A stretch of DNA of 64,000 nt from an uncultured virus (IMG/VR IMGVR_UViG_3300033808_000111) (lineage: Duplodnaviria > Heunggongvirae > Uroviricota > Caudoviricetes): the IMG/VR virus record IMGVR_UViG_3300033808_000111. The stretch is one strand, 5' to 3'. The notes beneath the pieces were generated by a model. The model was given only the letters and a program-made list of their open reading frames with translations, was not told where the DNA came from and did no database searches. The position numbers and the translations under genes were made by a program. Every line of letters begins with the position of its first letter. The first letter of the stretch is position 1. Of the stretch, positions 1-64,000 are shown piece after piece.

Positions 1-19
1 CCCCTCCGGCACGCCCCTC

Positions 20-901
20 TTGAACACGCCCGAGGAGCTTTGGTCCTTGTGTCAAGCGATGCCTGGCACCTCGGTCGCGGGGTTCGACTCGGCCGCGCAT
101 GACGTCTTCGGGTCGTGGAAGAAGTTCGTCACGATGTTCCATGGCAAGCCTAAGAAATGGGGCGGCTACGAGTGGAGCAAGGCCGGCGACGTGGATGACG
201 AGGCACGTGTGCGTTTGGGCTCGATCATGCTCAGGCGCATGCGCTCGGACGTCCTGCCCGAGCTTCCGAAGAAGCGCCGGCGGTTTTTGAGCGTCGACGT
301 CGACGAGCGTGGGCTGCCGCCGGTTTCGCTTGGAGCAGGAGATCTCGCTCGCATGACCGACGACGAGGTGCTCGCGGCGTGCGGTCCCGAGAAACCGCTC
401 TCGTCGATCAGGCGCGAGCTTGCGCTCCGACGGATGACCTCTTTGCTCGAGATCGTGGAAGAACACGAAGAAGAAGAGCAGCCGATGGTCGCGTTTTCCT
501 ACCACCGCGAGCCGGTCGAGCAGCTCGGCGCGCGCAAGGGCTGGGGGTGCATCACGGGCGGGATGCCGGGTCCCGAGCGAACCCGAATCGTGGCGGAGTT
601 TCAAGCTGGCAAACTCAAAGGAATAGCAGGCACGATCGGGGCGATGGGCGTCGGCGTCACGCTCACGGCGGCCGCGAGCGTCGTCTTTCTGGACCGCGAT
701 TACGTGCCGGCGAACAACCTCCAGGCCGAGGACCGCTGCGTCCGCGTCGGGCAGACCCGCGGCGTGCTCGTCACGATCTTCCAGAGCAACCACGCCGTCG
801 ACCTGCGTGTGCGCGACGCGCTCGCGCGCAAGATGCGTCTGCTCGAGTCGCTCGACCTGGGCGAGGACGAGGTGCCGAGCGAGGTCAGTTTCAGGAAGTG
901 A
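20..901 (+). CDS. SNF2/SMARCAL1-like helicase, C-terminal part (probably 5'-truncated by window edge)
   Basis: MLRRMRSDVLPELP, motif V GAMGVGVTLTAA and motif VI QAEDRCVRVGQ typical of SNF2 HelicC. Confidence 0.9.
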   Translation: MNTPEELWSLCQAMPGTSVAGFDSAAHDVFGSWKKFVTMFHGKPKKWGGYEWSKAGDVDDEARVRLGSIMLRRMRSDVLPELPKKRRRFLSVDVDERGLPPVSLGAGDLARMTDDEVLAACGPEKPLSSIRRELALRRMTSLLEIVEEHEEEEQPMVAFSYHREPVEQLGARKGWGCITGGMPGPERTRIVAEFQAGKLKGIAGTIGAMGVGVTLTAAASVVFLDRDYVPANNLQAEDRCVRVGQTRGVLVTIFQSNHAVDLRVRDALARKMRLLESLDLGEDEVPSEVSFRK

Positions 902-1183
902 GTGGAGATGGAAGACCGAACACAACAAGGAAGGGTCTGCACGCAGTGTCGTCTCGGAGCGCACGATCATTGCGTCTGTACCGATTGCGAAGTGTGTGCG
1001 CATCGGTTCGACCACGAGGTGCGGAGGAAAATCCTCGAAGAAGTCGAGAGGGCGCTCGAGGCTCTTCTCATGAAGCCAATCCGACTCATCCCGATGACGC
1101 CAACCAAGGAGAAAGAGACTCGGGATGACATTCACGATGGCATGTCGAGAGCGCTCAGGGTTGTCCGGGAGATGAAGCGATGA
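902..1183 (+). CDS. hypothetical protein, Cys/His-rich N-terminus
   Basis: CTQC..HDHC.CTDC..C; directly follows helicase. Confidence 0.6.
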   Translation: MEMEDRTQQGRVCTQCRLGAHDHCVCTDCEVCAHRFDHEVRRKILEEVERALEALLMKPIRLIPMTPTKEKETRDDIHDGMSRALRVVREMKR

Positions 1184-1207
1184 ATCAGTTGAGAAAGGAA
1201 GAAGGTC

Positions 1208-1504
1208 ATGGGTGAAAACGAGCACGAGGACGCAGTAGAGAGCGAAGGGATGCCAGGTCTGGACGAGGAGGAAGATCCCCCGCCGTTCATCCAGATCGTG
1301 TCGTCGGCCGCGCACGCCTTCGGGCGTGGCGACGGCGAGTACGCCGGGACCGAGGTGCTCTACGGCCTCGGCAAGGACGGCAGCGTCTGGGAGTACTGCG
1401 TGTCGGACCCCGATCGGGCCGGCGCGCGCGACGGCTGGGAGCGGCTTCCGCACGTCGCTTACCGCGACGGGGAGGAGCCCAAGGGACCGAGGAAGACGCG
1501 ATGA
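1208..1504 (+). CDS. hypothetical protein
   Basis: RBS-like GAAGG upstream; ATGA overlap with next gene. Confidence 0.65.
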   Translation: MGENEHEDAVESEGMPGLDEEEDPPPFIQIVSSAAHAFGRGDGEYAGTEVLYGLGKDGSVWEYCVSDPDRAGARDGWERLPHVAYRDGEEPKGPRKTR

Positions 1505-1767
1505 CGTCTTCGAGAATGTTGAAGCCGGGCGGAGAGCTGCCGCCCGAGATCGTCTGGCTCGCGCGCAAGAAGCCCTTGCAGGGCAAGGCGGTCGTCGCGG
1601 CCTTCAAGCGCCTCGGGCGCGGCAAGAGGGGCGAGCTTGGCGTCTCGGCGAGCTACTTCATCTCGCTCCTCGAGCTTGCGCTCAAAGAGGAGAGCAAGAA
1701 GAAGCGGTCCAAGAAGCGGTCCAAGGCAGCGCGTAAAGCGGTGAAGAAGACGGCGAAGCGAAAGTGA
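1501..1767 (+). CDS. basic hypothetical protein with Lys-rich tail
   Basis: ATGA/GTGA overlaps on both sides. Confidence 0.6.
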   Translation: MTSSRMLKPGGELPPEIVWLARKKPLQGKAVVAAFKRLGRGKRGELGVSASYFISLLELALKEESKKKRSKKRSKAARKAVKKTAKRK

Positions 1768-1865
1768 AGCTTTTGCTGGTTCAGGCGCTCGTCGCGCTTT
1801 TTGCGGGTTTCTTGGCTGCCGCGGTGGCGTACATTATTGTGTGGGCGCCACGATTCGAGTGGTGA
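1764..1865 (+). CDS. small membrane protein (33 aa, not in ORF track)
   Basis: GTG overlaps previous stop; MKLLLVQALVALFAGFLAAAVAYIIVWAPRFEW is one hydrophobic helix. Confidence 0.55.
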   Translation: MKLLLVQALVALFAGFLAAAVAYIIVWAPRFEW

Positions 1866-1882
1866 GGCTCCAAGGTGAGGGA

Positions 1883-2443
1883 ATGGACATCAAGAAGCTG
1901 CAAGAGGAAGTGAACGCTCGGTGGGGCAGTCAGGAGAACAACCCCTGTCACGGCTCGGACCCGAACCACGCGCTCGTCCACATGGTCAAGGCCCTCGGCA
2001 AGGTTGCTTCGGCCCTGAACGACGCTGAGCACGAAGAGCGTGCTCCGCGTGCAGAGGAGATCGACAAGTACCTCGCGGACCTCGTCATCTGCGCCGCGAG
2101 GTTCGGCTACGGGATCGTCGACCTCGACGCGGTGTGTGTCGCGCGTCTCGAGGAGAAGTTCCCCGAATCGGGAGGCGGTTTCCGCTATGACGCTCTTTTC
2201 GCGTGGCGGGATGAGCTGACTGATCGCTGGGGCGAGGAACTCGTCGACCTGCTCTCGACGCTCGGCGATGAAAAAATCGATCATCGCTTGCCTGCGGCTC
2301 TTCGATCCTTGTGGGATTCTTTCGGCAAGCTCGACGAAGAAATGCGCTTCAAGCTCGCAGAGGCTTGGGTCGAGCGTACCGAGCAGCGCTTTCGCGACAA
2401 TCAATCGAGGAAGAAGATGGAGAAGGTGGAGCGGAGCTTCTGA
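1883..2443 (+). CDS. MazG-like nucleotide pyrophosphohydrolase family protein (degenerate first motif)
   Basis: MDIKKLQEEV..ALVHMVKALGKVA..EEIDKYLADLVI..VDLDAVCVARLEEK helical pattern; RBS GGTGAGG. Confidence 0.6.
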   Translation: MDIKKLQEEVNARWGSQENNPCHGSDPNHALVHMVKALGKVASALNDAEHEERAPRAEEIDKYLADLVICAARFGYGIVDLDAVCVARLEEKFPESGGGFRYDALFAWRDELTDRWGEELVDLLSTLGDEKIDHRLPAALRSLWDSFGKLDEEMRFKLAEAWVERTEQRFRDNQSRKKMEKVERSF

Positions 2444-2706
2444 TGGGCAGCTCGCACACACCCACGGGACGCGTGCTCGTGCCGCCCGACGTGCTCGCGG
2501 CGCTCCGGGCGCTCATCTCGGTGTACGGCAAGGGCCGCGCGTCCGAGGCGCTCGGCTGTTCGAAGCTCACGCTCGACGACGCGACGTGCGAGGGTGCGCG
2601 TCTTCGCCCCGAGATGCTCGGCAAGCTCAGGATCGCCATCGAGGTGGCGAAGAAGAAGCTCGAGGCGACAGTGACGCCACCGATGAAGACGGCGAAATTG
2701 GCCTGA
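2443..2706 (+). CDS. putative HTH protein
   Basis: GKGRASEALGCSKLTLDDA; TGATG coupling. Confidence 0.5.
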   Translation: MGSSHTPTGRVLVPPDVLAALRALISVYGKGRASEALGCSKLTLDDATCEGARLRPEMLGKLRIAIEVAKKKLEATVTPPMKTAKLA

Positions 2707-3140
2707 TGGGAGAGCCGCACACGTGTCATGGTGTGGTCGTGTCATCGTTCGATCCGCGATGCCCGGCTTGTCAGGCTAGGGGTGCGGCTAGAGATGTGAT
2801 GAAGAACGAGTCGATCGAGACGAAGTTCAATGCCGTTGCTCGCGAGATGCTCGCCTTCCGCGACGCCATTCGCAAGCTCACGGACAACATGACCGACGAC
2901 GAGATCCTCGAGCTTGCGCGGGTCTGCGAGCAAGCCTCTAAGCCCGGTCCTCATCCGTTCGGTGGCGGGAGCAAGAATTTCGACTCGCCCGAGTGGCAAG
3001 AGGTCGCGGACATCTTGTTGGCGGAGGTCGGCTACCGCCATGCGGTCGCCGACATGAGAGAGAAGAAGCTTTCGTACTACTGCATCCACTGCCGCGGCGA
3101 GCACACGCCCGAGCACCTCGCGGAGCTTCGGAAGGGATGA
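2706..3140 (+). CDS. hypothetical protein with CxxC motifs
   Basis: TGATG coupling; CPAC, CIHC. Confidence 0.6.
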   Translation: MGEPHTCHGVVVSSFDPRCPACQARGAARDVMKNESIETKFNAVAREMLAFRDAIRKLTDNMTDDEILELARVCEQASKPGPHPFGGGSKNFDSPEWQEVADILLAEVGYRHAVADMREKKLSYYCIHCRGEHTPEHLAELRKG

Positions 3141-3322
3141 TCGAGATCGCCTCCTCTTGCGGGCACCACAAGAGCGGCTTGAACGTCGTCTTGATGCTCG
3201 TGCTCGCTCGGAACATTTCGTCTGACTTGGCCATCGTGTGTCCGACTTGTCGCAAAGTGCTTTTTCGCGTGTCGGGGTTCAGTGAGGTCGGAGTGAGTCG
3301 AAAGCTGAAGAGGGTGAAGTAG
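3137..3322 (+). CDS. small zinc-ribbon-like protein
   Basis: CGH..CPTC; ATGA overlap. Confidence 0.5.
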   Translation: MIEIASSCGHHKSGLNVVLMLVLARNISSDLAIVCPTCRKVLFRVSGFSEVGVSRKLKRVK

Positions 3323-3547
3323 ATGGCTCGCCCCGAGCATCTTCATCCGTACGACGTGCCTGCTAGAAGATGCGCGATGACGCCCAAATGCCAAGATCGA
3401 GATGCCATGGAAAAATCTCACGGCTCTCCGTTCGAGTATCGTGCCAAGGTGTACCAGGCCTTCGTGGACGGTTTCATCAACTCCGAGGAGTCGGAAATGA
3501 CGTACCAGCGTTATCTTGTCGACTGGAACAAAGGGCGGTGCTCGTGA
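3323..3547 (+). CDS. MARxEHL-tag protein 1
   Basis: N-terminus MARPEHLHPY shared with 30839, 31550, 41496, 41918. Confidence 0.8.
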   Translation: MARPEHLHPYDVPARRCAMTPKCQDRDAMEKSHGSPFEYRAKVYQAFVDGFINSEESEMTYQRYLVDWNKGRCS

Positions 3548-3741
3548 GTCTTCCTGGCAATCGTTCACCTTGGCACGTGTCGCTCGACACGACTGCCGTC
3601 GATTCCAAGCTCGTGGAGGCAATTCGTACGGCCGTCGGCAAACCTCCGACCGAAGAGGAGATGCGTCGCGCGCTCCTTGGGACCGCAGGTGAATCTTTTG
3701 CTGCTCGTCACGCCGAGCTGCTCACGCGGCTCGCATCATGA
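3544..3741 (+). CDS. hypothetical protein
   Basis: GTGA overlap with previous stop. Confidence 0.5.
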   Translation: MSLPGNRSPWHVSLDTTAVDSKLVEAIRTAVGKPPTEEEMRRALLGTAGESFAARHAELLTRLAS

Positions 3742-3796
3742 AGCGCGAAGCGGTTCATGGTTCTCTTGCTGCGAAGGCGCCGAAGGGGCCGTTCGC

Positions 3797-4435
3797 ATGA
3801 GGCTCGCTCCTGCTGTCCCCTTCGAGCCGTGCGTCGACACCGACGAGATCCTCGATGGTGCGAAGTGCGCCGCGCTCTGGGCCGCCGGCATCAAGGGCGT
3901 GTGGCGCTACCTCGAGGACCTCACGCCCGGCGAGGTCGCCGCGATCTTGGGCTCGGGACTTAAGCTTTTCTTCGTCAATCATTCGCGTCTTCCCGGCTGG
4001 ATTCCTTCTGCGGGCGACGGCGCGATGGACGCGGCGCGCGACGTCCTCAATTTGAAGAAGCTCGGCATCCCGAAGGGCGTTCACGTGGCCTTCGATCTCG
4101 AGGGAGTCGGGGGAGGCATCACGAGCGTGTCTCTAGTCGAAGCACACGTGATCAGCTGGTCGCGCGGAGTCCAGAGTTCCAGCAACCTCGCCGCGCTTTA
4201 CGTGGGCGAGGGCGCGCTCCTCACGTCGCGGCAGCTCTTCGCGCTCCCGCCGACCCTGTATTGGGCCTCATGCAGTCTCATCGTCGATGTCGCGGGCAAC
4301 GCGGCGGTGCCCGAGTGCGACTGGTCGGTCCTCCAGGGGCGGCCGTTCGACGTCATCATCGGTGGCGTCAAGGTCGACTTCGACGTCGTTTTCGCAGACA
4401 ATCGTGGGCGCGTTCCGATCGGTGTGGCAGCGTGA
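3797..4435 (+). CDS. DUF1906 / Rv2525c-like glycoside hydrolase (putative peptidoglycan hydrolase)
   Basis: VD..AALWAAGIKGVWRYL..LTPGEVAAILGSGLKL..G..DA..LGIPKG..VAFDLE..VDFD. Confidence 0.8.
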   Translation: MRLAPAVPFEPCVDTDEILDGAKCAALWAAGIKGVWRYLEDLTPGEVAAILGSGLKLFFVNHSRLPGWIPSAGDGAMDAARDVLNLKKLGIPKGVHVAFDLEGVGGGITSVSLVEAHVISWSRGVQSSSNLAALYVGEGALLTSRQLFALPPTLYWASCSLIVDVAGNAAVPECDWSVLQGRPFDVIIGGVKVDFDVVFADNRGRVPIGVAA

Positions 4436-4473
4436 TCGTGTAGTAGAGCAGAACAAGCAGAAGAGGTGAGGCG

Positions 4474-5166
4474 ATGGCTGAAAGTGTGATCTTTTCGTGC
4501 GACTTGTGCGGCACGCGTTCCGAGGAAGAGATCTCGGACTCGCGTACACAAAGATGCGGGGTCGAGTTCGTCTTTCGCGGCGGAAGGTTCGCGGTGCATG
4601 GAGCAGCGGCGCAAGCTCCGCTGCCGCCAGTCGCCGCTGCGCCGTCCCTGCCGGGCTTTCTGTTTCCGTTTCCAATACCGCCGCAGCAGCAGTCGCAACA
4701 GCAATCGGAATCTCCGCCGTCCGACGAGCTTCGCGTCCACTACGCGCTCTGCGACGGATGCGTGAGGCGCATCGCAGGGCTGTTCGATCTCCGCGTCGAG
4801 CAAGTCGCGGAGGTCGGAGCGCCCGGACCGTGGGAACCGCTCGATCGCGGAGCCTTCAGCCCATTCGCTCCTCAGTCCGGTTCTTCGCCGTTCGGCGCTG
4901 CCGCTCGCGTCTCTTCGCGGCCGCTCTCGGAAGCAGAGGAGATGGAGAGGAGAAGGGCCGAATCATCTCGGGGCGAGATGATCGCCCAATTCCCGAATCG
5001 TCCCGGCGCCGGAATGCCTTTGGATCCCGTGGTGCAGTTCCCCGACGTGCCGAACAACGGTGCTGGCGCTGCGGCCGACGACGCCGGCGCGGCTGCTGCG
5101 GCTGCTGGACAAGGAGCCGAGAAAAATGCCGAGAAAGAGAAGAGCGGTCCCCCGGCCAGCAGTTGA
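4474..5166 (+). CDS. hypothetical protein with split CxxC..CxxC zinc finger and low-complexity tail
   Basis: FSCDLCG and ALCDGC; RBS GAGGTGAGG. Confidence 0.7.
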   Translation: MAESVIFSCDLCGTRSEEEISDSRTQRCGVEFVFRGGRFAVHGAAAQAPLPPVAAAPSLPGFLFPFPIPPQQQSQQQSESPPSDELRVHYALCDGCVRRIAGLFDLRVEQVAEVGAPGPWEPLDRGAFSPFAPQSGSSPFGAAARVSSRPLSEAEEMERRRAESSRGEMIAQFPNRPGAGMPLDPVVQFPDVPNNGAGAAADDAGAAAAAAGQGAEKNAEKEKSGPPASS

Positions 5167-5356
5167 GGGGTTCGTCGCTCCAGTCTCGCCTCCTTATCGT
5201 GCCCAACTGCGAAAGGAAGCCCGTCCCTGGCGAGACAACATCGAGGACGCCATGCAGGACGGCCGCGAGCTTGGGGCTCCGGCGAGGGTCGTGTCATTCG
5301 CCGGTGTTCTTCTCGCGAAGTTTGAGCGTACCGTGAAGGCGGGTTAAGCTCGGGGC

Positions 5357-5602
5357 GTGGATCGAGTCTCGACTCCCGCGGCGCTTCTCCTCTCGGTGCT
5401 CGTCGTCTGCACGACGGCCCTCGTCTACAAGGGCCTCTTGCCGACGCACGCGTTCTTCACGCTCGCGGGCGTCGTGATCGGCTATGCGGTGCCACGCGCG
5501 GCGCAGGCCGCGCTCGGTCGCAGGAGTTCATCGTCGTTTCCACCCGCAGAGGTGCCGACGCGTCCGGACATCAAGATCACCGAAAAGAAAGACGGCAAGT
5601 GA
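5357..5602 (+). CDS. two-TM small membrane protein (holin-like topology)
   Basis: two hydrophobic helices and a charged C-tail. Confidence 0.55.
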   Translation: MDRVSTPAALLLSVLVVCTTALVYKGLLPTHAFFTLAGVVIGYAVPRAAQAALGRRSSSSFPPAEVPTRPDIKITEKKDGK

Positions 5603-5898
5603 GCGGTCTCAATCTGCCGAAGCTCTTTCAGAACCCGCAGTATCTCGCGCAGGTTGGGCACTTTCTCGGCGGAGCGTGGGTCATCGGCTTAACAGTCATC
5701 TTTGCGGGTTTCGCGAGCTTCTGGATCGCCTGGATCGCGCTCGTCGTGCTCGCGGCGATCAAGGAGGGCTGGTACGACATCAAGTACGAGAAGGACAGCT
5801 GGCCTGATTCAGTGATGGACTTCGCGTTCTACCAAGTCGGAGCTGCCGTCGCGTCGGCGGTCTTTTGGCTTGCTCACCACTTGCACCGGATACAGTAG
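5599..5898 (+). CDS. membrane protein
   Basis: three hydrophobic segments; GHF..KE.WYD..DS..D motif. Confidence 0.7.
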   Translation: MSGLNLPKLFQNPQYLAQVGHFLGGAWVIGLTVIFAGFASFWIAWIALVVLAAIKEGWYDIKYEKDSWPDSVMDFAFYQVGAAVASAVFWLAHHLHRIQ

Positions 5899-5909
5899 GG
5901 AGGAAGCTC

Positions 5910-7061
5910 ATGCCGAAGTGTCACCATTATCACCGCATCCACCCGCGCCTTCGCGGTGTTCGTTTGTCCCGCGCCGAGGGGTTCCCCTCGGGGACGCTCT
6001 CGCCCGCGCAGATCTTGGCCGCGTACGGCTTCAAACAAAATCAGTTCGCGGGCGCGGCTCCAGTGAAGATCGGCGTGGGCTCGCTCGGCGGAGCGGTCGT
6101 CCAGTCGGACATCGACAACTCCGTCGCGGCGTGGGGCATGCTCGCGCCGAACATCACGGCGCGCACTGTGGGCGGAGCAGCGCAGGACCCGACGGATGCT
6201 GACAGCTCGGTCGAGAACATGCTCGATCTTCTGCCCACCATCGCGTTCACCTGGTGGTGGCTCACGGGGACTGCCGCTGATATCACCATCACGTTCGGCC
6301 CGAACGCGTCCGGCGGGATGAAGCTCGTGACGGACGACCTCGTCGCGGCAGGCGTCAAGGTTGCGAGCTGGTCGTGGGGCTCGTCGGAGTCTTCGTGGGA
6401 CCCGGCGGAGCAAGATGCGCTCGCGGCTTCCTTCAAGGCGGCCGCGGACGCGGGCGTGACGTTCTGCGCGGCGTCGGGTGACAACTCAGTCGACGACGGC
6501 ACCGGCGCGCCGAGCCCCGATTACCCGGCTGGAGATCCGTGCGTCTGGGGTATCGGAGGCACGAAGCTCCAGATAGCGGCCGACGGCTCGCGCGCGAACG
6601 AGAGTGCGTGGGGCGACGGCGCTCCCGGTGACGAAGGGGGCGGTGGGGGCTTCGACCAGGTCTGGGCGATGCCCGGTTTTCAAGTGGGCATAGTACCCAC
6701 GATCCCGCAAGGAGCCTTCAGAGGCGTTCCTGATACTGCGGCCAACGCTGACCCCAATTCCGGATGGCAGATGTCAGCGAATGGCGGCTGGACGGTCGTC
6801 GGAGGAACGAGTGCAAGCTCGCCGTTCACCGCCGCGCTCATCGCGGTCGCGAAGGGCGTGGCGGCTGTCGCTGGCGGCAACCGAGCGCTCGCGGGTCTCT
6901 TGACGCCCGTCATCTACGCGGCGCGCGAGACCGCCTGCAACGACATCACGACTGGTTCGAACGGTGATCCCGCGACGGTCGGCTGGGACCCTGCGACGGG
7001 TCTTGGTTCTCCCGCGGGCGGCGCTTTCATCGCTGCGCTCACGTCTTCGTCGTCATCGTGA
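5910..7061 (+). CDS. S53 (sedolisin/kumamolisin-type) serine peptidase lacking the usual prodomain
   Basis: ENMLD (Glu/Asp of triad), ASGD (oxyanion Asp), GGTSASSP (Ser), RGVPD, DITTGSNG..WDPATGLGSP; RBS GGGAGG. Confidence 0.92.
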   Translation: MPKCHHYHRIHPRLRGVRLSRAEGFPSGTLSPAQILAAYGFKQNQFAGAAPVKIGVGSLGGAVVQSDIDNSVAAWGMLAPNITARTVGGAAQDPTDADSSVENMLDLLPTIAFTWWWLTGTAADITITFGPNASGGMKLVTDDLVAAGVKVASWSWGSSESSWDPAEQDALAASFKAAADAGVTFCAASGDNSVDDGTGAPSPDYPAGDPCVWGIGGTKLQIAADGSRANESAWGDGAPGDEGGGGGFDQVWAMPGFQVGIVPTIPQGAFRGVPDTAANADPNSGWQMSANGGWTVVGGTSASSPFTAALIAVAKGVAAVAGGNRALAGLLTPVIYAARETACNDITTGSNGDPATVGWDPATGLGSPAGGAFIAALTSSSSS

Positions 7062-7360
7062 GTGCCGCGCGTGAGCGAGCCGAGGTTCTCGCCGATCTTC
7101 TGATGGAGAAGCTCGGCGCAAAAATTGGATCAGGGAGACTTAGTGATCGTTTTCAAGAAGCAGGCGATCTTGTTTGGTTTGCTGCGTACGCTCCTGCTCC
7201 GATTGGTTGGGTTGATCCCGCTTTGGCCATTATCAACGTGAAGAAAGATGGTCAGATTTACATGGAGCGTACTCATCGTTCGGATGATCGAGCTTGGGCA
7301 GAGACAGTCGCCGCGGTCATTTCGGACGCAGGTCTCGGGAAGTGGCTCGAGATGCGCTGA
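7058..7360 (+). CDS. AEVLAD-domain family paralog
   Basis: RERAEVLADLLMEKLG..KDGQI..AGLGKWL. Confidence 0.8.
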   Translation: MSAARERAEVLADLLMEKLGAKIGSGRLSDRFQEAGDLVWFAAYAPAPIGWVDPALAIINVKKDGQIYMERTHRSDDRAWAETVAAVISDAGLGKWLEMR

Positions 7361-7482
7361 CCCATGTGGCCGCCCTGTCGTGCCCCTGGCACAACGTGGG
7401 CCCAGGCCCACATCGCCGCTGGTGCGGCGATAGGGCGTAGCGGACATATGCAAGGGCACCGAGCGAAGGAGCGAAGGTGATG
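7358..7482 (+). repeat. repeat family B, long copy with internal 3-hairpin insert; mini-ORF 7364-7480
   Basis: TGACCCATGTGG..CGTAGCGG.CA.ATGCAAGGGCACCGAG..GAAGGAGCGAAGGTGATG shared with 26991-27055. Confidence 0.85.
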
Positions 7483-8334
7483 CCGCGCGGTGATTTCAAA
7501 GACGCCGAGGAGGTGCTGCGCGAGGTCGGCGCCGAGCTGGGCCTCCGGCTCGATCGCCTCTGCATCTTTCCGCTCGACTCCATCACCGTCCAAGGGGCCG
7601 GCGGCTCGATCGAGTACGTCCCTGGCCTCGTGTACGTGGTCGAGGATCTCAAGGCCACGACGGACGACACGTGGGTCGTTGTTCGAGATGCGCGCCGCGC
7701 CCGCGAGATCGCGGTCGAAACGGCGCAGGTCGACATCTACGACGTGCCCGGCGATTACCCGTTCGATCTTCTTGCGGCACATGTGGATATGGCGCGGCTC
7801 CGTCGCGACGTTTACGAAGAAGCATACTCGTCGAACCTCGACGCGCTTGACGCTCCGCGAAATCGGCCCGAGGTGTTCTGGTCGTACTGGGAAGGAGAGG
7901 GTCTCAAGCTTCCCAAGTTTCCACTCGCTGGGGCAGAGCGGATGTTTCCGACTCAAGAAGAAGTCGAGGGTCTCGCTTCGGTGATGGCACGAAACCAAAC
8001 GCTCGATCCGCTCTCGTATCTTGTCGCGAACCACGGGCGCGCGGCCCAGCAGATGCTCGTGAACTCTCACGCTCTCAATACGAAGGACGCCGCCGAAGAA
8101 GCGGTTCGGCATTTCGGCGTCGAGTACTACCTCACGCGTGGTCGGGGGCATGTTCGCGAGACGCCCTCTGGTTATCAGTACTGGCTCTCCGGGCTGCCAA
8201 AGTTGAAACAAAGGCAGCCGCCTATTTCGAGGAAGTCTCCTCCTTCGGGGCGTCCGCTCGAGTACCACGAGTGGTGCGCGATCTGCGGTGGCTTGCACGG
8301 CACTTCCGAGTGTCCGCGGCAGTGGGAGCGCTGA
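7480..8334 (+). CDS. RETPSG family paralog
   Basis: DF..EEVLREVGAELG..WVVVRD..RETPSGYQYW. Confidence 0.8.
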   Translation: MPRGDFKDAEEVLREVGAELGLRLDRLCIFPLDSITVQGAGGSIEYVPGLVYVVEDLKATTDDTWVVVRDARRAREIAVETAQVDIYDVPGDYPFDLLAAHVDMARLRRDVYEEAYSSNLDALDAPRNRPEVFWSYWEGEGLKLPKFPLAGAERMFPTQEEVEGLASVMARNQTLDPLSYLVANHGRAAQQMLVNSHALNTKDAAEEAVRHFGVEYYLTRGRGHVRETPSGYQYWLSGLPKLKQRQPPISRKSPPSGRPLEYHEWCAICGGLHGTSECPRQWER

Positions 8335-8335
8335 G

Positions 8336-9160
8336 ATGGCTGTCTTTTCTACGGTGCCGTTGATAGAGCGTGACTTCTCGAACTCTGCGTGGGTGAAGCT
8401 CGAGGTCGCGGCTGAGATCGGTATTCGCCCCGAACAGCTCGAGATTCGCCGCATCGCTTTTGTCGAGCCCTCGATGTACTCAGGCACCGTTTACGGGGTA
8501 AGCACTATCAGTGGTTACAGCGACTGGGTCTGGAACGTCGTCCGCGATCACGACGAGCTTCGAAAGCTCGGCCTCGGATGGGCCACGTATTTGTTCCGGA
8601 AGGAGCCTCGGGATGCCATCGGGCGCCTTTCGAAGTTGCGCGCGTTCAACTCGAGCGCTTTCAGGGAGGCTTTCGTCAGGTTCGCCGTCGATCAAGACGC
8701 CCTGCGCGACGGTCTCGAAGGTTTTCTCACTCAAGAATCGGCGTGGCTCGCGCGCGGCCTCGCACGTTCGGATCCCGAGGAGTTCTGGAACGTATGGGAC
8801 CGCGTCGCAGAGCAAGCGACGTGGTTTCCGCGCGGCATGGAGGCGTCGTTTCGCGCACGCCGAACCCCGAATGCCGACGAGCGCGATGCGCTCGCCGATG
8901 CCCTCGCGGAGGACGCGATGCTTGACCCTGTCGGCTATCTAAAGGGGACCGCGCCGCGCCGAGAGCTTGCGGCGCGCCGGCAGCGGCAAGAGATTCCTTT
9001 CAGCGACGCGATGAGCGAGGTCGCGAGGTTCGGGGGCATCGATGCGGGCGGCGCCGCGGCGCTCGTGGTCGAGCGCCTCGGGCCACTCGCCTTGATGTCC
9101 GTTGGAGAGAAGCATGCGCGCGAGACTCCGAGCGGCTACGTCTATTGGCAGGAGACCTGA
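8336..9160 (+). CDS. RETPSG family paralog
   Basis: RDFSNSAWVKLEVAAEIGIRP..RETPSGYVYW. Confidence 0.85.
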   Translation: MAVFSTVPLIERDFSNSAWVKLEVAAEIGIRPEQLEIRRIAFVEPSMYSGTVYGVSTISGYSDWVWNVVRDHDELRKLGLGWATYLFRKEPRDAIGRLSKLRAFNSSAFREAFVRFAVDQDALRDGLEGFLTQESAWLARGLARSDPEEFWNVWDRVAEQATWFPRGMEASFRARRTPNADERDALADALAEDAMLDPVGYLKGTAPRRELAARRQRQEIPFSDAMSEVARFGGIDAGGAAALVVERLGPLALMSVGEKHARETPSGYVYWQET

Positions 9161-9163
9161 GGA

Positions 9164-9538
9164 ATGAATCCGCTCGCCATCATCTTTGCGTTTGTCTTCG
9201 GCGTCGTCGTCGGTGCCTTTGGCGCGTATCGCGCTCTTCTCTTTATGATTGGCGAGTTGCGCCTCGTGTCCTGCATGACGTGTGAAGAGCAAGCGCGCCT
9301 TCACTTGGAAGCCGGTGGTCAAAATCACTGCGACGTCGAGCTGCCGCACGTCCACGGCATACTCGACACGCGGTTCAGCCGCGGTCAGCTCATGCCGCTG
9401 CTCGTCTCGGACGAGGTGCTCGAGATGCTCAAGCCTTTTCCAGAGGCGCGCTTCCAGACGATCCTCGAAGGCATGAAGAAGCTCAAGGACAAAAGACCGA
9501 GCGGCAAGGTCGGCGGCAAGGTCGGCGGCAAGGGCTGA
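9164..9538 (+). CDS. hypothetical protein with N-terminal TM helix
   Basis: hydrophobic N-terminus; RBS GAGG. Confidence 0.6.
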   Translation: MNPLAIIFAFVFGVVVGAFGAYRALLFMIGELRLVSCMTCEEQARLHLEAGGQNHCDVELPHVHGILDTRFSRGQLMPLLVSDEVLEMLKPFPEARFQTILEGMKKLKDKRPSGKVGGKVGGKG

Positions 9539-9543
9539 CGCGA

Positions 9544-10217
9544 GTGGTCTGTCACCGCGATGCTTCAGACTGGGTGAGACCTGAGTGCGTGCTCGAGGAG
9601 GTCGGCGCCGAGCTTGGGATCCATCGGGACGATCTCTCCATTCGGCGCGTGCCCGAGGCCAGCAAGACGATCGCTCAAGAAGTCTACGAGGTGTCGGCTC
9701 TGGGCGGTCAGTGGTGGGTTGTTCTCCGCGACAGGCAGGCCGAGCTGGAAGGCACTGTGCCGAGCTGGAAGGTGCCCTTGTTTTTTGTCGGGAGCGCTGG
9801 AAGGATGCGTACCCCGATCACCTCTTCAAGCGGCTCGCGAAGACGGGCGCCTTCAAGGACAAGAGGTTTATTAGCGAGTTCATGGCCGCGATCGGATCAG
9901 CGCAGCTCCGGTACGCACTCGGATACGCTGAGAACGTCGACGGGCGGCGGTTGCCTCTTGATTGGAACGAAGAGCCTCTCAAGTACTTGCCCGAGATCAA
10001 GCGTTTCTTGAGCGAGGGGCGTCGCGCTTTGACGTACGCGGACCTCGCATGGGAGGCCGTCGGCGGTCGCGCGGCCCGCAGCGAGGTGCTCGATTGGGAT
10101 CGGATCGCGGAGCTGACGGTCGAGCGCCTCGGGCCTGCGGACATCTTCTCTGCCGGTCGCCAGCAGCTCTCGCGCGACACGCCGTCGGGGTTCGTCTATT
10201 TCTTCTGGGAGCCGTGA
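9544..10217 (+). pseudogene. RETPSG family paralog frameshifted by a 20-bp insertion/duplication
   Basis: N-half (VLEEVGAELG) in the frame of 9544, C-half (RDTPSGFVYF) in the frame of 9585; 14-bp direct repeat at 9739-9752 and 9759-9772. Confidence 0.8.
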
Positions 10218-10852
10218 TGGTACGAGACTTCTCGGACCGCGAGTGGGTGAAGCTCGAGATCGCGGCCGAGCTTGGGATTCGGCCAGACGTGCTCGAGATC
10301 ACGCCGAGCTTCGTCGCCGCTGCCAGAGGAGGCGAGATCCGTCGCTTTTACATCGTCGACGTTCGCCCCCGTGGCAGCCGCGCCTTTTCCATTTACGTGG
10401 TGGCCAACGCGTCGGAAGCTCGTGGTATCGCCAAGGACGCCGCTATGGACGATGTCCTGGGCTCACCGAGTCACTTCAGTCCGAAGTTCTGGCAGAAGCT
10501 TGCGCCAGGCAGCCCGAGCGCTGTGACCTTCAAAGAGGCGATGCGCCGCGAGCTTCAGCATCAGAACTACACGCGCACGCCTGCGCATCTCGTGGCGCGC
10601 GGGGAAGTTGCGGATTGGGTCGAGCGGGAGACCAAGCGACAGCTCTCGTCCCTCTCTGACGCTGTCGAGTGGATCGAGAGCGTGGGCGGCGCGCGCCGCT
10701 GGCGGACGGTGCTCGAGGATGCGGGCATCGGCTGGAACACGGCGGCCGATGCTGCGCTCGAGCAGAATGGCGTCGAGCACTACCTTCCGCGTATCATCGG
10801 GAGCGTGCGCGAGACTCCGTCGGGTTTCGCGTACTGGGAAGTCGAGCGATGA
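10217..10852 (+). CDS. RETPSG family paralog
   Basis: MVRDFSDREWVKLEIAAELGIRP..RETPSGFAYW; TGATG coupling. Confidence 0.85.
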   Translation: MVRDFSDREWVKLEIAAELGIRPDVLEITPSFVAAARGGEIRRFYIVDVRPRGSRAFSIYVVANASEARGIAKDAAMDDVLGSPSHFSPKFWQKLAPGSPSAVTFKEAMRRELQHQNYTRTPAHLVARGEVADWVERETKRQLSSLSDAVEWIESVGGARRWRTVLEDAGIGWNTAADAALEQNGVEHYLPRIIGSVRETPSGFAYWEVER

Positions 10853-11091
10853 CCTCTTTGGACGATCAAGCTGTGTCGGTCGAGGTGACGGAGAAGCACT
10901 GCGTGTCCTGCGATGTGCTCCTGCCGCTCGATGAGTTCGGGTTAAAGCAAACCTCGACCGACGGTCACAAGTCGACGTGTAAGGCGTGTGACAAGACGCT
11001 CAAGGAGGGCGGCGAGATCGAGAGCGCTCGCAAGCCGTACGTCTACAAGGGCGTGCGCGGTGGGCCGCTCATCGCGGGGTACATTCGATGA
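10849..11091 (+). CDS. zinc-finger protein (CxxC..F..DG..CKxC, like HNH/EndoVII N-terminal fingers)
   Basis: CVSCDVLLPLDEF..DGHKSTCKAC. Confidence 0.65.
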   Translation: MTSLDDQAVSVEVTEKHCVSCDVLLPLDEFGLKQTSTDGHKSTCKACDKTLKEGGEIESARKPYVYKGVRGGPLIAGYIR

Positions 11092-11450
11092 CGCCCGAAG
11101 AGTTCAGCGAGGAGTTCGTCGACGACAAGAGGCGGGCGAGGGAGCACGCCGAGGTACTGAGCGACCTCTTGAAAGAAGCCGGCTTCGAGGTTTTCATTCG
11201 CGACATCGCTGGTCATCGTACCGTTTCTCTCTACGTGGCTGGCGGCGGCGGCGACGAGGTGTTCGTGCATCCTGATGCTTCGATCTTCTTTTCGCTTGGA
11301 CAGCGTGGCCTCGTGCGCGGTGTAGACAAGGTCCTCGTGAAGGCGGGCCTCGGGGACTACATCCACTACGAGCGTTTCCCGTGGCACGCGCGGGCGTTCG
11401 GTGTCGGTGGTCGTCGTTCCAAAGAGAAGGGGAAAATTGAAGAAGGATGA
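11088..11450 (+). CDS. AEVLAD-domain family paralog
   Basis: REHAEVLSDLLKEAGF..KAGLGDYI. Confidence 0.8.
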   Translation: MTPEEFSEEFVDDKRRAREHAEVLSDLLKEAGFEVFIRDIAGHRTVSLYVAGGGGDEVFVHPDASIFFSLGQRGLVRGVDKVLVKAGLGDYIHYERFPWHARAFGVGGRRSKEKGKIEEG

Positions 11451-11784
11451 GGAGCTTGCCCGTGTTCTCGAGGACCTCTTCCTCGAACGCGGATGGTCCG
11501 TGAGGCGCTTGCGCGTCGCAGGTGAGCCTCGGCTATATTGGGCTCTCGACGTCTTTCCTCCTCTCAGCACAGTCACTTCAGGTGGTGCGTGGATCTCTGT
11601 CTATGAAGACGGAGTCGTAATCGATGGTTTCGACAAAGCGAGGGTCGCGAAGCTCCTCGACGAGGTCTTCGGTTCAGAGTCGAAGATACGTCGGCCGTCT
11701 TTAGCCGAGCAGCGCTTGGCTTCTGGTAAGACTAGGACGCTGACCGAGGCGCTCAGCGTTGAAGGCCGCGCGAGGCGAAGGTAA
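11437..11784 (+). CDS. AEVLAD-domain family paralog
   Basis: ELARVLEDLFLERGW..EDGVVI; start uncertain (TTG). Confidence 0.7.
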   Translation: MKKDEELARVLEDLFLERGWSVRRLRVAGEPRLYWALDVFPPLSTVTSGGAWISVYEDGVVIDGFDKARVAKLLDEVFGSESKIRRPSLAEQRLASGKTRTLTEALSVEGRARRR

Positions 11785-11787
11785 GGT

Positions 11788-12042
11788 GTGAGGGTGCTGC
11801 GCGTTTCGATCGAGCTGATCCCGAAGGGCAACCCGGCGAAGAAGAAGACCATCGCCGTGCTCGAGATCGAGAACGTGACGAACCTAACGGACATTTCGGA
11901 CTACAAGGTCGCGGCCTTCGGCGAGAGCCCGCGGGTCCGCCGTAAGGCTACAGTGCGCGGGCACGAGAGAAGAAGATGGGGGCCCTGGAAGCTCGTGGAC
12001 CGGGCGATCCGCGCGCTCAACCTCGACTTGGAGAGCGAGTGA
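11788..12042 (+). CDS. hypothetical protein
   Basis: LRVSIELIP.G..IEN..SDY..WKLV.RAI. Confidence 0.65.
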   Translation: MRVLRVSIELIPKGNPAKKKTIAVLEIENVTNLTDISDYKVAAFGESPRVRRKATVRGHERRRWGPWKLVDRAIRALNLDLESE

Positions 12043-12320
12043 TGACGAAGTCGACGGTCCTCGAGGTCATGTGCGAGGCTTGTGGTCGGCGGCAGCTACG
12101 GTTCTCGCAGCGGATGCCGCAAGGGCTCACGTCCGGCGAGCTACGGATGATCGGCTGGGAGGAGCTTTCGGAAGACGGCGACCGGCCCGAGGGCGCGCGT
12201 CGGTGGCTCTGCCCGATGCATTCGGCGGGCGGCCGGAAGAAGCTCGCTGCGGTCGCCTCTGCGGCGAGACAAGACGTATTTAGTGGCGCGAGCATAGGAC
12301 GTAAGAAGCAGAGAGCATGA
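12042..12320 (+). CDS. hypothetical zinc-ribbon protein
   Basis: CEACG..GW..WLCPMH. Confidence 0.6.
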   Translation: MTKSTVLEVMCEACGRRQLRFSQRMPQGLTSGELRMIGWEELSEDGDRPEGARRWLCPMHSAGGRKKLAAVASAARQDVFSGASIGRKKQRA

Positions 12321-12580
12321 CCCCGCACAAGGTTTGCCGCGCGCTCCAGCAGCGCTTGAACTTATTCTTCGAGGACGACCCGAGCGTCGAGGTCGGCAAG
12401 GTCCGGCGAAGTTCGCTCGTGCAGGACGGGTTCTTCTTCCACGTGATCGTACTCGGTCACGACGGTGACGCGAATGGAGCGCGCCGTACGACTGTGCACT
12501 GCTCGCCAGGGCGCACAGTGGTCGAGGGGCCCGACGAGCAATCGATCGGCGCGGTGCTTCGCTCGGGTGCACTCGTGTAG
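12317..12580 (+). CDS. hypothetical protein
   Basis: ATGA overlap with previous gene. Confidence 0.55.
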   Translation: MTPHKVCRALQQRLNLFFEDDPSVEVGKVRRSSLVQDGFFFHVIVLGHDGDANGARRTTVHCSPGRTVVEGPDEQSIGAVLRSGALV

Positions 12581-12592
12581 TAGCCTTGGGTC

Positions 12593-12961
12593 ATGGGACT
12601 CATACCGGACGATCCGGCGTTCGACGCCGAGCTTGCTCACGCGACTGACTCAGCCCGCGCGGAACTTGCTCAGACGACGCTGCCGGACGTGCAGAGGCAG
12701 ACGGCGATCACGTGGCTCGGGCGCTGCCTCGTGGCTTACGAGAATTTTTCTCACACACGCAGCATTGACGTGCTTCTCGACGCCGAGGAGTACGGGTCGG
12801 AGGCCTGCGAGCACGCTGCCCTCTCGTTCGACGCGACGCTCTGCTCGCGCGTAGGGAACATCTTTCTGTCGACGAGACAGAGGGCGCTCGTGAGCGCGGG
12901 GCTCGTCACTTCGCCTCGCCTCAATCCTCGCACCGGCTTCGTTCCACGATCGCGGTGGTGA
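12593..12961 (+). CDS. hypothetical protein
   Basis: TAGCCT box 6 nt upstream of ATG. Confidence 0.6.
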   Translation: MGLIPDDPAFDAELAHATDSARAELAQTTLPDVQRQTAITWLGRCLVAYENFSHTRSIDVLLDAEEYGSEACEHAALSFDATLCSRVGNIFLSTRQRALVSAGLVTSPRLNPRTGFVPRSRW

Positions 12962-12965
12962 GGAC

Positions 12966-13610
12966 GTGTCGCGAGCAAAGGAGCTGGCGGCTGTCTTGGA
13001 GGACGCGCTCCTCGAGGCGGGGTTCCGGATTCAGATCGCGCGGGCGCCCGATGGCTACTTGATCCGGCTGTTCGAGCCGGAGACGCGCGACCAGATCGCC
13101 GCGCTGCGTACGTTCGATGACGGGGGCGTGCAGCTCGACAGCTACAGGGACTCGGGCGAAGCATTTCGGATCTTGAAGAGGCTTGGGCTCGATAAGCTCA
13201 TCGAGGAGCGTTCGGCGCCGCGCACCGTTCCGGGGATGGCTGCGGGGCGCGTTCCTTATTCTCCCGAGGCGTCGCGCGCGAAGTACTATCTTCGGAATCT
13301 GCCGAACTGGAAGAGAGGCGATCCCACGACCGACTATCCGGGGCGCTTTATCGTCTACGTGAACGGCAAGCACGTCGATGATTTCACGGATCAAGCCGAT
13401 GCCATCCGGGCGGCGAAGAAGATCTGGGACGACCCAGCGACCGTTCGTCTCAAGCCTCCGCCTTGGAGGGAACACGAAGGGCCGCTAGAGCCCGAGGTCT
13501 CGGTGTGCTGGTTCGCGTCCGACGACGATCCGCGAGTCGGTTCGTTTTGGTTCACGGGTTTCTACCAGCTCGGCAAGATCGACCATTTTGGTCGGTTCGT
13601 TGGGTCGTGA
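12966..13610 (+). CDS. AEVLAD-domain paralog plus C-terminal cargo domain
   Basis: ELAAVLEDALLEAGF..DDGGV..KRLGLDKLI then unrelated C-half. Confidence 0.8.
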   Translation: MSRAKELAAVLEDALLEAGFRIQIARAPDGYLIRLFEPETRDQIAALRTFDDGGVQLDSYRDSGEAFRILKRLGLDKLIEERSAPRTVPGMAAGRVPYSPEASRAKYYLRNLPNWKRGDPTTDYPGRFIVYVNGKHVDDFTDQADAIRAAKKIWDDPATVRLKPPPWREHEGPLEPEVSVCWFASDDDPRVGSFWFTGFYQLGKIDHFGRFVGS

Positions 13611-13639
13611 TGATGTAGAGGAGGGAGAAGCGAAGGGCG

Positions 13640-14599
13640 ATGGCGAGTGTTGTAGAGGAGACGAGGGACGCTGAGCAGTGGTGCCACGTCATCGCTGACG
13701 CGCTCATGGATGAGCACTTCGAAGTAATCTCGCGTGGGATGCGAATGGGGCACTGCTTTCTTCAGGTCGAGGAGCGTGAGACGCCTCGCGGTCGCGCGAC
13801 GCTCATCGTCGACGACGACGGTTTCATCGAGATCACCGAGGTGGGCGGCGGGGGTGCCGAGAAGGTCAGGGCTGCCCTCGAGCGGCGCGGGCTCGGTGAG
13901 AACCTCATGGCCGGCGAGCCTCGCGGGTTCGACTTCGAAGAAGAGGAAGCCGTTCTGCTCGAGATGTCGAAGGAACTGGAGGTTTCGATGGACGATCTCG
14001 AGATCGCCCACTCGAGCCTCGAGCGCATGAGCGGCGGCACGCTTTGGGAGGTCACGCTCGGCAACCAGGAGTGGGAAGTCGCGCGCGATTACGACCAGGC
14101 ACGCGACTTGGCCATCGCTATGGTCGAGCAGGACCTCGAGACCGATCCCGAGATCTTCAGCCGCGATTTCCTCGCGAGGCACATCGACGAAGATCGTCTG
14201 CGTCGCGAGCTTTATTCCGACGTCCTCAACATGAGGGAAGAGGACCTCAGGGACGAAGCAGAACGTCGTCCTGACGATTTCTGGCGCCACTACGAACGCG
14301 CGGGCTTCGATGCTCCCGAAGAAGACGAAGAAGGCAACCGGCGCGACCCCGAAGACAGCGAGATCGAGGAGCTTGCCGAGCACGAGACAGACGAAGAGCT
14401 GCGCGACCCGATGCAATACCTCGAGAACATCTACGGCCGAGAAGATGCCGTGGCGCAGGCGCTCGAGATCGCTCCCATCAACACGCGTGAAGCTGCCGAA
14501 GACGTCGTGCGAGGCGACGGGCCCGGGCAACGTCTCTCGGGTTACGACGGTGAGCTTCACGAGACGCCGGTGGGGTGGCAGTACTGGAGAACGAATTGA
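13640..14599 (+). CDS. fusion of AEVLAD domain and acidic RETPSG-family domain
   Basis: WCHVIADALMDEHF..DDGFI..RRGLGENL then DFEEEEAVLLEMSKEL..HETPVGWQYW. Confidence 0.85.
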   Translation: MASVVEETRDAEQWCHVIADALMDEHFEVISRGMRMGHCFLQVEERETPRGRATLIVDDDGFIEITEVGGGGAEKVRAALERRGLGENLMAGEPRGFDFEEEEAVLLEMSKELEVSMDDLEIAHSSLERMSGGTLWEVTLGNQEWEVARDYDQARDLAIAMVEQDLETDPEIFSRDFLARHIDEDRLRRELYSDVLNMREEDLRDEAERRPDDFWRHYERAGFDAPEEDEEGNRRDPEDSEIEELAEHETDEELRDPMQYLENIYGREDAVAQALEIAPINTREAAEDVVRGDGPGQRLSGYDGELHETPVGWQYWRTN

Positions 14600-14970
14600 C
14601 CATCGAGGCTACTGTCATCAAAGTCCTGGACTTTCGCACTTATGAGCGCGTCACGATGGGCATTCTGCGCGTGTCGGAGAGCGGCGTGATCGCGGACCTC
14701 GTTCGGGCGGAGAACCCAGACCCGCGGATAACGGCGCGCGACTGGATGGCTGCGCGCGCCCTCATGCACCGGCTGCAAGACGCGGTGATGTCCCATGAGA
14801 GCGCGCAGCGCGCTCAATGTTCCTTCGGCGGAGCGGCTCCGGCGCAAAGTGCCGGGGCTGGGCCCCACGGAGGGAATCCGACGAGGGCGTCAGCCGCGGA
14901 TGGCCGAGCAGGTTTCAGCCTCAAGGCGTTCAACGGCTTGGGAGCCAACGAGGTTCGGCTCGATGTCTGA
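14596..14970 (+). CDS. hypothetical protein containing an in-frame family C repeat
   Basis: TTGA overlap; SAGAGPHGGNPTRA insert. Confidence 0.5.
   Translation: MTIEATVIKVLDFRTYERVTMGILRVSESGVIADLVRAENPDPRITARDWMAARALMHRLQDAVMSHESAQRAQCSFGGAAPAQSAGAGPHGGNPTRASAADGRAGFSLKAFNGLGANEVRLDV
14842..14889 (+). repeat. repeat family C (GCTGGGCCCCACGGAGGGAATCCGACGAGGGCG)
   Basis: also at 28768-28817 and tandem at 45642-45744. Confidence 0.85.
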
Positions 14971-15113
14971 AGTCTCGTATCGGCATCGTTACGTTTTGCG
15001 TCGACTCGTGCAGCTGCCAGGTCGGCTGCTGCTTGGGCCTGTTTGGCGCTGGATTCTGACTCGCTGACTGACGCAGTTGCGCGAAGTTGCGCGAAGTTGT
15101 AGTTTGCCTGGAT

Positions 15114-15154
15114 GCCCTCCTCGCTCCTCACGTCGCTCACTGGGGCCCAGCCCG
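15114..15154 (-). repeat. repeat family D variant (minus strand)
   Basis: reverse complement CGGGCTGGGCCCCAGTGAGCG..GAGCGAGGAGGGC. Confidence 0.6.
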
Positions 15155-15178
15155 TCACCTCGCCGGAGGCTCGGTAAC

Positions 15179-15940
15179 ATGCGTCCGATCGCCTCTGGCA
15201 CCATCTCCTTCGGTCTCGTCGCGCTCCCGTTCCGGCTCTACGTCGCCGCGCTCGCGGAGGACCTCGAGTTCAACCTAGTCCACGACGCGTGCGGCTCGCG
15301 CCTGCGGCAGAAGTACGTCTGTCCCGAGTGCGGAGCTGAAGTCCCGCGCGAGCACCAGTGCAGGGGGCTCGAGGTCGAGCGCGGAGGCTACGTGAAGTTC
15401 ACGGAGGAAGAGCTTTCGAAGCTCGACTCGCCGCGCACCGGGATGATCGAGGTCTCGGAGTTCGTACTCGACAGCGCGCTCTCGCCCGAGATCGTCGAAA
15501 AGACGTACTACATCGGGCCGGACAAGGGCGGCGACAAGGCGCAGCACCTCTTGGCGACCGCGATGCGCAATCGCCGGAGGGTCGCGATAGGACGATACTT
15601 CACCCGCGGTCGAACGCAGCTCGTCGCGCTCGAGCCGCACCCGGTGGAGGATCTCATCTACTGCCACTATCTTTTTTTCGGGACCGAGATCCGGTCGTAC
15701 GAAGAGGCGCTGCCCGCGAAGACCTCGCTCAAGACCGTCGAGGTCGAGCTGGCCGAGAAGCTCGTCGACAAACTCTCCGTCCCGAATCTGCGCCTGTCCA
15801 AATACAAGGACGACCGGAAGGAGCGCATCGCGCGCGCTGCCGCCGAGAAGGCTGCTGGGCGCGAGCTTGTGGTCGAGACGTCGGCGCCCGAGCCCACGAT
15901 CCTCGACGTCTTCGAGGCGCTCAAGCGGAGCCTCCAGTGA
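15179..15940 (+). CDS. ku: Ku DNA end-binding protein
   Basis: MRPIASGTISFGLVALP..LY.A..RG.E....YV..TEEEL..IEVSEFV..KTYY.GP; RBS GGAGG. Confidence 0.93.
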   Translation: MRPIASGTISFGLVALPFRLYVAALAEDLEFNLVHDACGSRLRQKYVCPECGAEVPREHQCRGLEVERGGYVKFTEEELSKLDSPRTGMIEVSEFVLDSALSPEIVEKTYYIGPDKGGDKAQHLLATAMRNRRRVAIGRYFTRGRTQLVALEPHPVEDLIYCHYLFFGTEIRSYEEALPAKTSLKTVEVELAEKLVDKLSVPNLRLSKYKDDRKERIARAAAEKAAGRELVVETSAPEPTILDVFEALKRSLQ

Positions 15941-16428
15941 CGCCTGAGAAGATGAAACGCCTCCTCGAGCTGCGGAAGAAAGAGGAGACCGATGACGGGC
16001 TCTCGAGCGAAGAAGACCGCGCGTACGGCAACCTTCTCGACGAGCGCCGCACCGAGCAGATCCTCAGCATCCCGCACCCGACGTGCTGCGAAGCGATCCA
16101 GAAGTACCCGGCGGTCGCTTTCTGGATCGACTCCTATTTCAGCGGGCTCGCCTACAGCGAAGCTCCGGGCCGTTGGCGCGCGGCGCTTCATGAAGAGCGC
16201 GCGGAGTACCTGAGGCTCAGACATGGCGCCGAGCCCGCGCCCGACGCAAAGTTCTGCCCGTTCTGCGCGGCGGCGCTGCCCGCGATGCGTCGCAAGGTCC
16301 CCGCGCCCGAGGGCATCTGCCGCCCAGACGACGGCGGCGACCACTGTCTTCGGTGCGGAGAGAGGCTCATCAACTGCTTGTGCGACCGGCCGGAGACGGC
16401 GTTCGAGTCCTCATCATTGGTGTCATGA
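15937..16428 (+). CDS. Cys-rich hypothetical protein
   Basis: CCEA..FCPFC..CLRCGERL..CLC; GTGA overlap. Confidence 0.65.
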   Translation: MTPEKMKRLLELRKKEETDDGLSSEEDRAYGNLLDERRTEQILSIPHPTCCEAIQKYPAVAFWIDSYFSGLAYSEAPGRWRAALHEERAEYLRLRHGAEPAPDAKFCPFCAAALPAMRRKVPAPEGICRPDDGGDHCLRCGERLINCLCDRPETAFESSSLVS

Positions 16429-16621
16429 GCCCGCCGCACATCCCTTGCATCCTCTGCGCCGCGAAGGTGTACCACGCCGAGCCGGTGGCACTCGCGATGG
16501 CTGTCATGCTCCGCACCCACGAGGACGGCCGCGACAACGTCATCGCGAAGATGTGCCCGAAGCACCGCGAACTCACCGAGAAGACCATCGCTCTCGGCGT
16601 GAAGGAGGGAGCAGTAGCATC

Positions 16622-16936
16622 ATGACGTTCGGGTTCATCGTTTTCGGATTCGTCTCGCTCTCGATCTGCATGATGGCGCTGGCGGCTTCGGCGCGTGGCG
16701 TATTCAAGTCGCAGAGCGAGGCGCTCGCGGCCCAGAGCAAGGCGCTCGAGGCGCAAGTGAAGGCCATCAATGCTTCCAATGATCTCGTTCTTGCGCTTAA
16801 GCGCGAGATCCGTCTCCAGGGCGACGAGATAGCGGCGCTCGGCAAGTACATGGAGACCGTCGACGCGCTCGCGGTTTCCTCGGCTGATCTCGCGAAGGCC
16901 ATCGACGAGCGCCTGCGCGCGAAGGAGCGGAACTGA
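16622..16936 (+). CDS. TM plus coiled-coil protein
   Basis: MTFGFIVFGFVSL.. followed by heptad-rich helix. Confidence 0.55.
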   Translation: MTFGFIVFGFVSLSICMMALAASARGVFKSQSEALAAQSKALEAQVKAINASNDLVLALKREIRLQGDEIAALGKYMETVDALAVSSADLAKAIDERLRAKERN

Positions 16937-17493
16937 TGCGACCTCTCACGATCATCGTTGCGATGACCCCGAAGGGCGTCATCGGCAAGGGCGGCAAAAT
17001 TCCTTGGCACTACTCCGAGGATCTCAAACGCTTCAAGGCGCTCACGACGGGGCACGCCATCATCATGGGCCGCAGAACCTTCGAGTCGATCGGCAAGCCG
17101 CTCCCGAATCGGCAGAACATAGTCGTGTCGCGCCAAGCGAGCGGGTCGCTCGAGCTGCCGCAGTCGGTCATCACCGGGACGGGCTTCGCGGTGAAGAACA
17201 CGTTCGAGGCGGCGCTAGCCACTGCCTACGACAACGACGCTTCGCCGTTCGTCATCGGCGGTGCCGAGATCTACAAGCTCGCGCTGCCGCTCGCTACGCG
17301 CGCCGAAGTGACGCTCATCCACGAGCAGGACGTTTCCGGCGATGACGTTGTCTATTTTCCGGAAGGCGACGCGGTCTCTCCGGAGGGCGCGCCTCTCTCG
17401 CCGAGGACCTGGGGCCAGTGGCGTCTCGCGAAGTGTCAGGCCGGAGAGGCTTGGGAAGTCGAGTACCTCACCTTCGAGAGAAGGGAGAGGTGA
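16936..17493 (+). CDS. folA: dihydrofolate reductase
   Basis: IVA..VIGK.GKIPW..EDLKRFK..T.GH.IIMGRRTFESIGKPLPNRQNIVVSR..VIGGAEIY. Confidence 0.96.
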   Translation: MRPLTIIVAMTPKGVIGKGGKIPWHYSEDLKRFKALTTGHAIIMGRRTFESIGKPLPNRQNIVVSRQASGSLELPQSVITGTGFAVKNTFEAALATAYDNDASPFVIGGAEIYKLALPLATRAEVTLIHEQDVSGDDVVYFPEGDAVSPEGAPLSPRTWGQWRLAKCQAGEAWEVEYLTFERRER

Positions 17494-17528
17494 TGACGAT
17501 GACAATGATGCCAAAGGACGCAGTCCGT

Positions 17529-17563
17529 AGGCCGGGCCCCGGCGAGCGTGAGCGAGCAGGGTC
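17529..17563 (+). repeat. repeat family D (GGCCGGGYCCCRGCGAGCGTGAGCGAGCAGGG), in frame in ORF 17493-17735
   Basis: also at 28220, 29463 and 52694 (x2). Confidence 0.85.
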
Positions 17564-18161
17564 GAAGAAAAAGAAGTCCAAGGCGGCGCCACCCGTAGAG
17601 CGCGTGCGACCGCTGTCCGACGCCGAGAAGGCTGAGATGCAAGCGCTGCTCGAACGCGACCGGCGTTTCGAGGAGCACGAAAAGAAGTTCGGAGACACTG
17701 CGCGGATGAAGCAGCGCATGGGGATCTCGACGTGATCGCGCTCAAGATCGATCCGAAACGCACGTCGCTGGCCGAGAGCGGCATCTACGTGAGAGCGCAA
17801 GATCAGACAGGTGAGTGGGGGAGCCACGACATCGCGCACCTCGATCGAGAGAGTCTGCTCCTGTGGATGAGGCTTCGTGGGTGTGAGCAAGACACGGTAC
17901 TCGCGTTGCTGGGTCACGAAAGCTCGCGAGTCGTACGTCTGCGGGGCGTTGGTCCGTGGGCGTTTCCGGTACAAGAACAAGAGGAGCAAGAGTGATGAGT
18001 CAGTGCGGAGACTTGTACCGACCAAAGAAGAAGAGCCGCGGCGCATTCAGCTACGTCTTTTGCCTCAAGGAGAAGGACCACGAGGGCGATCACCGTGGCA
18101 CCGGCAAACAGTGGAAGCGAGACGGGACGCGCGTCGTTCCGCCGACCGAGCCTTTGCCGCG

Positions 18162-18740
18162 ATGACTCTCGTGGAACACCGCGCGTGTCCGTGCCTGCAC
18201 ACGACGCCGTGTGACCCGCGCTGCACGTGCGTGAACGGTTTCAGCAGCAGCGGGTGTCGTCGATGTTGCTCCTACGGCTCTCCCGAACAGCAGCTGAAGG
18301 CGGCCGAGCACCTCGCGTCGCTCATAGATCGTCCTCTAGTTCGCGTCGGCGTTGCAGTGCTCCTCCGCCAGGGCAGCGCCGTGCTCATGGGCTTGCGCAA
18401 GGGGAGCCACGGCGCTGGCACGTGGTCCTTTCCGGGTGGGCACCTCGAGCCTGGCGAGACCGTCATCGAGTGCGCAGCGCGCGAGCTTCGTGAGGAGACG
18501 GGCATCGCGCTCGATCCGCACGACTTTCGGAAGGTCACGTTCACGAACGATGTCTTTGAGGCCGAGGGGCGTCATTACGTGACGCTCTACATGGAGACTT
18601 CGAGAGGAGCCGGGCTCGCAAAGCCAAAGGTCCTCGAACCCGACAAGTGTGCCGAGTGGCGCTGGTGGAGCGAGCCGCCCAGCGATCTTTTCTTGCCCAT
18701 CCGGAATCTGCTTGCTGACGGCTTCGAGATTTGGCGATGA
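18162..18740 (+). CDS. NUDIX hydrolase (NUDT15-like) with Cys-rich N-terminal extension
   Basis: RVGV..LMG.RKGSHGAGTW.FPGGHLE.GE...ECA.REL.EETG..HYVT..EPDKC..W.W. Confidence 0.92.
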   Translation: MTLVEHRACPCLHTTPCDPRCTCVNGFSSSGCRRCCSYGSPEQQLKAAEHLASLIDRPLVRVGVAVLLRQGSAVLMGLRKGSHGAGTWSFPGGHLEPGETVIECAARELREETGIALDPHDFRKVTFTNDVFEAEGRHYVTLYMETSRGAGLAKPKVLEPDKCAEWRWWSEPPSDLFLPIRNLLADGFEIWR

Positions 18741-19063
18741 TTGCGACTGCTCCGGAACCGAAGACCGAGAAGGTCAGAGCTATCGACGTCAAGCCGTACC
18801 GCTGGGCGCTCTGGTGCACCGTTGAAGGTTCGAGCAAGCCGTTCGCGAACGAGATCTGCATCCGGAAGTGGAGCGACGACGGCGAGAAGATCATTTTCAT
18901 GCTCGACAGCCACAACTTTCTCTTCGCTCGTCCCGACGAGGAGCTTGAGCTGATCCCGATTCCCAATCCAAGCTTCACGAAGGACGAGGAGGACGAAAAG
19001 AGGATGGCCGAGAGACCTCATCACCAGAGGTGCCAACACTGCGGCGAGTGGGTGAAGAAGTGA
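18737..19063 (+). CDS. hypothetical protein
   Basis: ATGA coupling; C-terminal CQHCG. Confidence 0.6.
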   Translation: MIATAPEPKTEKVRAIDVKPYRWALWCTVEGSSKPFANEICIRKWSDDGEKIIFMLDSHNFLFARPDEELELIPIPNPSFTKDEEDEKRMAERPHHQRCQHCGEWVKK

Positions 19064-19080
19064 GGAGTGAGGAGGGCCGG

Positions 19081-19395
19081 ATGATGCTGACGAAGACGCA
19101 GAAGATCTGTAAGAAGATGCTCGAGGACAATTTCATCGGCGAAGACTCGTACGATGCAGCGCTCGTGGTCATGAGCGCTTGCCACGTCGGCGCGAGCACG
19201 AAGAAGGTCAGCAAGGACACCGGCTTGTCTATGGCCGCAATCGCTCCATACCGGGACAACCTCAAGAAGAGCGGCGTGTGGCGCAGGGACGGGAAGATCT
19301 CCATCGAGAAGTGCGAGACGGACGAGGACTGGGCAGTCGAGATTCTGCTCCTCGTCAACGTGGCGATGGGCTACGTCCAGCGATCTCGAGGCTGA
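19081..19395 (+). CDS. putative winged-HTH protein
   Basis: TKKVSKDTGLS..NLKKSGVW..DGKI; RBS GGAGG. Confidence 0.55.
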   Translation: MMLTKTQKICKKMLEDNFIGEDSYDAALVVMSACHVGASTKKVSKDTGLSMAAIAPYRDNLKKSGVWRRDGKISIEKCETDEDWAVEILLLVNVAMGYVQRSRG

Positions 19396-19419
19396 TTTCT
19401 GCGGGTTTCGTCGTGGAGC

Positions 19420-19447
19420 TTGCGCGTGGGCCAGGTGTTGCTACACT
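19420..19447 (+). promoter_or_regulatory. sigma70-type promoter (TTGCGC-16-TACACT, extended -10 TG)
   Basis: motif in the intergenic region, followed by a hairpin-rich leader. Confidence 0.5.
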
Positions 19448-19535
19448 GACCAAGTACCCGATGTGGGTACTTGATGGAAAGGTCGTGATCGGACCCGCCG
19501 CAGGCGGGACGACACAATGAGAGGAAGGCGAAGCG

Positions 19536-20891
19536 ATGCGATTGGAACTGACGATCAAGACGACGTACTTGCCCAAGTGGGCGGTGTTCGAGGGTCTGCG
19601 CGAACTCTTTCAGAACGCGCGCGACGCCGAGATCGAGTTCAACTCTCCGATGACCGTGTGGCATCGCAAGGAGACCGATACGCTCTGCATCGAGAACGAC
19701 GGCTGCACGATCCCGCACGAGGCGCTCCTCTTCGGGCACACGAGCAAGCTCGGGCGCTCGGACCTCGCGGGCCGCTTCGGCGAAGGGCTCAAGCTCGCGA
19801 TGCTCGTGCTCACGCGCGAAGGGATTGCGGTCAAGATCCGCTCGGGCTCCGAGGTCTGGACGCCGAAGATCGAGCGCTCGGATAAGTTCGACGCCGACGT
19901 GCTCGTGGTCCACGTCGAGCGGGGCCGGCAGGACAAGAACCGCGTCCAGATCGAGGTCACGGGCGTGAGCGCCGAGAGCTTCGACAAGCTCAAGGATCTC
20001 TTTCTTTTCCTCGGCAAGGTGAAGGACGACGAGAAGATCAAGACGTCGTCTGGCACGCTGCTTCTTGGGCCGCGCTTCGAGCACCGGCTCTTCGTCAAAG
20101 GGATCTTCGTCCAGAACGTTCCGGACATGTCGTTCGGCTACGATCTGCCCGACGTCGAGATCGATCGTGACAGGCGGATGGTGGACGGCTGGGACAAGAA
20201 CTGGCGCCTCGCGCAGATCTGGAGGGAGGCCACGCGGACGCGTCCCGATCTCACGAGTTCGTTCTTGAAGCTCCTCGAGTCCGAGGCCTCGGACGTCGCT
20301 GGCTTCGGCGACTCGGAGTGGAACGCCGGAGAGCTTTCTCAGGCGGTCAAAGAGCACGTCATGCAGGAGTTCCAGAAGCTCCACGGCGAGAGCGCCATTC
20401 CAGTCCAGACGCTCGCCGAGTCGCACGAGGTCGAGCACCTTGGTAAGCGCGGCGTGATCGTCCCCAAGGCGATGCGCTCGGTCCTCGAGCAGACCCTCGG
20501 GTCGGTCAGCAAGAACAAGGAGAAGCTCTCGAAGGAGACGCAGAAGCTCTACGGCTGGCACGAGCTTTCGAACGTCGAGAAGGCATCGCTCGAGCGCGCG
20601 CTCTTCCTGGTCGCGGGTGTCGAGCCGGTCGCTCTCGCCGACGTGGACGTCGCGGATTTCCGCGACCCGAAGATCCGTGGGATGTTCGTTCCGGACGGCG
20701 ATTCGGGATCGCGTGTGCAGCTCAAGAAGGAGATTCTCTCCGACCCCGTCCTCACGCTCCGCGTGCTCGTGCACGAGGTCGCGCACAAGGCCGGCGGCGG
20801 GGACGGCGAGAAGGATCATGTCTCGAACATCGAGAGGATCTGGTCGGGGATCGTCAGCAAGCTGATGAAGCTGGGGAGCGACGAGTCATGA
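19536..20891 (+). CDS. GHKL-type ATPase with C-terminal HExxH motif
   Basis: LRELFQNARDA, IENDG, GRFGEGLKLA; VHEVAH..H near C-terminus. Confidence 0.82.
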   Translation: MRLELTIKTTYLPKWAVFEGLRELFQNARDAEIEFNSPMTVWHRKETDTLCIENDGCTIPHEALLFGHTSKLGRSDLAGRFGEGLKLAMLVLTREGIAVKIRSGSEVWTPKIERSDKFDADVLVVHVERGRQDKNRVQIEVTGVSAESFDKLKDLFLFLGKVKDDEKIKTSSGTLLLGPRFEHRLFVKGIFVQNVPDMSFGYDLPDVEIDRDRRMVDGWDKNWRLAQIWREATRTRPDLTSSFLKLLESEASDVAGFGDSEWNAGELSQAVKEHVMQEFQKLHGESAIPVQTLAESHEVEHLGKRGVIVPKAMRSVLEQTLGSVSKNKEKLSKETQKLYGWHELSNVEKASLERALFLVAGVEPVALADVDVADFRDPKIRGMFVPDGDSGSRVQLKKEILSDPVLTLRVLVHEVAHKAGGGDGEKDHVSNIERIWSGIVSKLMKLGSDES

Positions 20892-21087
20892 TGATCACGT
20901 TCTTGCTGCTCGCAGATTTCACGCTGACCATCTCATCGCTCCAGCCCGAGGCCGCGACGCCACCTCCGCTCGCGCCATCGAGCCTCCATGCTCAAAGCGT
21001 GGTGACGGAAGTCATCGCTCCATCGTCGTTCGATAAGGAGATTCCTCCGCTCGCGGAGACGCCATCGAGTCTCAAGGGTGGTGGCTT

Positions 21088-21423
21088 GTGAGCATCGAGC
21101 GCACTCCCGAGGACGCGACGAAAGGGATCGTGGATGTGAGCGATCTCTTCGCGTTCTGGAGGTATGACCTTTTTCCTTTTTGGCTCGGCGGCACTGTCGT
21201 GCGGATGAGCGAGAACGGGAGCGTCGAGACCAAGGAGTTCGGCAAAGGCTATTGGTTCAAGCCGTATTTCATCGTCCCTGTGTCGAAGGGGCGGATGCTC
21301 AAAGAAAAGCTCGACGCGCTTCGCGCGGAGCATCACGCGGCAACGAAGACTTTCAACGACGAGTGGGCGGCAAAGGTGCGGGCCACGATGGAGAGTGTCG
21401 CTCTGCTCAAAGAGGAGAAATGA
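21088..21423 (+). CDS. hypothetical protein
   Basis: AFWRYDLFPF.LGG motif; coupled gene. Confidence 0.65.
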   Translation: MSIERTPEDATKGIVDVSDLFAFWRYDLFPFWLGGTVVRMSENGSVETKEFGKGYWFKPYFIVPVSKGRMLKEKLDALRAEHHAATKTFNDEWAAKVRATMESVALLKEEK

Positions 21424-21833
21424 CCGACTACTTCGACCAAGCCGAGCGTGAGGTTCGCGAGCGGATCGCGGGCATAGGCGACGATGAAGCCGTGATCGAG
21501 AGCGCCGCGGCGGTGGAGGGGCGCGTCGTCAAAGATGTGCTCCTCTGCACGGGCGACCGCGAGTTCCCGGTCGATCTGCGCGATAAGATCTTGGGGCTCG
21601 TCGCGCGCCGCGGGCTCGTAGACTACGCCGGCAAGCTACGAGAGCCCAAGGACAGATCGGCGGAGGCCGTCTTCGCGATCACGGCGACGCGGCGGAGCGA
21701 GCTTCTTTCGGACCTTCACTCGGCGTTCCACGAGCTTGCCTCCCGGCGCGCCCTTGCGAGGTTCGGGTGGTGGTCGGACTCGCCGTCGGGGAATCTCCGG
21801 CGGCGCGAGACCCACGATACGGAGGGAACGTGA
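21420..21833 (+). CDS. hypothetical protein
   Basis: RBS GAGGAG; ATGA overlap. Confidence 0.6.
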   Translation: MTDYFDQAEREVRERIAGIGDDEAVIESAAAVEGRVVKDVLLCTGDREFPVDLRDKILGLVARRGLVDYAGKLREPKDRSAEAVFAITATRRSELLSDLHSAFHELASRRALARFGWWSDSPSGNLRRRETHDTEGT

Positions 21834-22234
21834 AGAAGAGCGCGAAGAAGAAGGAACCGATGACCGGCTCGGACGCCTGCGTCTACATGCACACGGCTTT
21901 GCGCAAGGCATGCGACAGCAAAATCACGTCCTCCGTCTACAACATGGTTCACCTCGTGAAGGTCGAGCCTCACAAGTACGATCCGTGGCGCTTCTTCGGG
22001 CAGCTCGTCGCTGACCGCTTGAACAATGGCGAGAAGCCCTGGTCGGCGGTCGTCGGCGCGCACGCCGAGCTGGAAAACAAGTTCCTCGACCTGCTCTATC
22101 CCGACGTCGGGAGGAAGCCCGACGACGTGCCGAGGGAGGCCACGACCTGGCTCTACGCATTCTCGTGCGCGATGTGCTGCTTCAGCAAGCGCGACTGGGA
22201 AGGCATGGCGGCGTACCTGAAAGAGGAGGAATGA
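21830..22234 (+). CDS. hypothetical protein
   Basis: GTGA/ATGA overlaps. Confidence 0.6.
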   Translation: MKKSAKKKEPMTGSDACVYMHTALRKACDSKITSSVYNMVHLVKVEPHKYDPWRFFGQLVADRLNNGEKPWSAVVGAHAELENKFLDLLYPDVGRKPDDVPREATTWLYAFSCAMCCFSKRDWEGMAAYLKEEE

Positions 22235-22521
22235 AAGTGAGCTTCAGCAATCCTGGAAAGGTGCTCGGGATCCTTCGGACGCGCGAGGCGTTGCGGCATT
22301 CGGCTCAGACCTCGGACCTCTCGCGAGAGATCGCGACGCTCAAGCAGGAGACTTCGGATCTGGTGGGCGAGATCCGCAAGCTCAAAGTCGCGAATGCCGC
22401 GATGAAAGAGCTTCTCTCCGAAGTGGTGCAGCAGGCAGAGATCACCACGCGCCCGGTCTCTCCCGCGTGGCTCGAGCGGGCGAGGGCAATCTTGTCGAGT
22501 TCGAAGAGGAAAAAGTCATGA
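22231..22521 (+). CDS. coiled-coil hypothetical protein
   Basis: RBS GAGGAGG; ATGA overlap. Confidence 0.6.
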   Translation: MKVSFSNPGKVLGILRTREALRHSAQTSDLSREIATLKQETSDLVGEIRKLKVANAAMKELLSEVVQQAEITTRPVSPAWLERARAILSSSKRKKS

Positions 22522-22613
22522 ATCCGAGACCGAGCCGGAGGCGAGGGCGAACGACGAGAACGACCGAGCAGGGTCCTATCGAGCAAAGCGAGATGGGAGA
22601 GGGAAGGTCATGA
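22515..22613 (+). repeat. repeat family A, 92-bp form; mini-ORF 22518-22613
   Basis: GTCATGA-ATCCGAG..GGGAAGGTCATGA. Confidence 0.9.
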
Positions 22614-22858
22614 GTGGTTCTCCCAAGGATTGGAAGAGCTTCTCGCTCGGCGAGATGCTCACGGACGCCGAGATCCAGCGGGCGATCAACATCTGGCAGG
22701 ACGGCGGCCCGCGGGTCGCGCGCCGACTCTGCGACGAGGTCGTGCGCCCGGCGCTCGTGGAGATCAACCGCAAGACCGGGCAGGAGAACGACCCGATGTA
22801 CCTCGCCTACATGCTCGAGTACGTCTTCGAGCAGCAATCGCGTCGGAGCTTGAGTTGA
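22610..22858 (+). CDS. hypothetical protein
   Basis: EINRKTGQENDPMYLAYMLEY; start and RBS supplied by repeat A. Confidence 0.7.
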   Translation: MSGSPKDWKSFSLGEMLTDAEIQRAINIWQDGGPRVARRLCDEVVRPALVEINRKTGQENDPMYLAYMLEYVFEQQSRRSLS

Positions 22859-23190
22859 TGGGCCGCCGAATTGTTGCTCGGACCATCCGTCACATGGCGC
22901 GGTCCTCGAAGCTGAAGACTGACGCCGAGCGTCTCGGGGCGTACGTCGCCGGCTTCTTCGAGCGCCGCAAAAAGTGGCCCACAGTTCGTCAGTGCGCGCG
23001 CGCACTTCGCTGGACGCAGGCGCGCGTCGAAGAAGCGACCGGAGACGAGTCGTACGGCGGCAGGCTCTTCCTCTCGTCGCTCCTCTCGATGGTCGATTCG
23101 CCGCTCGGCGATCACTTCGTCGAGCACCTCGAGCTGATGAACCCGTGGAAGCAGCGCCAGCTCCGAAGAAACGGACCGGAGGGGTCATGA
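22858..23190 (+). CDS. putative HTH protein
   Basis: WPTVRQCARALRWTQARVEE. Confidence 0.55.
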   Translation: MGRRIVARTIRHMARSSKLKTDAERLGAYVAGFFERRKKWPTVRQCARALRWTQARVEEATGDESYGGRLFLSSLLSMVDSPLGDHFVEHLELMNPWKQRQLRRNGPEGS

Positions 23191-23258
23191 ATCCGAGGTC
23201 GGGCTGGAAGCCCGAGCGAACGACGAGAACGACCGAGCGAAGCGAGGGAAGGTCATGA
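23184..23258 (+). repeat. repeat family A, 68-bp form; mini-ORF 23187-23258
   Basis: near-identical to 36978-37052. Confidence 0.9.
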
Positions 23259-23839
23259 GCCACGAGCTTGATCCTGTCATCGATGAGCTGAAGAAGCAGG
23301 GCTTCATTCTCACGAAGACCTCTAACGGGCACTTCAGTGCCAAGAGCAAGACTGGCACGGGCGGGATCGTCCACTTCTCGTACTCGGGAGACATCTACGC
23401 GTTCCGGAACACCATTCGCGACCTCAAGAAGATCGGGTTCATCTGGCCTCCGCCGGACGCGCCGAAGAACGGCGCGGGTCCGTCGAGCAAGGCCGAGCCC
23501 TGCTGCACGCTCTGCTACAATAAGAACGGGTGCAAGGATGGAAGCTGCGCGTGCCATCTGCCGGCGAGCGCGTTCCAGCCGAAGTCCGCGCCGGCGGCGA
23601 AGCCGACGAGCGAGGAGCTTTTCACGGAGCTGACGGAGGCGCGTGTGATCCTCCAGGCTGCCGACGAGGCGCTCGCCCACGCGCGGAGCAAGCTCGAAGA
23701 GGCGAAAGACTCGCTCGCGCAAGCGGAGAAGGTGAGGGCCGACGCCGTCGCGACGTTCGCGGCGAGCAAGAAGAAGTTCGACGATGACATGCTCGCGGGG
23801 ATCGACCTCGGCGTGTCGAAAGAAGGAGGTCCATCGTGA
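23255..23839 (+). CDS. HicA-like N-terminal domain plus Cys cluster and coiled coil
   Basis: ELKKQGF.L.KT.NGH..D..AFRN..RDLKKIGF. Confidence 0.5.
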   Translation: MSHELDPVIDELKKQGFILTKTSNGHFSAKSKTGTGGIVHFSYSGDIYAFRNTIRDLKKIGFIWPPPDAPKNGAGPSSKAEPCCTLCYNKNGCKDGSCACHLPASAFQPKSAPAAKPTSEELFTELTEARVILQAADEALAHARSKLEEAKDSLAQAEKVRADAVATFAASKKKFDDDMLAGIDLGVSKEGGPS

Positions 23840-24975
23840 GGCGGAAAGCATTGCAGCTCGAGAGGCAGTGATGGTTCGAGAGAAGAAATCCCATGCGTCC
23901 CACACCTTCGAGGCTCACGCTTTGACCTTCGGTACTCTCGCCTCGGTCTTCGACGCGCATGCCGTGACCTTCGACGCACTCGCCTCGATGAACCCCCTCG
24001 AGCGGCTCGCGATTGCGACATGGCTAGAGGAACGCGTGGGCGATATGAGGGTTGATCGATCTTCGATCAGCGAAGAATACGGCGTCGATCTCGTCATGAT
24101 CCTTGACTTACTCACCAAGTCCATTCGTCTCGACTTGAGGAAAAGGACGAAGAAGTGATGAAGCGTTCGAAGCTGTTCAGTCGCGGGTTTTCTTATGGCA
24201 TGTGGACCGGTGGCCTCGCCACCAGCGCCTGCTTCTCGATCATCCAGGATGTCGCGGGTCCCGACGTGTACGCCGGTTGGGTGCTGCGCTACTCGACGTC
24301 GGGCGCGCGGGCGTGGTTCTTCGATGCGGTACTTCTTTTGCTCGCTTTGTGGCTCATCGTTGCGTCGTACCGCGAGTCGTTCCGCGTGGGTGCAGCTGGG
24401 AATGATGAAGGAGGGGAGTGATGCTCTTGGACGAGAGAAACAAGATTCATGCAGCGATCGAGGAGGCGTGTGAGAGCGCTGGTCTCGAGGTCGAGACGGG
24501 CGGCGGGTGGCAGAAGATGATCGGCGACGTAGTCGACGCCGGCGACGTTTGGGAGGTTCCCGTCGTCAGGATCAGTAAGCGGCGCGTAACGGGAGAAGGA
24601 CGATGAATCTCGAGTTTGGCTGGGTGAAGTACACAGTCGCTGCGCCCAAGAAGCCGGGCGAGCTTTACCTCGCGAAGCTCACCGATCATCCGATCCGCGC
24701 TTCCGCTCCGAGCGCCGCCGAGGCGCTCTCGCTCTGCTTTCAGGCGCTCGCTGCGAAGTTGAGCAACCCTTCTTTGGGTGAGATGGAAGAGAGGAGTCTG
24801 TGAAGAACGTTCGCGAAGGAAGAGTTCGTAGGTGTCGTCACAACGAGTGCATCTCTGCGAGGGCCGCGGAGCTTGCCAAGATGGGTCTTGTTCGACTTGC
24901 TGCCGAGCTTCACGCGCTCGGCTTGCCGGTCGAATGTCGACTTGCGGCTCCAGTGGTTGCGACAAAGAAGGTTGC

Positions 24976-25650
24976 ATGAGGGAGATCCACGTTATCTGGA
25001 CCTGCGGGCATGGCAGACAAACTCCGGAGGGTCTGCGTCGCATGTCTATGAGGGACAAGGGGTACGGCAAGGCGCTCCGCGTGGCGCTCAACTACGAGCG
25101 GACGTACGTGCTCGTCTTCGACGAGACTGCTCTCGATCGGATGATAAAGAAGACGCAGGAGGCGTTCGACAAGGGTCTCTCGATCACTGGCGCTGCTCTC
25201 GGTGTGCGCGCGTACCTATCCGTTCGCACTTCGATTGTGGATGTCTCCATTGGAGAACTGGGCGACTCCGTTGGAGAATCAAAATCAGAGCCGGCGGTTT
25301 TTCGCTTTGATGGTGTTTCGAGCGCGCACCACAACTGGCGAGGTATGAGCTATTTCCTGGACCCCGAGCTTGCTCCCGACGAGATCCGCGTCTTGACGGG
25401 CGACAGCGCCATCGAGTGGGCCCTCAGGCGTTCGTGCGCGGAGCATCCGGATTGTCTGCTCGAGCCGAAGCTTGCCAAGAGGTGTGCGGAGGAGCGCGAG
25501 CGCGCTTGGTCAGAGAAGAAGAAAGAGAAAGAGAGGAGTGCAGAAGAATCTATGAGCCCCGAGGAGATTTGCTGTCACGGCACGCCCGGTTGCGTCGGAC
25601 GCGGAGAGAAACATTGGTGCTCTCCGATTCACGGATTTCCCGTCACATGA
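24976..25650 (+). CDS. hypothetical protein with CxxHxDC motif
   Basis: CAEHPDCLLEPKLAKRC. Confidence 0.65.
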   Translation: MREIHVIWTCGHGRQTPEGLRRMSMRDKGYGKALRVALNYERTYVLVFDETALDRMIKKTQEAFDKGLSITGAALGVRAYLSVRTSIVDVSIGELGDSVGESKSEPAVFRFDGVSSAHHNWRGMSYFLDPELAPDEIRVLTGDSAIEWALRRSCAEHPDCLLEPKLAKRCAEERERAWSEKKKEKERSAEESMSPEEICCHGTPGCVGRGEKHWCSPIHGFPVT

Positions 25651-25919
25651 GCTGGCTCGATCCCGGACGCTGCTCGTCCTGCAAGCACTGCTCGATGGAC
25701 ATGGACATGGCGCCTTTCTGCTCTTACCCCGAGGTGCTCAAGATCCATCCTTGGGGCGTGAACCTGAACAAGGCGATCTCTGCGTTCTGCGGCGAGGACT
25801 TGAAGCTTCGAGAGCCGATGGATCCGCAGCGAAGCTGCGGAGCCGACTCTTGCCGGGAAGGGCTCGGAGAGCCCGTTATCGAGGAAGAGAAGCCGAAAGA
25901 AGAGAAGCCGTGCGGGTAG
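25647..25919 (+). CDS. Cys-rich hypothetical protein
   Basis: CSSCKHC..C..P..C; ATGA overlap. Confidence 0.55.
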   Translation: MSWLDPGRCSSCKHCSMDMDMAPFCSYPEVLKIHPWGVNLNKAISAFCGEDLKLREPMDPQRSCGADSCREGLGEPVIEEEKPKEEKPCG

Positions 25920-26464
25920 TGTTCCTCGACTTCGACGGCGTGCTCAACTCCTCGCGCTTCGCGCGCGAGAACCCCACGACGGGCACCTGGGGGCTCGACC
26001 CGAGCGCCGTCCGGATCGTGAGCGAGATCTGCGAGCGCGGCGCTGCTGAGGTCGTGATCTCGTCGTCATGGCGGATCGGTCGATCGCTTGGGCAGCTCAA
26101 GGACGCCCTGCTCGAGGTCGGGTTCCGCGGCACGGTGCGAGGCGCGACGCCGCTTCCCGAAGAGATGTGCAACGAGCAGCTCGCGACGCTCTTCGAGGAG
26201 AAGGGCTTCCACGCGAGCCCTCAAGAGATCAGGAAGATCGTCGTCGGCTACACGCGTGGTCGCGAGATCGATGCGTGGCTCAAGGCATGTCCGTGGGACA
26301 TCGAGTCGTTCGTCATCCTCGACGACGACAGCGACACTGAGCCTCATGTCGGTAGGCACGTCAAGACTACCCTCGCTGAGGGCATTCTCTCCGAGCACGT
26401 GGAAGAAGCGCTTCGGATTCTCGAGACGCCGTTGAAAGGAGACTGGTTGGGAGATGAGCCGTAA
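25910..26464 (+). CDS. HAD-superfamily domain protein (HAD_SAK_2-like)
   Basis: VFLDFDGVLNS, VISSSWR, RG.EI..WL, FVILDD. Confidence 0.9.
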   Translation: MRVVFLDFDGVLNSSRFARENPTTGTWGLDPSAVRIVSEICERGAAEVVISSSWRIGRSLGQLKDALLEVGFRGTVRGATPLPEEMCNEQLATLFEEKGFHASPQEIRKIVVGYTRGREIDAWLKACPWDIESFVILDDDSDTEPHVGRHVKTTLAEGILSEHVEEALRILETPLKGDWLGDEP

Positions 26465-26993
26465 TCTCTGCAAGCGCGACTGCTACTTCTGCGGCGGCGA
26501 GGTCAAGCTCACAGAGCCCGAGAGGCTCATCACGGAGGAAGACTGCGGGTCGATCTACTACCGATCCGACCGCTACGCTTACAGGGGTGCCGTCGTGGCG
26601 TTCGCCGAGTGCTCGGACTGCTGCGCCAAGTACCTCGCGTGGATCGATTTTTCGGCTTGTCCCGGGTACGGCGAGCACCCGTATTTTAATCGGAGCGAAC
26701 CGTTCTTCGACCTGTCGTTCCGCTCGACGTTCAACGATGAGCCCGGCGAGGCGGACCTGCCTGAGCACGAGATCGAGGTCGTGAGAGCCCGAAAGCCGTG
26801 GCCAGTGTGCGGTGCGTGCGGGAAGAAGATTTATCACTGTTACGGCTGCCAGTGTCCACGGTGCGAGGAGCACGAGGACTGCAAGGCACACCCCGAGATC
26901 GGTCGGACATGCGCGGAAAAGAAACACGAAGAAAGGATTACGTCTGCCGTGCGCGCCGCGGAGAGCGCCGCGGTGACGGAGGAGCGAAGGTGA
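26454..26993 (+). CDS. Cys-rich protein with CxxHxDC motif
   Basis: CEEHEDCKAHPEIGRTC. Confidence 0.75.
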   Translation: MSRNLCKRDCYFCGGEVKLTEPERLITEEDCGSIYYRSDRYAYRGAVVAFAECSDCCAKYLAWIDFSACPGYGEHPYFNRSEPFFDLSFRSTFNDEPGEADLPEHEIEVVRARKPWPVCGACGKKIYHCYGCQCPRCEEHEDCKAHPEIGRTCAEKKHEERITSAVRAAESAAVTEERR

Positions 26994-27055
26994 CCCATGT
27001 GGACGCGTAGCGGGCACATGCAAGGGCACCGAGTGACGAAGGAGCGAAGGTGATG
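26991..27055 (+). repeat. repeat family B, short copy; mini-ORF 26997-27053
   Basis: matches 7358-7482; GTGACGRAGGAGCGAAGGTGA repeated at 26973 and 27033. Confidence 0.85.
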
Positions 27056-27310
27056 GCGACGACGAAGGAAGATCTCGGCAGGTGGTTCGATGTGGGTGTG
27101 CAAGAAGGCGCGACGCACATGATCGTGGTCTGCGACTCGTTTAGCTACGACGACTATCCGGTTTACGTGAAGCCGTCCGAAAACGTTCGCGCGAAGTACC
27201 AGGAGTATCTCGACGGCAAGCACTCGATGCAGCGGGTGATGGAGATCTACTCGCTCAAAAAGCCCAAAGGGCCTCAGTTCGAGCAGCGCCGTGCATTCGA
27301 GTTCGACTGA
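27053..27310 (+). CDS. hypothetical protein
   Basis: W...G...GATHMIVVCDSF.YDDYPVYV..MQRVMEIY. Confidence 0.75.
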   Translation: MATTKEDLGRWFDVGVQEGATHMIVVCDSFSYDDYPVYVKPSENVRAKYQEYLDGKHSMQRVMEIYSLKKPKGPQFEQRRAFEFD

Positions 27311-27315
27311 TCCAC

Positions 27316-27540
27316 ATGTACGACGACTACGACGACCTGCTGGAAGAGCGCTACGCCGACATGATCGTCCGGTGCAGCAAGCACGCGGACTGCCGCGAGC
27401 ACCCGGCGCTGGGGCTCGAGTGCGCGAAGCGTTCAGGACAGACGGTTGATCGTCTCGCGGATCGCGCTTGTCCCTCGACCGACTTCGGCGACTACGACGA
27501 CTGGCGCAAGGCTTTTCCAGAGCTGCCGTGGGATGAATGA
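27316..27540 (+). CDS. small protein with CxxHxDC motif
   Basis: CSKHADCREHPALGLEC. Confidence 0.7.
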   Translation: MYDDYDDLLEERYADMIVRCSKHADCREHPALGLECAKRSGQTVDRLADRACPSTDFGDYDDWRKAFPELPWDE

Positions 27541-28184
27541 GGTTCGTTCTCATCAGCGACACGCACTCGCTCCACCGCCTCATCGAGGTGCCGGACGGCG
27601 ACGTCTTGATCCACGCGGGCGACATCACGCGCGAGGGCGAGGTCGACACCGTCTACGACTTCTCGATCTGGTTCGCGGGTCTGCCGCACAAGGAGAAGGT
27701 GGTCATCCCTGGCAATCACGACTTCTGTTTCGACATCTCGCACAACCGCTACGACGAGCTGGCGCGCAAGATGCTCGAGGATCGCAGGCCGAACATCCAC
27801 TTCCTCTTAGATTCGGCGCGTACCATCGCCGGGCTCCGCTTCTATGGCTCGCCGTGGGTCCCGAACCTCGGCGGCTGGGCTTTCTACGACCGTGGGCGCG
27901 ACATGTTCGACCGCGCTCCCACGGACATCGACGTGCTCGTGACGCACGCCCCGCAGTGGCTCGTCATGGACCGCGAGAAGAAGCGCGGCGAACACTGCGG
28001 GTCGACAGCCGTCGGGCGCTACGTGGGCCGCTGCCCGCGCCTCAAGCTTCATGTCTTCGGGCACGTGCACGAGGGCTACGGGACTTCGCCAGTCGGGCAG
28101 GAGCCGGTGAGGGTGAACGCTTGCTCGCTCAATCGGGAGTACGAGCCGGTGAACAAGCCCATCGTCCTCGACCTCGATTTCTAG
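27537..28184 (+). CDS. calcineurin-like metallophosphoesterase (MPPED-like)
   Basis: ISDTH, IHAGD, GNHD, VTH, GHVHE. Confidence 0.93.
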   Translation: MRFVLISDTHSLHRLIEVPDGDVLIHAGDITREGEVDTVYDFSIWFAGLPHKEKVVIPGNHDFCFDISHNRYDELARKMLEDRRPNIHFLLDSARTIAGLRFYGSPWVPNLGGWAFYDRGRDMFDRAPTDIDVLVTHAPQWLVMDREKKRGEHCGSTAVGRYVGRCPRLKLHVFGHVHEGYGTSPVGQEPVRVNACSLNREYEPVNKPIVLDLDF

Positions 28185-28219
28185 TTTCAGTTGCAAGGAC
28201 GCATGTTCCCGGAGGGAAC

Positions 28220-28253
28220 AGGCCGGGTCCCAGCGAGCGTGAGCGAGCAGGGC
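28220..28253 (+). repeat. repeat family D
   Basis: AGGCCGGGTCCCAGCGAGCGTGAGCGAGCAGGGC. Confidence 0.85.
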
Positions 28254-28314
28254 TTCGTTGTTAGCGAATCGCTAACGTTTTGCTGCGTCAGCAACCGTGC
28301 CAAGAGATAGGATG

Positions 28315-28352
28315 TGGATCGCGTTCGCCGAAGGCGGCGCGACCAAGTAAAG
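28315..28352 (+). repeat. repeat family E (TGGATCGCGTTCGCCG..GGCG.CGCG.CC hairpin)
   Basis: also at 29623-29698 (x2) and 33571-33610. Confidence 0.8.
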
Positions 28353-28359
28353 GGTTCCC

Positions 28360-28857
28360 ATGGAAGACGAGCAGAAGAAGCAGATTGCGGACCTCATGGC
28401 CTCGGCGGAGCAGGCGGGCGAGCGCGTCAAGAGCGCGCGCCGCGACTTCGAGGCCCTGCGCGAATCGATGATCGGTCTCTTGGGCTTCGAGCCCGGGAGC
28501 CAGCATGCGCACCTGCTCTCGGTGCAGCTCGAGGCGGCCTACGCGCACGGCCTCACGGCGGGCGAGGCCTCCCAGACGTCCGTGGCGTTCCAAGAACAGC
28601 AGCAAGTCCTCGAGCGCATGGTCCGGCACACCGAGGAGCGCGACGCGCGGGACCGCGAGCGCGCCGACGCTTCCCTCGCGCTCGACAAGCGCCGCGTCGC
28701 GGCCATCGAGCAGCAGGCACGCGACATCGGCAAGCTCGTCGTGTTGCTCTCCGCGAGAACGGCAACAGCGCGAAGCGCTGGGGCTGGGCCCCACGGAACG
28801 AATGTGATAAGGGCGGGCGCGTCCAAGGCATCTGCGGGAAAGCGAAAGAAGAAGTGA
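28360..28857 (+). CDS. coiled-coil protein with in-frame family C repeat at C-terminus
   Basis: ARSAGAGPHGTNVIRAG. Confidence 0.65.
   Translation: MEDEQKKQIADLMASAEQAGERVKSARRDFEALRESMIGLLGFEPGSQHAHLLSVQLEAAYAHGLTAGEASQTSVAFQEQQQVLERMVRHTEERDARDRERADASLALDKRRVAAIEQQARDIGKLVVLLSARTATARSAGAGPHGTNVIRAGASKASAGKRKKK
28768..28817 (+). repeat. repeat family C
   Basis: GCGCGAAGCGCTGGGGCTGGGCCCCACGGA..AGGGCGGG. Confidence 0.75.
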
Positions 28858-28858
28858 G

Positions 28859-29248
28859 GTGGGCGGAGGGGCGGACAGCATCACGTACGGCACCCACGAG
28901 GTCGGCGATTTCGCGGTCAGCGTCGCGCCGGCGGCTGGCCATGAAGCTGCGGATCCGGACGACTGCGACTTCTTCGAAGTGCTCGTCCACGAGGTGAAGT
29001 TTCGGGGGTCCGAGGTCCCGGGAGCGATGCCTTTTTACGTCAATATCGCCGCAGACGGTCGCTTCGATTGGTTCGGGCACTTCGGCAAGTTCGAGCGGAG
29101 GCTCACGCATGACGACCTCGTCGAGTACAACGCATGCTATTCGGCGCTCTTCCACAAGATCGCGATGCCGACGTGGAAGCTTTCGAGGCACTCGATGAAG
29201 CGTCTCTTCGACTTGTGTCGGAAGGCGAGCAAGAAGGCAAAGAAATGA
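28859..29248 (+). CDS. hypothetical protein
   Basis: fills gene chain; ATGA overlap. Confidence 0.6.
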   Translation: MGGGADSITYGTHEVGDFAVSVAPAAGHEAADPDDCDFFEVLVHEVKFRGSEVPGAMPFYVNIAADGRFDWFGHFGKFERRLTHDDLVEYNACYSALFHKIAMPTWKLSRHSMKRLFDLCRKASKKAKK

Positions 29249-29622
29249 CTCTGTACAGTGACGAGTTCAAGGTGCCTGCGGGCGTCGCGCGCTGGCCGGA
29301 CGGCGAGGCGATCCTCGTCCTTCGGCCCCAAAACGCACCCCTCGTTCTTGCTCTCGGGAAGATCGCCGTCGAGCACGACTCGCTCGAGGCGCTCCGCGAG
29401 GCCTGCACGTCTGGTCCCATGACCTTCATGGGGTTCCTGAAACGCATGACTCCGGAGGAGGCAGGCTGGGTCCCGGCGAGCGGGAGCGAGCAGGGCACGA
29501 AGAAGAAGGGGAAAAAGGAGTACGCCATCGTGGACGAGAACGGCGAGAACCCGCAGCCGCTCAAGGCGGGCGACACGTTCGCGTCGCGCCACGAGCTGAG
29601 CACCCATCCGCCGGAATCATAA
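29245..29622 (+). CDS. hypothetical protein containing an in-frame family D repeat (29463-29499)
   Basis: ATGA overlap. Confidence 0.6.
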   Translation: MTLYSDEFKVPAGVARWPDGEAILVLRPQNAPLVLALGKIAVEHDSLEALREACTSGPMTFMGFLKRMTPEEAGWVPASGSEQGTKKKGKKEYAIVDENGENPQPLKAGDTFASRHELSTHPPES

Positions 29623-29698
29623 TGGATCGCGTTCGCCGTTAGGCGACGCGGCCGAAAGAGTGGATCGCGTTCGCCGTTAGGCGACGCGGCCGAAAGAG
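29623..29698 (+). repeat. repeat family E, perfect 38-bp tandem x2
   Basis: TGGATCGCGTTCGCCGTTAGGCGACGCGGCCGAAAGAG twice. Confidence 0.95.
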
Positions 29699-29741
29699 AG
29701 GAGGGTGGACGGCTGAGGCCCGGCGTGAGATGATCTCTGCC

Positions 29742-29978
29742 ATGGCGACGAGACACGAGCCGGCGAGCGTTCTCGCGTACAGAAGGCGCGTTGGGCGTGG
29801 CAAGATCATGCGCCCCTCGACCTTTGAGAGCATCGTTCGAAAGACGATGCAACGTTACGGGTTTTCACGCTCACGCGCCGAGCGAGTCGCTGGTCGTGCG
29901 TATTGGCAAGCGGCAGAATCGAAGGCGCGCCGCGCCCGCGCTCGCCACCGCCGCACGCATCATTGGGAGGTACGTTAG
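29742..29978 (+). CDS. Arg-rich small basic protein
   Basis: composition; fills + strand gene chain. Confidence 0.6.
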   Translation: MATRHEPASVLAYRRRVGRGKIMRPSTFESIVRKTMQRYGFSRSRAERVAGRAYWQAAESKARRARARHRRTHHWEVR

Positions 29979-29980
29979 TC

Positions 29981-30247
29981 ATGGCAGGTTTCCTCGGAAA
30001 ACTCTTCGGTGGTGGTCCCGTCTCTGAGCGCACGCGTAGCCGCGAAGAAGCGGCGTGGCGCGAGCGGACGCGGCGCGAGCGCACCATGCGCGAGCAAGCT
30101 CGTCGGCGCGCGCACTTCCTCGGCGGCAAAAAGCACCGCGCGACGCACTGGCGCAGGCTCTACGAGATGGCCGGCAACGGCGGTCCCCTGTCCGAGCGCC
30201 TCCGCATGCGCGAGCGCCGTCACGCGCTCCATCGCTTCGGGCGATAA
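29981..30247 (+). CDS. Arg-rich small basic protein
   Basis: RBS GGGAGG; internal GGP[VL]SER repeat. Confidence 0.65.
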   Translation: MAGFLGKLFGGGPVSERTRSREEAAWRERTRRERTMREQARRRAHFLGGKKHRATHWRRLYEMAGNGGPLSERLRMRERRHALHRFGR

Positions 30248-30250
30248 GCC

Positions 30251-30565
30251 GTGGCCGGGCGCAAGAGGTACAAGCCTCGAGAGGAGCCGACCTGGGAGTC
30301 GCTCCGGGAGGGACTTGAGTTTCTCCCGCGGTCGTCTCGGCGCGGTCGGAGCCTTTGGCGGCGCGATCCCGAGCTTGCCGAGATCCGCCGGCGCGAGCTT
30401 GCGGCGCGCGCCAGAGAACAGAAAGCCACCCAGCACCGGAAAGCGGTGCTCAAGAAGAGGCAAGCTGTCGAGGAGTATCGCCGCACGCACGGCGGCGAGC
30501 TGCCCGGATGGTTCAGGAGATCGAGGGCACGCAGGCGTGCGCTTCATCTCGGGAGACGCCGATGA
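30251..30565 (+). CDS. Arg-rich small basic protein
   Basis: ATGA overlap with next gene. Confidence 0.6.
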   Translation: MAGRKRYKPREEPTWESLREGLEFLPRSSRRGRSLWRRDPELAEIRRRELAARAREQKATQHRKAVLKKRQAVEEYRRTHGGELPGWFRRSRARRRALHLGRRR

Positions 30566-30831
30566 TCCTCCTTCCGATCGCTTTCGCCGGTACTGGCCTC
30601 GGCTACTACGCGTTCGAGTCGTTTCGCAAGCCTGATCTCCGCGACGCGCAGGCCATGGTCCTGTGGGAGAAGCACATGAAGGGCGCGCGGTTCGCGGCCG
30701 TCGCGGGCGTGGGCGCGGGGCTCCTGCTCTGGCTCTTGACCCAAGACTCTGAGGAGAGCGTGCCGGAGTCGCTGCCGCCGTCTTGGCGAGCGTCCTCGGT
30801 GGCTTCCGCTCGATCCGCGAATTCGGAGTGA
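30562..30831 (+). CDS. two-TM membrane protein
   Basis: MILLPIAFAGTGLGYYAF..AAVAGVGAGLLLWLL. Confidence 0.6.
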   Translation: MILLPIAFAGTGLGYYAFESFRKPDLRDAQAMVLWEKHMKGARFAAVAGVGAGLLLWLLTQDSEESVPESLPPSWRASSVASARSANSE

Positions 30832-30838
30832 GGTCGTC

Positions 30839-31237
30839 GTGGCTAGGCCCGAGCACCTCCATCCCTACGGTCCGCGGCCCTCGAACTACGGTGAGATGCT
30901 CGCGAGGTTCAAGGAGCGGCAGAACCGTGACATCTCGAGGTGGACCCGCGACAATACCGACGCCGACATCGAGGACATGGCGCGCGGCGGCGACGGAGGT
31001 CCCGTGGGGGGCGGCGAGACCATCCGCTCGCGGTTCTACGGTCCGGACTGGTCGGATCGGGACTTCAAGGACCTGCTCGGCGAGCTTGCTGAGAACGAAG
31101 TGCGCCTGCGGATCGAAAATCTCGTACGCGAGACCGAGGAGCAGATCCGCTACATCGGCCACCAGGGGCGCCCGGCCGGGATCACGGAAGCCGAGGTGCG
31201 CGCGGCGGTCGTGGCAGCGCTGGGACGTGCACGATGA
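30839..31237 (+). CDS. MARxEHL-tag protein 2
   Basis: MARPEHLHPY; RBS GAGG. Confidence 0.85.
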   Translation: MARPEHLHPYGPRPSNYGEMLARFKERQNRDISRWTRDNTDADIEDMARGGDGGPVGGGETIRSRFYGPDWSDRDFKDLLGELAENEVRLRIENLVRETEEQIRYIGHQGRPAGITEAEVRAAVVAALGRAR

Positions 31238-31539
31238 GCGCGAGCGTGAAGCTTCGCGACAAGGCTTTCGAGAGGGCTCAAGTCGTGGCCGATGTCCTCG
31301 AGGAGGCAGGTTTCTACATCGTCACGCGGCCGTTGAGGCAAACGCGTGGTGCGCACACAAATGAGGTGTGGACTCGTGCGGCGTCTTCGTCTGCGATGCT
31401 GGATGAGGCGCTCATCGTGGTCAACGACGACGGGCGCATCGGTGTGTTTTCGGATTACTATCCGAGTCTCGAGATTCGTACGCGTGCAGCTTTCAAGAAA
31501 GCTGGCCTCGGCGAGTGGTTCGACGAGATGATGCAATGA
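31234..31539 (+). CDS. AEVLAD-domain family paralog
   Basis: ERAQVVADVLEEAGF..DDGRI..KKAGLGEWF. Confidence 0.85.
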   Translation: MSASVKLRDKAFERAQVVADVLEEAGFYIVTRPLRQTRGAHTNEVWTRAASSSAMLDEALIVVNDDGRIGVFSDYYPSLEIRTRAAFKKAGLGEWFDEMMQ

Positions 31540-31549
31540 GGAATCGCTG

Positions 31550-31969
31550 ATGGCCCGCCGAGAGCACCTCCATCCTTACGAGCGAGGCGTGCTCGTCGTC
31601 ACGAGCATCGAGTGGATGAACACCGAGGACAGCTACGAGCGCGGCGAGATCGGCCAGACGTTCACGGTCCTCGCCGAGGAGAACGTCGGCCGCTACCGGA
31701 CGCCCGCGGAGATGCGCCAGGACCTTATCGGAAGATTCGGTTTGCCAGAGGACCGGGACGCGTGGCTCGCGTTCGACGACGGTCGGATCGATGTTCAGTT
31801 TCAGGTGGACGTGGACAACAATCCGCCGACTGCGCGCGAGCGCGAGCGCTGGATGCGCGGAGAGACGCAGCTCTGGGCCGCGTACGTCACCATCCATTTC
31901 GTTGAAGCCTTCGAGGCTACGCCCTCTCGGGAGCGGATCGCCGAGATGTTCGGGATCGCGGAGGAGTGA
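31550..31969 (+). CDS. MARxEHL-tag protein 3
   Basis: MARREHLHPY; RBS GAGG. Confidence 0.85.
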   Translation: MARREHLHPYERGVLVVTSIEWMNTEDSYERGEIGQTFTVLAEENVGRYRTPAEMRQDLIGRFGLPEDRDAWLAFDDGRIDVQFQVDVDNNPPTARERERWMRGETQLWAAYVTIHFVEAFEATPSRERIAEMFGIAEE

Positions 31970-32229
31970 CGCGGCGCTTTCTTTCTGCTAGATGCCGGCG
32001 TTCTTTCGATGACCACGCCCATCTACGAGCCCGAGTTGACGTTTCTCCCGTTTGGTTGCCGCTGCGGCGCGCGATTCGTCCGAGAAGGAGATCTCATGCT
32101 TCATGAACGTGAGACTTGTCCTCGTCGTGGCGAGTGGAAGATAGGTCGCACGTCTTTCGTCTTCGAGATTCCCGGCGGTCGCGGCATCCACGATGGCGGG
32201 CGTCGGACTTGATGATGTAGACTCTTGCC

Positions 32230-32484
32230 ATGGGTGCGGATGGACCGGAGTCGGGGCGCTTTCCTTCTCGGCTCTGTCCTCAATGCCGCGGTCTCGATAT
32301 CCCCTGTTCGCTTTGCAGCGGCCACCGACGAGTGTCTCACTTTAAGGCGGCTGAGTATTTCGCGAATCACCCAGAGGTCAGGGCGACACCTGACCCGATG
32401 CCCGCGGTCACTTCGTCATCGCCCACGCTTCCGCCTGACACTGAACCCGAACCAAAGCCTGGTTCTGATCCCGAACCGAAGTAG
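32230..32484 (+). CDS. small CxxC zinc-finger protein
   Basis: CPQCRG..CSLCSG. Confidence 0.55.
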   Translation: MGADGPESGRFPSRLCPQCRGLDIPCSLCSGHRRVSHFKAAEYFANHPEVRATPDPMPAVTSSSPTLPPDTEPEPKPGSDPEPK

Positions 32485-32531
32485 GGTACGTCGAGTGGAG
32501 TGTCGCAGGTTCCGACGTCTGCTGTACCGAG

Positions 32532-32807
32532 TTAATTCGGCGCTGTGTTCAGGCGCATGTTTGCGGCTTTGAGGATCCACCTGGCGTTGCCCTTGCGACC
32601 GAGCGCGTCTTTGAAACGAATGCACCAGGGCTCGGGGTGGGCGATCTCGACGTCTTTCGTGTTGATGTCGAGTCTGCCAGACTCGAAGATCTTGACCGAT
32701 TCGGAGAGCTTGTCTTTAGGGCAAATGAGGTGAACGTCTTGCCGGCAAAACGGGCATCTTCCGCTCGCGACGATGATGAGGTTCGGGTCCGAATCGACTG
32801 TTCTCAT
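32532..32807 (-). CDS. hypothetical protein
   Basis: CPFC..H.EP.C; occupies gap between + genes. Confidence 0.55.
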   Translation of the reverse strand: MRTVDSDPNLIIVASGRCPFCRQDVHLICPKDKLSESVKIFESGRLDINTKDVEIAHPEPWCIRFKDALGRKGNARWILKAANMRLNTAPN

Positions 32808-32878
32808 GCCGATTGCAACTTCGCTTGTTCAGTCGTAACTTCGTTGAAGTTGCCGCACAAGGTGGTGCGAAGAAAACC

Positions 32879-33682
32879 ATGAACTACCCCCCGCAAAGAC
32901 CCCCGCCCCGTCAACCCGCTCAGCGTCCTTTCGGCGCTCCTGCGCGTCCATCTGCACCATTCGGTGCGCGTTCGCAGCAGCAGCCCCAGCGCGACCCGCC
33001 CGCGATTCCCCAGAGCGTCCTCCGCGCGCTGATTTCGCAGTCTCGCAAGAGGTGCGAGGCGTACGTCGCGATGATGCGAAACCTCGGTCAGGGCATCGCG
33101 CAGCTCGAGCAGGACAGCCGGCAGATGGCGGCCCACTACCGGAACCAACCCGAGGTCGCGGGCGCCATCGAGCAGAACTACGGCGCCGTGCGTGCGCTCG
33201 CCGAGTGGAACGAGCGCCACGTCGCCGCGCTCATCGAGTACGAGGGCAACCTCCAGGCGGCCCTCGGGGAGTGGCTCCAGGGGCGCGTGGTGACGCTTCC
33301 GGGTGTGGGGCCGGAGCGTCAAGAGCGTCCCGTGGAGAGGCGTCCCGAGCCTCGACAGGTCGAGCAGCAGCCGCGAGGGCGAGAGATGTTCGGACCGCCG
33401 CCTTCGAGGGGTGAGCCGATGCCTCGGCAGGCGGCGCCTCGCGCCCGCCCGCACCACCCGCCAGAGGAGCGCGTGCTCCCGCCCGAGGAGGTCCTCTCGG
33501 GCTACGTCGCGCGCGCCGCTGCGCCAGCGGCACCCGTCGCCCGGAAAGAGGTTCCCAAGGTCCCGCCGTCTGGATCGCGTTCGCCGGAGGCGGCGCGGCC
33601 ACATGAGAGGCCGGCCAATGGTTCACCAGAGAAAGAAAACACCGCGGCGAGCGCGGACAAGAAAGAGGCAGAGCAGTCATGA
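32879..33682 (+). CDS. Pro/Gln-rich hypothetical protein with central helical domain
   Basis: ATGA overlap; contains family E copy at 33571. Confidence 0.65.
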   Translation: MNYPPQRPPPRQPAQRPFGAPARPSAPFGARSQQQPQRDPPAIPQSVLRALISQSRKRCEAYVAMMRNLGQGIAQLEQDSRQMAAHYRNQPEVAGAIEQNYGAVRALAEWNERHVAALIEYEGNLQAALGEWLQGRVVTLPGVGPERQERPVERRPEPRQVEQQPRGREMFGPPPSRGEPMPRQAAPRARPHHPPEERVLPPEEVLSGYVARAAAPAAPVARKEVPKVPPSGSRSPEAARPHERPANGSPEKENTAASADKKEAEQS

Positions 33683-34053
33683 CCGAAGAAAGCCAGCAGC
33701 CCCAAGGCCCCCAAGGTCCCAGCAAGCCGAGCGACGTCGACGTCTTCCTCGGCCTCCTCCCCGCCATCGTCGGGAGCTTCGCGCAGAAGCACCAAGAGGC
33801 GCCGACGGCCGCGGGCCTCGCGATCAACCTCGCGCGCGAGGCGACCGGCCAGCTCGCGTCGCTCGGAGTGTGCGACGTGACGACGCGCTGCCGCGACGGC
33901 TTCGCGCTCGCGCTCATCGGCGGCGCGCCCGCGGCGTCTCCGAGCGAGATCCCCCAGAACTTCGGGCAGACGCTCGGCAACGGGCAGTCGCGGATGGGAG
34001 CCATGGTGGCCCAGTTCAAGTCCGAAGACGTGAGGCGAATCCAAGGCCTGTAA
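33679..34053 (+). CDS. hypothetical protein
   Basis: RBS GAGG; coupled gene. Confidence 0.65.
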   Translation: MTEESQQPQGPQGPSKPSDVDVFLGLLPAIVGSFAQKHQEAPTAAGLAINLAREATGQLASLGVCDVTTRCRDGFALALIGGAPAASPSEIPQNFGQTLGNGQSRMGAMVAQFKSEDVRRIQGL

Positions 34054-34182
34054 AAACAGATTCGCCGTGATGGCGAAGCGCGGAGTGAGGCTCTCTGCCC
34101 GCCCGTTGCCAAAACCTCCCTTGCTCGATTCGTCGGCAGGGTCGACGCCTCGCACTCCTCCCCGAGCGCGGGGCGTCTGTTT
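34054..34182 (+). other. multi-stem structured intergenic element (candidate ncRNA or MITE)
   Basis: AAACAGA/TCTGTTT closing stem; TTCGCC/GGCGAA; GGAGTG-AGGC/GCCT-CACTCC; CTGCC/GGCAG. Confidence 0.45.
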
Positions 34183-34203
34183 ATTTGGTGGTAGCATCGA
34201 GTG

Positions 34204-34872
34204 GTGAAAAACTCGCTCGACAGCGAGCTGCCGGCGCTTCCTCCTGCGCCAGTCGAGCCCATCGAGGGCTCGATGAGCGCGCTCCGGGTCTCGTGCACGC
34301 TCTCGGCTGGCGATCAGAGGATCGTCGAGATGACCTCGTCGATGCTGCTCATGCTTCGCGCTCCTCGGATCGAAGAGCAGACCGTCACAGGCGTGCGCTG
34401 GAACCCGGGCTGGTGCCGCGTCGCTTGGATCAAGGTCGGAAGCAAACCGCCACTCGCGTGGTCAGACGCTCAATCTTACTTGCACTTGAGCAATGGGCTT
34501 GGAACGATCTTCCCTGAAGAGACGCTCTCGCTCCTGCTCGTGAACACCTCGACCGAGATCCGGAACGTGACGTTCGTCGTCGAGGGCGACGTTGCCAAAG
34601 AGATGCACTGGGGAGCGACGTGCGGCGAGGACTGTCCCGACTGCCGGTGGCGCACGGAGTGCCACCACACCGACTGCGAGCACTCTCCCGAGATGGCCAA
34701 GCTGTGCGCGAAAGAACGCCAAAAGAAGCAGCGCGAACGAGAGAAGAAGGAGTTCGAGATCAACGGTTTTACATGGGGTACAGGGGGCCCACGCGCGGCA
34801 CCTGGCGGAATGGTGGGTCTCACGTTGCTCAATCCTCTCGGCGACGTTGCTCGGTGGAGAAGCCGTAGATGA
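34204..34872 (+). CDS. hypothetical protein with CxHxDC motif
   Basis: CHHTDCEHSPEMAKLC. Confidence 0.7.
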   Translation: MKNSLDSELPALPPAPVEPIEGSMSALRVSCTLSAGDQRIVEMTSSMLLMLRAPRIEEQTVTGVRWNPGWCRVAWIKVGSKPPLAWSDAQSYLHLSNGLGTIFPEETLSLLLVNTSTEIRNVTFVVEGDVAKEMHWGATCGEDCPDCRWRTECHHTDCEHSPEMAKLCAKERQKKQREREKKEFEINGFTWGTGGPRAAPGGMVGLTLLNPLGDVARWRSRR

Positions 34873-34887
34873 GGTAAGCTGAGCTTC

Positions 34888-35226
34888 ATGGCCGAGAGTA
34901 AAGCCAAGCCGAAGGTCCCGCAGATGATCCGCAACTTCGAGGACGCGCTCAAGCGCGACCTCAAGCCGGCCGCGCGCTTCGTCGGGAGGATCTTCGTCAA
35001 CACGTGGCTCGGCGACCAGAGCTTCGTGCGCGACGTGGTCCGGACCGCGGAGACCCAGCGAAAGCGGGCCGCTGAGAGAACGGCGGGCGCGGTCGCGAAC
35101 GCGAAGGCCAAGGAATCGATCGCCGACGCCGAGATCGTCGAAGAACCCGACTGCAAGACGTGCGGCAACAAGCGCCGCGTCGGCGCCGCGGGGCACGAGG
35201 TGCCTTGTCCGGTGTGCAGGGCCTAA
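34888..35226 (+). CDS. hypothetical protein with C-terminal CxxC..CPxC
   Basis: CKTCG..CPVC. Confidence 0.65.
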   Translation: MAESKAKPKVPQMIRNFEDALKRDLKPAARFVGRIFVNTWLGDQSFVRDVVRTAETQRKRAAERTAGAVANAKAKESIADAEIVEEPDCKTCGNKRRVGAAGHEVPCPVCRA

Positions 35227-35259
35227 GAAATCGAGAGAAATCGAGAGAAATCGAGAGAA
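35226..35259 (+). repeat. 10-bp tandem repeat AGAAATCGAG x3
   Basis: direct reading. Confidence 0.9.
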
Positions 35260-35273
35260 GGAGGAGACGAGAG

Positions 35274-35498
35274 ATGCCGCTTCCGCAAGGGTACAGCCGC
35301 AAAGCCGTCGGCAAGTCCATCAAGATGCTCAAGGCCGAGGGTCGCCCGCATGGGCAGGCGATCGCCATCGCACTGTCGCACGCGCGCCGGCAGGCGAAGA
35401 AACGCGGCGTTCGGCCGCACCATCTCTTCGGCACCCGGAGCGCCCGGAGGTACTTGCGCGGCCAGAAGAGGCGCGCGGGCCACTCGCGCGAGCGCTGA
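35274..35498 (+). CDS. small basic phage-type protein (MPL..G.S.K....I.....EG.P..QA.AIAL motif)
   Basis: motif; RBS AGGAGG. Confidence 0.75.
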   Translation: MPLPQGYSRKAVGKSIKMLKAEGRPHGQAIAIALSHARRQAKKRGVRPHHLFGTRSARRYLRGQKRRAGHSRER

Positions 35499-35513
35499 GA
35501 GGCGGGCTGGACT

Positions 35514-36098
35514 GTGGCATCCGGTTCAGCAGTCGAGCGTGGCGAGGTCCTCGCGGACGCTTTCAGGGATTTGGGGTATGGTGGCGCGATCGGCCACGAG
35601 AGCGCGGGCGGCTACGAGGTCGAGGCTTGGGACCCGGAGGACCTCGAGTACCAGTACGCCAAGTACGAGAAGATGTCCGACAGGATGCGCCGCACCGGAA
35701 AGGATGCTGTGGCCTACGTCCTCGTGCGCGATGACGCGAGCGTCAAGGTTCTGAGGGAGCGTCAGCCAGGGTTCGTGGAAGCGCTCTTGAAGCGCATCCG
35801 CTGGTCGCAGCCGAGTCAGATCAAGCGCATCGACATCTTGGGACGACGATGGTTCCAACGGACATACGGGAACACGTACCACTCGGTCGAGATCTGGATC
35901 GACGACAATCTCGTACACAAGGTCCCCTTCGCGTACGGCTACGACCGCATGTACGAGCAGACCGCCATCGATTGGCTTGCCAAGTTCGGTTACTTGCCCA
36001 AAGAGGCTGCTCGCTGGCCGACGAGGCGCGTCGCGGAGGACCTCGGAATCGAGATCGAGTCGACTGCGGTCGACGTCGACCGCAAGAGAGATCTCTGA
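35514..36098 (+). CDS. AEVLAD-domain paralog plus cargo (RRWF..GNTYHS..YGY)
   Basis: ERGEVLADAFRDLGY. Confidence 0.85.
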   Translation: MASGSAVERGEVLADAFRDLGYGGAIGHESAGGYEVEAWDPEDLEYQYAKYEKMSDRMRRTGKDAVAYVLVRDDASVKVLRERQPGFVEALLKRIRWSQPSQIKRIDILGRRWFQRTYGNTYHSVEIWIDDNLVHKVPFAYGYDRMYEQTAIDWLAKFGYLPKEAARWPTRRVAEDLGIEIESTAVDVDRKRDL

Positions 36099-36400
36099 TG
36101 GCGAAGCGAGAGAAGCGCGAACGCGACATCGCGAGAGAGCGCGCCGAGGTGCTCGCGGACGCTTTCAGAGATTTGGACTTCATGGTTGACGTTGAGCCCG
36201 TGGAGGGCTGGCCGGAGCTTTGGTCGCTCTGGATCTACGGCGGTAGGCCCGCTCCTTGGTACATGGCGTTCAGGCTCGATGTCGGCGCTCGCGGCGCTGT
36301 CGCTATCCGCTACGAGCGCGACAACGAACACGGAAAGCTGCTCAAAGAATGGCTTCTCAAGATGGACGTGGACAGCTACCTCGCCGAGCGTCAGTGGTAG
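36098..36400 (+). CDS. AEVLAD-domain family paralog
   Basis: RERAEVLADAFRDLDF. Confidence 0.85.
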   Translation: MAKREKRERDIARERAEVLADAFRDLDFMVDVEPVEGWPELWSLWIYGGRPAPWYMAFRLDVGARGAVAIRYERDNEHGKLLKEWLLKMDVDSYLAERQW

Positions 36401-36427
36401 TAGTCTTTTGGAGAAGAGGAGTGACAG

Positions 36428-36652
36428 ATGGCGCGCAAGAAGAAGACCGGGGAGATGATCGCGGTGCCCGAGCACGAGTACACGTCCGAGCGGACGTTCT
36501 TCGTGTGCCGCGACTATGACAGCGCTTACGCCGTCGCGTCGAATCTCGATGACGCCAAGACGATCGCGCGAGCGATGGAGGGCGAGGGCAAGCACGTCGA
36601 GTTCATCGACGAGGTGTATGGCTACGAGCACACGCTTCACATGGGCTGGTAG
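36428..36652 (+). CDS. hypothetical protein
   Basis: RBS GAGGAG. Confidence 0.65.
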   Translation: MARKKKTGEMIAVPEHEYTSERTFFVCRDYDSAYAVASNLDDAKTIARAMEGEGKHVEFIDEVYGYEHTLHMGW

Positions 36653-36984
36653 TGGGCGCAGCGGAGGAGAAAGCTTCGGTCCTCGGTGACGCTTTCCAAG
36701 AGCGCGGGTTTCAGACCCACGTGACGGAGCGTTACATCATCATGGGGCTGGGAGCGTCGAGCGAGACGGTCCCGACCGAAGATGCGCTCCTTTGGCTGAG
36801 AATGTCTGGCGAAGATCAAGCGATCGTGCTCGTCGTGAAGCCGAACGGGTCGCTCTCGTTCGTCCAAGGCTTTGAGCAGCAAAAGGAGCTGGTGACGAAG
36901 TTTCTCGTTGAGATGGGTCTTGCCAAGTACCTCGGTCCGCACGATCGAACCACTTGGATTCATCGTGCGATGAGAAGGTCATGA
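36652..36984 (+). CDS. AEVLAD-domain family paralog
   Basis: EKASVLGDAFQERGF..PNGSL..EMGLAKYL. Confidence 0.85.
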   Translation: MGAAEEKASVLGDAFQERGFQTHVTERYIIMGLGASSETVPTEDALLWLRMSGEDQAIVLVVKPNGSLSFVQGFEQQKELVTKFLVEMGLAKYLGPHDRTTWIHRAMRRS

Positions 36985-37144
36985 ATCCGAGGTCGGGCTG
37001 GAAGCCCGAGCGAACGACGAGACCGATCGAGCGAAGCGAGGGAAGGTCATGAATCCGAGGTCTGGCTGGAAGCCCGAGCGAACGACGAGACCGACCGAGC
37101 AGGGTCCTATCGAGCAAAGCGAGATGGGAGAGGGAAGGTCATGA
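36978..37144 (+). repeat. repeat family A tandem (68-bp + 92-bp); mini-ORFs 36981-37052 and 37049-37144
   Basis: three GTCATGA junctions. Confidence 0.92.
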
Positions 37145-37497
37145 AGCTACCCGTTGAAATCGCCTTCGAGCGCGCGTCGGTGATCGCTGATGCGTTTCGA
37201 GATCGCGGCTGCTGGGTGCCGGCACGAAGCTTCGAGGACAATAGTCCCGAAGAGGAGAAGTACGGAGCCAAGATGATGGCGGTCTACAGCCCTCGTGATT
37301 GGGTTGGGACGCTCGTCGTATTCGCGAGCGGCAAGATCCGTATCTGGGGTGAAGCGAAAGCGATGCCGCTCAAGAAGACGATGCGCGAGCTTCTGACCGA
37401 GATGGGCCTCGAGCAGTGGATCGAGCCAGGCGGCCCCACGAGTACGCTCGAGCCCCTTTTTCGCGGTGATCCGCGCCGCACATCGGTGAATGATTGA
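37141..37497 (+). CDS. AEVLAD-domain family paralog
   Basis: ERASVIADAFRDRGC..SGKI..EMGLEQWI. Confidence 0.85.
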   Translation: MKLPVEIAFERASVIADAFRDRGCWVPARSFEDNSPEEEKYGAKMMAVYSPRDWVGTLVVFASGKIRIWGEAKAMPLKKTMRELLTEMGLEQWIEPGGPTSTLEPLFRGDPRRTSVND

Positions 37498-37503
37498 CTT
37501 TGA

Positions 37504-37716
37504 CTAGCGCCAGCGCGACGGGTCTTTGAGGAGCGCCTGGTGCACGGGAGGCGGCGCGCTCGGTATGGCGCGCAGGCCCGCGAGGTTGAAGCCCGCGGCT
37601 TCCCACACCGGGCGCGACCACGCTACGATGTTTCCTTGATTGTCTTCGCGCAGCTCGAGGAACAAGAGGACCTCGATGCCGCGGTCGAAGTACCAGCCCG
37701 TCTTGATCGGTTCCAT
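37504..37716 (-). CDS. hypothetical protein
   Basis: pair of minus-strand genes. Confidence 0.55.
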   Translation of the reverse strand: MEPIKTGWYFDRGIEVLLFLELREDNQGNIVAWSRPVWEAAGFNLAGLRAIPSAPPPVHQALLKDPSRWR

Positions 37717-37718
37717 AT

Positions 37719-38063
37719 TCAGTCCGCTTCGCCGAGGTTCGTTGAGACGGTCCAGCTCTGGAACTGTTTGCGGAGATCTTCGGCGAGAGTCTCCGGCGTC
37801 TCTCGAGCCGGGTCAAACGCTCCGCCCCACTTGTTCTGGCAGAACAGCTTTCCTTCTTTGACGTCGGGTGGGAGATCCTTGGTCACGCTCTTTACGTGAC
37901 CGTTTTTGATGATCACGCAGCCCTCGGGCCCGATGATCGCGCCGTCGCGGTAGTAGCGGCCGACGTCGTCGCCGACCTTGTAGTCGTCCATCGTGCACGG
38001 GCCGCACTTGACTTGAACCGAGACCTGCTCGTCCTCGTCCGTGAACGTGTCGTAGGTTCCCAT
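37719..38063 (-). CDS. hypothetical protein
   Basis: MGTYD..QVKCG.C....YKVGD.V..DG. Confidence 0.7.
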   Translation of the reverse strand: MGTYDTFTDEDEQVSVQVKCGPCTMDDYKVGDDVGRYYRDGAIIGPEGCVIIKNGHVKSVTKDLPPDVKEGKLFCQNKWGGAFDPARETPETLAEDLRKQFQSWTVSTNLGEAD

Positions 38064-38259
38064 GATCTGCCGGACGAACGTACCGTGACAGAGAGTTCTG
38101 GGCAACGTGTAACGTGCAAGTCGAGCGATTGCACGCTCTTGCGCGCGCTCTTTCGAGTTCAGGATTCAACGGGATGCAGTAAAGTCTCGAAGATGCTCCG
38201 CTTGTGCAGCGAGCTTCTTTTGCTTGATGCTTGCGCGTGACGCGTACTAGGGTCGCCAG

Positions 38260-38913
38260 ATGCTAGAAGCCATCACCATCTACATCTTGGGCGCGATGAC
38301 CTCTTGGATCCCCATCGGGAACCTGACTTATTGGGGTGAGACAGAAGAGCAAGCCCGCGCAAGACTCGAGTCGATCGCGAGCGATGTCGCGACGGTCGCG
38401 ACGGACGGCGGCGAGAAGTCCGCGTTCGCGGGACCGCTCGGGCGCGTCAAGTCGGCGCTCCTGCTCTCGTCGGTCGCGAGCATGGAGTCGGGTTTCCAGA
38501 AGTTCGTGGACGACGGGACGTGCAACAAGCCGGACTACCAGGCCGATCGGCGCGGCGGGTGCGACGGGCACCATGCTTTCTCCATCTGGCAGATCCACGT
38601 CGCGGGCGAGGGCTTCGTGCTGCTCGAGGACGGCTCGCTCTCGAGCAAGATGTACTCGAGCAAGGAGACCATCGAGCGCCTGGGCGTCGTGACCGGCAAG
38701 GAGCTGATCGCGGACCGCAAGGTCGCCGCGCGCGTCGCGCTCCGGATCATGCGCGATTCGCTCAAGAACTACGGCTCGCTCTGCGCCTACTCGGGCGAGG
38801 ACTGCGCGCCGGGAAGGCATCCCAAAGCCGACGCGCGCCTTGACCGCGCCAAGGCTTACCTCGCGCGGCATCCTTTCGAGATGCCAAAGGAAGAGGTTGC
38901 TTCGGCGCTTTGA
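38260..38913 (+). CDS. putative lysozyme-like / lytic transglycosylase-fold protein
   Basis: VASMESGF..D...A..IWQI motifs; hydrophobic N-terminus. Confidence 0.5.
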   Translation: MLEAITIYILGAMTSWIPIGNLTYWGETEEQARARLESIASDVATVATDGGEKSAFAGPLGRVKSALLLSSVASMESGFQKFVDDGTCNKPDYQADRRGGCDGHHAFSIWQIHVAGEGFVLLEDGSLSSKMYSSKETIERLGVVTGKELIADRKVAARVALRIMRDSLKNYGSLCAYSGEDCAPGRHPKADARLDRAKAYLARHPFEMPKEEVASAL

Positions 38914-38934
38914 CGTGAGCTAATTTGTAGCTCA
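38910..38934 (+). promoter_or_regulatory. inverted repeat TGAGCTA-N5-TAGCTCA (putative operator) over -10-like TAATTT
   Basis: immediately upstream of RHH gene. Confidence 0.55.
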
Positions 38935-39137
38935 TGGCTCGTCGCGCTGCTGAAAAGCTCACCGAGGTCATCTCGATGCGCCTCTCGGAGCGGGACAAAA
39001 AGCTGCTCGACTCCGCGGCCGCGTCGGCGCCGTTCATCCCTCGCTTGACGCTCGCACGCTTCGCCATGCGCATCGGACTCGAGAAACTCAAGAAGAAGCG
39101 TTCGATGCTCAAGGCCATCGCGGGATTGGAGAGCTAG
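38934..39137 (+). CDS. ribbon-helix-helix DNA-binding protein
   Basis: EVISMRLSERDKKLLD..TLARFAMRIGL. Confidence 0.7.
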   Translation: MARRAAEKLTEVISMRLSERDKKLLDSAAASAPFIPRLTLARFAMRIGLEKLKKKRSMLKAIAGLES

Positions 39138-39138
39138 C

Positions 39139-39366
39139 GTGATCACCTGGTGGCAGCTCTGCGCGTTCATGTACATGGCCGGCTTTTCGGTCACGTGCCT
39201 GCGCCTCTACCACGACATCAACGTCGATCGCCAGACATGGAGCAAGTGGTTCTCCGGTCGCCACGAGCCTGGTGTGGTCGTGGTCGTCGTCATGCTGGCG
39301 TGGTGGTTGATGCTCTTCTGGGAGATTCGTGATTGGCTCTCAGGAGAAGGCGACGAGGAAGACTGA
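39139..39366 (+). CDS. small membrane protein
   Basis: two hydrophobic segments. Confidence 0.55.
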   Translation: MITWWQLCAFMYMAGFSVTCLRLYHDINVDRQTWSKWFSGRHEPGVVVVVVMLAWWLMLFWEIRDWLSGEGDEED

Positions 39367-39393
39367 ATCAGAAAAAGAAAGGCATGGTGAGGC

Positions 39394-40095
39394 TTGCCGT
39401 TCGACAACTCCCGATCTCCGGACTTGAAGCACTTTGGAACCGTCACGCTCTCGCCGCGCGGAGGCGGCGAGATGGTGATCAGGGCCGAGGGCGCGTGCAG
39501 CCACCAGGACTGTTTCTTTTCTCCCGGCATGATGGCCGCGTGCATCAAGAAAGATGAAGCCCCCGCGCGCCTCCTCCCGACCCACTTCTCGTTCGCGACG
39601 TCGCCCGAGATCTTCGGCGACCAAAGTGATGAGGCTAGAAGGACTCGGGGGAATCTTGTTAGCCAGTTTCCGACGGATGCCAATCCGCAACGTTGGCGAG
39701 AACAGAATGAACAGGAGATGCGCGCGCTCGGTGCGCACCGGGATTCGTTCGCGTCGCCGGCGGACGTCTTCGTGCTCGACATCGAGGTCGACGGCGTCTC
39801 GATGTGTCAGGCGGCGCCCGCGCGGGCGCGGGCCGAAGGCGTCGAGATGCCGGATTACGAGCCGATGCACCTGTTCGATCTCCAGTGGATGCCTCTCGGA
39901 CAGGCTTACCGGCTGCCGGCCTTCTACTCGCTGCGCCTCCTGCTCGAGAACCGCTCGAAGAAGAAGGCGATCATCATGGGCACGGTCACGTGCAACGTCT
40001 GGACCCGGTGGTGGCTCGACGACGGCCCGGGGTTCCAGATGATGCGCTGGGACGTCGAGCAGCTGAAGAAGGACGTTGGTGAAAGCGTTGGGTAG
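39394..40095 (+). CDS. hypothetical protein
   Basis: fills gene chain; start uncertain. Confidence 0.6.
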   Translation: MPFDNSRSPDLKHFGTVTLSPRGGGEMVIRAEGACSHQDCFFSPGMMAACIKKDEAPARLLPTHFSFATSPEIFGDQSDEARRTRGNLVSQFPTDANPQRWREQNEQEMRALGAHRDSFASPADVFVLDIEVDGVSMCQAAPARARAEGVEMPDYEPMHLFDLQWMPLGQAYRLPAFYSLRLLLENRSKKKAIIMGTVTCNVWTRWWLDDGPGFQMMRWDVEQLKKDVGESVG

Positions 40096-40576
40096 GAGAG
40101 CTGCGAAGCGAGAAGTCATCACCAAAGAGACGTGTCTCGAGTGCGGCGCGTGCTGCGTCAGCCTGACCGAGGCCGACGCTTACTGCGACGTCACGCCCGA
40201 GGACGAGAAGAAGCTCGGCAAAAAGTTCGTCCGGCTCAACGTCCTCCATCCCCGACCATTCGACATGGCCTACTCGATGATTCACGGGGTAAAGATGAGT
40301 GCGCACGGCGCCATCAAGACGTCGTGGAAGGTCGCGAAGTCTGGGCCCTTCAAGGGCATCTCCGCTTGCCAGTGCGTGGCGCTTACCGGGGCTCTCTTCG
40401 ATAAGGTGCGCTGCTCCGTCTACGAGAAGCGCCCCCGCGTGTGCCGCGAGGCGGTCGTGCCCGGAGATCGCGCATGCCGAGAGATCAGGACACTGATGAA
40501 GAAAGCGATCATCGATGCGATCGAGGCTTCGGCGTCAGCAGATCACTCTCGCGTCCAGTCCCGAGGAAACTCGTAG
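40076..40576 (+). CDS. YkgJ family CxxCxxCC cysteine-cluster protein
   Basis: CLECGACC..CVAL.G....CSVYEKRP.VCR. Confidence 0.88.
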   Translation: MVKALGRRAAKREVITKETCLECGACCVSLTEADAYCDVTPEDEKKLGKKFVRLNVLHPRPFDMAYSMIHGVKMSAHGAIKTSWKVAKSGPFKGISACQCVALTGALFDKVRCSVYEKRPRVCREAVVPGDRACREIRTLMKKAIIDAIEASASADHSRVQSRGNS

Positions 40577-41001
40577 AAGGGATGAAGGTCGAGGTACTGC
40601 GCGACAGCCTTGAGCGCTTTGTATCCGTCATCGTAGACCTGATCAGAGGTGCCTTGTGCTTCCACGGCCGCCGCGATCCCGATCGGCACGTCGCGCGCGA
40701 CGAAGAGCGCGTGGGGCTCGCGAGCGTCGCGCAGGGCTCGCCAGCCCGAGTACCTCGGGTTGTCGGCGCTCGGCATGCTCGACGCGGCGTATAGGGCACC
40801 GTTTCGTTTCCAGTCCGGCCACCTGGTCTCTCCCGTGCCGTAGACTGCAACGACGAGCCTCGGGATGCGTTCGCGAGACCCTAGAAACGCCGGATAGACG
40901 GCGAGTTCGCCGAGGCTTGCGTCGCGTAGGAGACCCTCGGTGACGTGGGGTTTTATTTCGTCGTTCACGAGGACGTGCGTGCCTTCTTTGGTCTTTTGCA
41001 C
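40543..41001 (-). CDS. hypothetical protein
   Basis: protein-like composition; RBS GAGAGG on minus strand. Confidence 0.55.
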   Translation of the reverse strand: MQKTKEGTHVLVNDEIKPHVTEGLLRDASLGELAVYPAFLGSRERIPRLVVAVYGTGETRWPDWKRNGALYAASSMPSADNPRYSGWRALRDAREPHALFVARDVPIGIAAAVEAQGTSDQVYDDGYKALKAVAQYLDLHPFYEFPRDWTRE

Positions 41002-41495
41002 GGCGATCTGGGAGATGAACCTCTCGTCGCTCCTTCTTACCGTGATGATGTAGGCCGACGGGCGCGACTCTCGAGCACCTCTTCGAACCTGGTACTCGGC
41101 GACGCCGGAGACCTTGTATGCCCGTCCATGATCGCGTCAGCGATCACTTGTCCAAGCTCCACGGGGTCGATTTCCCTCTTCGTCACCTTCGTCACAGCGA
41201 GATGATACCAGTTGGTGCCTGCGACTTGCAGCTTGGCAGCGGGTGCGCGAAGATCCCTCTCATGATAGGCCGGAAGACTCGAACGACTACGATTCACTGC
41301 CCCTCAACCGGCTCGGCGCACGCGCTTCGCCACGAGCTGGACAAGGTGGGCGCGCTCTCTCGACGCCGGGGACGCGCGGTTTTCACGACCGCGCGGAGCA
41401 AAACGATTGAGCGCGCAAAGAGGCGCGCGCGTGGAAGTCAGCACCGAGGCGGTGTTTTGTCGAGGCGAGCATCGTACAGGATGACGCGGTGAGGC

Positions 41496-41918
41496 GTGGC
41501 CCGCCGTGAACACCTTCTGCCTTACCGGGGGCTCCTCGACAGCTACGTGGGCCGCGCCCGCGAGCTTTACCACTCAGAAGGCATCATCGAGGTCGATCCG
41601 CCGAAAAGTTCTCTGGCCGACTTGTCCAGCCAGGTCTCTTTCAGCGAAGGCGGAGCGTGGGTCGAGGCGTGGTTCTGGATGTCGTATCCGCAAGAAGTGG
41701 ACGACGACATGAACGACGAAGAGATCGTTGGCAACGCGCAAGATTCCGCGCGCGGTTACCGGTCTTATTTCGGTTCTGAAATCGAAATCGACCCGGGCGC
41801 CGTCGTGAGCCGGCACGACGTCGAGAGCATCGAGAACATGGGCGGCGTCTACGTGCAGGCGTGGGTCTGGGTTCCGGAGGATGAGGTGGAGGTTGTGAGG
41901 GTGGAGGTTGTGAGGTAA
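41496..41918 (+). CDS. MARxEHL-tag protein 4 (acidic; duplicated E[IV]DP..GG.[WY]V.AW.W domain)
   Basis: MARREHLLPY. Confidence 0.85.
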   Translation: MARREHLLPYRGLLDSYVGRARELYHSEGIIEVDPPKSSLADLSSQVSFSEGGAWVEAWFWMSYPQEVDDDMNDEEIVGNAQDSARGYRSYFGSEIEIDPGAVVSRHDVESIENMGGVYVQAWVWVPEDEVEVVRVEVVR

Positions 41919-42286
41919 TGGCTCGCCGCGAACACCTTCAGCCGTATTTGCGGAAACGTCCGGACCGCATCGAGTTCGACGACAATGAGATCGAAGCAGC
42001 TTCTCATTGGTACGGGGGGATGGATCTGCTCTACGCGGTCGCTTCTACTGGGAGCCTGAGTCGAGGGACCAATCGTCCTCGAAACGAGGACGGCAGTGCG
42101 ATGACCGACGAAGAATGGATGAACGATTTGGCCGCGGAACTCGTGGTGCTCGCTACCCAGTGCGCGCAAGATGCTCGCGTCCAAAGGCGTGAGACCCGCA
42201 GCACGCGCGATCGCCAGGAGCTTCTCGACGACGAGCAGGGGCTCTACAGCATCGCGTACAAAGCGCGGCGGTACTTGGAGCAGTGA
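41918..42286 (+). CDS. MARxEHL-tag protein 5
   Basis: MARREHLQPY; TAATG coupling. Confidence 0.85.
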   Translation: MARREHLQPYLRKRPDRIEFDDNEIEAASHWYGGMDLLYAVASTGSLSRGTNRPRNEDGSAMTDEEWMNDLAAELVVLATQCAQDARVQRRETRSTRDRQELLDDEQGLYSIAYKARRYLEQ

Positions 42287-42501
42287 TGCGTCGCAAGCTG
42301 ACGATGGAAGAGCGTGAAGCGTTGCCAGAGAGCGATCCGAGGAAGTACCAGATGACGTGTGATTGCGGATGGGAGAGACCTCACTTCGCAGACATTCTGG
42401 GCGAAAAGAAGAAGCCGCTCGCGATCCGAGAGTTTTGGCTCGTCTTCGACTGCCCGAAGTGCGGCGCTCGGTGGGAAGCTCACTATGGAGCCGTGTCATG
42501 A
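42283..42501 (+). CDS. small zinc-ribbon protein
   Basis: CDCG..CPKCG. Confidence 0.6.
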   Translation: MMRRKLTMEEREALPESDPRKYQMTCDCGWERPHFADILGEKKKPLAIREFWLVFDCPKCGARWEAHYGAVS

Positions 42502-42518
42502 GACGCGGAGGCGTGGGC

Positions 42519-43115
42519 ATGGCGAGTGGCGGTCAGGCCGCAGTCGTTGGCGACGCGCTCATGGATCTCGGTTTCCGCGTCACTTTTCATTCGCGTCCAA
42601 GCGGCGAGCACCTCTGGGTCACCAAAGGCAAGCGCACTCCTTGGCAGGGCGGGGATTACGACTTGCGCGTAGCTGGGGCAATGATCGAAGTGATCTCCGG
42701 CGACAAAGAGGCGTTCGATCTCCTCGTACGTGCTGGTCTTGGAGGACATTCGCGTCAGGCGTTCATCAATAACGAGACACCGCTCTACTTCGTGCTCGTT
42801 CGCTCTCCCGGTCTCATTCCCGAGAACCTCATCGTCGCTACCTCGCGCGCTCGCGCTGGCAAGGCAGCGCGTGGTCAAGCACGGTGGTGGGCCAATGACG
42901 TTGCCATTGGAGCAGCTGCTGTGGATGACATGTTCGAACAGATCCGGCGAGACTCGGATGATTTTACTCCGATCTGGCGCGACCGCCTCTCGAGCTTGGA
43001 AATTTCATTTGGTACGCTCGATGAGGTGATTCAAGAGCTAGAACAGCACGGAGTCTCGCAAGCGCTTGAAGGAAGAATAGAACGAAGCGGTGAAGGAAGA
43101 GGTGGTGAGAGATGA
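42519..43115 (+). CDS. AEVLAD-domain paralog plus cargo
   Basis: QAAVVGDALMDLGF..RAGLG; alternative start 42498. Confidence 0.8.
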   Translation: MASGGQAAVVGDALMDLGFRVTFHSRPSGEHLWVTKGKRTPWQGGDYDLRVAGAMIEVISGDKEAFDLLVRAGLGGHSRQAFINNETPLYFVLVRSPGLIPENLIVATSRARAGKAARGQARWWANDVAIGAAAVDDMFEQIRRDSDDFTPIWRDRLSSLEISFGTLDEVIQELEQHGVSQALEGRIERSGEGRGGER

Positions 43116-43585
43116 CGATGTTCCCGTTCGATCCCCGCGTCTCCTCGTCGCTCGCGCTCGCGGAGGCTCAGGGGAACAAACCTTGCGGTTGCCGTTGGCG
43201 CTTGTATGGCGGGCGTCCTCTCCGCGAAGTCTCCGATCCCGAGCGCGCCACGCACGCTGACCTCGCCCAGGTCTGCGTCATGCACCGGCGTTGGCTTGGG
43301 GCGATCTTCATCGACCAGAAAAAGCCCCCGAACTTCAGCCACCCTCCGCCCGGGGGCCTTCCGCTCGTGGGACCCGCCTACCAGAGCGCGATCGGCGTGC
43401 CGGGCGGTGGTGGAGGCGTGACGATGCAGCCGTCCATCGCGGGCGCCGCTGTGCCCGAGCAGGTGGGCAACGTGGCGCAGGTCGATGGGCCACTCCATCA
43501 AGCGTCGCGCGACGTCGCGAGGATCGAAGAGGCCCACGAGAACCTGCTCCCGAAGGGTGCCGGTGGCAAGCCGGAGAAGAAATGA
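43112..43585 (+). CDS. hypothetical protein
   Basis: ATGA overlaps on both sides. Confidence 0.6.
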   Translation: MTMFPFDPRVSSSLALAEAQGNKPCGCRWRLYGGRPLREVSDPERATHADLAQVCVMHRRWLGAIFIDQKKPPNFSHPPPGGLPLVGPAYQSAIGVPGGGGGVTMQPSIAGAAVPEQVGNVAQVDGPLHQASRDVARIEEAHENLLPKGAGGKPEKK

Positions 43586-43953
43586 AGAAGCGAGCCGCTG
43601 AAACTCGACTCGAGGAGTCGCGGATGGAACGAGCCGGGGAGCAGGCGGAAGTGCTGGCCGACATGCTTCACGAACTCGGTTTCGGCGTGAGCCAAGTCCG
43701 ACGTTCGTGGGGTGCCGTCTACGCGGCGAGCTTCGGCGTCATCAATTCCGGTTCTCTCGGTCAGAAACATCCTGATACCACTGCGCGAGTCTTGGTTTAC
43801 TCGGGCGGCAGCGTCATGGTCAGCTCGGCCTCACAGCGGTTTCTTCTGAAGCTGCGCGCCTTGTTCGACGTGTTCGAGTCGTACAGGGTTGAGCCTGGTC
43901 TCAGTTACGACTACGAGGTGGGCGGTCAGGCTTTCTCGGCGGAGCTTCGGTGA
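43582..43953 (+). CDS. AEVLAD-domain family paralog
   Basis: EQAEVLADMLHELGF..SGGSV. Confidence 0.82.
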   Translation: MKKRAAETRLEESRMERAGEQAEVLADMLHELGFGVSQVRRSWGAVYAASFGVINSGSLGQKHPDTTARVLVYSGGSVMVSSASQRFLLKLRALFDVFESYRVEPGLSYDYEVGGQAFSAELR

Positions 43954-43957
43954 AGTG

Positions 43958-44509
43958 ATGGGACGCCGCGCCGACGAGCTTGGTCAGGTGCTCATGGATC
44001 TCCTTCGAGAGGCGGGTTTCGACGTTCACGAATGGGATCCCGTGACGGCGGCCGGAGGACGCGTCGTGCGCTTCATCAGCGTGAAGTGGCCTCATGAGGC
44101 CCCGACCTTGGCGTGGCTCGCGCCGGTCGACGAGGGAAAGATCGTGATCGACTGGAAGGGACCGGGCAAGCGCGGACAAGAGGTCATCGACGCGATCGAG
44201 CGCGCGGGCTGGGGCGATCGGCTCGTATCGAGCTTTCAGGTGCTCGACGAGCCAAGTGTAGAGGTGATGACTCGAGTCGTGCGCGATACTTATCCTTCGG
44301 AGAGCTTCGAGTTCACAGAGTTCAAGGACGGGACAGTGCGCGTCGGACCGATGTCGCCATCGATGGGCCAGCGCATCGAAAAGCGTCTGCGCGAGCTTGG
44401 AGTGCTCGAACGCAAAGGGATCTACTTCGCGTTCGAGAGCGTCGGCCGGTTCGTGCAGCCCAACGTGGGCTACCTTTTCTGGGGCGACCCGGGATGGATT
44501 CAGCGCTGA
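43958..44509 (+). CDS. AEVLAD-domain paralog plus cargo
   Basis: ELGQVLMDLLREAGF..EGKI..ERAGWG. Confidence 0.82.
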   Translation: MGRRADELGQVLMDLLREAGFDVHEWDPVTAAGGRVVRFISVKWPHEAPTLAWLAPVDEGKIVIDWKGPGKRGQEVIDAIERAGWGDRLVSSFQVLDEPSVEVMTRVVRDTYPSESFEFTEFKDGTVRVGPMSPSMGQRIEKRLRELGVLERKGIYFAFESVGRFVQPNVGYLFWGDPGWIQR

Positions 44510-44534
44510 GCTGAAGCCTGGTAAGCTTCGGAAC

Positions 44535-44930
44535 ATGGCAGCGGAAGCGAGCAAGGCGGAAAAGAGCGCGCTCGTGCTCGCGGACGCGATCCAGGAGCAG
44601 GATCCGGAGAGGTTCTCTTACTTTCCCCAGGCTTTCAGTCGTTTCGAGACCGAAGCCCATTCAGTTCCTCCCGCCTATCGCGTGACCTACCTCAAGTCGA
44701 GCGGATTCCCGCCGGCACCCGACTCGTACCTTCTGACCGTGTGGGGGATCAGGAGCGAGGTCGCCCGCCGTTTCCCGGTGGCAAGCGCTGCGGGGGCCCG
44801 CGCGCACGGCGACAGAGTCTGGCTTGTCGACTTTTTTGTTGACCCGCGCGGCCGCGTCCTCGTCGACTCGGAGCGCGAGAACGGGTTTTCAGACGAGCTT
44901 CTTCGATCGGTTGGGTGGGTCGAGAGATGA
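44535..44930 (+). CDS. AEVLAD-domain family paralog
   Basis: SALVLADAIQEQ..RGRV...ERENGFSDELLRSVG. Confidence 0.78.
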   Translation: MAAEASKAEKSALVLADAIQEQDPERFSYFPQAFSRFETEAHSVPPAYRVTYLKSSGFPPAPDSYLLTVWGIRSEVARRFPVASAAGARAHGDRVWLVDFFVDPRGRVLVDSERENGFSDELLRSVGWVER

Positions 44931-45754
44931 CTTCCTCGAGCGCGGCTTCTTTGGGCAAGCAGGCCGGACAGTGGGCCCAGGTGTTCTCGGACGCTCTTTT
45001 GGAGCTGGGTTATGCCCCCGAGCTGAGGGAGCATCTGGGCGCTCGGCAAGTGCCCGGGGACCGAGTCTGGTGGGAGATCGCGATCTACGACCCGCAAGAG
45101 AGATGGGGCAGGGAGTTCGTCGGGGAGATCCGCGTCTTCGGCCACGGCGAGATCGTCATCTCGGACGAAGGGCAGCGGCCCGGCATCGCGCGCAAGGTCC
45201 TCGATGAGACCCGGCTCGGGTTCGAAGACGTCTCACCGGCGCTCGCGCAGGAAGCCGGCGCCGAGTTCGCGCAGGACAGCGCTGATGAGGTCGACTTCCA
45301 GTACAACCTGCGCGAGCAGCTCGCGGAAGGTGCGGAGATGGAAGCACGCGACCCGAAGAGCGTCGTCCCGGAGTTCACGACAGAGAATCTAGCGAGCAGC
45401 AAGCGCAGTCGAGAGCGGCTCGCACGCGAGATGCTCGAGGACTTCGGACGCGACGTCGCGCGCGATCTGGACACCGACACGGTCGAACGCTACTTCGAGC
45501 GTGTAGGACTTCCTTCGCGTGCCGCGCTCGATTTTTCGGCAGCATTTCTTTCTGGCATGCGTCGCGAGCTTGCCAGCAAGAACATGCGGGAGTGGCTCGC
45601 CGAGATGCACATACTGCCGGTCGTCGAGGCGATCCTCGCGAGTGCGCGAAGCGCGTCCGCTGGGCCCCGCGGAGGGAATCCGACGAGGGCGGGTGCGCGA
45701 AGCGCGCCCGCTAGGCCCCGCGGAGGGAATCCGACGAGGGCGGGGACGAGATGA
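44927..45754 (+). CDS. AEVLAD-domain paralog plus cargo shared with 46065; ends in family C tandem
   Basis: WAQVFSDALLELGY; LA.EAG...A..F..G.R..L. Confidence 0.82.
   Translation: MTSSSAASLGKQAGQWAQVFSDALLELGYAPELREHLGARQVPGDRVWWEIAIYDPQERWGREFVGEIRVFGHGEIVISDEGQRPGIARKVLDETRLGFEDVSPALAQEAGAEFAQDSADEVDFQYNLREQLAEGAEMEARDPKSVVPEFTTENLASSKRSRERLAREMLEDFGRDVARDLDTDTVERYFERVGLPSRAALDFSAAFLSGMRRELASKNMREWLAEMHILPVVEAILASARSASAGPRGGNPTRAGARSAPARPRGGNPTRAGTR
45642..45744 (+). repeat. repeat family C, 51-bp tandem x2 in frame
   Basis: encodes ARSAxAxPRGGNPTRAG twice. Confidence 0.92.
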
Positions 45755-46068
45755 CCAAGAAAACCAAGAAGACCAAGAAGACGACTACGACCGAGGCCCG
45801 CGCCCTCGTGCTCGCCGACGCGCTGATGGATCAGGGGTTCGAGGTCTCGGCCCACGAGTACGAACCGCGCGATGGAGGTCCCTTCTTTTACTTGAACGTT
45901 CGCCGACGGGGAGAAGGATGGATGGGCGGCGACTACGTCGAGCTTCTCGTGGGACGTTCGGGCTCGATCTACGTCACGCACCCGCGCCGCGACACGAGCA
46001 CGCTCAGAGAAGTGCTCGACGCGGTCGAGAGCGCCGGGTTCGGTAGACTCTTGGAGAAGAACGCGTGA
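45751..46068 (+). CDS. AEVLAD-domain family paralog
   Basis: RALVLADALMDQGF..SGSI..ESAGFG. Confidence 0.85.
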   Translation: MTKKTKKTKKTTTTEARALVLADALMDQGFEVSAHEYEPRDGGPFFYLNVRRRGEGWMGGDYVELLVGRSGSIYVTHPRRDTSTLREVLDAVESAGFGRLLEKNA

Positions 46069-46760
46069 TAAATCGTCGCGGATATGAGCAGGCCGCGGTG
46101 CTCTCGGACGTGATCGAAGAGCAAGGGTACGTCGCAATCGTTCAACAGACGCACAGCGGAGACTTTTTCGTGCTGGCCAAGCACAAGAAGTCAGGCGCTC
46201 CAGCAGCGGCGTTCTGGGTCTACGGCCCCGGCGACGTTAGCCTCGGCCTCTACGGTCGTGAGGAGGACATCCTTGGCAAGGCTGGTCTGTCACGCCTCGG
46301 CAAGGAGCGAGATCAAACGCCGCTGACAGTCGCGGAAAAGGAGAATCTGGCGTTCGAAGCGGGCAAGATCTATGCGAGTCAGGAGGTTGAGTCGGCAGCA
46401 TTTCTACGTCGCGTGACCAATGAAATCGAGATTTCTACGACAGAACTCTGGTCGCGCGCGAACGAACTCTGGAACAGATCAGAGCTTCGCGATCAGTTCG
46501 CGCGAGGCTTGATCACTGGGCTCGGGCAGCAGATGGAGCAAGCCGGAGTAGCGCCGCGAGCTTCGCAGGATCTCAAGCGAGCAGGTCTTTCTCTCGAGGA
46601 TCTGCGAGGGACTTCCATCGGTGCGGAGTTCTGGCGCGGAGTTCGCGATCGTCTTGGACAAAAGAGCACGCAGTCCTTCGTCGCAGATGATCTCGTCATG
46701 CCGGCTTTGGAGGAGATCCTTCTGCGACGACGAGCGAGCAGTCGCGGAGGAGTACGATGA
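46065..46760 (+). CDS. AEVLAD-domain paralog plus cargo shared with 44927
   Basis: QAAVLSDVIEEQGY..KAGLS; LAFEAGKIYA..FWRGVRDRL. Confidence 0.82.
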   Translation: MINRRGYEQAAVLSDVIEEQGYVAIVQQTHSGDFFVLAKHKKSGAPAAAFWVYGPGDVSLGLYGREEDILGKAGLSRLGKERDQTPLTVAEKENLAFEAGKIYASQEVESAAFLRRVTNEIEISTTELWSRANELWNRSELRDQFARGLITGLGQQMEQAGVAPRASQDLKRAGLSLEDLRGTSIGAEFWRGVRDRLGQKSTQSFVADDLVMPALEEILLRRRASSRGGVR

Positions 46761-47518
46761 CCGCCGCACTCGAGGCGCCGGGTTTCCACGGAAGCCGGAG
46801 CTTCGACAACCCCGAGTGGGTGAAACTCGAGCTTGGGGCGGAGCTTGGCGTGCGTCCCGAGCTTCTCGAGGCGCGAGCAGACGAGGGTTTTGTCGCGCCC
46901 GCGTGGGATATCTCGCGTCGCGACTGGGAAGACGTCGTCGGGCCCACGGGTTGGCGCGTCGTTCGGTCGCATGAGGACGAGCGGCAAATCGCGCGCGATC
47001 TCCTCGCGTGGGTCTTCAAGAACGAGCCGGACTTCTTCAAGGAAGAGGTCATCGAGATGCTCGTCGATCAAGACGCGCTCCGGGACGTGCTCCGCTCGAG
47101 GCTCTTGCCGGAGGTTCGCAACCAGATGCGCGCGGCTGCCAGAAACGACATTGAATGGTTCTGGGAGTACTTCGATCAAGCCAAGCTCGGGAAGAAGGTG
47201 CGCACAAAAGAATGGTTGCCGGAGCCGGATCTCGACGACATCGAGCGCGCTTCCCGCCATGAGGTCGAAAAGCAGATCCGTCATCCTGTGAGCGCCGTCG
47301 TGGATCGCTACGGTCGTTCCGACCCTGACGGCATCCGGGAGGCGGCGAGGCTCGGGCGCCTCGATCCGAAGAAAGCGGCCGAAGCCGTACTTGCTGGCAA
47401 GACAGGCTTGCCGACTCGTCCCGGCTACTGGCTCTACCAGCTCAGGGAGTCGAGCGACCCGCACGGAAGGACCTACGAGACGCCGTCGCTCTACGTCTTC
47501 TGGGAGTGGTGGGGGTGA
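46757..47518 (+). CDS. RETPSG family paralog
   Basis: SFDNPEWVKLELGAELGVRP..VDQDALRD..YETPSLYVFW. Confidence 0.85.
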   Translation: MTAALEAPGFHGSRSFDNPEWVKLELGAELGVRPELLEARADEGFVAPAWDISRRDWEDVVGPTGWRVVRSHEDERQIARDLLAWVFKNEPDFFKEEVIEMLVDQDALRDVLRSRLLPEVRNQMRAAARNDIEWFWEYFDQAKLGKKVRTKEWLPEPDLDDIERASRHEVEKQIRHPVSAVVDRYGRSDPDGIREAARLGRLDPKKAAEAVLAGKTGLPTRPGYWLYQLRESSDPHGRTYETPSLYVFWEWWG

Positions 47519-47850
47519 TGACCTCTTCGGCGGCAGCGATTCGCGGCTGGACGGACCGGGAGGCCGAGGAGGCGGGCGACGCTGACGGTCGTGCCTGGGC
47601 GCTCCGGACGATGCTCGCCGGTTCGGACGCGCTCGCGCGCTACGCCTCGGGTGCGGGCGAGAGGCGGCAGATGGCGCAGAAGATGGAGACCCTGATGCAG
47701 ATCGTCGCGCGGCAGAACGTCCGGCGTTTCGGGGCGAAGGACAACGCTCGGCGCGAGAGCAAGGTGCACCTCTACGTCGAGGCCTATGTCGCCGGCGCGA
47801 TGGAGGAGCTTGGTCGCGAGGCTTCGAGGCGCGGGGTGGAAGTTCGATGA
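47518..47850 (+). CDS. hypothetical protein
   Basis: coupled on both sides. Confidence 0.6.
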   Translation: MTSSAAAIRGWTDREAEEAGDADGRAWALRTMLAGSDALARYASGAGERRQMAQKMETLMQIVARQNVRRFGAKDNARRESKVHLYVEAYVAGAMEELGREASRRGVEVR

Positions 47851-48431
47851 CTCCTTCAGCGCGCGCCTCGGTCCTTTCGGACGCGATGGAGGAGCTTGGC
47901 CTCGAAGCCTATGTCCACGCGGCCTCGTATCCGAAGAACGCCAAGTACGTGATCGTAGACGAGCCTGCAAACGTTCCGCAGGGCAGAACACGGATGCACT
48001 TGTTTATGGCCCTTCTCACCGAGGACGACTCGATCGTGACGTGGGACGCCGAGCCGATGCGACCGGGACTTGCGCGGGAGCTTTTGTCGCGCGCGGGTCT
48101 CTGGAAGTTCTTCGAGCCCAAGAAAGTCACGTACGATGTTCACCTGGTCGAGTGGGACCTCGGCGGCAATCCTCGTCCGAGCAGAGATTCCATCGGACAA
48201 GTTGAGATCTGGACCGGACGCCGCTGGAACTCTCTCGAGACTGAGCTGCTCTTGTCTCTCGAAAAGTCTCTCCCGGGAGTGACTCGTGATCTCGAGGCTG
48301 TTGATCCTGGTGATCTGGGCGGCGTGCCGCTTGCGCAAGCAGATGCGTTCGACTTGCCGAGACGCATCGAGCTGAGAGAGCGCAGGGGAGAAGGCATTTG
48401 GCGTTTCGAGCTTCGAAGGGTGTTGAAGTGA
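47847..48431 (+). CDS. AEVLAD-domain paralog plus cargo shared with 48559
   Basis: RASVLSDAMEELGL..RAGLWKF; GN..SIG..PR....R......FEL. Confidence 0.82.
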   Translation: MTPSARASVLSDAMEELGLEAYVHAASYPKNAKYVIVDEPANVPQGRTRMHLFMALLTEDDSIVTWDAEPMRPGLARELLSRAGLWKFFEPKKVTYDVHLVEWDLGGNPRPSRDSIGQVEIWTGRRWNSLETELLLSLEKSLPGVTRDLEAVDPGDLGGVPLAQADAFDLPRRIELRERRGEGIWRFELRRVLK

Positions 48432-48562
48432 ATCCGAGATCGAGCTGGAAGCTCGAGCGCCTTTGCGGCGAAGCCGCGACGGCGTCTCCTGCTGCGAAGA
48501 CGCCGGAGGCGTCGTTAGCAAGAACGACGCGATGGACTGACCGTAGGGACGGAACGTCGTGA
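48428..48562 (+). repeat. repeat family A, expanded 131-bp variant with extra hairpins; mini-ORF 48428-48562
   Basis: GTGAATCCGAGATCGAGCTGGAAGCTCGAGCG..AACGACG..GGAACGTCGTGA. Confidence 0.75.
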
Positions 48563-49107
48563 AGCTCGATGCGAAGGCCATCGACGAGCGCACGGCCGTG
48601 CTCTCGGACTCGATCCAGGACCTCGGGTTCGGAACGCAGATCTACTATTGGAATGGTCTCGGGTATCTAGTGGGAGTGAGCGATCCTTCGAGGCCACCGA
48701 ACGAAGACTGGATGACCGAGATTTCCATCAATGAGGACGGCAGCGTGAGCGTCAGCGGCGAGCGCGAGCGCGGTTTCTCCGAGCAGCTCTTGAGGCGCGC
48801 CGCGCCCAGTTGGCGACTCTTGATCCACTACGACAACGGTTGGGAGGTTCACCCGATCGCCGCCGTGATGAACGAAGAAGGCAACTGGGAAGTCGAGAAG
48901 ATTCGCCCATCCATTGGTCGGATCGTGACCCAAGGTTGGTTCAAAGAGCGCATCGTCAGAGCGCTCCACGAGAAGCGCTACTTGCTGCGCTCGTTCGGTC
49001 CCGAAGACGTCGTTCTTGATACCGTTTCCGGCCACGGTCCGAGGACGCTTTGGGTGCGGGACGTAACGACCGATGAACCGCTCTTCGAGCTTAAGGAGAT
49101 CTGGTGA
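48559..49107 (+). CDS. AEVLAD-domain paralog plus cargo shared with 47847
   Basis: ERTAVLSDSIQDLGF..EDGSV..ERERGFSEQLL. Confidence 0.85.
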   Translation: MKLDAKAIDERTAVLSDSIQDLGFGTQIYYWNGLGYLVGVSDPSRPPNEDWMTEISINEDGSVSVSGERERGFSEQLLRRAAPSWRLLIHYDNGWEVHPIAAVMNEEGNWEVEKIRPSIGRIVTQGWFKERIVRALHEKRYLLRSFGPEDVVLDTVSGHGPRTLWVRDVTTDEPLFELKEIW

Positions 49108-49781
49108 AAGCCGCCGCAAGTGAATGGTCCGCGGTACTCGCCGACGGCCTCATGCAGCTCGGTCACGAGGTCCAATTCGAAGAGGAGCGTCACGGCATAG
49201 GTGGTCGCGCCGGAGAGGGCGTCCACATGCGCGTGCTCCATGCGACCGAGGGAGGTGCTGGTGAGCTGGCTCTCGTCTTCGTGCGAAACGACGGAGCGAT
49301 CGAGGTCCAGAGAGAATGGCGTCCTGGTTTCATCTCGGACGAGATGAAGAAGCTGGGCCTCTCAGGAGCGAAGCTCGCGCCGTCGCCCATCTCGAAGAGC
49401 GAGCTGATGGGTCTCGCTTCGCGCTTGAGCTTTCGCACTGGCGGCTCGCCGCCAAAGATCCTCAGCGGCGGATACCGCTGGTCGGACGCCAACGAGAGCG
49501 CGACGTTCGATACGACGACCGAGGACACGAACGTGCCCATGACGACGCTCGTCTCGCTCTTCGACGACGGGAGCTGGGCGCTCACTTTCTTCGAGGCGGA
49601 AGAGGCGCGTGGTGGCGACCTCCGCGATTCTCTCTGGAACCGGCTTTACGGGTCGAGCGATTCTCTCACGCCTTTGCTCGACGAGATGGAGGGCGACGTC
49701 GACGAAGCCCTCGACTACATCGACGATCTCGAAGCGCGGAGGCAGGAGCAGCGGTTTCGGGAAGAAGAGGACGAGGATTGA
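49104..49781 (+). CDS. AEVLAD-domain paralog plus acidic cargo
   Basis: WSAVLADGLMQLGH..NDGAIEVQREWRPGFI..KLGL. Confidence 0.85.
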   Translation: MKAAASEWSAVLADGLMQLGHEVQFEEERHGIGGRAGEGVHMRVLHATEGGAGELALVFVRNDGAIEVQREWRPGFISDEMKKLGLSGAKLAPSPISKSELMGLASRLSFRTGGSPPKILSGGYRWSDANESATFDTTTEDTNVPMTTLVSLFDDGSWALTFFEAEEARGGDLRDSLWNRLYGSSDSLTPLLDEMEGDVDEALDYIDDLEARRQEQRFREEEDED

Positions 49782-49782
49782 G

Positions 49783-50136
49783 CTACTGCAAGTGTGCGCC
49801 GAGCCCAGCGCGCTCGATGACGGCCCTGGCAGAAGCGACGGCCTCTTTCCCGTGGGCGGCGATGTGCCCCCACGAGGCGCGGAGCGAGATCCGCTCGTCT
49901 TCGTCGAGGCCGACCGTCACCCATTCGGCGTCGGGATTCCCGGATTCCCTCGTGTCGAAGTAGTGTGCCTTTGCTCGTGCGAAGGCCAGCTCTATCGCCC
50001 ATTCTGACGAAATCGCGACCGGCGTCGCTCTCCACCCGGCGTCGAGAAACAAGTCCCGAAGGACCTCGAGTCGCATCTTCTCCCGCGCGAGCTGGGCCTC
50101 GGTCCTTCCGACGGTGTGGTTGCGACTCGCAGCCAT
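49783..50136 (-). CDS. AEVLAD-domain family paralog (inverted pair, 2)
   Basis: LEVLRDLFLDAGW..IERAGLG. Confidence 0.82.
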   Translation of the reverse strand: MAASRNHTVGRTEAQLAREKMRLEVLRDLFLDAGWRATPVAISSEWAIELAFARAKAHYFDTRESGNPDAEWVTVGLDEDERISLRASWGHIAAHGKEAVASARAVIERAGLGAHLQ

Positions 50137-50138
50137 GG

Positions 50139-50501
50139 CTATTCCCACCTCCGAGGAGCCAGATGACTGCCGAGCCCGGCGCGCTCGATGACGGCGCGCG
50201 CAGCTTCGATGGCTGCCTCTCCTGCCTTGCCAGCGATGTCGCCCCACGAAGCTGAGAGCGTGATCCGGTCGCTCTCGTCGAGGGCGACGGAAACCCATTC
50301 GAAGTCGATTTCGGGAAGAGGCTCCCGCGGCTCGGTTTGCTTCACCTCGAACATGTATCGATCAAGAGCCACCGGTCGTCTCATAAAGCCGTGCACGTTG
50401 ATGACGCTCTGCTCGACGCGCGTGACTTTCCATCCGACGTCGAGAAAGAGATCGCGGAGCACTTCGAGGCTCTCTTTGGCTCGCTCGAATCGGTTAGCCA
50501 T
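50139..50501 (-). CDS. AEVLAD-domain family paralog (inverted pair, 1)
   Basis: LEVLRDLFLDVGW..IERAGLG. Confidence 0.82.
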   Translation of the reverse strand: MANRFERAKESLEVLRDLFLDVGWKVTRVEQSVINVHGFMRRPVALDRYMFEVKQTEPREPLPEIDFEWVSVALDESDRITLSASWGDIAGKAGEAAIEAARAVIERAGLGSHLAPRRWE

Positions 50502-50544
50502 GCTGCGTCTTGTGATCGTAGCCGAGCGCGGCGAGAATGTAGAG

Positions 50545-50997
50545 ATGACAGCTGCTCGACCTTCGCGGCTTACGCCGCTGCGCCGAACGAACCGTCAGGA
50601 CGCTCACGCGTCCTTCGGTGACCTCGCAGAGCGCGCGCTCCTCTTCGGCGTGGGCGGCTATGTGCTCGAGAACATGCTCTTCGGAGAGCGCAAGTCGGCA
50701 GTGTTCGGCGGTCGCGACATTCCCTTTCTCCCCGTCTACGCCGTCGGTGGATCGCTCGTCACGGTCCTCGGGCCGAGCTTGAAGGCGGCCGGACTGCCCT
50801 CCTGGTGGCGGGCCGTCGTTTACGCGGTGAGCTTGTCGGGAATCGAGTGGGTGGGGTGCAAGATCGACAGAGACTTGGGGGCGTGCTCTTGGGATTACTC
50901 GGGGCGTTCGTGTGCGGCTGTTGGGGAGGGGTGCGTGGATGCGGCGCACGCGGTGATGTGGGGAGCATTGGGGCTCTTGGCCGAGAGGCTCGCTTGA
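50545..50997 (+). CDS. ABC_trans_CmpB-like membrane protein ('putative ABC transporter permease')
   Basis: G..GY..E..PFLPVY..G..IE...G..WDYS..G......WG. Confidence 0.75.
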   Translation: MTAARPSRLTPLRRTNRQDAHASFGDLAERALLFGVGGYVLENMLFGERKSAVFGGRDIPFLPVYAVGGSLVTVLGPSLKAAGLPSWWRAVVYAVSLSGIEWVGCKIDRDLGACSWDYSGRSCAAVGEGCVDAAHAVMWGALGLLAERLA

Positions 50998-51272
50998 AAT
51001 CGGCACGCGACGCGGCCCGAGATCGCGCGGCGGTCATTTCTGATGGCCTTCAGGAGCTGGGGTACAAGACTCAGTTTTCTCGAGCACCGAGCGGTGGCTT
51101 TGAGGTCGTTTGGGTGGATCGGTTTGACGGTATTCCGCTCGGCGAGTTCTGGGTCAAAGATGATGGGATGATCGAGATCTCTTATCTCGGCGAAGAAGAG
51201 ATCTCGAGGGCCATCGAGAAGCTTGGTCTCGGCAAATGGATTTGGCGCGAGTCGGGAGTCGGTGAGCGCTGA
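50994..51272 (+). CDS. AEVLAD-domain family paralog
   Basis: DRAAVISDGLQELGY..DDGMIEI..EKLGLGKWI; TTGA overlap. Confidence 0.85.
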   Translation: MKSARDAARDRAAVISDGLQELGYKTQFSRAPSGGFEVVWVDRFDGIPLGEFWVKDDGMIEISYLGEEEISRAIEKLGLGKWIWRESGVGER

Positions 51273-51547
51273 TGACTTCTAATAAGCGCGAGGAGCGAGC
51301 GGAAGTCATCGCCGATGGTCTTCGAGACCTCGGTTACGACGTGTCGTGGTTCTCGATACTTCAAGACTTGATGATCGTAGATCGAGAACACTTTGCGATC
51401 GGCGATTATCTTGTGCACGACGATGGGATGATCGAGATTGTTCACGAGTATCAGAGCGAGTATCATCGCGAACGCGGTGAGCTGACTGCTGCGCTCGAGA
51501 AGCTTGGTCTTGGAAAATGGATTCTGCGCGAGCCGGTGAGGCGCTGA
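51272..51547 (+). CDS. AEVLAD-domain family paralog
   Basis: ERAEVIADGLRDLGY..DDGMIEI..EKLGLGKWI. Confidence 0.88.
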   Translation: MTSNKREERAEVIADGLRDLGYDVSWFSILQDLMIVDREHFAIGDYLVHDDGMIEIVHEYQSEYHRERGELTAALEKLGLGKWILREPVRR

Positions 51548-51859
51548 TGATTTCGAAGGCCGCGCGAGAAAGCCGAGGTCGTCGCCGATGGTCTCCAGGA
51601 ATTGGGTTACTTAGTCGAGTGGTGGTCGAAGGTCATCGGACGCCGTTCGAAGGATTTGATGTGCGTGGATCGTCGGCTCGGACCGACTGGTCACATCGTC
51701 GCGATCGGCGATTACGTCGTCTCGGACGACGGGATGATCGAGATCCTCCACGAGTACGAGCGGGGCGAGCTTACAGGTGCGCTCGAGAAGCTTGGTCTCG
51801 GCAAGTTCATCGCGCGACCAGTGCCGGAGCGCGCGCTCGTCGAGACTAGAAGGCGTTGA
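51547..51859 (+). pseudogene. AEVLAD-domain paralog with frameshift in first ~8 codons
   Basis: ATG 51547 gives MISKAARE; REKAEVVADGLQELGY..EKLGLGKF lies in the +1 frame with no start codon before the motif. Confidence 0.72.
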
Positions 51860-51862
51860 CCG

Positions 51863-52225
51863 ATGGCCTCTTCCCGCTCTCATCTGACCACGTCTCGCGT
51901 CCGGGACATGGAACGCGAGCGGCAGCAGCGCGCCGAGTGGGCTGCGGTCCTCGAGGATGCGATACAGGACATCGGGTATCTAACGCGCAGATCTTGGGAA
52001 GAACCAGGCCGCATCGTGATCTACGAACCTCTTTCACCGGACGCCAAGATTCTGGAATGGCATGGCACTCCTGTCCTTGTCGACAGCAAACTCGTCGGCG
52101 AGTTTTCCGTGCTCAGTCACCATCACATCTACATCATGAGTGGCGGCAGTGACCGTCGCGCGGTGAGAGAGATCATCAATCGCGCCGGCTTCCCGGACCT
52201 CGAGGACTTCTCGGAGATCTTCTGA
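51863..52225 (+). CDS. AEVLAD-domain family paralog (alternative start 51908)
   Basis: WAAVLEDAIQDIGY..NRAGF. Confidence 0.8.
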   Translation: MASSRSHLTTSRVRDMERERQQRAEWAAVLEDAIQDIGYLTRRSWEEPGRIVIYEPLSPDAKILEWHGTPVLVDSKLVGEFSVLSHHHIYIMSGGSDRRAVREIINRAGFPDLEDFSEIF

Positions 52226-52725
52226 TGGCCACCAAGTCTCTCCGCGAAGCCATCGAGACGGCGAACCAGTGGGGAGCCGTGATCGGCGACTCGCTGATGG
52301 ACCGCGGCTACGAGTGCAAGATCGTCCAGAGCACCAACCAGGGAAAAGACACGCCGGCAGTCGTGCTCGTCGTGCACAGAAGGCGCCATCGCGGCTGGGT
52401 CGGGGACTTGGTCGTCAGGTTTCACCGCGGAAAGATCCGGATCGAGGTCTTGTGGATCCCGAACGCCGAGTCGAGGAATGAGCTTGTCCGGGCGGTCGAG
52501 GATGTCGGGTTCGAGGTTTCCGGGGAGGAACGAAGACTGGTGGATGTGGATATTCCAATCGCATTGGCGGAGTTGCTGGAAGGTTGGGAAGATGAAAATG
52601 CACGGTTCGTTTACCGGGCGTGGAAGGAAGCGGGCGGTGCAGACGATGACGCTGCGGGTTTCGATGCGTTCCTCCAGGCACCTGGAGACATCAGCAGGAG
52701 ACGGGCCGGGTCCAGGCGAGCGTGA
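52225..52725 (+). CDS. AEVLAD-domain paralog plus cargo; stop supplied by family D repeat
   Basis: WGAVIGDSLMDRGY..RGKI..EDVGF. Confidence 0.8.
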   Translation: MATKSLREAIETANQWGAVIGDSLMDRGYECKIVQSTNQGKDTPAVVLVVHRRRHRGWVGDLVVRFHRGKIRIEVLWIPNAESRNELVRAVEDVGFEVSGEERRLVDVDIPIALAELLEGWEDENARFVYRAWKEAGGADDDAAGFDAFLQAPGDISRRRAGSRRA

Positions 52726-52794
52726 GCGAGCGGGGCACGTCTCCGCAGGAGACGGGCCGGGTCCGGGCGAACGTGAGCGAGTGGGGCACGTCTC
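52694..52794 (+). repeat. repeat family D, 51-bp tandem x2, each closed by GAGACG/CGTCTC stem
   Basis: direct reading. Confidence 0.92.
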
Positions 52795-52820
52795 GAGGCA
52801 GGGTTGCCGCCCTACGTGCT

Positions 52821-53183
52821 ATGACCGCTAAGCGCGCAGAAGTGAAGCGCGCGGAGGTTCTCGCGGTCCTTGGCGACCTCTTCGAGGACGAGGGGTTTCT
52901 CGTCGACCGAGAGTGGACACGTGACAGCATCAGGGTGCTGAGCGACATCGAGACCGCCTACGTCACGATGGTCCCCACCAAGTACAGCGACGAGGACCAC
53001 GCCGTCGAGGTCGAGGTCCGCACGGACGGCCGGCTCGCTGGAAGGCTCCGAGCGATCTTGAAGAGGATCGGGTACGACGTCGGAACCATGAGGGCGTTCA
53101 CGGTGAAGAGCGGGTGGTTCGCAGAGGGCAGGGGATGGAACTTCGTGGCCAGTTGGCTGAAAGTTCCCGAGGCAAGGACGTGA
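52821..53183 (+). CDS. AEVLAD-domain family paralog (in-frame upstream GTG 52722 inside repeat)
   Basis: RAEVLAVLGDLFEDEGF..KRIGY. Confidence 0.78.
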   Translation: MTAKRAEVKRAEVLAVLGDLFEDEGFLVDREWTRDSIRVLSDIETAYVTMVPTKYSDEDHAVEVEVRTDGRLAGRLRAILKRIGYDVGTMRAFTVKSGWFAEGRGWNFVASWLKVPEART

Positions 53184-53641
53184 AGATCTTCGGTATGAGC
53201 GGCGCCGCGGCGCTCAACCGCGTCGCGCATCTCTCTTGGAAGTGCGAGAAGGAAGAGCACTCCGGCGCGCTCGTCGGCTTCCTCGCGCAGCCCCCGAACG
53301 CGCCCTTCTTCATGGTCTGTAACTTCCGCCTCAAGAAGAAGGATGAGGTTTTGTCGATCGTCGAGACGGAGATCGAGTCCCATCAGGACTTTGACACCTG
53401 CAAGGGCTACAGCGTCTCGCTCGGCGAGTTCTGCGAGCACCTGAAAGAAGCAGGGGCGCTGCCCGGCTGGTGGATCGAGCCCGGCGACGTCGTCGAGATC
53501 GACCTCTACAACGTGACCGCGATGATGCAGTACTACTCGGTCTCCCTTCGAATCGAGCAGCGGTGCACGGACCACGAGGACTGCCGACGGCACCCGGCGA
53601 TCGGGCGGGAGTGTCTCAGGAAGCGCGTGTCAGAAGCGTGA
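53180..53641 (+). CDS. hypothetical protein with C-terminal CxxHxDC motif
   Basis: CTDHEDCRRHPAIGREC. Confidence 0.75.
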   Translation: MKIFGMSGAAALNRVAHLSWKCEKEEHSGALVGFLAQPPNAPFFMVCNFRLKKKDEVLSIVETEIESHQDFDTCKGYSVSLGEFCEHLKEAGALPGWWIEPGDVVEIDLYNVTAMMQYYSVSLRIEQRCTDHEDCRRHPAIGRECLRKRVSEA

Positions 53642-53744
53642 TCTCGCCCTGAACTGTCACCAAAAACCAAAAATTCAAAATCTGACCGTGCCTTAGAATC
53701 CTTCCGCGTCACGAATAACCGCAGCTCGCCTCAAAAAGTGACGG

Positions 53745-54029
53745 CTACGACTGTGCTCCGCGAAAAGCGAGGCGCAAAAACCAGCGGGCGCAGACGATCC
53801 CGGCGATGACAGCGCTAAGCGTAAAGCCTACGCCTGGCTCCCATCCTGCCCAACTCAGGATTGTCGGCACCCAAGGTAACCCGGCGCCCGTGAGAAACAC
53901 GAACATCGCAAGACCGGCGCCGATGGTCTTTGCCAAGTGCCACCCAAACTTCCGACATGCATCCGTCTCTTTGGTCTCGGTCTGCGTTGCGGCCGCTGCT
54001 TGATTCGGCGTCTGCATCAATCTGAGCAT
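53745..54029 (-). CDS. membrane protein
   Basis: two hydrophobic helices; RBS GGAG. Confidence 0.55.
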   Translation of the reverse strand: MLRLMQTPNQAAAATQTETKETDACRKFGWHLAKTIGAGLAMFVFLTGAGLPWVPTILSWAGWEPGVGFTLSAVIAGIVCARWFLRLAFRGAQS

Positions 54030-54082
54030 CGCTCCATGTCGACCTCGGGTCGATGTCCTCATGAACAGCGTTTCGGGACATG

Positions 54083-54334
54083 TCACTCGCTATGCTCGCG
54101 CAGCCAACTCCAGAACGTTTCTGGCATCCACCCATCATTCTGGTACAGCGCGGACACGAACACGTTCCCGAACGACTTTAACTGCTCAGACCAAAAGACG
54201 TGGTCGTGCTGCGAACAAACGACCCAAGCGGTCGGCGTGAGCCGATACATGCTGTGAATCGACTCTTTCATCCGCTGCTCGACCTTGTCGAACGTGACAC
54301 CGGGTTTTGGCCATACGACGACGACGTGCAGCAC
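54083..54334 (-). CDS. small ferredoxin-like/SinR-type protein
   Basis: ..RL..TAWVV.S..FVS....GWM...W.WL pattern; start uncertain. Confidence 0.5.
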   Translation of the reverse strand: MLHVVVVWPKPGVTFDKVEQRMKESIHSMYRLTPTAWVVCSQHDHVFWSEQLKSFGNVFVSALYQNDGWMPETFWSWLREHSE

Positions 54335-54345
54335 GGTCGTTCTCG

Positions 54346-54783
54346 TTATGCGCCGGGTGTGCCGGGTTGCGGCGCCGGGTTCTGATTCTCCGGTTTGCGC
54401 TCCGCCTGACCCGCCGTGATCGGTGCCTTCAATAAGTGCAGCTGACTTTCGGCGGTCAGCTCGGTTGGACTGAACAAGAGCCACGGGTCCTTGCGGACGA
54501 GAAAGGCGACCAGCGCGATGCTGGCGATGAGACCCAACAGGATGCATCCGAGGAGTACCCAGCGCAGCGCCGTAATGGTCGGTGCTGGTTCTGACTTGAG
54601 CGTGTCGAGGTAAGCGCTTGCCGACACCGTTGCCGCCAAGATCACCGTCAACGACAAGAACAAGCGGCCGGCCATTTGAAGCGGACCACCTCTCGTTTCG
54701 GGGTTCTCTCGCAAGTGAAGGGCTTCGGCAACCGTCTTTACGAGTTCGGCGGCGCCAGCGACAGAGTCTTTGCCATCGCCCAT
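54346..54783 (-). CDS. two-TM membrane protein
   Basis: two TM helices followed by P.LLFSP.EL. Confidence 0.6.
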   Translation of the reverse strand: MGDGKDSVAGAAELVKTVAEALHLRENPETRGGPLQMAGRLFLSLTVILAATVSASAYLDTLKSEPAPTITALRWVLLGCILLGLIASIALVAFLVRKDPWLLFSPTELTAESQLHLLKAPITAGQAERKPENQNPAPQPGTPGA

Positions 54784-54882
54784 AAGCTTCGTTGTACTTG
54801 GCTGGGCTTGCCTCGGCCAAGTTTGCCATCCCTCAATGGTACAGCGTTCAATGCTGATGGAAAGGGCCTGCGACATCCGCGT

Positions 54883-55194
54883 TCATCCTGGGGTGTGCGC
54901 TCCATTGCTACCCAAGAGCGAACCGCTCGCCTCTTCCCGATGTCCGCACCACGGACACGTCCCGGGCGGCGGGAACCGCCCCTCGAGGACCTCGTCCACC
55001 CCCACGCCCGCGAACCGCGCGACGCGGACCGCGAGCCCAGCGCTCGCGGCCTTCTTGCCAGTGGAGACGTGGCAGAGCGTGAGCGCCTTCGCGTGGAGCG
55101 CCTTGGCGAGGATCGCCCACGTCTGGGAGCGCGCATGGAGGAAGCGCAAGGCCGCGCGCACGTGCTCTTGCTGCTCGCTCGAGAGGTCACTCAT
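54883..55194 (-). CDS. XRE-like HTH protein with C-terminal CPxCG
   Basis: W..LAKAL..TL..V..G...S..LA.RVA.FAGV.VD..L. Confidence 0.75.
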   Translation of the reverse strand: MSDLSSEQQEHVRAALRFLHARSQTWAILAKALHAKALTLCHVSTGKKAASAGLAVRVARFAGVGVDEVLEGRFPPPGTCPWCGHREEASGSLLGSNGAHTPG

Positions 55195-55201
55195 GCTCTT
55201 C

Positions 55202-56473
55202 TTACGCAGCGCGCTCCGGGAGCACGAGCATGTCGCCGAAGTTCGCTTCGATCCCCAACTCATGCGTCGCTAGAACGATCATCGCAAGGTTGTGGCAGAC
55301 GACTTTGCACAGAAGCTCGTTGTATTGGGAGAGCGGCCGCTTCGCGCGCAAGTAGTGACCGAAGCGGTTCTTCATCGCTCCGAACGCCGACTCGACGTTG
55401 CTCCGATTGTGGTACTCGCGCATGTAAGCCTCGCGATCGGCCATGTACTTGTAGAAGAGGCGGCCGAGCACGGGGCTCGAGCTGCCGGTCGTGTTCTCCT
55501 TGAAGTCGATGTAGGCGTCGGCCCCGACGCTCTCGATGGCGTTGATGTTGACGGCGCTCAAGTACGCCGCATCGGCGGTAACCTTGCGCGGAATGAAGCC
55601 GGCTTCGATCGTTCGCTGGACGAGCACCGGGAGCATGGGCGAGTCGCCCACGGTGTTTTCGGTGACTTGAACGGCGGTGAAAGCATGCCACTTGGTGCCG
55701 ACGCACCCATGGACCTTGAGCCAGTGTGCCTTGCTGCTCTTCTCGACCGGACCCCACTTCACCTCGTTCCACGGAGCTGTGCGCGAAGTGGCGAAACACG
55801 TCGAGTCGATCGCGAAGTTCCGCTCGATGGCGCGGAGCGGCATCGCAGAGGCCCCGACGAGCTGCTGGAGCACGGGCGTCACCGTGTCGTCCCGCTGCAT
55901 TTCGCGGAGCAGCGTGTTGTAGTGCACGAGGTTTCGGTCGCCCCAAAGGCCCTTGCCTTTCTGGCGCTCCATGGCTTCGACGGTCTCGCGCGCCGTGCGC
56001 TCCTCGAACACCTTGATGAGCATGCCGTGCACGGCGTCGCGCGTCTCGACTTGTGGTCGACCGCGCGAGCGCGGCCCCTCGCGCATCGGGATCAGCGTCA
56101 CGAGGTCCGAGATGAGCGCCGGCATGATGCGCGGCATGTCCACGAGCGAGGCGTTCACCACAGGCCAGTTGCGTGGTGGGTAGACGCGGACTTCCTGCTC
56201 GATGGTGACCACGCCATCCGGTGTCTCGATCTCGCGGCTCACGATGAGCACCGCGTAGACGTGCTTGCAGTTGTGCAGCCGACCGGGGCCGCCGTGGTCG
56301 GCCCAATCGGGGCAGGTGCACGAACGTTCGACGGCGTCCACGACGTAGCCGCCGGAGTGAGACGCACTCGGCACGAGGTACTTGCTCCCGGCGATGAGCT
56401 TGATCGCCGAGGCCTTTGCTCGAACGAGGGCGGCTCCGCGCTGAAGCCGTGGATCGACGAACTTCGCTTCCAT
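55202..56473 (-). CDS. DDE transposase (IS5/IS4-like, DDE_Tnp_1) with N-terminal SWIM zinc finger
   Basis: CTCPD..CKH; FAIDST; WLKVH; TADAAY; YH.RSNVES.F...K; RBS GGGAGG. Confidence 0.9.
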   Translation of the reverse strand: MEAKFVDPRLQRGAALVRAKASAIKLIAGSKYLVPSASHSGGYVVDAVERSCTCPDWADHGGPGRLHNCKHVYAVLIVSREIETPDGVVTIEQEVRVYPPRNWPVVNASLVDMPRIMPALISDLVTLIPMREGPRSRGRPQVETRDAVHGMLIKVFEERTARETVEAMERQKGKGLWGDRNLVHYNTLLREMQRDDTVTPVLQQLVGASAMPLRAIERNFAIDSTCFATSRTAPWNEVKWGPVEKSSKAHWLKVHGCVGTKWHAFTAVQVTENTVGDSPMLPVLVQRTIEAGFIPRKVTADAAYLSAVNINAIESVGADAYIDFKENTTGSSSPVLGRLFYKYMADREAYMREYHNRSNVESAFGAMKNRFGHYLRAKRPLSQYNELLCKVVCHNLAMIVLATHELGIEANFGDMLVLPERAA

Positions 56474-56553
56474 CCTCCCGAATGTGTACACGTTTGGCAG
56501 CCAGCGCAAGGACAGCATTGACCGATCTTCCCAAAGGTGCGACGAATGGGAAC

Positions 56554-56796
56554 GTGGCGAAGGGAAAGGGGAAATCGGCATCGAAAGAGGTGAAACACCG
56601 AAAGCCCATCCAGAAGAGCGAGGACCTGCACTTCCGCGTGACGGCTGGGCAGAAGGCAGCCATGGAGAGGGGCGCGGCGCGCGTGGGGCTCACGGTCTCG
56701 AGCTGGATCATCACGACCATGATCCACGCGCTCAGCGAGCAGGGCATCGAGGTCGAGGAACCGGACGAAGAACAGCGCGGCGCGAAGAAAAAATGA
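56554..56796 (+). CDS. ribbon-helix-helix (DUF1778-like) protein divergent from transposase
   Basis: KSEDLHFRVTAGQKAAMERGAARVGLTVSSW. Confidence 0.7.
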   Translation: MAKGKGKSASKEVKHRKPIQKSEDLHFRVTAGQKAAMERGAARVGLTVSSWIITTMIHALSEQGIEVEEPDEEQRGAKKK

Positions 56797-56983
56797 GCTG
56801 ACCAACCAGGCGACATGGAACGACTTTTTGTCCATCGGCATCTCGGCACGCGAAAGAGTGCTCGTGCCGGCGACGTCGCGTGATATCGTCCAGTTGCTCG
56901 ACAACTCGGAGAGCAGCTGGGCGATTCGTCATCCGGCACGACGCCTTCACCGCTGAACACGGTGGAGGCGTTGTTCTATGGGC

Positions 56984-57904
56984 TCAATGAATCGGCGGTT
57001 CGGCCCTCCCTTCCACGAGCGCGTAGTGCGGTCCCCGCTCGGAGGCGCCCACGTGCGTCACGAAGCCTTTCTGGATGAGCTGATTGATGGCCTGCGACAC
57101 GCACCCGTCATCGATACGGCCCAGCTCGCGAGCGACGAACGCAACGCCGACTCTGTCGCCGATGCCGCTCTTGTCGAGCGCCTTGCCGTCGCCGAGCGCG
57201 ATCACGACGGCGTTCATCACGGCGTCGAACGAAGGAGTTGGCCAAGCTTTGATTGGCGCCCAGAGCCAATGCCTTCGGCGGCCGCGGCGCGAGATCCGGT
57301 GGTGGCCCCAGAGGGTCGCGAGAGCGGTGAGAGCCTCGACGTTGGTGAACCCGAGCGCGCTCGCGACCTCCTCGAACTTCACGCCCTCGGGTCTCGAGAG
57401 GACGAACTGAAGGACCAACTCGAGCGTGGTTGTTGGCTTCGTACCGATGACGGGCGTTTTCGGCTCCGAGAAAGACGTCGGTGCCTCAGCTTTGGGCTCA
57501 CATTCTTCGGCTTTCGTGGGCGCTCGCGGCTCTTGCGGAGGAGCAGGCGGAGGCGTGAACGCGAGGCGGGCTTGAGCACTCAAAAGCTGCGTGTACGCGT
57601 GACTTCTGACCTGAGCTTCTTTTGACGGGCTGAACTCGGGAGCACGAGCAACCGAGGCGCGCTGCATGATCTCATCGACGACTGCGTCCCACATGACGCC
57701 GCGTTCGGCCGCGGCTGCCGGCGTGACCGTCATCTCGAGTAGCTCGAATCCGAGGGCCATCGCGGCGCGAAAAGCATCGGCTCGCGTCATCTCGTTGCCA
57801 GGTCGAGCGAAACTGTTAGCGATGCGTTGAGCCCGCTCAATCCAGGCTTTGTCGACGCGGACAGCGACCTGTTCAGTCTCAGACCGGATGTGGCGCTTCC
57901 TCAT
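56984..57904 (-). CDS. RHH N-terminus plus probable winged-HTH domains
   Basis: TEQVAVRVDKAWIERA..TRADAFRAAM; VSQAINQLIQKGFV. Confidence 0.65.
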   Translation of the reverse strand: MRKRHIRSETEQVAVRVDKAWIERAQRIANSFARPGNEMTRADAFRAAMALGFELLEMTVTPAAAAERGVMWDAVVDEIMQRASVARAPEFSPSKEAQVRSHAYTQLLSAQARLAFTPPPAPPQEPRAPTKAEECEPKAEAPTSFSEPKTPVIGTKPTTTLELVLQFVLSRPEGVKFEEVASALGFTNVEALTALATLWGHHRISRRGRRRHWLWAPIKAWPTPSFDAVMNAVVIALGDGKALDKSGIGDRVGVAFVARELGRIDDGCVSQAINQLIQKGFVTHVGASERGPHYALVEGRAEPPIH

Positions 57905-58348
57905 CGGAAGCTCCGAGACGGAATCTGGGACTGAGGTCTTGGTTCTGGATCGGTGGCTGACGGCGGCGCTGCTCCTCGCGGTCGGCGAGAGCGCGGAGAG
58001 CGTCGACGCGACGTAACACGCTGAGCGCGCAGCACACGCAGACTCGGAGAGCGCCGACGAAGGCGCCATGATGCGACCTCGCGGCCGTCGGCGTCCGTCA
58101 TCAACGTGAAGCACCGCCACGTGTGGAGGCGAGGTTTGTCTTCACCGGACGGATTCACGTGATGGACAACACCATCCATCTCTTCGCCGAGCAAACACTT
58201 TTCTTGCCTCTAAAATGATTCGGCGCGGATCTGTCACGAATAATCGCGCGCTGCTGCCCTAGAAATGCCGCGGCTGTCACCACAATCCGCGCTGTTGGAC
58301 CATTTGTGAGGCACACTCAGGCACACTCGGATCGCGGTATACAGTGAC

Positions 58349-58377
58349 TTGCACTGGTATGCATATGCATGTATGGT
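58349..58377 (+). promoter_or_regulatory. sigma70-type promoter TTGCAC-17-TATGGT with palindromic spacer ATGCATATGCAT
   Basis: exact 17-nt spacing at start of a + operon. Confidence 0.65.
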
Positions 58378-58391
58378 GATGACGTGAGAAC

Positions 58392-58571
58392 GTGAGAACC
58401 ACGGCGAAGCAGCGGGAGGATCTCCTCACGTGGTGGTGCGGCGTGCCCGTGGACCGCTACGAGCTGGTCCTCGAAGACTTCAACGCGCTCCTCGACGAGC
58501 GCGACCAGCTGGTCGAGGAGAACAAGCGCCTCCGCGAAGAGATCGAGCGCCTAGCCAAGCACATCCCCTGA
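58392..58571 (+). CDS. small coiled-coil protein (59 aa, not in ORF track)
   Basis: MRTTAKQREDLL..ENKRLREEIERL; TGATG coupling. Confidence 0.6.
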   Translation: MRTTAKQREDLLTWWCGVPVDRYELVLEDFNALLDERDQLVEENKRLREEIERLAKHIP

Positions 58572-58939
58572 TGAAGTACGACCGCACTGAGCCCTGCAAG
58601 TCTTGCCCGTACCGGCGCGACGCTCCCCGCAAGCTCTGGGCTCCGGCCGAGTTCATCAACCTCTTGCGGCAGGAAGCCGACCCGATCTACGGCTCGACGT
58701 TCGGATGCCACGAGGGCCGCAAGCTCCCGAGCGACCACGCCGACCAGCGCATGTGCGTCGGTTGGCTCGTGCACCAGAAACGGAGGAACACTCCGTCCAT
58801 CATGCTGAGGATGCGGCTCATGAAGGACGCCGATCTCGACGCGCTCTACGCGCGCATCGACGAGCGCCAGAAGGGGCTCTTTCGCACGATCGAATCGATG
58901 TGCCGCGCGAACGGCGTCGATCCTCGTCGACTCGAGTGA
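58571..58939 (+). CDS. DUF6283-like Cys-rich protein
   Basis: PCKSCPYRRD...W...EF..L..F.CH..C.GWL. Confidence 0.65.
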   Translation: MKYDRTEPCKSCPYRRDAPRKLWAPAEFINLLRQEADPIYGSTFGCHEGRKLPSDHADQRMCVGWLVHQKRRNTPSIMLRMRLMKDADLDALYARIDERQKGLFRTIESMCRANGVDPRRLE

Positions 58940-59079
58940 GTAGGCACACCCGCAAGTCCTCGAAGTCCTCGAAGTCCTCGACCGTCTTGACATTCACTGG
59001 GATGCGTCTGTACGGTGGAGGACGAAAGGTCGGACGCGCGGCGAGTAGGTGCGCTCACGCGTTCGAACGGTGAACGATC

Positions 59080-59703
59080 ATGCTCATCCAAGCCGGAGTC
59101 CCACTCCGAGATCAGCTTCCCCCAAAGCCGGGAGTCGAGCCCAAGAAGGTTTCTGCTGCACTCGTAGAAGCCATGCGCACCGAGATGGTCGCCATGATGG
59201 AGGGCGACTTGAGCGACCCCCAGGCGCTCGCGCAGATCGCCGCGGTCGCGCACAAGGCCCGCGATCTTTTCGCCGTCATCAGCGGGCAGCCGGCAGGTCA
59301 CCCGGCGATGAACGCCGGGAACACCGCGTACGGCGGCTCGGCCGCTTTCATCGGCGGCTCCGTTTACCCGAACACCGAGCAGTTCGGGGCGAAGGCTATC
59401 CGCGAGCTTGTGGGCCTCTTGCCCGAGGTGCTCGCGATGAGCAAGAAGGAGTCGCCGGCCGAGATCGCCGAGGCGATGAGGATCGCCAAAGAAGACGGCG
59501 ACGAGGAGCTGCACAAGGCGCTCCGCGACAAGCTCATGGGCAAAAAGCCCGCAGGGATCGTCGAAGCGACGGCCGAGGTCATCACCACCAAAGCCGAGCT
59601 TCTTCACTGTACTCACGAGAGCCACGAAGATCATGAAGAGCATGAGGCCTCGAACGGCGTGAACGGCGTTGCCGCTCTACTCGCCGCAGAGGTTACGCCA
59701 TGA
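59080..59703 (+). CDS. hypothetical protein
   Basis: helical; ATGA overlap. Confidence 0.65.
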   Translation: MLIQAGVPLRDQLPPKPGVEPKKVSAALVEAMRTEMVAMMEGDLSDPQALAQIAAVAHKARDLFAVISGQPAGHPAMNAGNTAYGGSAAFIGGSVYPNTEQFGAKAIRELVGLLPEVLAMSKKESPAEIAEAMRIAKEDGDEELHKALRDKLMGKKPAGIVEATAEVITTKAELLHCTHESHEDHEEHEASNGVNGVAALLAAEVTP

Positions 59704-60773
59704 GGGCCTGGTACATCCCGGCCTGGAATGGCGACTGGCGCATCGAGCCCGACAAAGATGACAAGGCGTCGGTCCTCACCATCGAGAAGCCCACGGCGAG
59801 CGAGCGCGCGATGCTCAAGAAGCTAGCGACGGCGTTCCTGAGCAAGAGATGGATCGATGACGGCCGCGCGGAGAAGATGCGCGACCCGTCCGGCTGGAGG
59901 AAGACCTCAGTGGTGCTCGACGCGTCGCTCGTGGAGGTCGGGCCGCACGTCGCGTCGATCATCAAGCCCGGCCAGAACGTCATCACGGCCGTGCGCTTCA
60001 AAGACGGGCGCATCGAGGTCTCCGAGACGTCGCGCGTCGCGACCGAGGAGGAAGAAGCCGCGGAGAGCAGCGGGCATCCATACAGGCCGGAGCCGAAGAA
60101 AGACGAGCCCGTGGCCGCCGCGCCTGCTGCGACCGCGGCGAGCGCGCCGCCGCCCCAGCCGAAAGCCGCCGACAAGCCGACCGAGGAGAGTAAGGCGCTC
60201 GCGAAAAAAGAGGGCGCGGAGGCCGCGGCGACGGTCAAAAGAGCGACGCCGTGCTGCCCAAGTTGCTACCGATCTGAAGAGGTGAACAAGCCGGCCACTG
60301 AAGTCCTCCTTTCGTTCCTCGATGAAGAGCAGCACGCAGAGTGGGCCGCGCATCGCTTTTTCCGGTTCCGCGGCGGCATGTCGGATCACGAGTACCTCGT
60401 GGCCCACCGCAACAGCGCCATCGCGGAGCGCAACTCGCGCGTCGCCTACGACCTCGACGACGACGCGGTGCTTCACTGCCATGACTGGCTCGTCCCACCC
60501 GAAGAAGAAGTGCTCGGGATCTATCTCATCTTGCGGTTCCGCGAGCACTGGCTCCGGAACGAGGCGACGACGTTTTTCCCCACCGACGTTCGGTTCAAGA
60601 ACCCGTTCGGCGACGGCATGGACGGCGTCAGGGACTCGTGGTTCACGGCGAACGTCGGAAAGTTCCTGCTCGAAGTCCTCGAACCGTCCGCTTTCCCGTC
60701 TTTGCCCAAGACCACCGTCTTCAATCCGCAGACGGGCGCGATGGAGCTGATCGACACCGCGGCCATCATCTAG
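59700..60773 (+). CDS. hypothetical protein (CCPSC; HCHD..PPEEE motifs)
   Basis: long ORF with GC3 bias; RBS GAGG. Confidence 0.75.
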   Translation: MRAWYIPAWNGDWRIEPDKDDKASVLTIEKPTASERAMLKKLATAFLSKRWIDDGRAEKMRDPSGWRKTSVVLDASLVEVGPHVASIIKPGQNVITAVRFKDGRIEVSETSRVATEEEEAAESSGHPYRPEPKKDEPVAAAPAATAASAPPPQPKAADKPTEESKALAKKEGAEAAATVKRATPCCPSCYRSEEVNKPATEVLLSFLDEEQHAEWAAHRFFRFRGGMSDHEYLVAHRNSAIAERNSRVAYDLDDDAVLHCHDWLVPPEEEVLGIYLILRFREHWLRNEATTFFPTDVRFKNPFGDGMDGVRDSWFTANVGKFLLEVLEPSAFPSLPKTTVFNPQTGAMELIDTAAII

Positions 60774-60786
60774 CGAAAGACGAGCG

Positions 60787-61020
60787 ATGGACTCGAGCGG
60801 CAAGTTCTACCGAGACGAGAGCAAGATGGCTGGCGCGGAGCGTGATCGCGCCGTCTCGAGACTCAAGACGATTTACGCGACTGCGAAGGAATCGTCGTGT
60901 TCGAGAAAACGCTGTTCGAACGCCGAGCACATCCTCGCGCGCAAGATTCTCGAGATCTTCGAAGAAGGAGAGCGTTACGATCGCGAGCACCCTGTCCGCG
61001 TTGGAGACGGTTACACATGA
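60787..61020 (+). CDS. hypothetical protein
   Basis: coupled gene. Confidence 0.55.
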   Translation: MDSSGKFYRDESKMAGAERDRAVSRLKTIYATAKESSCSRKRCSNAEHILARKILEIFEEGERYDREHPVRVGDGYT

Positions 61021-61280
61021 AAGACGAAAAGGACGTCGCGCAGGAGAAGCTAGCCGCGCTCTCGTTTCCGCTTGGCCGCTACCAGCACTACAAGGGACCG
61101 TTCTATTTCGTCTTCGCCGTCTCGATTGACGAGGAGTCGCTCGAGCCGCTCGTCCATTACGAGTCTCTCGTGCACGGGACGTTCTGGACGCGCAGGCTCT
61201 CGAACTTCACCGAGTCGGTCAGGCTCCCATCGGGCGAGACGAGTTCTCGGTTCGTGTGGATCGGCAAGGAGCGGTCATGA
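61017..61280 (+). CDS. DUF1653 family protein
   Basis: GRYQHYKG..Y.V......ES.E.LV.Y..L....W.R....F..RF. Confidence 0.85.
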   Translation: MKDEKDVAQEKLAALSFPLGRYQHYKGPFYFVFAVSIDEESLEPLVHYESLVHGTFWTRRLSNFTESVRLPSGETSSRFVWIGKERS

Positions 61281-61747
61281 AGAACATCTTTCGAACGATC
61301 ACGACGATATTTCAGAACATTTTCGGTTGGTTCAGGGCTTTCGTGTGTGGCAGCGAAGAAACGCAGCCACGAAGATCAGAAGAGCCAGGTCCCACGGAGC
61401 AAATCAGCGAGCCTTCACCACCATCGCCGCGCTCAGATCATCCATACCGCGAGCCACCAGCCTCGGTTGCCGAGGACGATGGAGATGGGGTCATCGGAGC
61501 CGAGCTGGTCTCTATCACGGGCGACGAGAAGCTCCCCGAGAGCTTCATGAACACGTGCAAGGACAAGAGCAAACGCAGAGCCATTCGGTACTTCAAAGGA
61601 AAGGAGGTCAAGCATCGGGTGACGTACAAGAGCAAGGACGAGATCGAGCTGGAGTTCAACCGCGAGGGTGATCCGGGCAAGATCGCGGGCAAGTCTGTGC
61701 GCATCCGGTGGAAAAAGACAACTACTGGTCTTGTAGTAGACGCATGA
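61277..61747 (+). CDS. hypothetical protein
   Basis: ATGA overlaps; HPYR motif. Confidence 0.6.
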   Translation: MKNIFRTITTIFQNIFGWFRAFVCGSEETQPRRSEEPGPTEQISEPSPPSPRSDHPYREPPASVAEDDGDGVIGAELVSITGDEKLPESFMNTCKDKSKRRAIRYFKGKEVKHRVTYKSKDEIELEFNREGDPGKIAGKSVRIRWKKTTTGLVVDA

Positions 61748-62040
61748 CGGCGGAAGTAAGCGAGCCGATATGGCTCAAGGTTCGAGAGGACCGAACCCAG
61801 CGCGTGACCCCGCTGGCAAATCCTGGCGCACTAGGAGAGCACGTCCCACTCATGTTGGGGACGGGCTTCGAGTGGATGGCTCCGGCGAGTGGTAGATCGC
61901 CTCCCGAGAGGGAAGACAAGCCATTGCACCAAGTGTACTTGGAAGAAGTGCAGTGCCGACAAGCAGGCAGAATGTCCGAGAGGACGAAGGTCTGGAAATT
62001 GTGGAAGTTGGGGCCGGGGCAAGAGAGGTCCCGGCCCCCT

Positions 62041-62799
62041 TCACGAGAGGCAATGAGCGCCGGTGTTGTGGTTCCAGCAGAGGACTCGGAAACCCTCGGG
62101 AAAGCCGCTCGCCAACAGCCACTTGTATATCGAGATTCCGCTGACTGTGCCCAGCGATTTACGATGGGCGCAGCCCCCTCCGCCGATGTGATCGATAGTG
62201 AGCACTCGAACGTCCGTGATATCGCACATGGCGCATTTGATGGGTCCGTTGGCGTAATGGGTCAACACTTCGCGCCGGATCTCCCGGTGTCGCTGGGCGT
62301 GGCGCGAGATGCCGATGGGTGCAGCTTCGAGTCGTTTCAAGAAGTTGCAGTTGTGACAAAGCACCTGAAAGATCGAGGGCCATCCGTTGTTTCGGGCCCA
62401 GAGAGCTGTCACCCTCATACCCGTCATGCGACGATGGTCGGCGCCATCGTCCCTCTTGTGATCCAATGCGAGAAAGGTGATGTCAGTGACTCCGCAGCGG
62501 GCACATTTAGGCTCTCCTTCGGAATAGTGACGCAAGGCTTCGAGTTTGATCGCAAGTCGCGATCTCAATCCGGACTGTTTGACCTGCTCAGGGTGTTCTC
62601 GCACATAGCGGGCCGCTGCTGCGATTGCCGGAAGGGGGTTTGCCCGATACGCTGCTCGACGGTCTCGATTCACGCGAGTCTTGTTGGTCGCGTAGTAGCG
62701 GGAAGCTCTCGCCTGATTACAGGCCTTACACCGTTTTCTCGATCCATCGACGTACCATTGACCCTCGCTCAAGGGGCCATGCGTTATGCAGGCAAACAT
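62041..62799 (-). CDS. HNH-like endonuclease with two tandem His-Me finger domains
   Basis: CARCG..LALDH..QVLCHNCN and CAMC..LTIDHI..RVLCWNHN; N-terminal C..HG..RCKAC. Confidence 0.82.
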   Translation of the reverse strand: MFACITHGPLSEGQWYVDGSRKRCKACNQARASRYYATNKTRVNRDRRAAYRANPLPAIAAAARYVREHPEQVKQSGLRSRLAIKLEALRHYSEGEPKCARCGVTDITFLALDHKRDDGADHRRMTGMRVTALWARNNGWPSIFQVLCHNCNFLKRLEAAPIGISRHAQRHREIRREVLTHYANGPIKCAMCDITDVRVLTIDHIGGGGCAHRKSLGTVSGISIYKWLLASGFPEGFRVLCWNHNTGAHCLS

Positions 62800-62816
62800 G
62801 CTCTTGGGGGCGTAGC

Positions 62817-63929
62817 ATGAGTTGGCTGAGGGATCATTTTTTCCACTTCGTGTTCCCAGCGTTCGTCGCGGCCGAGAAGAAGTCGACCGAGATCGGGGAG
62901 CCGTTTCACATCATGGTCAGCAAACACGCGCCCGAGAGGCTGCCGACCGAATTGCAGAAGCTCTGGACGCTCTGCGCCGAGCACGGCGTCCCGTGGTCGT
63001 ACGACGTCCGGATGCTCAACACGCACGGCGGGATGTCGAAGTTCAGAAAGACCGCGCGCATCCATAACCAAATCTTGCGCGAGACCGCGACCGCCGCGGC
63101 GTCGGTCATGAGGCGCGAGGGCTGCTCGAGGCTGCTCTTGCCGGGTCGCGACATCTACATGCTCGTGCCCATCCTCGCGCACCGGCGCGTGCCGTTCCTG
63201 TTCGTGCCGGAGCTGTCGCGCCCGAACTCGACCGCGCCGGCGATGCGCGGGTTCCTCGAGCACCTCGGCGTCACGGGCGCCGAGCTTGTCGTCGACACGG
63301 GGTTCGTGGGCTCGATCCCCGCGAACATGAACAAGCTCTTCCCCGGCCGCGACTTCAAGTTCCGCCTCATGAGCGAGCAGGACAAGGGCGATCCCCGTGA
63401 CCGTTTTTACTCGAGGCCGCACCAGTTTTTCCCGAACCGCAAGGGCGCGCGCGCCGAGGCGGTCGAGAGCGAGTACCTGAGCAAATACTGGAAGAGCGGC
63501 ACGACCGACGAGTCCGGGGCTATCGTGCAGTACCTCGCTGACAAGCGAAGCATCCAGCGCGCGGCGCTCCTCACGTCGATGCTCTTCCGCGGCATCCCGT
63601 ACTGGAAGGTGCAACCGTCCAAGGAAAAGCAGGCAGCTATTTTCCAGAACAGTGGCACTGGGTGGGTGCCCTTGCAGGGTATGCAAGGTGTTTTCAATCC
63701 CACTGCGCAGACCATAGTCTACGGGTCGACGGCATCCGTTCTTGTTGGCACGCCGCTTACGGCGCAGACGCTGGCTGCTCATCAAGCGCTGGTTGCTCAG
63801 CAGGCGGCCTCTCAGTCTCAGGTCGTGGGGTTACAGGCGGCTCCGTCGATCCATGCGACCCCTCCTGCTCCCGCACCAGTAGCTCAAGCTCCAGTTTCTA
63901 CTATTCTCGTGCCTGCGGGGGTGGTGTAG
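62817..63929 (+). CDS. hypothetical protein (PGRD..VDTGF.GSI motifs) with low-complexity tail
   Basis: ATGA overlap; GC3 bias. Confidence 0.7.
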   Translation: MSWLRDHFFHFVFPAFVAAEKKSTEIGEPFHIMVSKHAPERLPTELQKLWTLCAEHGVPWSYDVRMLNTHGGMSKFRKTARIHNQILRETATAAASVMRREGCSRLLLPGRDIYMLVPILAHRRVPFLFVPELSRPNSTAPAMRGFLEHLGVTGAELVVDTGFVGSIPANMNKLFPGRDFKFRLMSEQDKGDPRDRFYSRPHQFFPNRKGARAEAVESEYLSKYWKSGTTDESGAIVQYLADKRSIQRAALLTSMLFRGIPYWKVQPSKEKQAAIFQNSGTGWVPLQGMQGVFNPTAQTIVYGSTASVLVGTPLTAQTLAAHQALVAQQAASQSQVVGLQAAPSIHATPPAPAPVAQAPVSTILVPAGVV

Positions 63930-63957
63930 CTCATGGGATTCAGCACGTGCCACTCTA

Positions 63958-63984
63958 GCGAGCGAAGCGAGCGAAGCGAGCGAG
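63958..63984 (+). repeat. GCGAGCGAA 9-bp tandem, in frame in an ORF starting 63933
   Basis: same GAGCGAAGCGAG core as repeat family A. Confidence 0.7.
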
Positions 63985-64000
63985 TCGCCAAGGATTCTCG

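Follow-up and report, generated by a model that had tools for sequence, protein, structure and literature searches.

Cargo of unrelated origin can be directed into a protein shell by a short terminal sequence, as in the cargo-loading peptides of encapsulins and the encapsulation peptides of microcompartments. In bacteriophage T4, the genes whose products are targeted to the capsid are dispersed at sites away from the head-gene cluster. For the internal protein IPIII, the first 10 residues are reported to suffice for head targeting, and tags of this kind have been suggested as a means by which phages may load varied proteins (PMC3012670; PMC9026906). A basic character is ascribed to the internal proteins of T4, and the cleavage logo given for the prohead protease is L/I-X-E, with the cut placed after Glu (PMC9026906). 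A comparable arrangement has been described for Staphylococcus phage 80alpha, whose capsid and scaffold proteins have an N-terminal motif in common with ribosomal protein L27 and are substrates of the host protease Prp (PMC5744158).

Here, we describe a decapeptide, MAR[PR]EHL[HLQ]PY (the tag), that opens five proteins of an uncultured phage of approximately 122 kb from a peat metagenome. The analysis covers a 64-kb window of the 121,733-bp contig. This peat-soil phage has no detectable relation to T4. The evidence that the tag is maintained as a peptide is presented together with the readings that may account for it, and the tag is then compared with described targeting systems.

The decapeptide and its five gene starts

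A six-frame regular-expression search of the window found the tag at exactly five sites, all on the + strand (positions 3323, 30839, 31550, 41496, and 41918), and the peptides and DNA strings listed in the original prediction proved correct. The same five sites, and nothing further in the window, were recovered with a degenerate DNA pattern allowing at most one mismatch, and 100 dinucleotide-preserving shuffles of the window gave no match at all (mean 0.00, maximum 0). When a 10-column HMM of the tag was run over 1430 six-frame pieces of the window, the five copies scored 19.1–23.5 bits; the runners-up (10.7 and 7.6 bits) both lay in non-gene frames. In an unbiased scan covering 2308 candidate starts, the five tagged ones formed one cluster, and the sole other five-member cluster consisted of internal starts in one paralogous family. 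Eight of the ten residues (M1, A2, R3, E5, H6, L7, P9, and Y10) are invariant in the alignment of the five copies.

Had the true starts lain downstream of the motif, the tag would not be part of the proteins; in all five ORFs, however, the tag begins at the first ATG, GTG, or TTG after a stop codon, and the starts are taken to be real. Shine-Dalgarno sequences of the GGAG/GAGG type stand 5–10 nt upstream in three of the five, and the ORFs at 41496 and 41918 start 3 nt past, or overlapping, the stop of the preceding ORF. The tagged proteins are small (74–140 aa), hydrophilic (GRAVY −0.39 to −0.98), and mostly acidic (pI 4.3–6.8). A Sec or Tat signal peptide was rejected because the tagged N-termini lack a hydrophobic core behind a charged N-region: residues 11–30 are polar or charged in four of the five copies, and the GRAVY values are negative.

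The first copy, MARPEHLHPY (3323..3352), forms the first 10 codons of ORF 3323–3547 (74 aa, pI 6.8), whose coding signal is weaker than that of the other four (GC3 0.65) and which gave no match in family searches. A lysis-like block follows shortly downstream, with an Rv2525c-like glycoside hydrolase (3677–4435), a pair of small hydrophobic ORFs, and a sedolisin. The second copy, again MARPEHLHPY but with a GTG start (30839..30868), opens ORF 30839–31237 (132 aa, pI 5.7, GC3 0.83), for which the protein database returned only the protein itself among 57 candidates; one gene caller places the start of this ORF at an internal ATG and another at the tag. The third, MARREHLHPY (31550..31579), opens ORF 31550–31969 (139 aa, pI 4.7, GC3 0.84), which likewise retrieved only itself among 28 candidates in the protein database; its ESM Atlas model is poor (pLDDT 0.56), with no usable match by features (TM at most 0.50). 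The fourth, MARREHLLPY with a GTG start (41496..41525), opens ORF 41496–41918 (140 aa, pI 4.3), and the fifth, MARREHLQPY (41918..41947), opens ORF 41918–42286 (122 aa, pI 5.1, GC3 0.70), whose start codon (ATG) overlaps the TAA that ends ORF 41496–41918 and for which family searches were without a match. The second and third genes, and likewise the fourth and fifth, are neighbours.

The claim that the peptide rather than the DNA is conserved was borne out by codon comparison. Third codon positions of the tag are variable in 9 of 9 cases, compared with 3 of 18 first and second positions (Fisher p = 4.7e-5), and any two copies share just 2–5 of 9 third positions. Arg3 is encoded by AGG in the copy at 30839 and by CGC in the others. 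This period-three variation, together with the few shared wobble bases and the CGC/AGG switch, indicates that the copies are old and have been kept by selection on the amino acids. Nucleotide identity is 20–25 of 30 over codons 1–10 (18 of the 30 positions being invariant) and drops to 5–12 of 30 over codons 11–20. In the DNA flanking the copies, the ribosome-binding site alone is conserved, and no conserved RNA structure was detected (RNAalifold: 5 pairs, 0 covarying, −1.9 kcal/mol). The tag is translated and is under purifying selection as a peptide.

An apparently portable tag on dissimilar protein bodies

Past residue 10, alignment of the five proteins revealed no conserved column block. 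BLASTP against the 536 ORFs of the window gave a best non-self E value of 0.32, with no tagged protein matching another, in agreement with the prediction that similarity ends at about residue 10. Only the body of ORF 41496–41918 is recognisable: it consists of a small uncharacterised domain in tandem (approximately residues 15–64 and 83–133) with the signature YH.EG.IEVD...GGAYVQAWVWV, and it matches phrog_6739 (E = 6.7e-5). A domain HMM built without this protein matches it at 59.7 and 37.0 bits and, among the tagged proteins, matches this one alone; hhalign of the domain family against the other tagged bodies returned probabilities of 0.1–0.8%. In the AF2 model of the 41496 protein (pLDDT 68), residues 1–6 fall below 50 and residues 5–25 form a helix.

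This body is the sole one with relatives outside the window, and it therefore allowed the suggestion that homologues of the downstream domains might lack the tag to be followed up: none of 10 outside homologues carries it, and several of them begin 5–17 residues ahead of the domain with unrelated leaders. The tag thus lies outside the one recognisable body domain, which occurs elsewhere without it. Dissimilar bodies and untagged homologues together make the tag look like a portable add-on.

The same observations bear on a rival reading in which the five genes are relics of one paralogous family—that is, a single ancestor was duplicated locally and the bodies diverged while the N-terminus remained constrained as a functional site. 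Local duplication would fit the neighbouring positions of the tagged genes at 30839/31550 and 41496/41918, gene families are strongly expanded in this phage (one N-terminal domain family has at least 27 copies in the window), and the saturation of synonymous sites within the tag implies time enough for the bodies to diverge. Against this, the domain family to which the 41496 body belongs occurs untagged elsewhere, the other four bodies do not match that family by HMM or hhalign, BLASTP finds no similarity among the bodies, the lengths differ (74–140 aa), and conservation ends sharply after residue 10. We therefore regard common descent as unlikely, if a serious contender; were it correct, the tag would represent an ordinary case of fast-evolving paralogues.

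The tag is instead probably a common address or docking label. A single partner that reads it would direct accessory proteins, as an exchangeable set, to one shared place or machine. That the tag is a portable protein-level label with one common reader, and that head loading is its most likely specific mechanism, is a proposal we hold to be about evenly balanced between right and wrong. In head loading, the tag would bind the assembling scaffold or core, and the cargo would be enclosed, possibly trimmed, and released into the next host together with the DNA. By analogy with the T4 capsid targeting sequence (CTS), this is the leading candidate for a specific mechanism; almost equal in likelihood is a general motif for docking on a hub protein of the host or the phage. 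Neither the 103 (Pfam) nor the 99 (PHROGs) ORFs of the 64-kb window included a gene for a head protein, a scaffold, or a prohead protease, and consequently nothing there links the tag to virion assembly.

The tag is known from five copies in one metagenomic contig. Searches of IMG/VR, JGI metagenomes, GTDB genomes, and the protein database, of the kind proposed in the original prediction, placed the tag at the start of no gene beyond the five in the window; the GTDB genomes yielded four single matches, none with a convincing gene-start context. A profile search with the N-termini against a 5.8-billion-cluster database returned, among 388 candidates, five matches that were all proteins of the window itself, in a search that covered proteins of 71–2000 aa and whose blank result counts as weak evidence by the tool's own rating. 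The nearest phage contigs have few genes in common with the window and carry no such tag.

Stability signals, propeptides, host mimicry, and nucleic-acid elements

Selection at the peptide level would suit any protein-level reader, a protease adaptor included. The tag could accordingly give its carriers a common lifetime, as an N-terminal degron or as a peptide recognised by a protease, or set their translation, as a nascent-peptide element; its strictly N-terminal position would agree with either, as would the small size and accessory type of its carriers and their location outside structural genes. No recognisable protease adaptor was seen in the window, however, we know of no bacterial N-terminal recognition motif that the tag resembles, and ten invariant or nearly invariant residues would appear to exceed what translation-efficiency effects usually need. 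A signal of stability or timing is therefore, in our judgement, distinctly improbable.

The tag might also be a propeptide removed by a protease of the phage, with the invariant Pro9-Tyr10 serving as the P2-P1 site. The only protease seen in the window is a sedolisin/kumamolisin-like (S53) peptidase (5910..7061, + strand; PDB 1t1e, pro-kumamolisin, E = 5.4e-42), which appears intact from its sequence: its E-x-x-x-D, GD, and GGTS motifs, which we take to be the catalytic residues, align with those of kumamolisin, and three IMG/VR homologues share its N-terminus, in support of a start at the ATG at 5910. That conserved N-terminus contains I-H-P-R, which resembles the L-H-P-Y of the tag. Native kumamolisin prefers Pro at P2. 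A kumamolisin-derived enzyme is reported to cleave after P-Q dipeptides, thus accepting Pro at P2 (PMC11908114). Nevertheless, three phage contigs that encode the sedolisin at 67–73% identity and have 7–14 window ORFs in common all lack the tag. Moreover, sedolisins are known as secreted enzymes, which would suit activity outside the cell in acid peat more readily than processing in the cytoplasm. Their activity at acid pH, described as pH 2–4 for kumamolisin-As, points in the same direction (PMC7400306). The sedolisin is a weak candidate for a tag-cutting enzyme, and the propeptide reading is very unlikely.

Mimicry of the N-terminal processing motif of a host protein, of the type described for 80alpha, has a precedent, in that the L27-type motif is also reported on non-homologous proteins of other phages (PMC5744158). 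The profile search with the N-termini speaks against it, having retrieved the window's own proteins alone, although a blank of this kind is weak evidence; such mimicry appears extremely unlikely. Weakest is a nucleic-acid element overlapping the first codons (a translational-repressor operator, a recombination boundary, or a start-associated sequence), which would explain the 18 invariant bases and the constant position at the translation start but is already disfavoured, to the point of being scarcely credible, by strictly period-three variation at every wobble position, the Arg codon switch, the lack of conserved structure or covariation, and upstream conservation confined to the ribosome-binding site.

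Comparison with described targeting systems

An address or docking label thus remains the preferred reading of the tag, and the described systems may be set against it. Known encapsulation peptides differ from the tag in sequence and often stand at the C-terminus, and no encapsulin or shell protein was seen in the window. The 80alpha system resembles the present one in that one short N-terminal motif is described on non-homologous phage proteins, where a single protease reads it (PMC5744158). Whereas that motif mimics a host ribosomal protein and marks structural proteins, the carriers here are small and accessory-type, and the profile search found no cellular protein with the tag.

The original prediction had likened the tag to the T4 CTS, and the likeness holds in part. 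As reported for the CTS of IPI–III and Alt, the tag occupies the very N-terminus, spans some 10 residues, is portable, and precedes diverse mature parts (PMC3012670; PMC9026906); a short N-terminal peptide on bodies without detectable relation is the part of the analogy that stands. The remaining features differ: L/I-X-E is absent from residues 1–12 of all copies, the lone Glu (E5) following R-[PR], although a protease of another specificity might act on the tag; the tagged proteins are mostly acidic, unlike the basic internal proteins of T4; and neither a gp21-type protease nor scaffold or head genes occur in the window.

A more tentative and rather doubtful proposal is that the tag belongs to a new protein-addressing system, in which a decapeptide unlike known signals would route small acidic effectors, as an exchangeable set, to one machine. 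That machine would lie inside the virion or be a hub of the host, the phage lineage would be one without cultured relatives, and the system would work without a protease logo of the T4 type. Should the tag prove to be an address label, it would mark a functional class, recognisable from sequence alone, among proteins that are otherwise unannotated. It could then serve as a ten-residue handle for loading or docking foreign proteins in an uncultured phage lineage, as has been described for the CTS of T4 (PMC9026906).

The decapeptide and its start sites

The decapeptide MAR[PR]EHL[HLQ]PY opens five small proteins encoded on the + strand of the window, named here by their starts as the 3323 (74 aa), 30839 (132 aa), 31550 (139 aa), 41496 (140 aa) and 41918 (122 aa) proteins, and both the sites and the peptides agree exactly with those of the original prediction. 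A degenerate DNA pattern with one mismatch allowed returned the same five sites in the window and no further ones, and the tag pattern gave zero matches in 100 shuffles. When a motif HMM was run in six frames, the five tags scored 19.1–23.5 bits against 10.7 and 7.6 bits for the next best hits, which lie in non-gene frames; when 2308 candidate N-termini were compared without bias, the five tagged starts likewise emerged as a cluster. The tags stand at true starts, each beginning at the earliest possible start codon of its ORF; three of the five ORFs have a ribosome-binding site (RBS; GGAG/GAGG) at normal spacing before them, and in two of the five the start is coupled to the stop of the preceding ORF. 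No comparable C-terminal tag was found in the window, where a scan for shared C-terminal peptides gave only products of DNA repeats. The tagged genes occupy three loci in the non-structural region, and their products are small, hydrophilic and mostly acidic (n = 5; pI 4.3–6.8); the evidence base for the tag is only five copies on one metagenomic contig.

That the peptide rather than the DNA is conserved, as had been proposed from the synonymous codon differences, is borne out by a count of variable positions: across codons 2–10, all third positions vary (9/9), against 3/18 first and second positions (Fisher p = 4.7e-5), and any pair of tags is identical at only 2–5 of 9 third positions. For Arg3, four copies use CGC and one uses AGG, a synonymous switch at two codon positions that would be unexpected if the RNA or DNA sequence alone were selected. 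Conservation ends at codon 10, codons 11–20 sharing 5–12 of 30 bases; upstream of the tag starts there is no common sequence except the RBS, and RNAalifold found five weak pairs in the tag region, none of them covarying. Together, the codon-position pattern and the lack of a shared upstream sequence or RNA fold indicate that the tag is translated and that purifying selection clearly acts on its amino-acid sequence. The copies are old and not the product of recent copy-and-paste, and five small proteins thus carry the tag as a portable N-terminal extension that is selected at the peptide level.

The tagged proteins and neighboring families

The alignment shows no similarity after residue 10, as anticipated, and BLASTP of the five tag-less bodies (the parts after residue 10) against 536 window ORFs of at least 50 aa gave no match between tagged proteins (best non-self E = 0.32). 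Searches of the five proteins against Pfam, PHROGs and NCBIfam found nothing but phrog_6739 for the 41496 protein (E = 6.7e-5); the 31550 and 30839 proteins returned self-matches only from a word-indexed protein database, and a search of the ESM Atlas gave no usable match.

For the 41496 protein, phmmer against 1.84 billion representatives returned 14 proteins at E ≤ 0.001, comprising the protein itself, three long repetitive proteins excluded on inspection (P0008, P0010 and P0013) and ten small proteins (P0009, P0011, P0012 and P0014–P0020). These ten have in common a ~45-residue domain with the signature ...YH.EG.IEVD...GGAYVQAWVWV, which the 41496 protein carries twice, in tandem. None of the ten outside relatives (0/10) bears the decapeptide, and in several of them the domain begins 5–17 residues after an unrelated N-terminus. 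An HMM of the domain, built from nine of the ten relatives (the anchor pattern missed one) with the query left out, scored the 41496 protein at 59.7 and 37.0 bits and everything else in the window at 6.5 bits or less, and hhalign comparison of the domain-family profile with the remaining four tagged proteins gave probabilities of 0.2, 0.8, 0.2 and 0.1%. In an AF2 model of the 41496 protein (11-sequence alignment; pLDDT 68, with residues 1–6 below 50), a predicted helix at residues 5–25 runs on into the domain's first helix; Foldseek matched this model to nothing in the PDB at E ≤ 0.001, that is, to no solved structural relative. The ten proteins with this phrog_6739-like, uncharacterised domain come from unrelated sources and have it as a single copy, as a tandem or joined to other parts. 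By eye, the 31550 and 41918 proteins seemed as if they might hold a diverged copy either of this domain or of the 'DDG.IEV' hairpin of the 27-member family described below, which HMMs and hhalign did not support. At the level of sequence, the bodies are not detectably related, and the four other than that of the 41496 protein may have a common fold.

The window also holds an N-terminal ~65-aa domain in at least 27 paralogues, in which a helix ('..ERA.VLADAL.ELGF') is followed by strands up to 'V..DG.IEV'. The motif starts at 7085, 11154, 11464, 12993, 13688, 31282, 35547, 36149, 36679, 37180, 42543, 43651, 43961, 44574, 44981, 45808, 46098, 47871, 48598, 49134, 51033, 51305, 51578, 51947, 52279 and 52866 on the + strand, with a single reverse copy at 50489 (−). 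The ORFs of this family (~85–320 aa, with very unequal C-terminal parts) occupy much of the 64 kb, and the domain matched no Pfam, PDB or PHROG family; the five tagged proteins fall outside it, and one member (31234–31539) sits between two tagged genes. A second paralogous family, the direct-repeat family D6, has the internal peptide 'KLE[VI]AAE[LI]G' (7477–8334, 8288–9160, 9962–10852, the C-terminal part of 13640–14599, and 46757–47518), all of which match a single locus (~63,650–64,390) of the IMG/VR contig G002 at 21–53% identity. Three small ORFs (26454–26993, 27316–27540 and 53114–53641) have in common a Cys/His-rich segment, 'RC..H.DC..HP..G' (26859–26906, 27370–27417 and 53561–53608), and probably form a small metal-binding paralogue family. 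Repeats of 51–102 nt in or near intergenic spaces, some of them tandem, fall into three families, located at 22512–22613, 23183–23258, 36977–37144 and 48429–48459; at 17517, 28208, 29451, 52691 and 52742; and at 14836, 28762, 45638 and 45689. One type in the first family begins at a stop codon, continues with a GC-rich inverted repeat and ends in an RBS and an ATG, and the ATGs at 22610 and 37141 are preceded by the same 25 nt; these repeats look like reusable terminator/start cassettes.

Read-through of the stop of the tagged ORF 3323–3547 into the in-frame hydrolase ORF 3677–4435 was considered and rejected, since the intervening translation is not protein-like, which argues for separate genes. 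In the stretch from that stop to the earliest hydrolase start codon (3548–3676), GC3 is raised (0.70), yet the peptide is implausible; another frame gives a short protein-like reading at 3370–3741 ('...DSKLVEAIRTAVGKPPTEEEMRRALLG...'), and the gene boundaries around 3548–3676 are uncertain.

Genomic setting and searches beyond the window

The window (64 kb, GC 62.7%) has a high density of small ORFs, of which most lie on the + strand. Pfam searches of 103 ORFs identified a SNF2-type helicase C-terminus, a Ku-like protein, DHFR, a NUDIX hydrolase, a HAD_SAK_2 domain protein, a metallophosphoesterase, an Rv2525c-like glycoside hydrolase, a subtilase-like peptidase and an IS-type DDE transposase, and PHROGs (99 ORFs) also supports phage affinities; within the 64 kb, neither of these searches recognised head, tail or terminase genes, and Rfam and tRNA scans gave no match. 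The transposase (55202–56581, −; DDE_Tnp_1 with a weak SWIM zinc-finger match) lies on the opposite strand within the phage gene array, and its closest plasmid relatives are IS5-family members at only 26–27% identity, which thus give no clue to the host. The protein database assigns window proteins to contigs 121,733 bp and 76,620 bp long, and the window DNA was found in one sequencing run only, a DNA run of a peat metagenome that may be its source; no RNA run was listed as containing it. Megablast with 13 kb matched no isolated phage, and protein-level relatives of single window genes are distant (25–36% identity).

The subtilase-like peptidase is a kumamolisin-like sedolisin (S53; 5910–7061, +; PDB 1t1e, E = 5.4e-42) in which the E-x-x-x-D, GD and GGTS motifs line up with those of kumamolisin and appear intact. 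The enzyme lacks a long prodomain, and its His-rich N-terminus (MPK.HHYHRIHPRLRG) is conserved at three homologous loci (L045, L046 and L047) on three further IMG/VR phage contigs, which are GC-rich and 61–128 kb long. A hydrolase and two small hydrophobic ORFs precede the gene, which may therefore be part of a lysis block, and an acid-active protease fits the peat habitat.

Outside the window, the exact degenerate DNA pattern matched 11 loci in IMG/VR, with a start codon in 0/11; the strict pattern gave no match in JGI metagenomes, and a relaxed one matched once at each of 57 loci, many of them within conserved enzymes and none multi-copy. GTDB genomes yielded four single matches on four contigs, none of them phage-like, multi-copy or convincingly at a gene start, and a profile of the five N-termini retrieved from the protein database only the window's own five proteins. 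Four IMG/VR contigs have genes in common with the window but are distant from it: G001 (411,618 bp, GC 44%), found via a 451-aa phrog_6077 protein present in both, and G002–G004 (116 kb, 127.5 kb and 61 kb), which have the sedolisin and a total of only 7–14 window ORFs. All four are without the motif and without an analogous N-terminal tag. On G002 (116,275 bp), seven ORFs of 54–677 aa begin MSHIVGRGRY or MSRIIGRGRY (starts 112845 on the + strand and 83946, 82844, 80024, 76080, 75906 and 108755 on the − strand); collagen-like Gly-X-Y repeats are present in the same regions, so this N-terminus is probably an anchor common to paralogous fibre proteins, of another kind than the window tag. On G001, five adjoining ORFs of 65–352 aa begin MNPR[KT]AFEQ[AV] (starts 4374, 3312, 2989, 2680 and 2483, −).

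Possible roles of the tag and comparison with T4

The simplest account of the tag is a common reader, a partner that would recognise it on all five proteins. The leading specific mechanism would be head loading resembling that by the capsid targeting sequence (CTS) of phage T4 internal proteins, and docking onto a host or phage hub via a general motif would be nearly as likely; for a tag with a common reader, covering both mechanisms jointly, we judge the chances to be about even. It is rather unlikely that the tagged genes are remains of one family that retained its N-terminus: two neighboring tagged pairs and the striking family expansion in this phage favor such a relic, whereas the outside relatives of the 41496 domain are without the tag. 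A role as a degron or at the level of translation is doubtful. Cleavage of the tag by the window's sedolisin, with the invariant Pro9-Tyr10 as the candidate site, is suggested by cleavage after P-Q by a kumamolisin-derived enzyme, as described in part of PMC11908114; however, three phage contigs retain the enzyme without any tag, and the activity of kumamolisin-As at pH 2–4, given in a section of PMC7400306, points to a function outside the cell in acid peat; such processing is quite improbable. Mimicry of a host motif, of the Prp/L27 kind mentioned for 80alpha in an excerpt of PMC5744158, has very little to recommend it and is unsupported because the profile search of the protein database found no cellular protein with the motif. 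A nucleic-acid element overlapping the tag is barely credible, as the codon pattern speaks against it.

For a tag with a common reader, the T4 CTS is the best-documented precedent: according to passages of PMC9026906, the 10 N-terminal residues of IPIII alone can direct head loading, and the CTS has been proposed as a means to incorporate various proteins. Several reservations attach to head loading as the mechanism here: the T4 cut logo L/I-X-E is not present in the window tag, the carriers are mostly acidic in the window and basic in T4, neither head genes nor a prohead protease can be seen in the 64-kb window, and nothing links the tagged genes to virion assembly. T4 already provides an example of N-terminal targeting tags carried by diverse phage proteins; this peptide, its carriers and the phage lineage are new.

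Follow-up and report, generated by a model that had tools for sequence, protein, structure and literature searches.

A conserved N-terminal domain followed by a variable C-terminus is found in PE/PPE proteins, in LXG/polymorphic-toxin proteins and in the multigene families of large eukaryotic DNA viruses. The protein family described here, denoted family A, resembles all of them in that one small conserved domain heads many unrelated C-termini; it shows, however, no sequence or fold relation to any of them, and most of its members consist of the domain only. Among bacterial viruses, an expansion of ~35 zinc-ribbon copies in Bacillus phage G has been termed unprecedented (Iyer et al. 2021, PMC7824862). 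That expansion shares with family A the presence, within a single phage lineage, of tens of diverged copies of a small domain, their clustering in arrays and a function that is only inferred. Family A differs in being an acidic alpha-beta domain with no metal ligands that is often fused to unrelated modules.

The window, that is, the whole 64-kb stretch of DNA that was analysed, stems from the ~120-kb genome of an uncultivated soil phage, which carries some 30 highly diverged versions of one small undescribed domain. This domain spans about 85–100 aa and is mostly acidic, with a pI below 7 in 24 of 27 domains. The original prediction had listed ~28 copies, and all 28 starts proved to open ORFs with the described motifs. 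An HMM made from 18 clear members found the other 10 when run against the ORFs of the window in all six frames (E 2.5e-18 to 2.6e-3), with no reversed or shuffled control doing better than E 0.39–0.57. With a broadened HMM, built on 28 window and 90 outside sequences, the 28 window copies were all recovered at E ≤ 7e-10 and the controls remained at E ≥ 0.13. An extra, 29th copy, beyond those originally listed, was located on the minus strand at about 41303–40546, across two frames. Two further members, P0041 and P0045, are encoded on a 121,733-nt contig sized like that carrying the window's proteins. Family A thus numbers 29 or more copies in the window and 31 or more on the 121.7-kb contig, and we consider it practically certain that it constitutes a real, new, expanded family. 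The copies in the window are the following:

7058..7360, plus strand, family A, 100 aa, domain only; its start overlaps the end of the upstream subtilase-like gene
11088..11450, plus strand, family A, 120 aa, with a short basic tail (motifs and HMM)
11437..11784, plus strand, family A, 115 aa, TTG start, among the weakest members (E 1.4e-3 with the 18-member HMM, 9.9e-11 with the broadened HMM, 0.053 without helix 1)
12966..13610, plus strand, family A with a 129-aa extension (motifs and HMM)
13640..14599, plus strand, fusion of a family-A domain and a family-B module (224 aa)
31234..31539, plus strand, family A, 101 aa, domain only (motifs and HMM)
35514..36098, plus strand, family-A domain with a phrog_6246 module; orthologue in L027
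36098..36400, plus strand, family A, 100 aa, domain only (motifs and HMM)
36652..36984, plus strand, family A, 110 aa (motifs and HMM)
37141..37497, plus strand, family A, 118 aa, with a tandem 59-nt intergenic repeat just before it
40546..41303, minus strand, 29th family-A copy, frame-broken, with helix 1 in one frame and the remainder plus a ~115-aa extension in another
42519..43115, plus strand, family A with a 115-aa extension; opens the dense array (motifs and HMM)
43582..43953, plus strand, family A, 123 aa, a partial member by the helix-1-less test (E 1.4); the profile match stops before the C-terminal helix motif
43958..44509, plus strand, family A with an 88-aa extension (motifs and HMM)
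44535..44930, plus strand, family A, 131 aa; long insertions separate helix 1 from the last strands (HMM)
44927..45754, plus strand, family A with a 167-aa extension akin to those of 46065 and P0074; holds a 51-nt tandem duplication
45751..46068, plus strand, family A, 105 aa, with a Lys/Thr-rich N-terminus (motifs and HMM)
46065..46760, plus strand, family A with a 146-aa extension (motifs and HMM)
47847..48431, plus strand, family A with a 99-aa extension (motifs and HMM)
48559..49107, plus strand, family A with a 99-aa extension akin to P0112 (HMM)
49104..49781, plus strand, family A with a 129-aa acidic extension, a module that occurs without the domain in the relatives L048, L031 and L036
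49783..50136, minus strand, family A, 117 aa, recent paralogue of the 50139..50501 gene (48% identity)
50139..50501, minus strand, family A, 120 aa (HMM)
50994..51272, plus strand, family A, 92 aa, TTG start; sequence used for the structure model
51272..51547, plus strand, family A, 91 aa, recent paralogue of both neighbours
51547..51859, plus strand, family A, with a one-base frame break right after the start codon that recurs in an independent assembly
51863..52225, plus strand, family A, 120 aa (motifs and HMM)
52225..52725, plus strand, family A with a 60-aa acidic extension (motifs and HMM)
52821..53183, plus strand, family A, 120 aa; closes the array (E 7e-7 with the 18-member HMM, 0.015 without helix 1)

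The massive expansion that had been claimed is thus substantiated by profile statistics (29 copies in 64 kb), and the placement of 18 copies at 42.5–53.2 kb was borne out; they cover 8,383 of the 10,665 nt between 42519 and 53183. Together, the family-A genes amount to 12,886 nt, or 20% of the window. The phage G genome measures about 500 kb and that carrying family A about 122 kb, which gives the latter family a far larger genome share. The frameshift that had been marked at 51547 was also verified, with the ATG frame and the family frame lying one base apart at an A-run. The frame break of the 29th copy likewise recurs in an independent assembly, and the C-terminal extension of this copy shares 48% identity with that of the outside member P0064. 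Homology also continues past helix 1, where the original prediction had envisaged that the alignment might fail: when helix 1 was cut from both model and targets, profiles from random sets of 14 members retrieved, at E < 0.01, 55 of the 84 members that had been held out. A helix-1-less profile made from outside sequences only detected 22 of the 28 window copies at E < 0.01 and ranked 27 of the 28 above all unrelated or reversed ORFs, the sole failure being the 43582 copy (E 1.4).

The copies are old and under purifying selection. For 17 of the 28 copies the best-scoring match was an outside protein rather than a paralogue in the window, and across the four most recent pairs dN/dS ranged from 0.18 to 0.59, with no gene-wide positive selection in these pairs. 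At the conserved residues, synonymous-codon identity matched the expectation from codon usage (for helix 1, 0.447 versus 0.452), indicating that conservation acts at the protein level; gene conversion, considered as a source of the conserved ends, was ruled out on the same grounds. A single pair, 35514/36098, stands out with 76% nucleotide identity over 51 nt of helix 1 and 90% over a 40-nt core. Between the clearest orthologues, identity amounts to 26–34% in the domain as against 49–60% in the attached module, so that the domain is the fast-changing part. The domain of the 13640 protein is nearest to that of P0038 (51% identity, versus 27% to P0093), whose C-terminus differs, while its extension is 60% identical to that of P0093, an instance of module shuffling.

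The conserved ends and hypervariable middle that had been described were evident in an alignment of 118 sequences, in which D17 (118/118), V14 (115/118), G23 (105/118) and G78 (99/117) are maintained and the loop columns reach an entropy of ~3.9 bits. AlphaFold2, run on a 28-sequence alignment for the copy at 50994–51272, returned a model with a pLDDT of 85.9 and a pTM of 0.72, whose predicted elements are H4-21, E25-30, E37-42, E48-54, E60-62 and H67-76. In the predicted fold, two helices, a long N-terminal one and a C-terminal one, pack against the same face of an antiparallel sheet of four strands. Across the 118 sequences, the conserved columns correspond to core-type positions plus D17, E10 and E/D21. 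An acidic stripe (spacing i, i+3/4) runs along helix 1, and Asp17 is invariant at an overall identity of about 20%; no conserved basic patch was found in this alignment. The strands display alternating hydrophobics, the outward-facing strand and loop columns reach about 3.6–4.0 bits, and the loop between strands 2 and 3 varies from 2 to 36 residues. Trp, Tyr, Phe and Arg make up 22% of outward strand positions versus 17% of loops; this enrichment was discounted, being small, non-independent and of a kind that strand propensity can account for.

In agreement with its description as unrecognised, the domain gave no match in Pfam, PHROGs, NCBIfam, PADLOC or PDB sequences; the Pfam search, which included the KA1 and XisI families, covered 24 full-length members at E ≤ 0.1. 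The ESM Atlas yielded no usable match, DUF1815 (0.77) falling below the noise bar, and full-text literature searches, which suit a motif-less family poorly, returned the overview of jumbo phages but nothing on family A. Judging from these searches and from the lack of any database model, the family appears not to be in print. Fold comparisons matched the KA1 domains of Chk1 (5wi2) and MARK, the NTD and NRD of RnlA (4i8o/6y2s), the N-domain of RNase H3 (4py5) and the VCR of METTL16 (6m1u), as well as, not significantly, XisI-like proteins (3d7q, 2nwv, 2nlv); none of the fold matches gives a functional analogy above noise. The original prediction had proposed a diversified arsenal, for anti-defence or host interaction. 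Nothing was found that speaks specifically for anti-defence: 0 of 28 copies matched PADLOC, whose models represent defence rather than counter-defence, and the fold match to Acb4 (9e4w) had an E of 0.19 and a TM of 0.37.

In about 40% of the members the domain heads unrelated C-terminal modules that stand alone in related phages. It is N-terminal to unrelated extensions of at least 40 aa in 12/29 window copies and 36/91 outside representatives, and 47 extensions form 30 clusters; in three proteins the domain is C-terminal, and P0035 contains three tandem copies. Family B, the phrog_6246 module and the 49104 and 44927 extensions also occur domain-free in related viral contigs. The suggestion of a common carrier or docking domain is indirectly supported by these unrelated extensions and four domain-free modules, but a sole carrier role does not hold, since 17/29 copies in the window and 50/91 outside are domain-only. 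No Pfam family was matched in the extensions, and the large ORFs carrying the 49104 and 44927 modules in relatives belong to no informative Pfam or PHROG family. No secretion system, export or packaging machinery, toxin domains or immunity genes were recognised among the annotated window genes.

Only a narrow set of uncultivated viruses, some 120–190 kb in size, carries family A, with 91 outside representatives among 1.84e9 proteins. It was present in 0/36 whole related viral records and gave 0 matches in 852 kb of 47 loci, in a scan whose positive control was provided by the three family-A copies in L027; 50,697 phage records gave no match, and the queries P0040 and P0038 and a helix-1 pattern brought up no family-A contig in IMG/VR. 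Family B is found on 47 IMG/VR contigs, including complete 111–125 kb genomes with terminal repeats. The family-A copies sit among DNA-metabolism genes, and the phage-type genes of the window include Ku, DHFR, NUDIX, a helicase and phrog_6077. Since the 64-kb window has no virion gene, its probable viral origin is deduced from gene content and from the related IMG/VR contigs. The promoter scan gave no sigma-70-like sites and terminator-like sites at chance level, and no tRNA was found. An IS transposase in the window has its best match (33%) in an archaeal MAG and is uninformative on the host.

Several explanations could account for these properties. A shared docking or adaptor domain, in which the conserved helix pair would bind one common hub or link paralogues, is doubtful in our estimation. 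The hub would be a host machine or a phage assembly, and the variable parts and C-terminal modules would be what is recruited. Such a role is consistent with the invariance of Asp17 at about 20% overall identity, with the acidic stripe of helix 1, with N-terminal grafts to four or more modules that are free-standing in relatives (30 extension clusters overall) and with the C-terminal and tandem arrangements of the domain. However, the domain-only copies, a majority both in the window and outside, lack a cargo, and every conserved position can also be read as a core, turn or helix-clasp residue. No candidate for the hub emerged, and the domain has changed faster than its cargo, contrary to what a tie to one conserved hub would lead one to expect. 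The broader version, in which an Asp17/Gly-Leu-Gly clasp in the helix pair would dock all members on one host or phage machine while more than 30 variable heads or grafted modules bring targets or activities, we regard as unlikely.

A binder of nucleic acids, lipids or small molecules of the TBP-like/KA1 type, such as RNA-binding regulators or signalling-nucleotide sponges, appears improbable. KA1/TBP-like alpha+beta domains, like the predicted fold of family A, have two helices packed against a single face of a small antiparallel sheet, the TBP-like fold, to which DUF302 also belongs, being a beta-alpha-beta4-alpha unit. They superpose on 65–82 of 92 residues at 3–4 Å, a resemblance that gives no functional analogy above noise; KA1 domains bind acidic lipids or RNA through a basic surface, in contrast to the low pI and missing basic patch of family A. 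It is quite improbable that the domain targets proteins to the virion for delivery with the DNA, or that its members are virion proteins of an internal or accessory kind, with the adjacent subtilase-like protease perhaps processing them. Capsid targeting in phages does employ a conserved N-terminal module on diverse proteins, an arrangement that family A resembles, and a subtilase-like gene runs at its end into the first copy; yet its neighbours are DNA-metabolism rather than structural genes, neither a virion gene nor a cleavage motif was found in the window, and the targeting peptides known to us are far smaller than a folded 90-aa domain. That the copies are for the most part dispensable duplicates that drift and serve no specific function is highly improbable: two of 29 are frame-broken, both breaks being seen in the independent assembly, and the middles are extremely divergent, but 27 ORFs are intact despite saturated synonymous divergence, dN/dS is below 1, the conserved positions are kept at the protein level and orthologues are retained in related genomes.

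We tentatively favour, at a probability of roughly 40%, the reading that family A is a scaffold with a variable binding surface, which would provide the phage with a panel of binders, each with its own specificity. A rigid scaffold would be built from the helix-1 hydrophobic stripe, the invariant Asp17, Gly23 together with an aromatic residue, the turn at Asp-Gly and the Gly-Leu-Gly with which helix 2 ends, leaving the open sheet face and the loops, notably that between strands 2 and 3, free to vary and to give each copy its own ligand. The targets of such a panel would probably be host or competitor proteins in a non-structural phase; some copies may act alone and others may aim the attached module at a target. 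The variable sheet and loops could simply represent a lack of constraint, and the invariant Asp and conserved acidic stripe on helix 1 could, judging from the sequences, mark a shared functional surface, which would favour a docking domain over the panel of binders.

Few parts of large phage genomes are as poorly understood as paralogue arrays, and this one is unusually dense: about 30 genes take up 20% of the 64 kb, although the whole genome measures only about 122 kb. With its confident predicted structure, invariant Asp, repeated grafting and no known relative, family A offers a tractable case for the function of such arrays, be it as binder panels or as a docking handle. If all members did dock on one machine, family A, with its new small fold, would represent in bacterial viruses what the F-box, BTB or ankyrin multigene families are in giant eukaryotic viruses. 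Family A and the widespread family B enlarge the known protein repertoire of soil viruses by two unannotated families with confident predicted folds.

All 28 start coordinates of the original prediction opened an ORF, and the motifs it had described were borne out: an N-terminal helix of the ERAEVLADAL-E-GF type, a beta-rich stretch, a DG-I-V turn and an L-KAGLG-WL end. A profile built from the 18 clear members of this domain family (family A, whose copies are named by start coordinate) recovered the remaining 10 when run on 939 ORFs from all six frames (E 2.5e-18 to 2.6e-3), with a best E of 0.39 among reversed and shuffled versions of these ORFs. Once widened with outside relatives, the profile retrieved 28/28 at E <= 7e-10 (controls, E >= 0.13). 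Pairwise BLAST at 1e-6 linked only five members, and the family is therefore detectable by profiles alone. Failure of the alignment beyond the first helix had been named beforehand as refuting the family, and helix 1 was deleted from model and targets alike. Profiles of this kind built from half of the members, drawn at random, found 55/84 held-out members at E < 0.01; the one built from outside sequences only found 22/28 window copies at that threshold and ranked 27/28 over all unrelated or reversed ORFs, the single intruding ORF being itself a family member (the 29th copy). The alignment beyond helix 1 holds in all but copy 43582, the sole failure. Since the shortened profiles still recover the family, the similarity reflects homology over the whole domain rather than a convergent amphipathic helix.

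The 29th copy is split by a frameshift:

41303-41040 and 41136-40546, minus strand: adjacent ORFs matching consecutive parts of the family-A profile

Its extension is 48% identical to that of the outside member P0064. The frameshift marked at 51547 was likewise found: the ATG lies in a different frame from the family sequence, which picks up one base on, at an A-run. Both frame breaks are covered without a differing letter or gap by an independent assembly from X1, the sole public run holding this DNA (labelled peat metagenome; depth ~13x), which probably represents the sample of origin. P0041 and P0045 add two members from a 121,733-nt contig, equal in length to the one with the window's own proteins; the genome thus carries at least 31 copies. 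Family-A genes occupy 12,886 nt (20% of the window) and fill 8,383 of the 10,665 nt of the array at 42519-53183, where start/stop overlaps of 1 or 4 nt are frequent.

The window has a high GC content (0.60-0.66) and consists of tightly packed small genes, nearly all on the plus strand. It encodes Ku, DHFR, NUDIX, helicase, metallophosphatase, HAD_SAK_2 and a phrog_6077 protein with matches in 111 phage records. Neither a virion gene nor a tRNA was found in these 64 kb. Three genes, with their position relative to family A:

5865-7061: subtilase-like (Peptidase_S8) gene, running into the start of 7058, the first copy of family A
15077-15940: Ku homologue, 36% identical to the Ku of a mycobacteriophage, between the two family-A clusters
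55202-56578, minus strand: IS-type DDE transposase carrying a SWIM zinc finger; it belongs to a block on the minus strand just past the family-A array

The top genome match of the transposase (33% identity, an archaeal MAG) is uninformative on the host. A possible third small paralogue family comprises ORFs 30839-31237, 31550-31969 and 41918-42286, with near-identical 5' ends (~30 nt) and proteins starting MAR(P/R)EH L(H/Q)PY; two of them flank copy 31234. An intergenic repeat of ~60-100 nt with a short GC-rich hairpin occurs at 22512-22613, 23183-23258, 36974-37032 and 37042-37100, and partially at 48429-48459. It lies directly upstream of start codons (e.g., 22610 and 37141, the latter preceded by a tandem duplicate), and a role as a regulatory or terminator-type cassette is possible.

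AlphaFold2, run on a 28-sequence alignment, returned a confident model (pLDDT 85.9, pTM 0.72) of a small alpha-beta fold, with predicted elements H4-21, E25-30, E37-42, E48-54, E60-62 and H67-76. On this model, the helical side is conserved and the sheet side variable. Among 118 aligned sequences, Asp17 is present in 118, Val14 in 115 and Gly23 in 105, position 24 is aromatic in 97% and position 21 is Glu/Asp in 97%; the Asp57-Gly58 turn, Ile60, Leu74 and Gly78-Leu79-Gly80 are also strongly conserved. Alternating hydrophobics are the only conserved feature of the strands, and entropy is near-maximal at loops and outward-facing strand positions. Loop length between strands 2 and 3 ranges from 2 to 36 residues, and 24/27 domains are acidic.

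The domain had been called unrecognised, and it is indeed new to every library searched. Pfam gave no match in 24 full-length window members or 56 outside members, PHROGs none for the domain, and NCBIfam and PADLOC none for the 28 window copies; tblastn against 50,697 phage records was also negative. The top match among PDB sequences was partial (E 0.004). Foldseek against the PDB returned nothing at E <= 1e-3 (top, XisI-like, E 0.024), and a viral structure library yielded uncharacterised proteins only (E >= 4e-3).

A profile search run exhaustively over 1.84 billion representatives retrieved 117 proteins at E <= 1e-3, which with P0001 make 118, 27 being the window's own and 91 outside. All 30 outside proteins looked up are unnamed or 'hypothetical protein'; their contigs, 1.1-186 kb long and of metagenome type, come from JGI/IMG, ENA and Logan, and in one case from an NCBI record. 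A 20-kb stretch of a 133-kb relative (L027; GC 0.57) carries three family-A copies and is syntenic with window 31.9-38.9 kb (proteins 28-62% identical); it contains an orthologue of the 35514 fusion gene and lacks the three copies that follow 35514 in the window. Family B, a second protein family, is widespread: it has 125 matches and lies on 47 IMG/VR contigs, among them complete genomes of 111-125 kb with terminal repeats. With L027 as the positive control of the pipeline, family A was found in 0/36 such whole records and nowhere in 852 kb of fetched flanks. On this distribution, family A is an innovation of a narrow sub-lineage within a broader clade classed as viral by IMG/VR. One family-B homologue, P0123, lies on a 14.5-kb contig deposited under a Polyangiaceae MAG label, which may hint at myxobacteria, rather than actinobacteria, among the hosts of the wider clade.

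Extensions of at least 40 aa occur in 12/29 window copies and are mutually unrelated, except those of 44927 and 46065. Among 91 outside representatives, 50 are domain-only, 36 carry the domain N-terminal to an extension, 3 have it C-terminally and 2 have multiple matches; three tandem copies lie in P0035, which is 848 aa long and also contains a DUF192 domain. Clustering sorts the 47 extensions into 30 groups, and four modules (family B, the phrog_6246 module, and the 49104 and 44927 extensions) occur without the domain in related viruses. The domain of 13640, a fusion to a family-B module, is 51% identical to that of P0038, whose C-terminus differs, whereas 13640 and P0093 share a C-terminus (60%) and only 27% identity in the domain, which indicates that modules are shuffled. 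Across the clearest orthologue pairs, identity is 26-34% in the domain and 49-60% in the attached module, making the domain the faster-changing part.

For 17 of 28 copies, the top score is to an outside protein rather than to a window paralogue, and only two groups are recent duplications: 50994/51272/51551 (45-59% identity) and the minus-strand pair (48%). Codon sharing at shared residues follows codon-usage expectation in helix 1 (0.447 versus 0.452) and helix 2 (0.418 versus 0.401), which rules out gene conversion behind the conserved ends; the genes are old and saturated at synonymous sites, and it is protein-level selection that keeps their ends. The four youngest pairs gave a gene-wide dN/dS of 0.18-0.59 at dS 0.8-1.6. 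As a single outlier, the neighbouring genes 35514 and 36098 are 90% identical over 40 nt of the DNA that encodes helix 1 (35535-35574 and 36137-36176), the proteins being ~16% identical elsewhere; a local recombination event could account for it. Tandem duplications of 51 nt lie inside the C-terminal extension of 44927 (45638-45739, 94% identity) and at the end of the 52225 gene (52691-52792, 92%), and the contigs of the independent assembly break at both.

Family A is a genuine multigene family, new, old and under selection, that is restricted to a narrow, probably viral lineage and whose domain is promiscuously fused to independent modules. In the reading we favour, at a probability of roughly 0.4, the conserved residues would form a scaffold and each copy would owe its own ligand to the variable face of the sheet and to the loops. 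The phage would then deploy a panel of specific binders, some directing attached modules to targets. A shared docking or assembly domain, the main rival, is rather doubtful: it would fit the invariant Asp17 and an acidic stripe, but many members carry no cargo and the domain diverges faster than its modules. A virion-targeting role, binding of nucleic acids or small molecules, and accumulation of junk duplicates are less likely.

Lineage-specific paralogue arrays are a known phenomenon of large phages, and family A belongs to the same kind; Iyer et al. 2021 (PMC7824862) term the expansion of a zinc ribbon to ~35 copies in phage G 'unprecedented'. Family A is unusually dense for a ~122-kb genome, and it is also unusual that its domain so repeatedly serves as an N-terminal module.

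Follow-up and report, generated by a model that had tools for sequence, protein, structure and literature searches.

A family of small domains in a viral genome

At least 28 copies of a domain of ~80 residues, here called the AEVLAD domain, were found in the 64,000-nucleotide stretch of uncultured virus DNA that was analyzed (the window). This set of genes is probably, if by no means surely, the product of a lineage-specific and mostly tandem expansion of an alpha-beta4-alpha domain, a putative binding scaffold, that was secondarily fused to resident accessory genes. The genome to which the window belongs is large, unclassified and phage-like and has ~63% G+C. Genes for a helicase, Ku, DHFR, a NUDIX protein and a phosphoesterase surround the family, and no structural (virion) genes were found in the window; the neighbors of the AEVLAD genes serve replication and nucleotide metabolism rather than head assembly. 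Most are arranged in runs with intergenic spacing of -4 to +4 bp, and a subtilase-like ORF (5865-7061) lies immediately upstream of the first member (7058). Tightly packed and co-directional, the genes would probably constitute an accessory battery that is co-expressed during infection.

The first-pass annotation had described an N-terminal domain common to 11 named ORFs and about ten members with extra C-terminal domains. All 11 ORFs were present as written and share the block A-x-V-L-x-D-x-L...G...DG-x-I-x-V...L-x-x-x-G-L-G; extended members were counted at 11. A family HMM seeded on the named ORFs was searched against 939 six-frame stop-to-stop ORFs of >=40 aa and recovered 26 ORFs after the first round and 28 at convergence, with E-values (7e-22 to 5e-11) that have some circularity, the HMM having been trained on the same sequences. 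Two checks were independent of these values: the 28-member profile detected 67 more single-domain proteins outside the window among 1.84 billion representatives, and AlphaFold2 run on the 28-row alignment reached a mean pLDDT of 89.1. The literal string AE[VIL]LA[DE] occurs in only three members, so the motif name is looser than the family. Twenty-six copies are on the plus strand and two on the minus strand, and in all 28 the domain is N-terminal, beginning at most about 40 aa from a plausible start codon. For the four closest paralogue pairs dN/dS was 0.17-0.33 (dS about 1-1.7), and the copies appear to be under purifying selection. This selection and the prevalence of solo copies indicate that the domain is a functional unit by itself.

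Seventeen of the 28 copies are solo, with no more than 37 aa after the domain. Plus-strand copies of this kind lie at 7058..7360 (100 aa; HMM E 7.9e-17), 11088..11450 (120 aa; 4e-16), 11437..11784 (115 aa; 1.9e-12; start uncertain, at 11401, 11407 or 11437), 31234..31539 (101 aa; 9.8e-18), 36098..36400 (100 aa; 6.7e-16), 36652..36984 (110 aa; 2.3e-15), 37141..37497 (118 aa; 8.5e-20), 43582..43953 (123 aa, or 109 aa from a start at 43624; 2.9e-14), 45751..46068 (105 aa; 8.7e-19), 50931..51272 (about 113 aa, start uncertain; 7.6e-21), 51272..51547 (91 aa; 8.4e-20), 51863..52225 (120 aa; 2.1e-18) and 52821..53183 (120 aa, start uncertain; 1e-12). The copy at 44535..44930 (+; 131 aa) has a long insert within the domain and matches the HMM in two pieces (E 4.9e-11; alignment A1). 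About 102 aa are encoded at 51551..51859 (+; E 1.7e-21) with no in-frame start codon ahead of the domain, which is preceded by TGA TGA; an ATG at 51547 is out of frame by one base. On the minus strand, 49783..50136 (117 aa; E 1.7e-14) and its closest paralogue, 50139..50501 (120 aa; E 1.5e-15), form a sister pair (SH-aLRT 98; dN/dS 0.33).

Predicted structure of the domain

The AlphaFold2 model (pLDDT 89) has its secondary-structure elements in the order H-E-E-E-E-H, and as modeled it is best read as a new, uncharacterized domain with an alpha-beta4-alpha fold. V8 and D11 do not vary in alignment A1, where almost every indel lies between strands 1 and 3. Foldseek returned no neighbor at E <= 0.001. 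The best VIA match, the Chk1 KA1 domain 5wi2_B (Z 6.5; rmsd 3.7 over 73 residues), falls within the range of chance arrangements, and other matches were the METTL16 VCR 6m1u_A (Z 6.4) and the RnlA NRD 7aex_A (Z 5.2). KA1- and TBP-like two-layer alpha/beta domains, which are binding modules in their proteins, likewise place a helix on a four-stranded antiparallel sheet, but identity to them is 7-13% and such Z values are common for unrelated arrangements.

C-terminal modules of the fused members

The other 11 copies, all on the plus strand, continue for 75-233 aa beyond the domain, whose boundary is always just past the G-L-G helix. At 12966..13610 (214 aa; HMM E 3.7e-21) the N-domain (12972-13193) is followed by a 138-aa orphan cargo (13194-13607), which matched only itself among 5.8 billion clusters and had no tblastn match in phages and no family match. 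The 319-aa product of 13640..14599 (E 3e-21; N-domain 13667-13897) carries 233 aa of the 'ETPSG' family (13898-14596; alignment A2), predicted by AlphaFold2 (pLDDT 91.5) to be mostly helical and unlike the N-domain. At 35514..36098 (194 aa; N-domain 35526-35807; cargo 35808-36095, 96 aa), residues 99-194 match phrog_6246 (E 4.9e-23), the only match to the domain or any cargo in Pfam, PHROG, NCBIfam and PADLOC. Orphan cargos of 123, 97 and 108 aa (42744-43112, 44216-44506 and 48105-48428) end the products of 42519..43115 (198 aa; E 4.7e-17), 43958..44509 (183 aa; E 7.4e-18) and 47847..48431 (194 aa; E 2.2e-18); tblastn, run for the first of these against phages, gave no match to any of them. 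Those of 44927..45754 (275 aa; E 3.4e-20; cargo 45221-45751, 177 aa) and 46065..46760 (231 aa; cargo 46293-46757, 155 aa) belong to one family (alignment A3), and the final 35 or so residues of 44927 are encoded by a 51-bp DNA tandem repeat. The cargo of 48559..49107 (182 aa; E 8.2e-21; cargo 48805-49104, 100 aa) had no tblastn match, and its sole relative found was P0102, itself fused (33% identity, E 3.7e-6). For 49104..49781 (225 aa; E 7.1e-22; cargo 49365-49778, 138 aa) there is a fused orthologue, P0065, and a cargo-only relative in L003. A 75-aa acidic tail (52498-52722; pI 4.4) ends the 166-aa product of 52225..52725 (E 1.5e-17).

Comparison of these sequences supports modular proteins whose C-terminal parts appear unrelated to one another: across the whole family, 41 extensions of >=50 aa form 26 BLASTP clusters. 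Of the window's ten cargo types, four (13640, 35514, 44927/46065 and 49104) have homologues lacking the AEVLAD domain, which contradicts for these the possibility that cargos never occur apart from the domain. The other six were found only together with it, or nowhere else at all, and remain orphans.

The 13640 cargo does belong to the 'RETPSG' family, as had been proposed. BLASTP aligned it with a paralogue without an AEVLAD domain at 7477..8334 (+; E 2.5e-25) and with further stand-alone paralogues at 46757-47518 (E 1.4e-13), 8288-9160 (E 5.9e-8) and 9962-10852 (E 0.008), all in alignment A2. Its database matches lack the N-domain in 54 of 55 cases, 47 of those 54 being 211-246 aa long, and in L005 a stop codon closely precedes a free-standing homologue. 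Several cargos had been called unique. Of these, 12966, 42519 and 43958 are orphans, but 35514 is not unique: it gave tblastn matches to 205 phage records (none spanning >=80% of the query), one of them under a free-standing 121-aa CDS in L001. The suggested kinship of the 44927 and 46065 cargos is real (Smith-Waterman 84, z 7.2, reached by 0/1000 shuffles); P0078 links the two (E 3e-13 and 2e-8), and the 162-aa P0169 is a free-standing relative. The same suggestion for 47847 and 48559 had to be abandoned, with no BLASTP alignment at E <= 100 and a Smith-Waterman score of 23 that was equalled in 948/1000 shuffles. L003 (11.4 kb) is without an AEVLAD domain yet has homologues of the cargos of 13640, P0041, 49104 and 44927, and two cargo types there share one stop-free 716-codon frame. 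The C-terminal part of P0074, a member from outside the window, has a free-standing homologue within it at 40543..41001 (-; BLASTP, 43% identity over 106 aa, E 3.8e-25).

The 11 fused copies would have been joined to unrelated modules, of which the traceable ones are resident accessory genes. Their usual free-standing state in related elements makes the joins look like accretion, with the expanding domain attaching to neighboring genes. This picture is extrapolated from four cargo types, the other six having no traced origin. Afterwards, N- and C-parts may have been re-assorted to some extent among paralogues.

Relatives outside the window

The family is rare, with 112 matches in the 1.84 billion representatives: 25 come from the window itself, 67 are the external single-domain proteins (<=303 aa), and the remainder consists of long repeat proteins that match in part. 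The expansion is common to several related metagenomic contigs. An extension of >=50 aa is absent from 37 of the 67 external members. The domain is C-terminal in P0057, P0096 and P0060, where a 44927-type cargo precedes it, and P0035 has three tandem copies. The same fused architecture recurs in other contigs at 31-49% identity (P0098 with 13640, P0065 with 49104, P0078 with 46065, and P0020 and P0050 with 35514); P0033 and P0102 also keep it, with partial full-length alignments and cargo identities of 50% and 33%. The sets 49104/P0065, P0057/P0096 and P0021/P0091/P0109 are stable fused orthologues, not swapping cassettes.

Histories of the N- and C-parts disagree for some pairs, while other fusions have been kept intact between orthologues. 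Between 13640 and P0098, identity is 59% for the cargo and 27% for the N-domain (10th percentile of random family pairs), and the 13640 N-domain is 53% identical to that of P0029 (above the 99th percentile), whose tail differs. The N-domain tree is poorly resolved (7/92 branches starred), and part of the disagreement could come from a higher rate of change in the short N-domain, not from recombination.

Alternative explanations for the fusions

The first-pass annotation saw in the AEVLAD domain an N-terminal carrier for swappable cargos, resembling polyvalent proteins or polymorphic effectors. Its modular part stands: the cargos are heterogeneous, some are free-standing, and some N- and C-parts disagree. 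A delivery or sorting module, whether for capsid packaging and injection or for localization in the infected cell, that brings interchangeable effectors to one place nevertheless seems rather unlikely. It would account for 26 add-on types on a constant N-part, for cargos common to unrelated N-domain paralogues and for free-standing cassettes, and the upstream subtilase-like ORF makes proteolytic processing conceivable; but most copies, in the window and outside it, would have no cargo to carry, the domain is not strictly N-terminal elsewhere, its gene neighbors are not those of a head, and several fusions are stable. Because virion genes are lacking from the window altogether, some role in the virion is still conceivable. 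Cargos gave no match to a toxin, enzyme, trafficking, secretion or defense family, and no immunity-like pairing is evident. With no toxin, enzyme or trafficking match and with mostly solo copies, the comparison with polyvalent proteins and polymorphic effectors is an analogy of architecture only.

Less credible still is incidental read-through, by which stop loss or frame change in arrays with 4-bp overlaps left two-domain proteins as neutral by-products, or by which these are gene-calling or assembly artefacts. Such events are suggested by the very tight gene packing, the frame problem near the start of the 51551 member, the DNA repeat in the 44927 tail, and P0060, whose order of 44927-type cargo and then domain is what a cargo tail running into the next family gene would give. 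The fused ORFs, however, are without interruption, their architecture persists across contigs at 31-49% identity, which implies long-term maintenance, and the N-domain boundary is constant. A reading in which each C-terminal part is a tandem copy of the domain that has diverged strongly is very hard to sustain: four extensions (96-108 aa) approach the domain in size and hmmsearch gave weak second 'domains' (i-E 0.4-5.7), but the best cargo E-value against the family HMM was 0.08 with all filters off, the 13640 cargo is confidently predicted to have a different structure, that of 35514 comes from an independent phage family, and true tandem copies are readily detected, as in P0035.

Comparison with known systems and proposed role

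T4 internal proteins also have an N-terminal element common to otherwise unrelated small phage proteins from a variable locus. Capsid targeting of these proteins depends on a short peptide, about ten residues long, that is cleaved off, whereas the AEVLAD domain is a folded 80-residue domain that is mostly alone.

Among lineage-specific expansions of small domains in very large phages, Bacillus phage G has a zinc-ribbon expansion of roughly 35 copies (PMC7824862), which is similar in its dozens of small-domain paralogues in one large phage genome, its narrow phyletic range and a function guessed from context only. In contrast to it, the AEVLAD domain is alpha-beta4-alpha with no metal ligands, about 40% of its copies bear heterogeneous add-ons, and its expansion is common to several related contigs. 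Polyvalent proteins, known from phages and conjugative elements, typically combine several disparate, mostly enzymatic domains out of a catalogue of 131 (Iyer et al. 2017, PMC5512222). Unrelated domains in one mobile-element polypeptide, some also free-standing, and the two-cargo frame of L003 recall them; AEVLAD fusions differ in being two-domain proteins of 166-319 aa with no Pfam match to the catalogued enzymatic domains and no sign of injection. Polymorphic toxin systems (Zhang et al. 2012, PMC3482391) share a constant N-part, diverse C-terminal domains, free-standing C-cassettes and signs of N/C recombination. Unlike them, the AEVLAD family has no trafficking domain, recognizable toxin domain or immunity gene pattern, most members have no C-terminal domain, and the genes reside in a phage-like element instead of a bacterial chromosome.

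Under the favored reading of a tandem expansion with secondary fusions, the conservation pattern and size of the domain suggest a small scaffold that binds proteins. Its conserved core would consist of helix 1, the DG-x-I-x-V hairpin and the C-terminal G-L-G helix, and the choice of target could lie with the beta1-beta3 loops, which vary in length. In the fused forms an extra activity would then be tethered to the target of the scaffold.

Results

The eleven ORFs singled out in the first-pass annotation (ORFs are named here by start coordinate) translate as claimed there, with an N-terminal block common to all. A hidden Markov model (HMM) seeded on this block was searched against the 939 stop-to-stop six-frame ORFs of at least 40 amino acids in the window, and 26 ORFs were recovered first and 28 at convergence, with E-values from 7e-22 to 5e-11. 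The shared region, of about 80 residues, is hereafter called the AEVLAD domain, the literal string AE[VIL]LA[DE] occurring in only three of the copies. The domain is N-terminal in all 28. It is followed by at most 37 residues in 17 members (solo copies) and by an extension, or cargo, of 75-233 residues in 11, where about ten extended members had been proposed; these are exactly the eleven genes named at that time. Eighteen copies, two of them on the opposite strand, lie within 42.5-53.2 kb with spacings of mostly -4 to +4 bp, and the genes downstream of family members are mostly further members. Coding in the window is nearly all on the + strand and the G+C content is 60-66% throughout. With 28 copies in 64 kb, the array has the many tandem paralogues in one genome that mark a lineage-specific expansion, and the genome probably holds further members beyond the window. 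For the four closest paralogue pairs dN/dS was 0.17-0.33 at a dS of about 1-1.7, and the copies are therefore old and have been kept by selection. The member at 51551 has no in-frame start ahead of its domain (51545-51602): the gene before it closes with TGA TGA, the ATG at 51547 is off the domain frame by one base, and the first in-frame start, a TTG at 51602, would remove helix 1. A pseudogene, a frameshift or an indel introduced in assembly could account for this. The first member, 7058, overlaps by 4 bp at its start with the end of a subtilase-like ORF (5865-7061, + strand; Peptidase_S8, E 3e-7).

When the 28 copies are aligned, two positions, V8 and D11, do not vary, and the consensus reads A-x-E-x-A-x-V-L-x-D-x-L-x-E-x-G ... 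V-x-x-D-G-x-I ... L-x-x-x-G-L. The AlphaFold2 model built from this alignment (mean pLDDT 89.1, pTM 0.78) has the order helix, four strands, helix, and nearly all of the length variation falls between strands 1 and 3. Pfam gave nothing at or near threshold for the domain, NCBIfam and PADLOC gave no match, and PHROGs gave a single weak match to one copy only (E 0.0025). The best match of the alignment profile among PDB sequences (E 0.014) was taken as noise. Foldseek returned no match to the model in PDB and BFVD at E ≤ 0.001. Searches of the ESM Atlas gave no score of 0.9 or above and no informative family. In an exhaustive structural search (VIA wide), two-layer domains of the KA1 and TBP-like types scored Z 5-6.5, the best being 5wi2_B (Z 6.5, rmsd 3.7 over 73 residues); the guidance for the tool treats such values as a common arrangement, and no fold was assigned. 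A homodimer predicted from two copies of the alignment scored 0.10 against a mark of 0.42 and was counted neither way. The idea of an acidic DNA mimic was also set aside, the median pI of the N-domains (5.3) differing too mildly from that of all predicted genes (6.1).

When the family profile was run against 1.84 billion cluster representatives, 112 proteins matched at E ≤ 0.001, of which 25 are the window's own and 67 are external single-domain proteins of at most 303 amino acids. About 20 long proteins (495-2168 amino acids) were regarded as false positives and enter none of the counts; these repeat proteins align, several times each, with no more of the profile than positions of about 20-65, at per-domain E-values of 0.002 or weaker. 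The 67 external representatives among 1.84 billion give the family the narrow distribution typical of a lineage-specific expansion. Their source contigs are metagenomic, many in number and 1-186 kb long, and several contain two or more members. With a solo copy as query, tblastn matched none of 50,697 phage records and none of 72,556 plasmid records. In 27 of the 67 the domain is followed by an extension of at least 50 residues. Three others, P0057, P0060 and P0096, have an N-terminal extension, so that the AEVLAD domain is C-terminal in them; P0057, for example, has 254 amino acids, with a 170-residue N-terminal part. The external protein P0035 (848 amino acids) consists of DUF192 (E 2.6e-15) followed by three tandem AEVLAD-like domains, and P0066 has two copies of helix 1. 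A weak relative of the external member P0065 in the record L004 proved spurious, with no HMM match at E ≤ 1.

The possibility that the cargos are degenerate tandem copies of the same domain, which would have told against the first-pass reading, failed: with filters off, the best match of any cargo to the family HMM had an E-value of 0.08. No cargo matched Pfam, NCBIfam or PADLOC, and across family and cargo parts nothing reached the Pfam gathering threshold in the 28 window members or in 32 external proteins, the sole exception being DUF192 in P0035. The 41 extensions of the whole family fell into 26 BLASTP clusters. Stand-alone homologues, sought as support for swappable cargos, are known for four of the ten window cargo types.

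The cargo of 13640 (233 residues, 13898-14596) was correctly ascribed to a family with other copies in the window. This ETPSG family, with the C-terminal motif E-T-P-S-G-x-x-Y-W, has four free-standing paralogues at 7477-8334, 8288-9160, 9962-10852 and 46757-47518. Among 55 database relatives the AEVLAD domain occurs only in the window's own protein; 47 have 211-246 amino acids and four have other N-terminal parts. Most are free-standing proteins of about 230 amino acids on contigs of up to 176 kb. One copy, 59% identical, lies in a 232-codon stop-to-stop frame and therefore cannot be fused; its contig (L005) is recorded as a Polyangiaceae MAG. The AlphaFold2 model of the cargo (pLDDT 91.5) had no fold neighbour in Foldseek (best E 1.4), and the highest VIA score was Z 5.6, against part of T4 endonuclease VII; no fold was assigned. 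The family profile gave a best E-value of 0.25 among PDB sequences, taken as noise, and a ParBc_2 match in the external relative P0098 (E 0.005, below the cut-off) was backed by neither Foldseek nor VIA.

The cargo of 35514 corresponds to phrog_6246 (E 4.9e-23, profile positions 12-113 of 113). A tblastn search with 35514 gave matches in 205 phage records, chiefly those of large Escherichia phages and always over less than 80% of the query; one match lies under a 121-amino-acid free-standing CDS. The proposed pairing of the 44927 and 46065 cargos was upheld (Smith-Waterman score 84, reached by none of 1000 shuffles; BLASTP E 3e-5). The external member P0078 links the two, motifs common to both are seen in the family alignment, and in P0060 a cargo of this type stands before the AEVLAD domain. 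A free-standing relative is P0169 (162 amino acids), and another relative occurs in the contig L003. The second proposed pairing, of 47847 with 48559, did not hold: there was no BLASTP alignment at E ≤ 100, and the Smith-Waterman score of 23 lay below the shuffled mean of 29. The only relative found for the 48559 cargo, P0102, is likewise fused. For 49104 there is a fused orthologue, P0065 (43% identity over the full length), and a relative of its cargo alone occurs in L003 (38-40% identity), in which no AEVLAD domain was found in any frame. Of the cargos called unique in the first pass, that of 12966 kept this status, its only match among 5.8 billion clusters being itself; those of 35514 and 49104 lost it. 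No match was found by tblastn in phages for the cargos of 12966, 42519, 43958 and 47847, and the tail of 52225 is a 75-residue acidic stretch.

Three cargos of external members also have AEVLAD-free relatives: that of P0074 matches the window ORF 40543-41001 (- strand; E 3.8e-25), that of P0041 an ORF in L003 (63% identity), and that of P0019 phrog_6353 (E 1.2e-6). L003, an 11-kb metagenome contig of 67% G+C, has relatives of the 13640 and P0041 cargos too. At 7546-9693 (+ strand) of this contig, relatives of the 49104 and 44927/46065 cargos share one 716-codon stop-free frame, which is either one multi-domain protein or neighbouring genes sharing a frame. In the window, a 51-bp unit occurs twice in tandem at 45642-45744 (96% identical), with a 33-bp near-copy 31 kb off at 14857-14889. 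ORFs 44927-45754 and 14575-14970 contain all the copies in their 3' ends; both proteins therefore end in similar P-R-G-G-N-P-T-R-A-G strings, and the C-terminus of ORF 28360-28857 has a similar peptide match. The repeat has the look of an element at the DNA level, such as a regulatory or terminator-like stem, with translation running through it, rather than of a protein motif.

The N-domain tree (95 rows, P0066 and P0035 excluded) was poorly resolved, with seven of 92 branches starred, and pairwise identities were therefore compared directly. The incongruent histories expected of N-domains and cargos were indicated for some fusions and not for others. Congruent cases, in which the N-domains are each other's nearest relatives, were 49104/P0065 (N-domain identity at the 98th percentile, cargo 50%), P0057/P0096 (99th percentile, 52%) and P0021/P0091/P0109 (76th-99th percentile, 56-65%). 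In the non-congruent pairs the cargos are 48-62% identical and the N-domains as unlike as random family pairs: 13640/P0098 (N-domain identity 27%, 10th percentile; cargo 59%), P0030/P0051 (38th percentile; 51%) and five of six phrog_6246 pairs (13th-62nd percentile; 48-62%). Between 13640 and P0029, conversely, the N-domain identity is 53%, a value above the 99th percentile, and the tree joins these two as starred sisters (SH-aLRT 97); the tail of P0029 is unrelated. The triangle of 13640, P0098 and P0029 is the pattern predicted by exchange of parts, though some of the pattern could come from the short N-domain saturating faster. AU tests with -fast searches were given little weight, since likelihood gaps of 45-105 units between the searches suggest incomplete optimisation; in these tests a single N-domain clade was rejected for the phrog_6246 group (p 0.048), 44927/46065/P0078 (p 0.016), 13640/P0098 (p 0.017) and 13640/P0098/P0029 (p 0.027), and was not rejected for the four-member 44927 group (p 0.22).

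Recognizable neighbours in the window are a helicase fragment, an Rv2525c-like glycoside hydrolase, the subtilase-like protein, Ku, DHFR, NUDIX, a HAD_SAK_2 protein, a metallophosphoesterase, a DDE transposase and DUF1653. PHROG matches were to DNA helicase, Ku, DHFR, NUDIX and phrog_6077, and the majority of the other ORFs had no match. The genes for the Ku-like end-binding protein and dihydrofolate reductase (15077-15940 and 16936-17493) lie between two groups of family members. The transposase, with a SWIM zinc finger (55202-56581, - strand), lies just past the main array, which suggests an insertion sequence inside the element. In the 411,618-bp IMG/VR record L002, which has terminal repeats, one protein shares 49% identity with a 451-amino-acid protein of the window; the G+C content of L002 is 44%, and it is therefore no close relative. 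The alignment of the 28 copies gave 0 matches in L002, a result of little weight because the first-look filter passed no candidates. Deposited phages contained no near-identical DNA, and no capsid, portal, terminase or other structural genes were found within the 64-kb window. We read the element as probably part of a large, novel phage, the window itself being without virion genes.

Discussion

The AEVLAD domain is an autonomous domain under selection that has expanded in tandem and was secondarily joined to partners of different kinds, several of which normally stand alone. Sequence comparison indicates that some fusions have been kept for long and that some parts appear to have been re-assorted, although some of the latter pattern could come from the short N-domain saturating faster. 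In the favoured reading the domain would serve as a binding scaffold, in which a conserved core of helix 1, hairpin and G-L-G would bear variable loops. Solo copies would then act through binding alone, and fused copies would carry an additional module to targets of the same kind.

The first-pass annotation regarded the domain as a carrier for its cargos. Its observations stand except for the pairing of 47847 with 48559, and the carrier interpretation gains support in part; a carrier or tag role is nevertheless unlikely, because solo copies predominate and the domain occurs elsewhere in C-terminal and tandem placements. It is a long shot that the domain would be a transferable protein tag that, within a single lineage of large phages rich in GC, was grafted onto widely conserved, normally free-standing phage proteins (ETPSG, phrog_6246 and others) and also present in many solo versions, with its bearers recruited to one phage-specific structure or host complex and the β1-β3 loops tuning the partner. 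If true, this would be a phage-encoded sorting or assembly code made from a folded domain, not a peptide signal.

A likeness to polyvalent proteins or polymorphic effectors, also proposed earlier, extends to the modular architecture; the enzymatic, toxin and trafficking features that were looked for were not found. Polyvalent proteins, as outlined by Iyer et al. (2017, PMC5512222), combine several disparate, typically enzymatic domains from a described set in one polypeptide, which enters the host along with the DNA in association with the virion or transfer apparatus. The AEVLAD fusions have two domains per protein and resemble them only in joining unrelated domains. With polymorphic toxins, by the outline in PMC3482391, they share a constant N-terminal part, variable C-terminal parts and free-standing cassettes, but their cargos have no recognised toxin fold and the N-domain matches no known family, including secretion or trafficking domains. 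The array matches the lineage-specific expansions of very large phages; phage G, for example, has a zinc ribbon in about 35 copies in the account of PMC7824862.

This type of expansion in a large phage is thus already known; the AEVLAD family itself is new and uncharacterised, being absent from Pfam, PHROGs, NCBIfam and PADLOC and without a clear neighbour among known folds. A full-text literature search on paralogous families in jumbo phages found no paper on the domain, PMC7824862 being the one relevant return. At least 28 genes in one genome, all apparently under purifying selection, point to an important function in this group of large, uncultivated, probable phages. The solo and fused copies, together with the free-standing partners, form a natural experimental handle on binding and on the effect of the cargo. 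Two more uncharacterised families, ETPSG and phrog_6246, emerge with confident structure models or wide distribution, and their link to the AEVLAD domain may help to give them a role.
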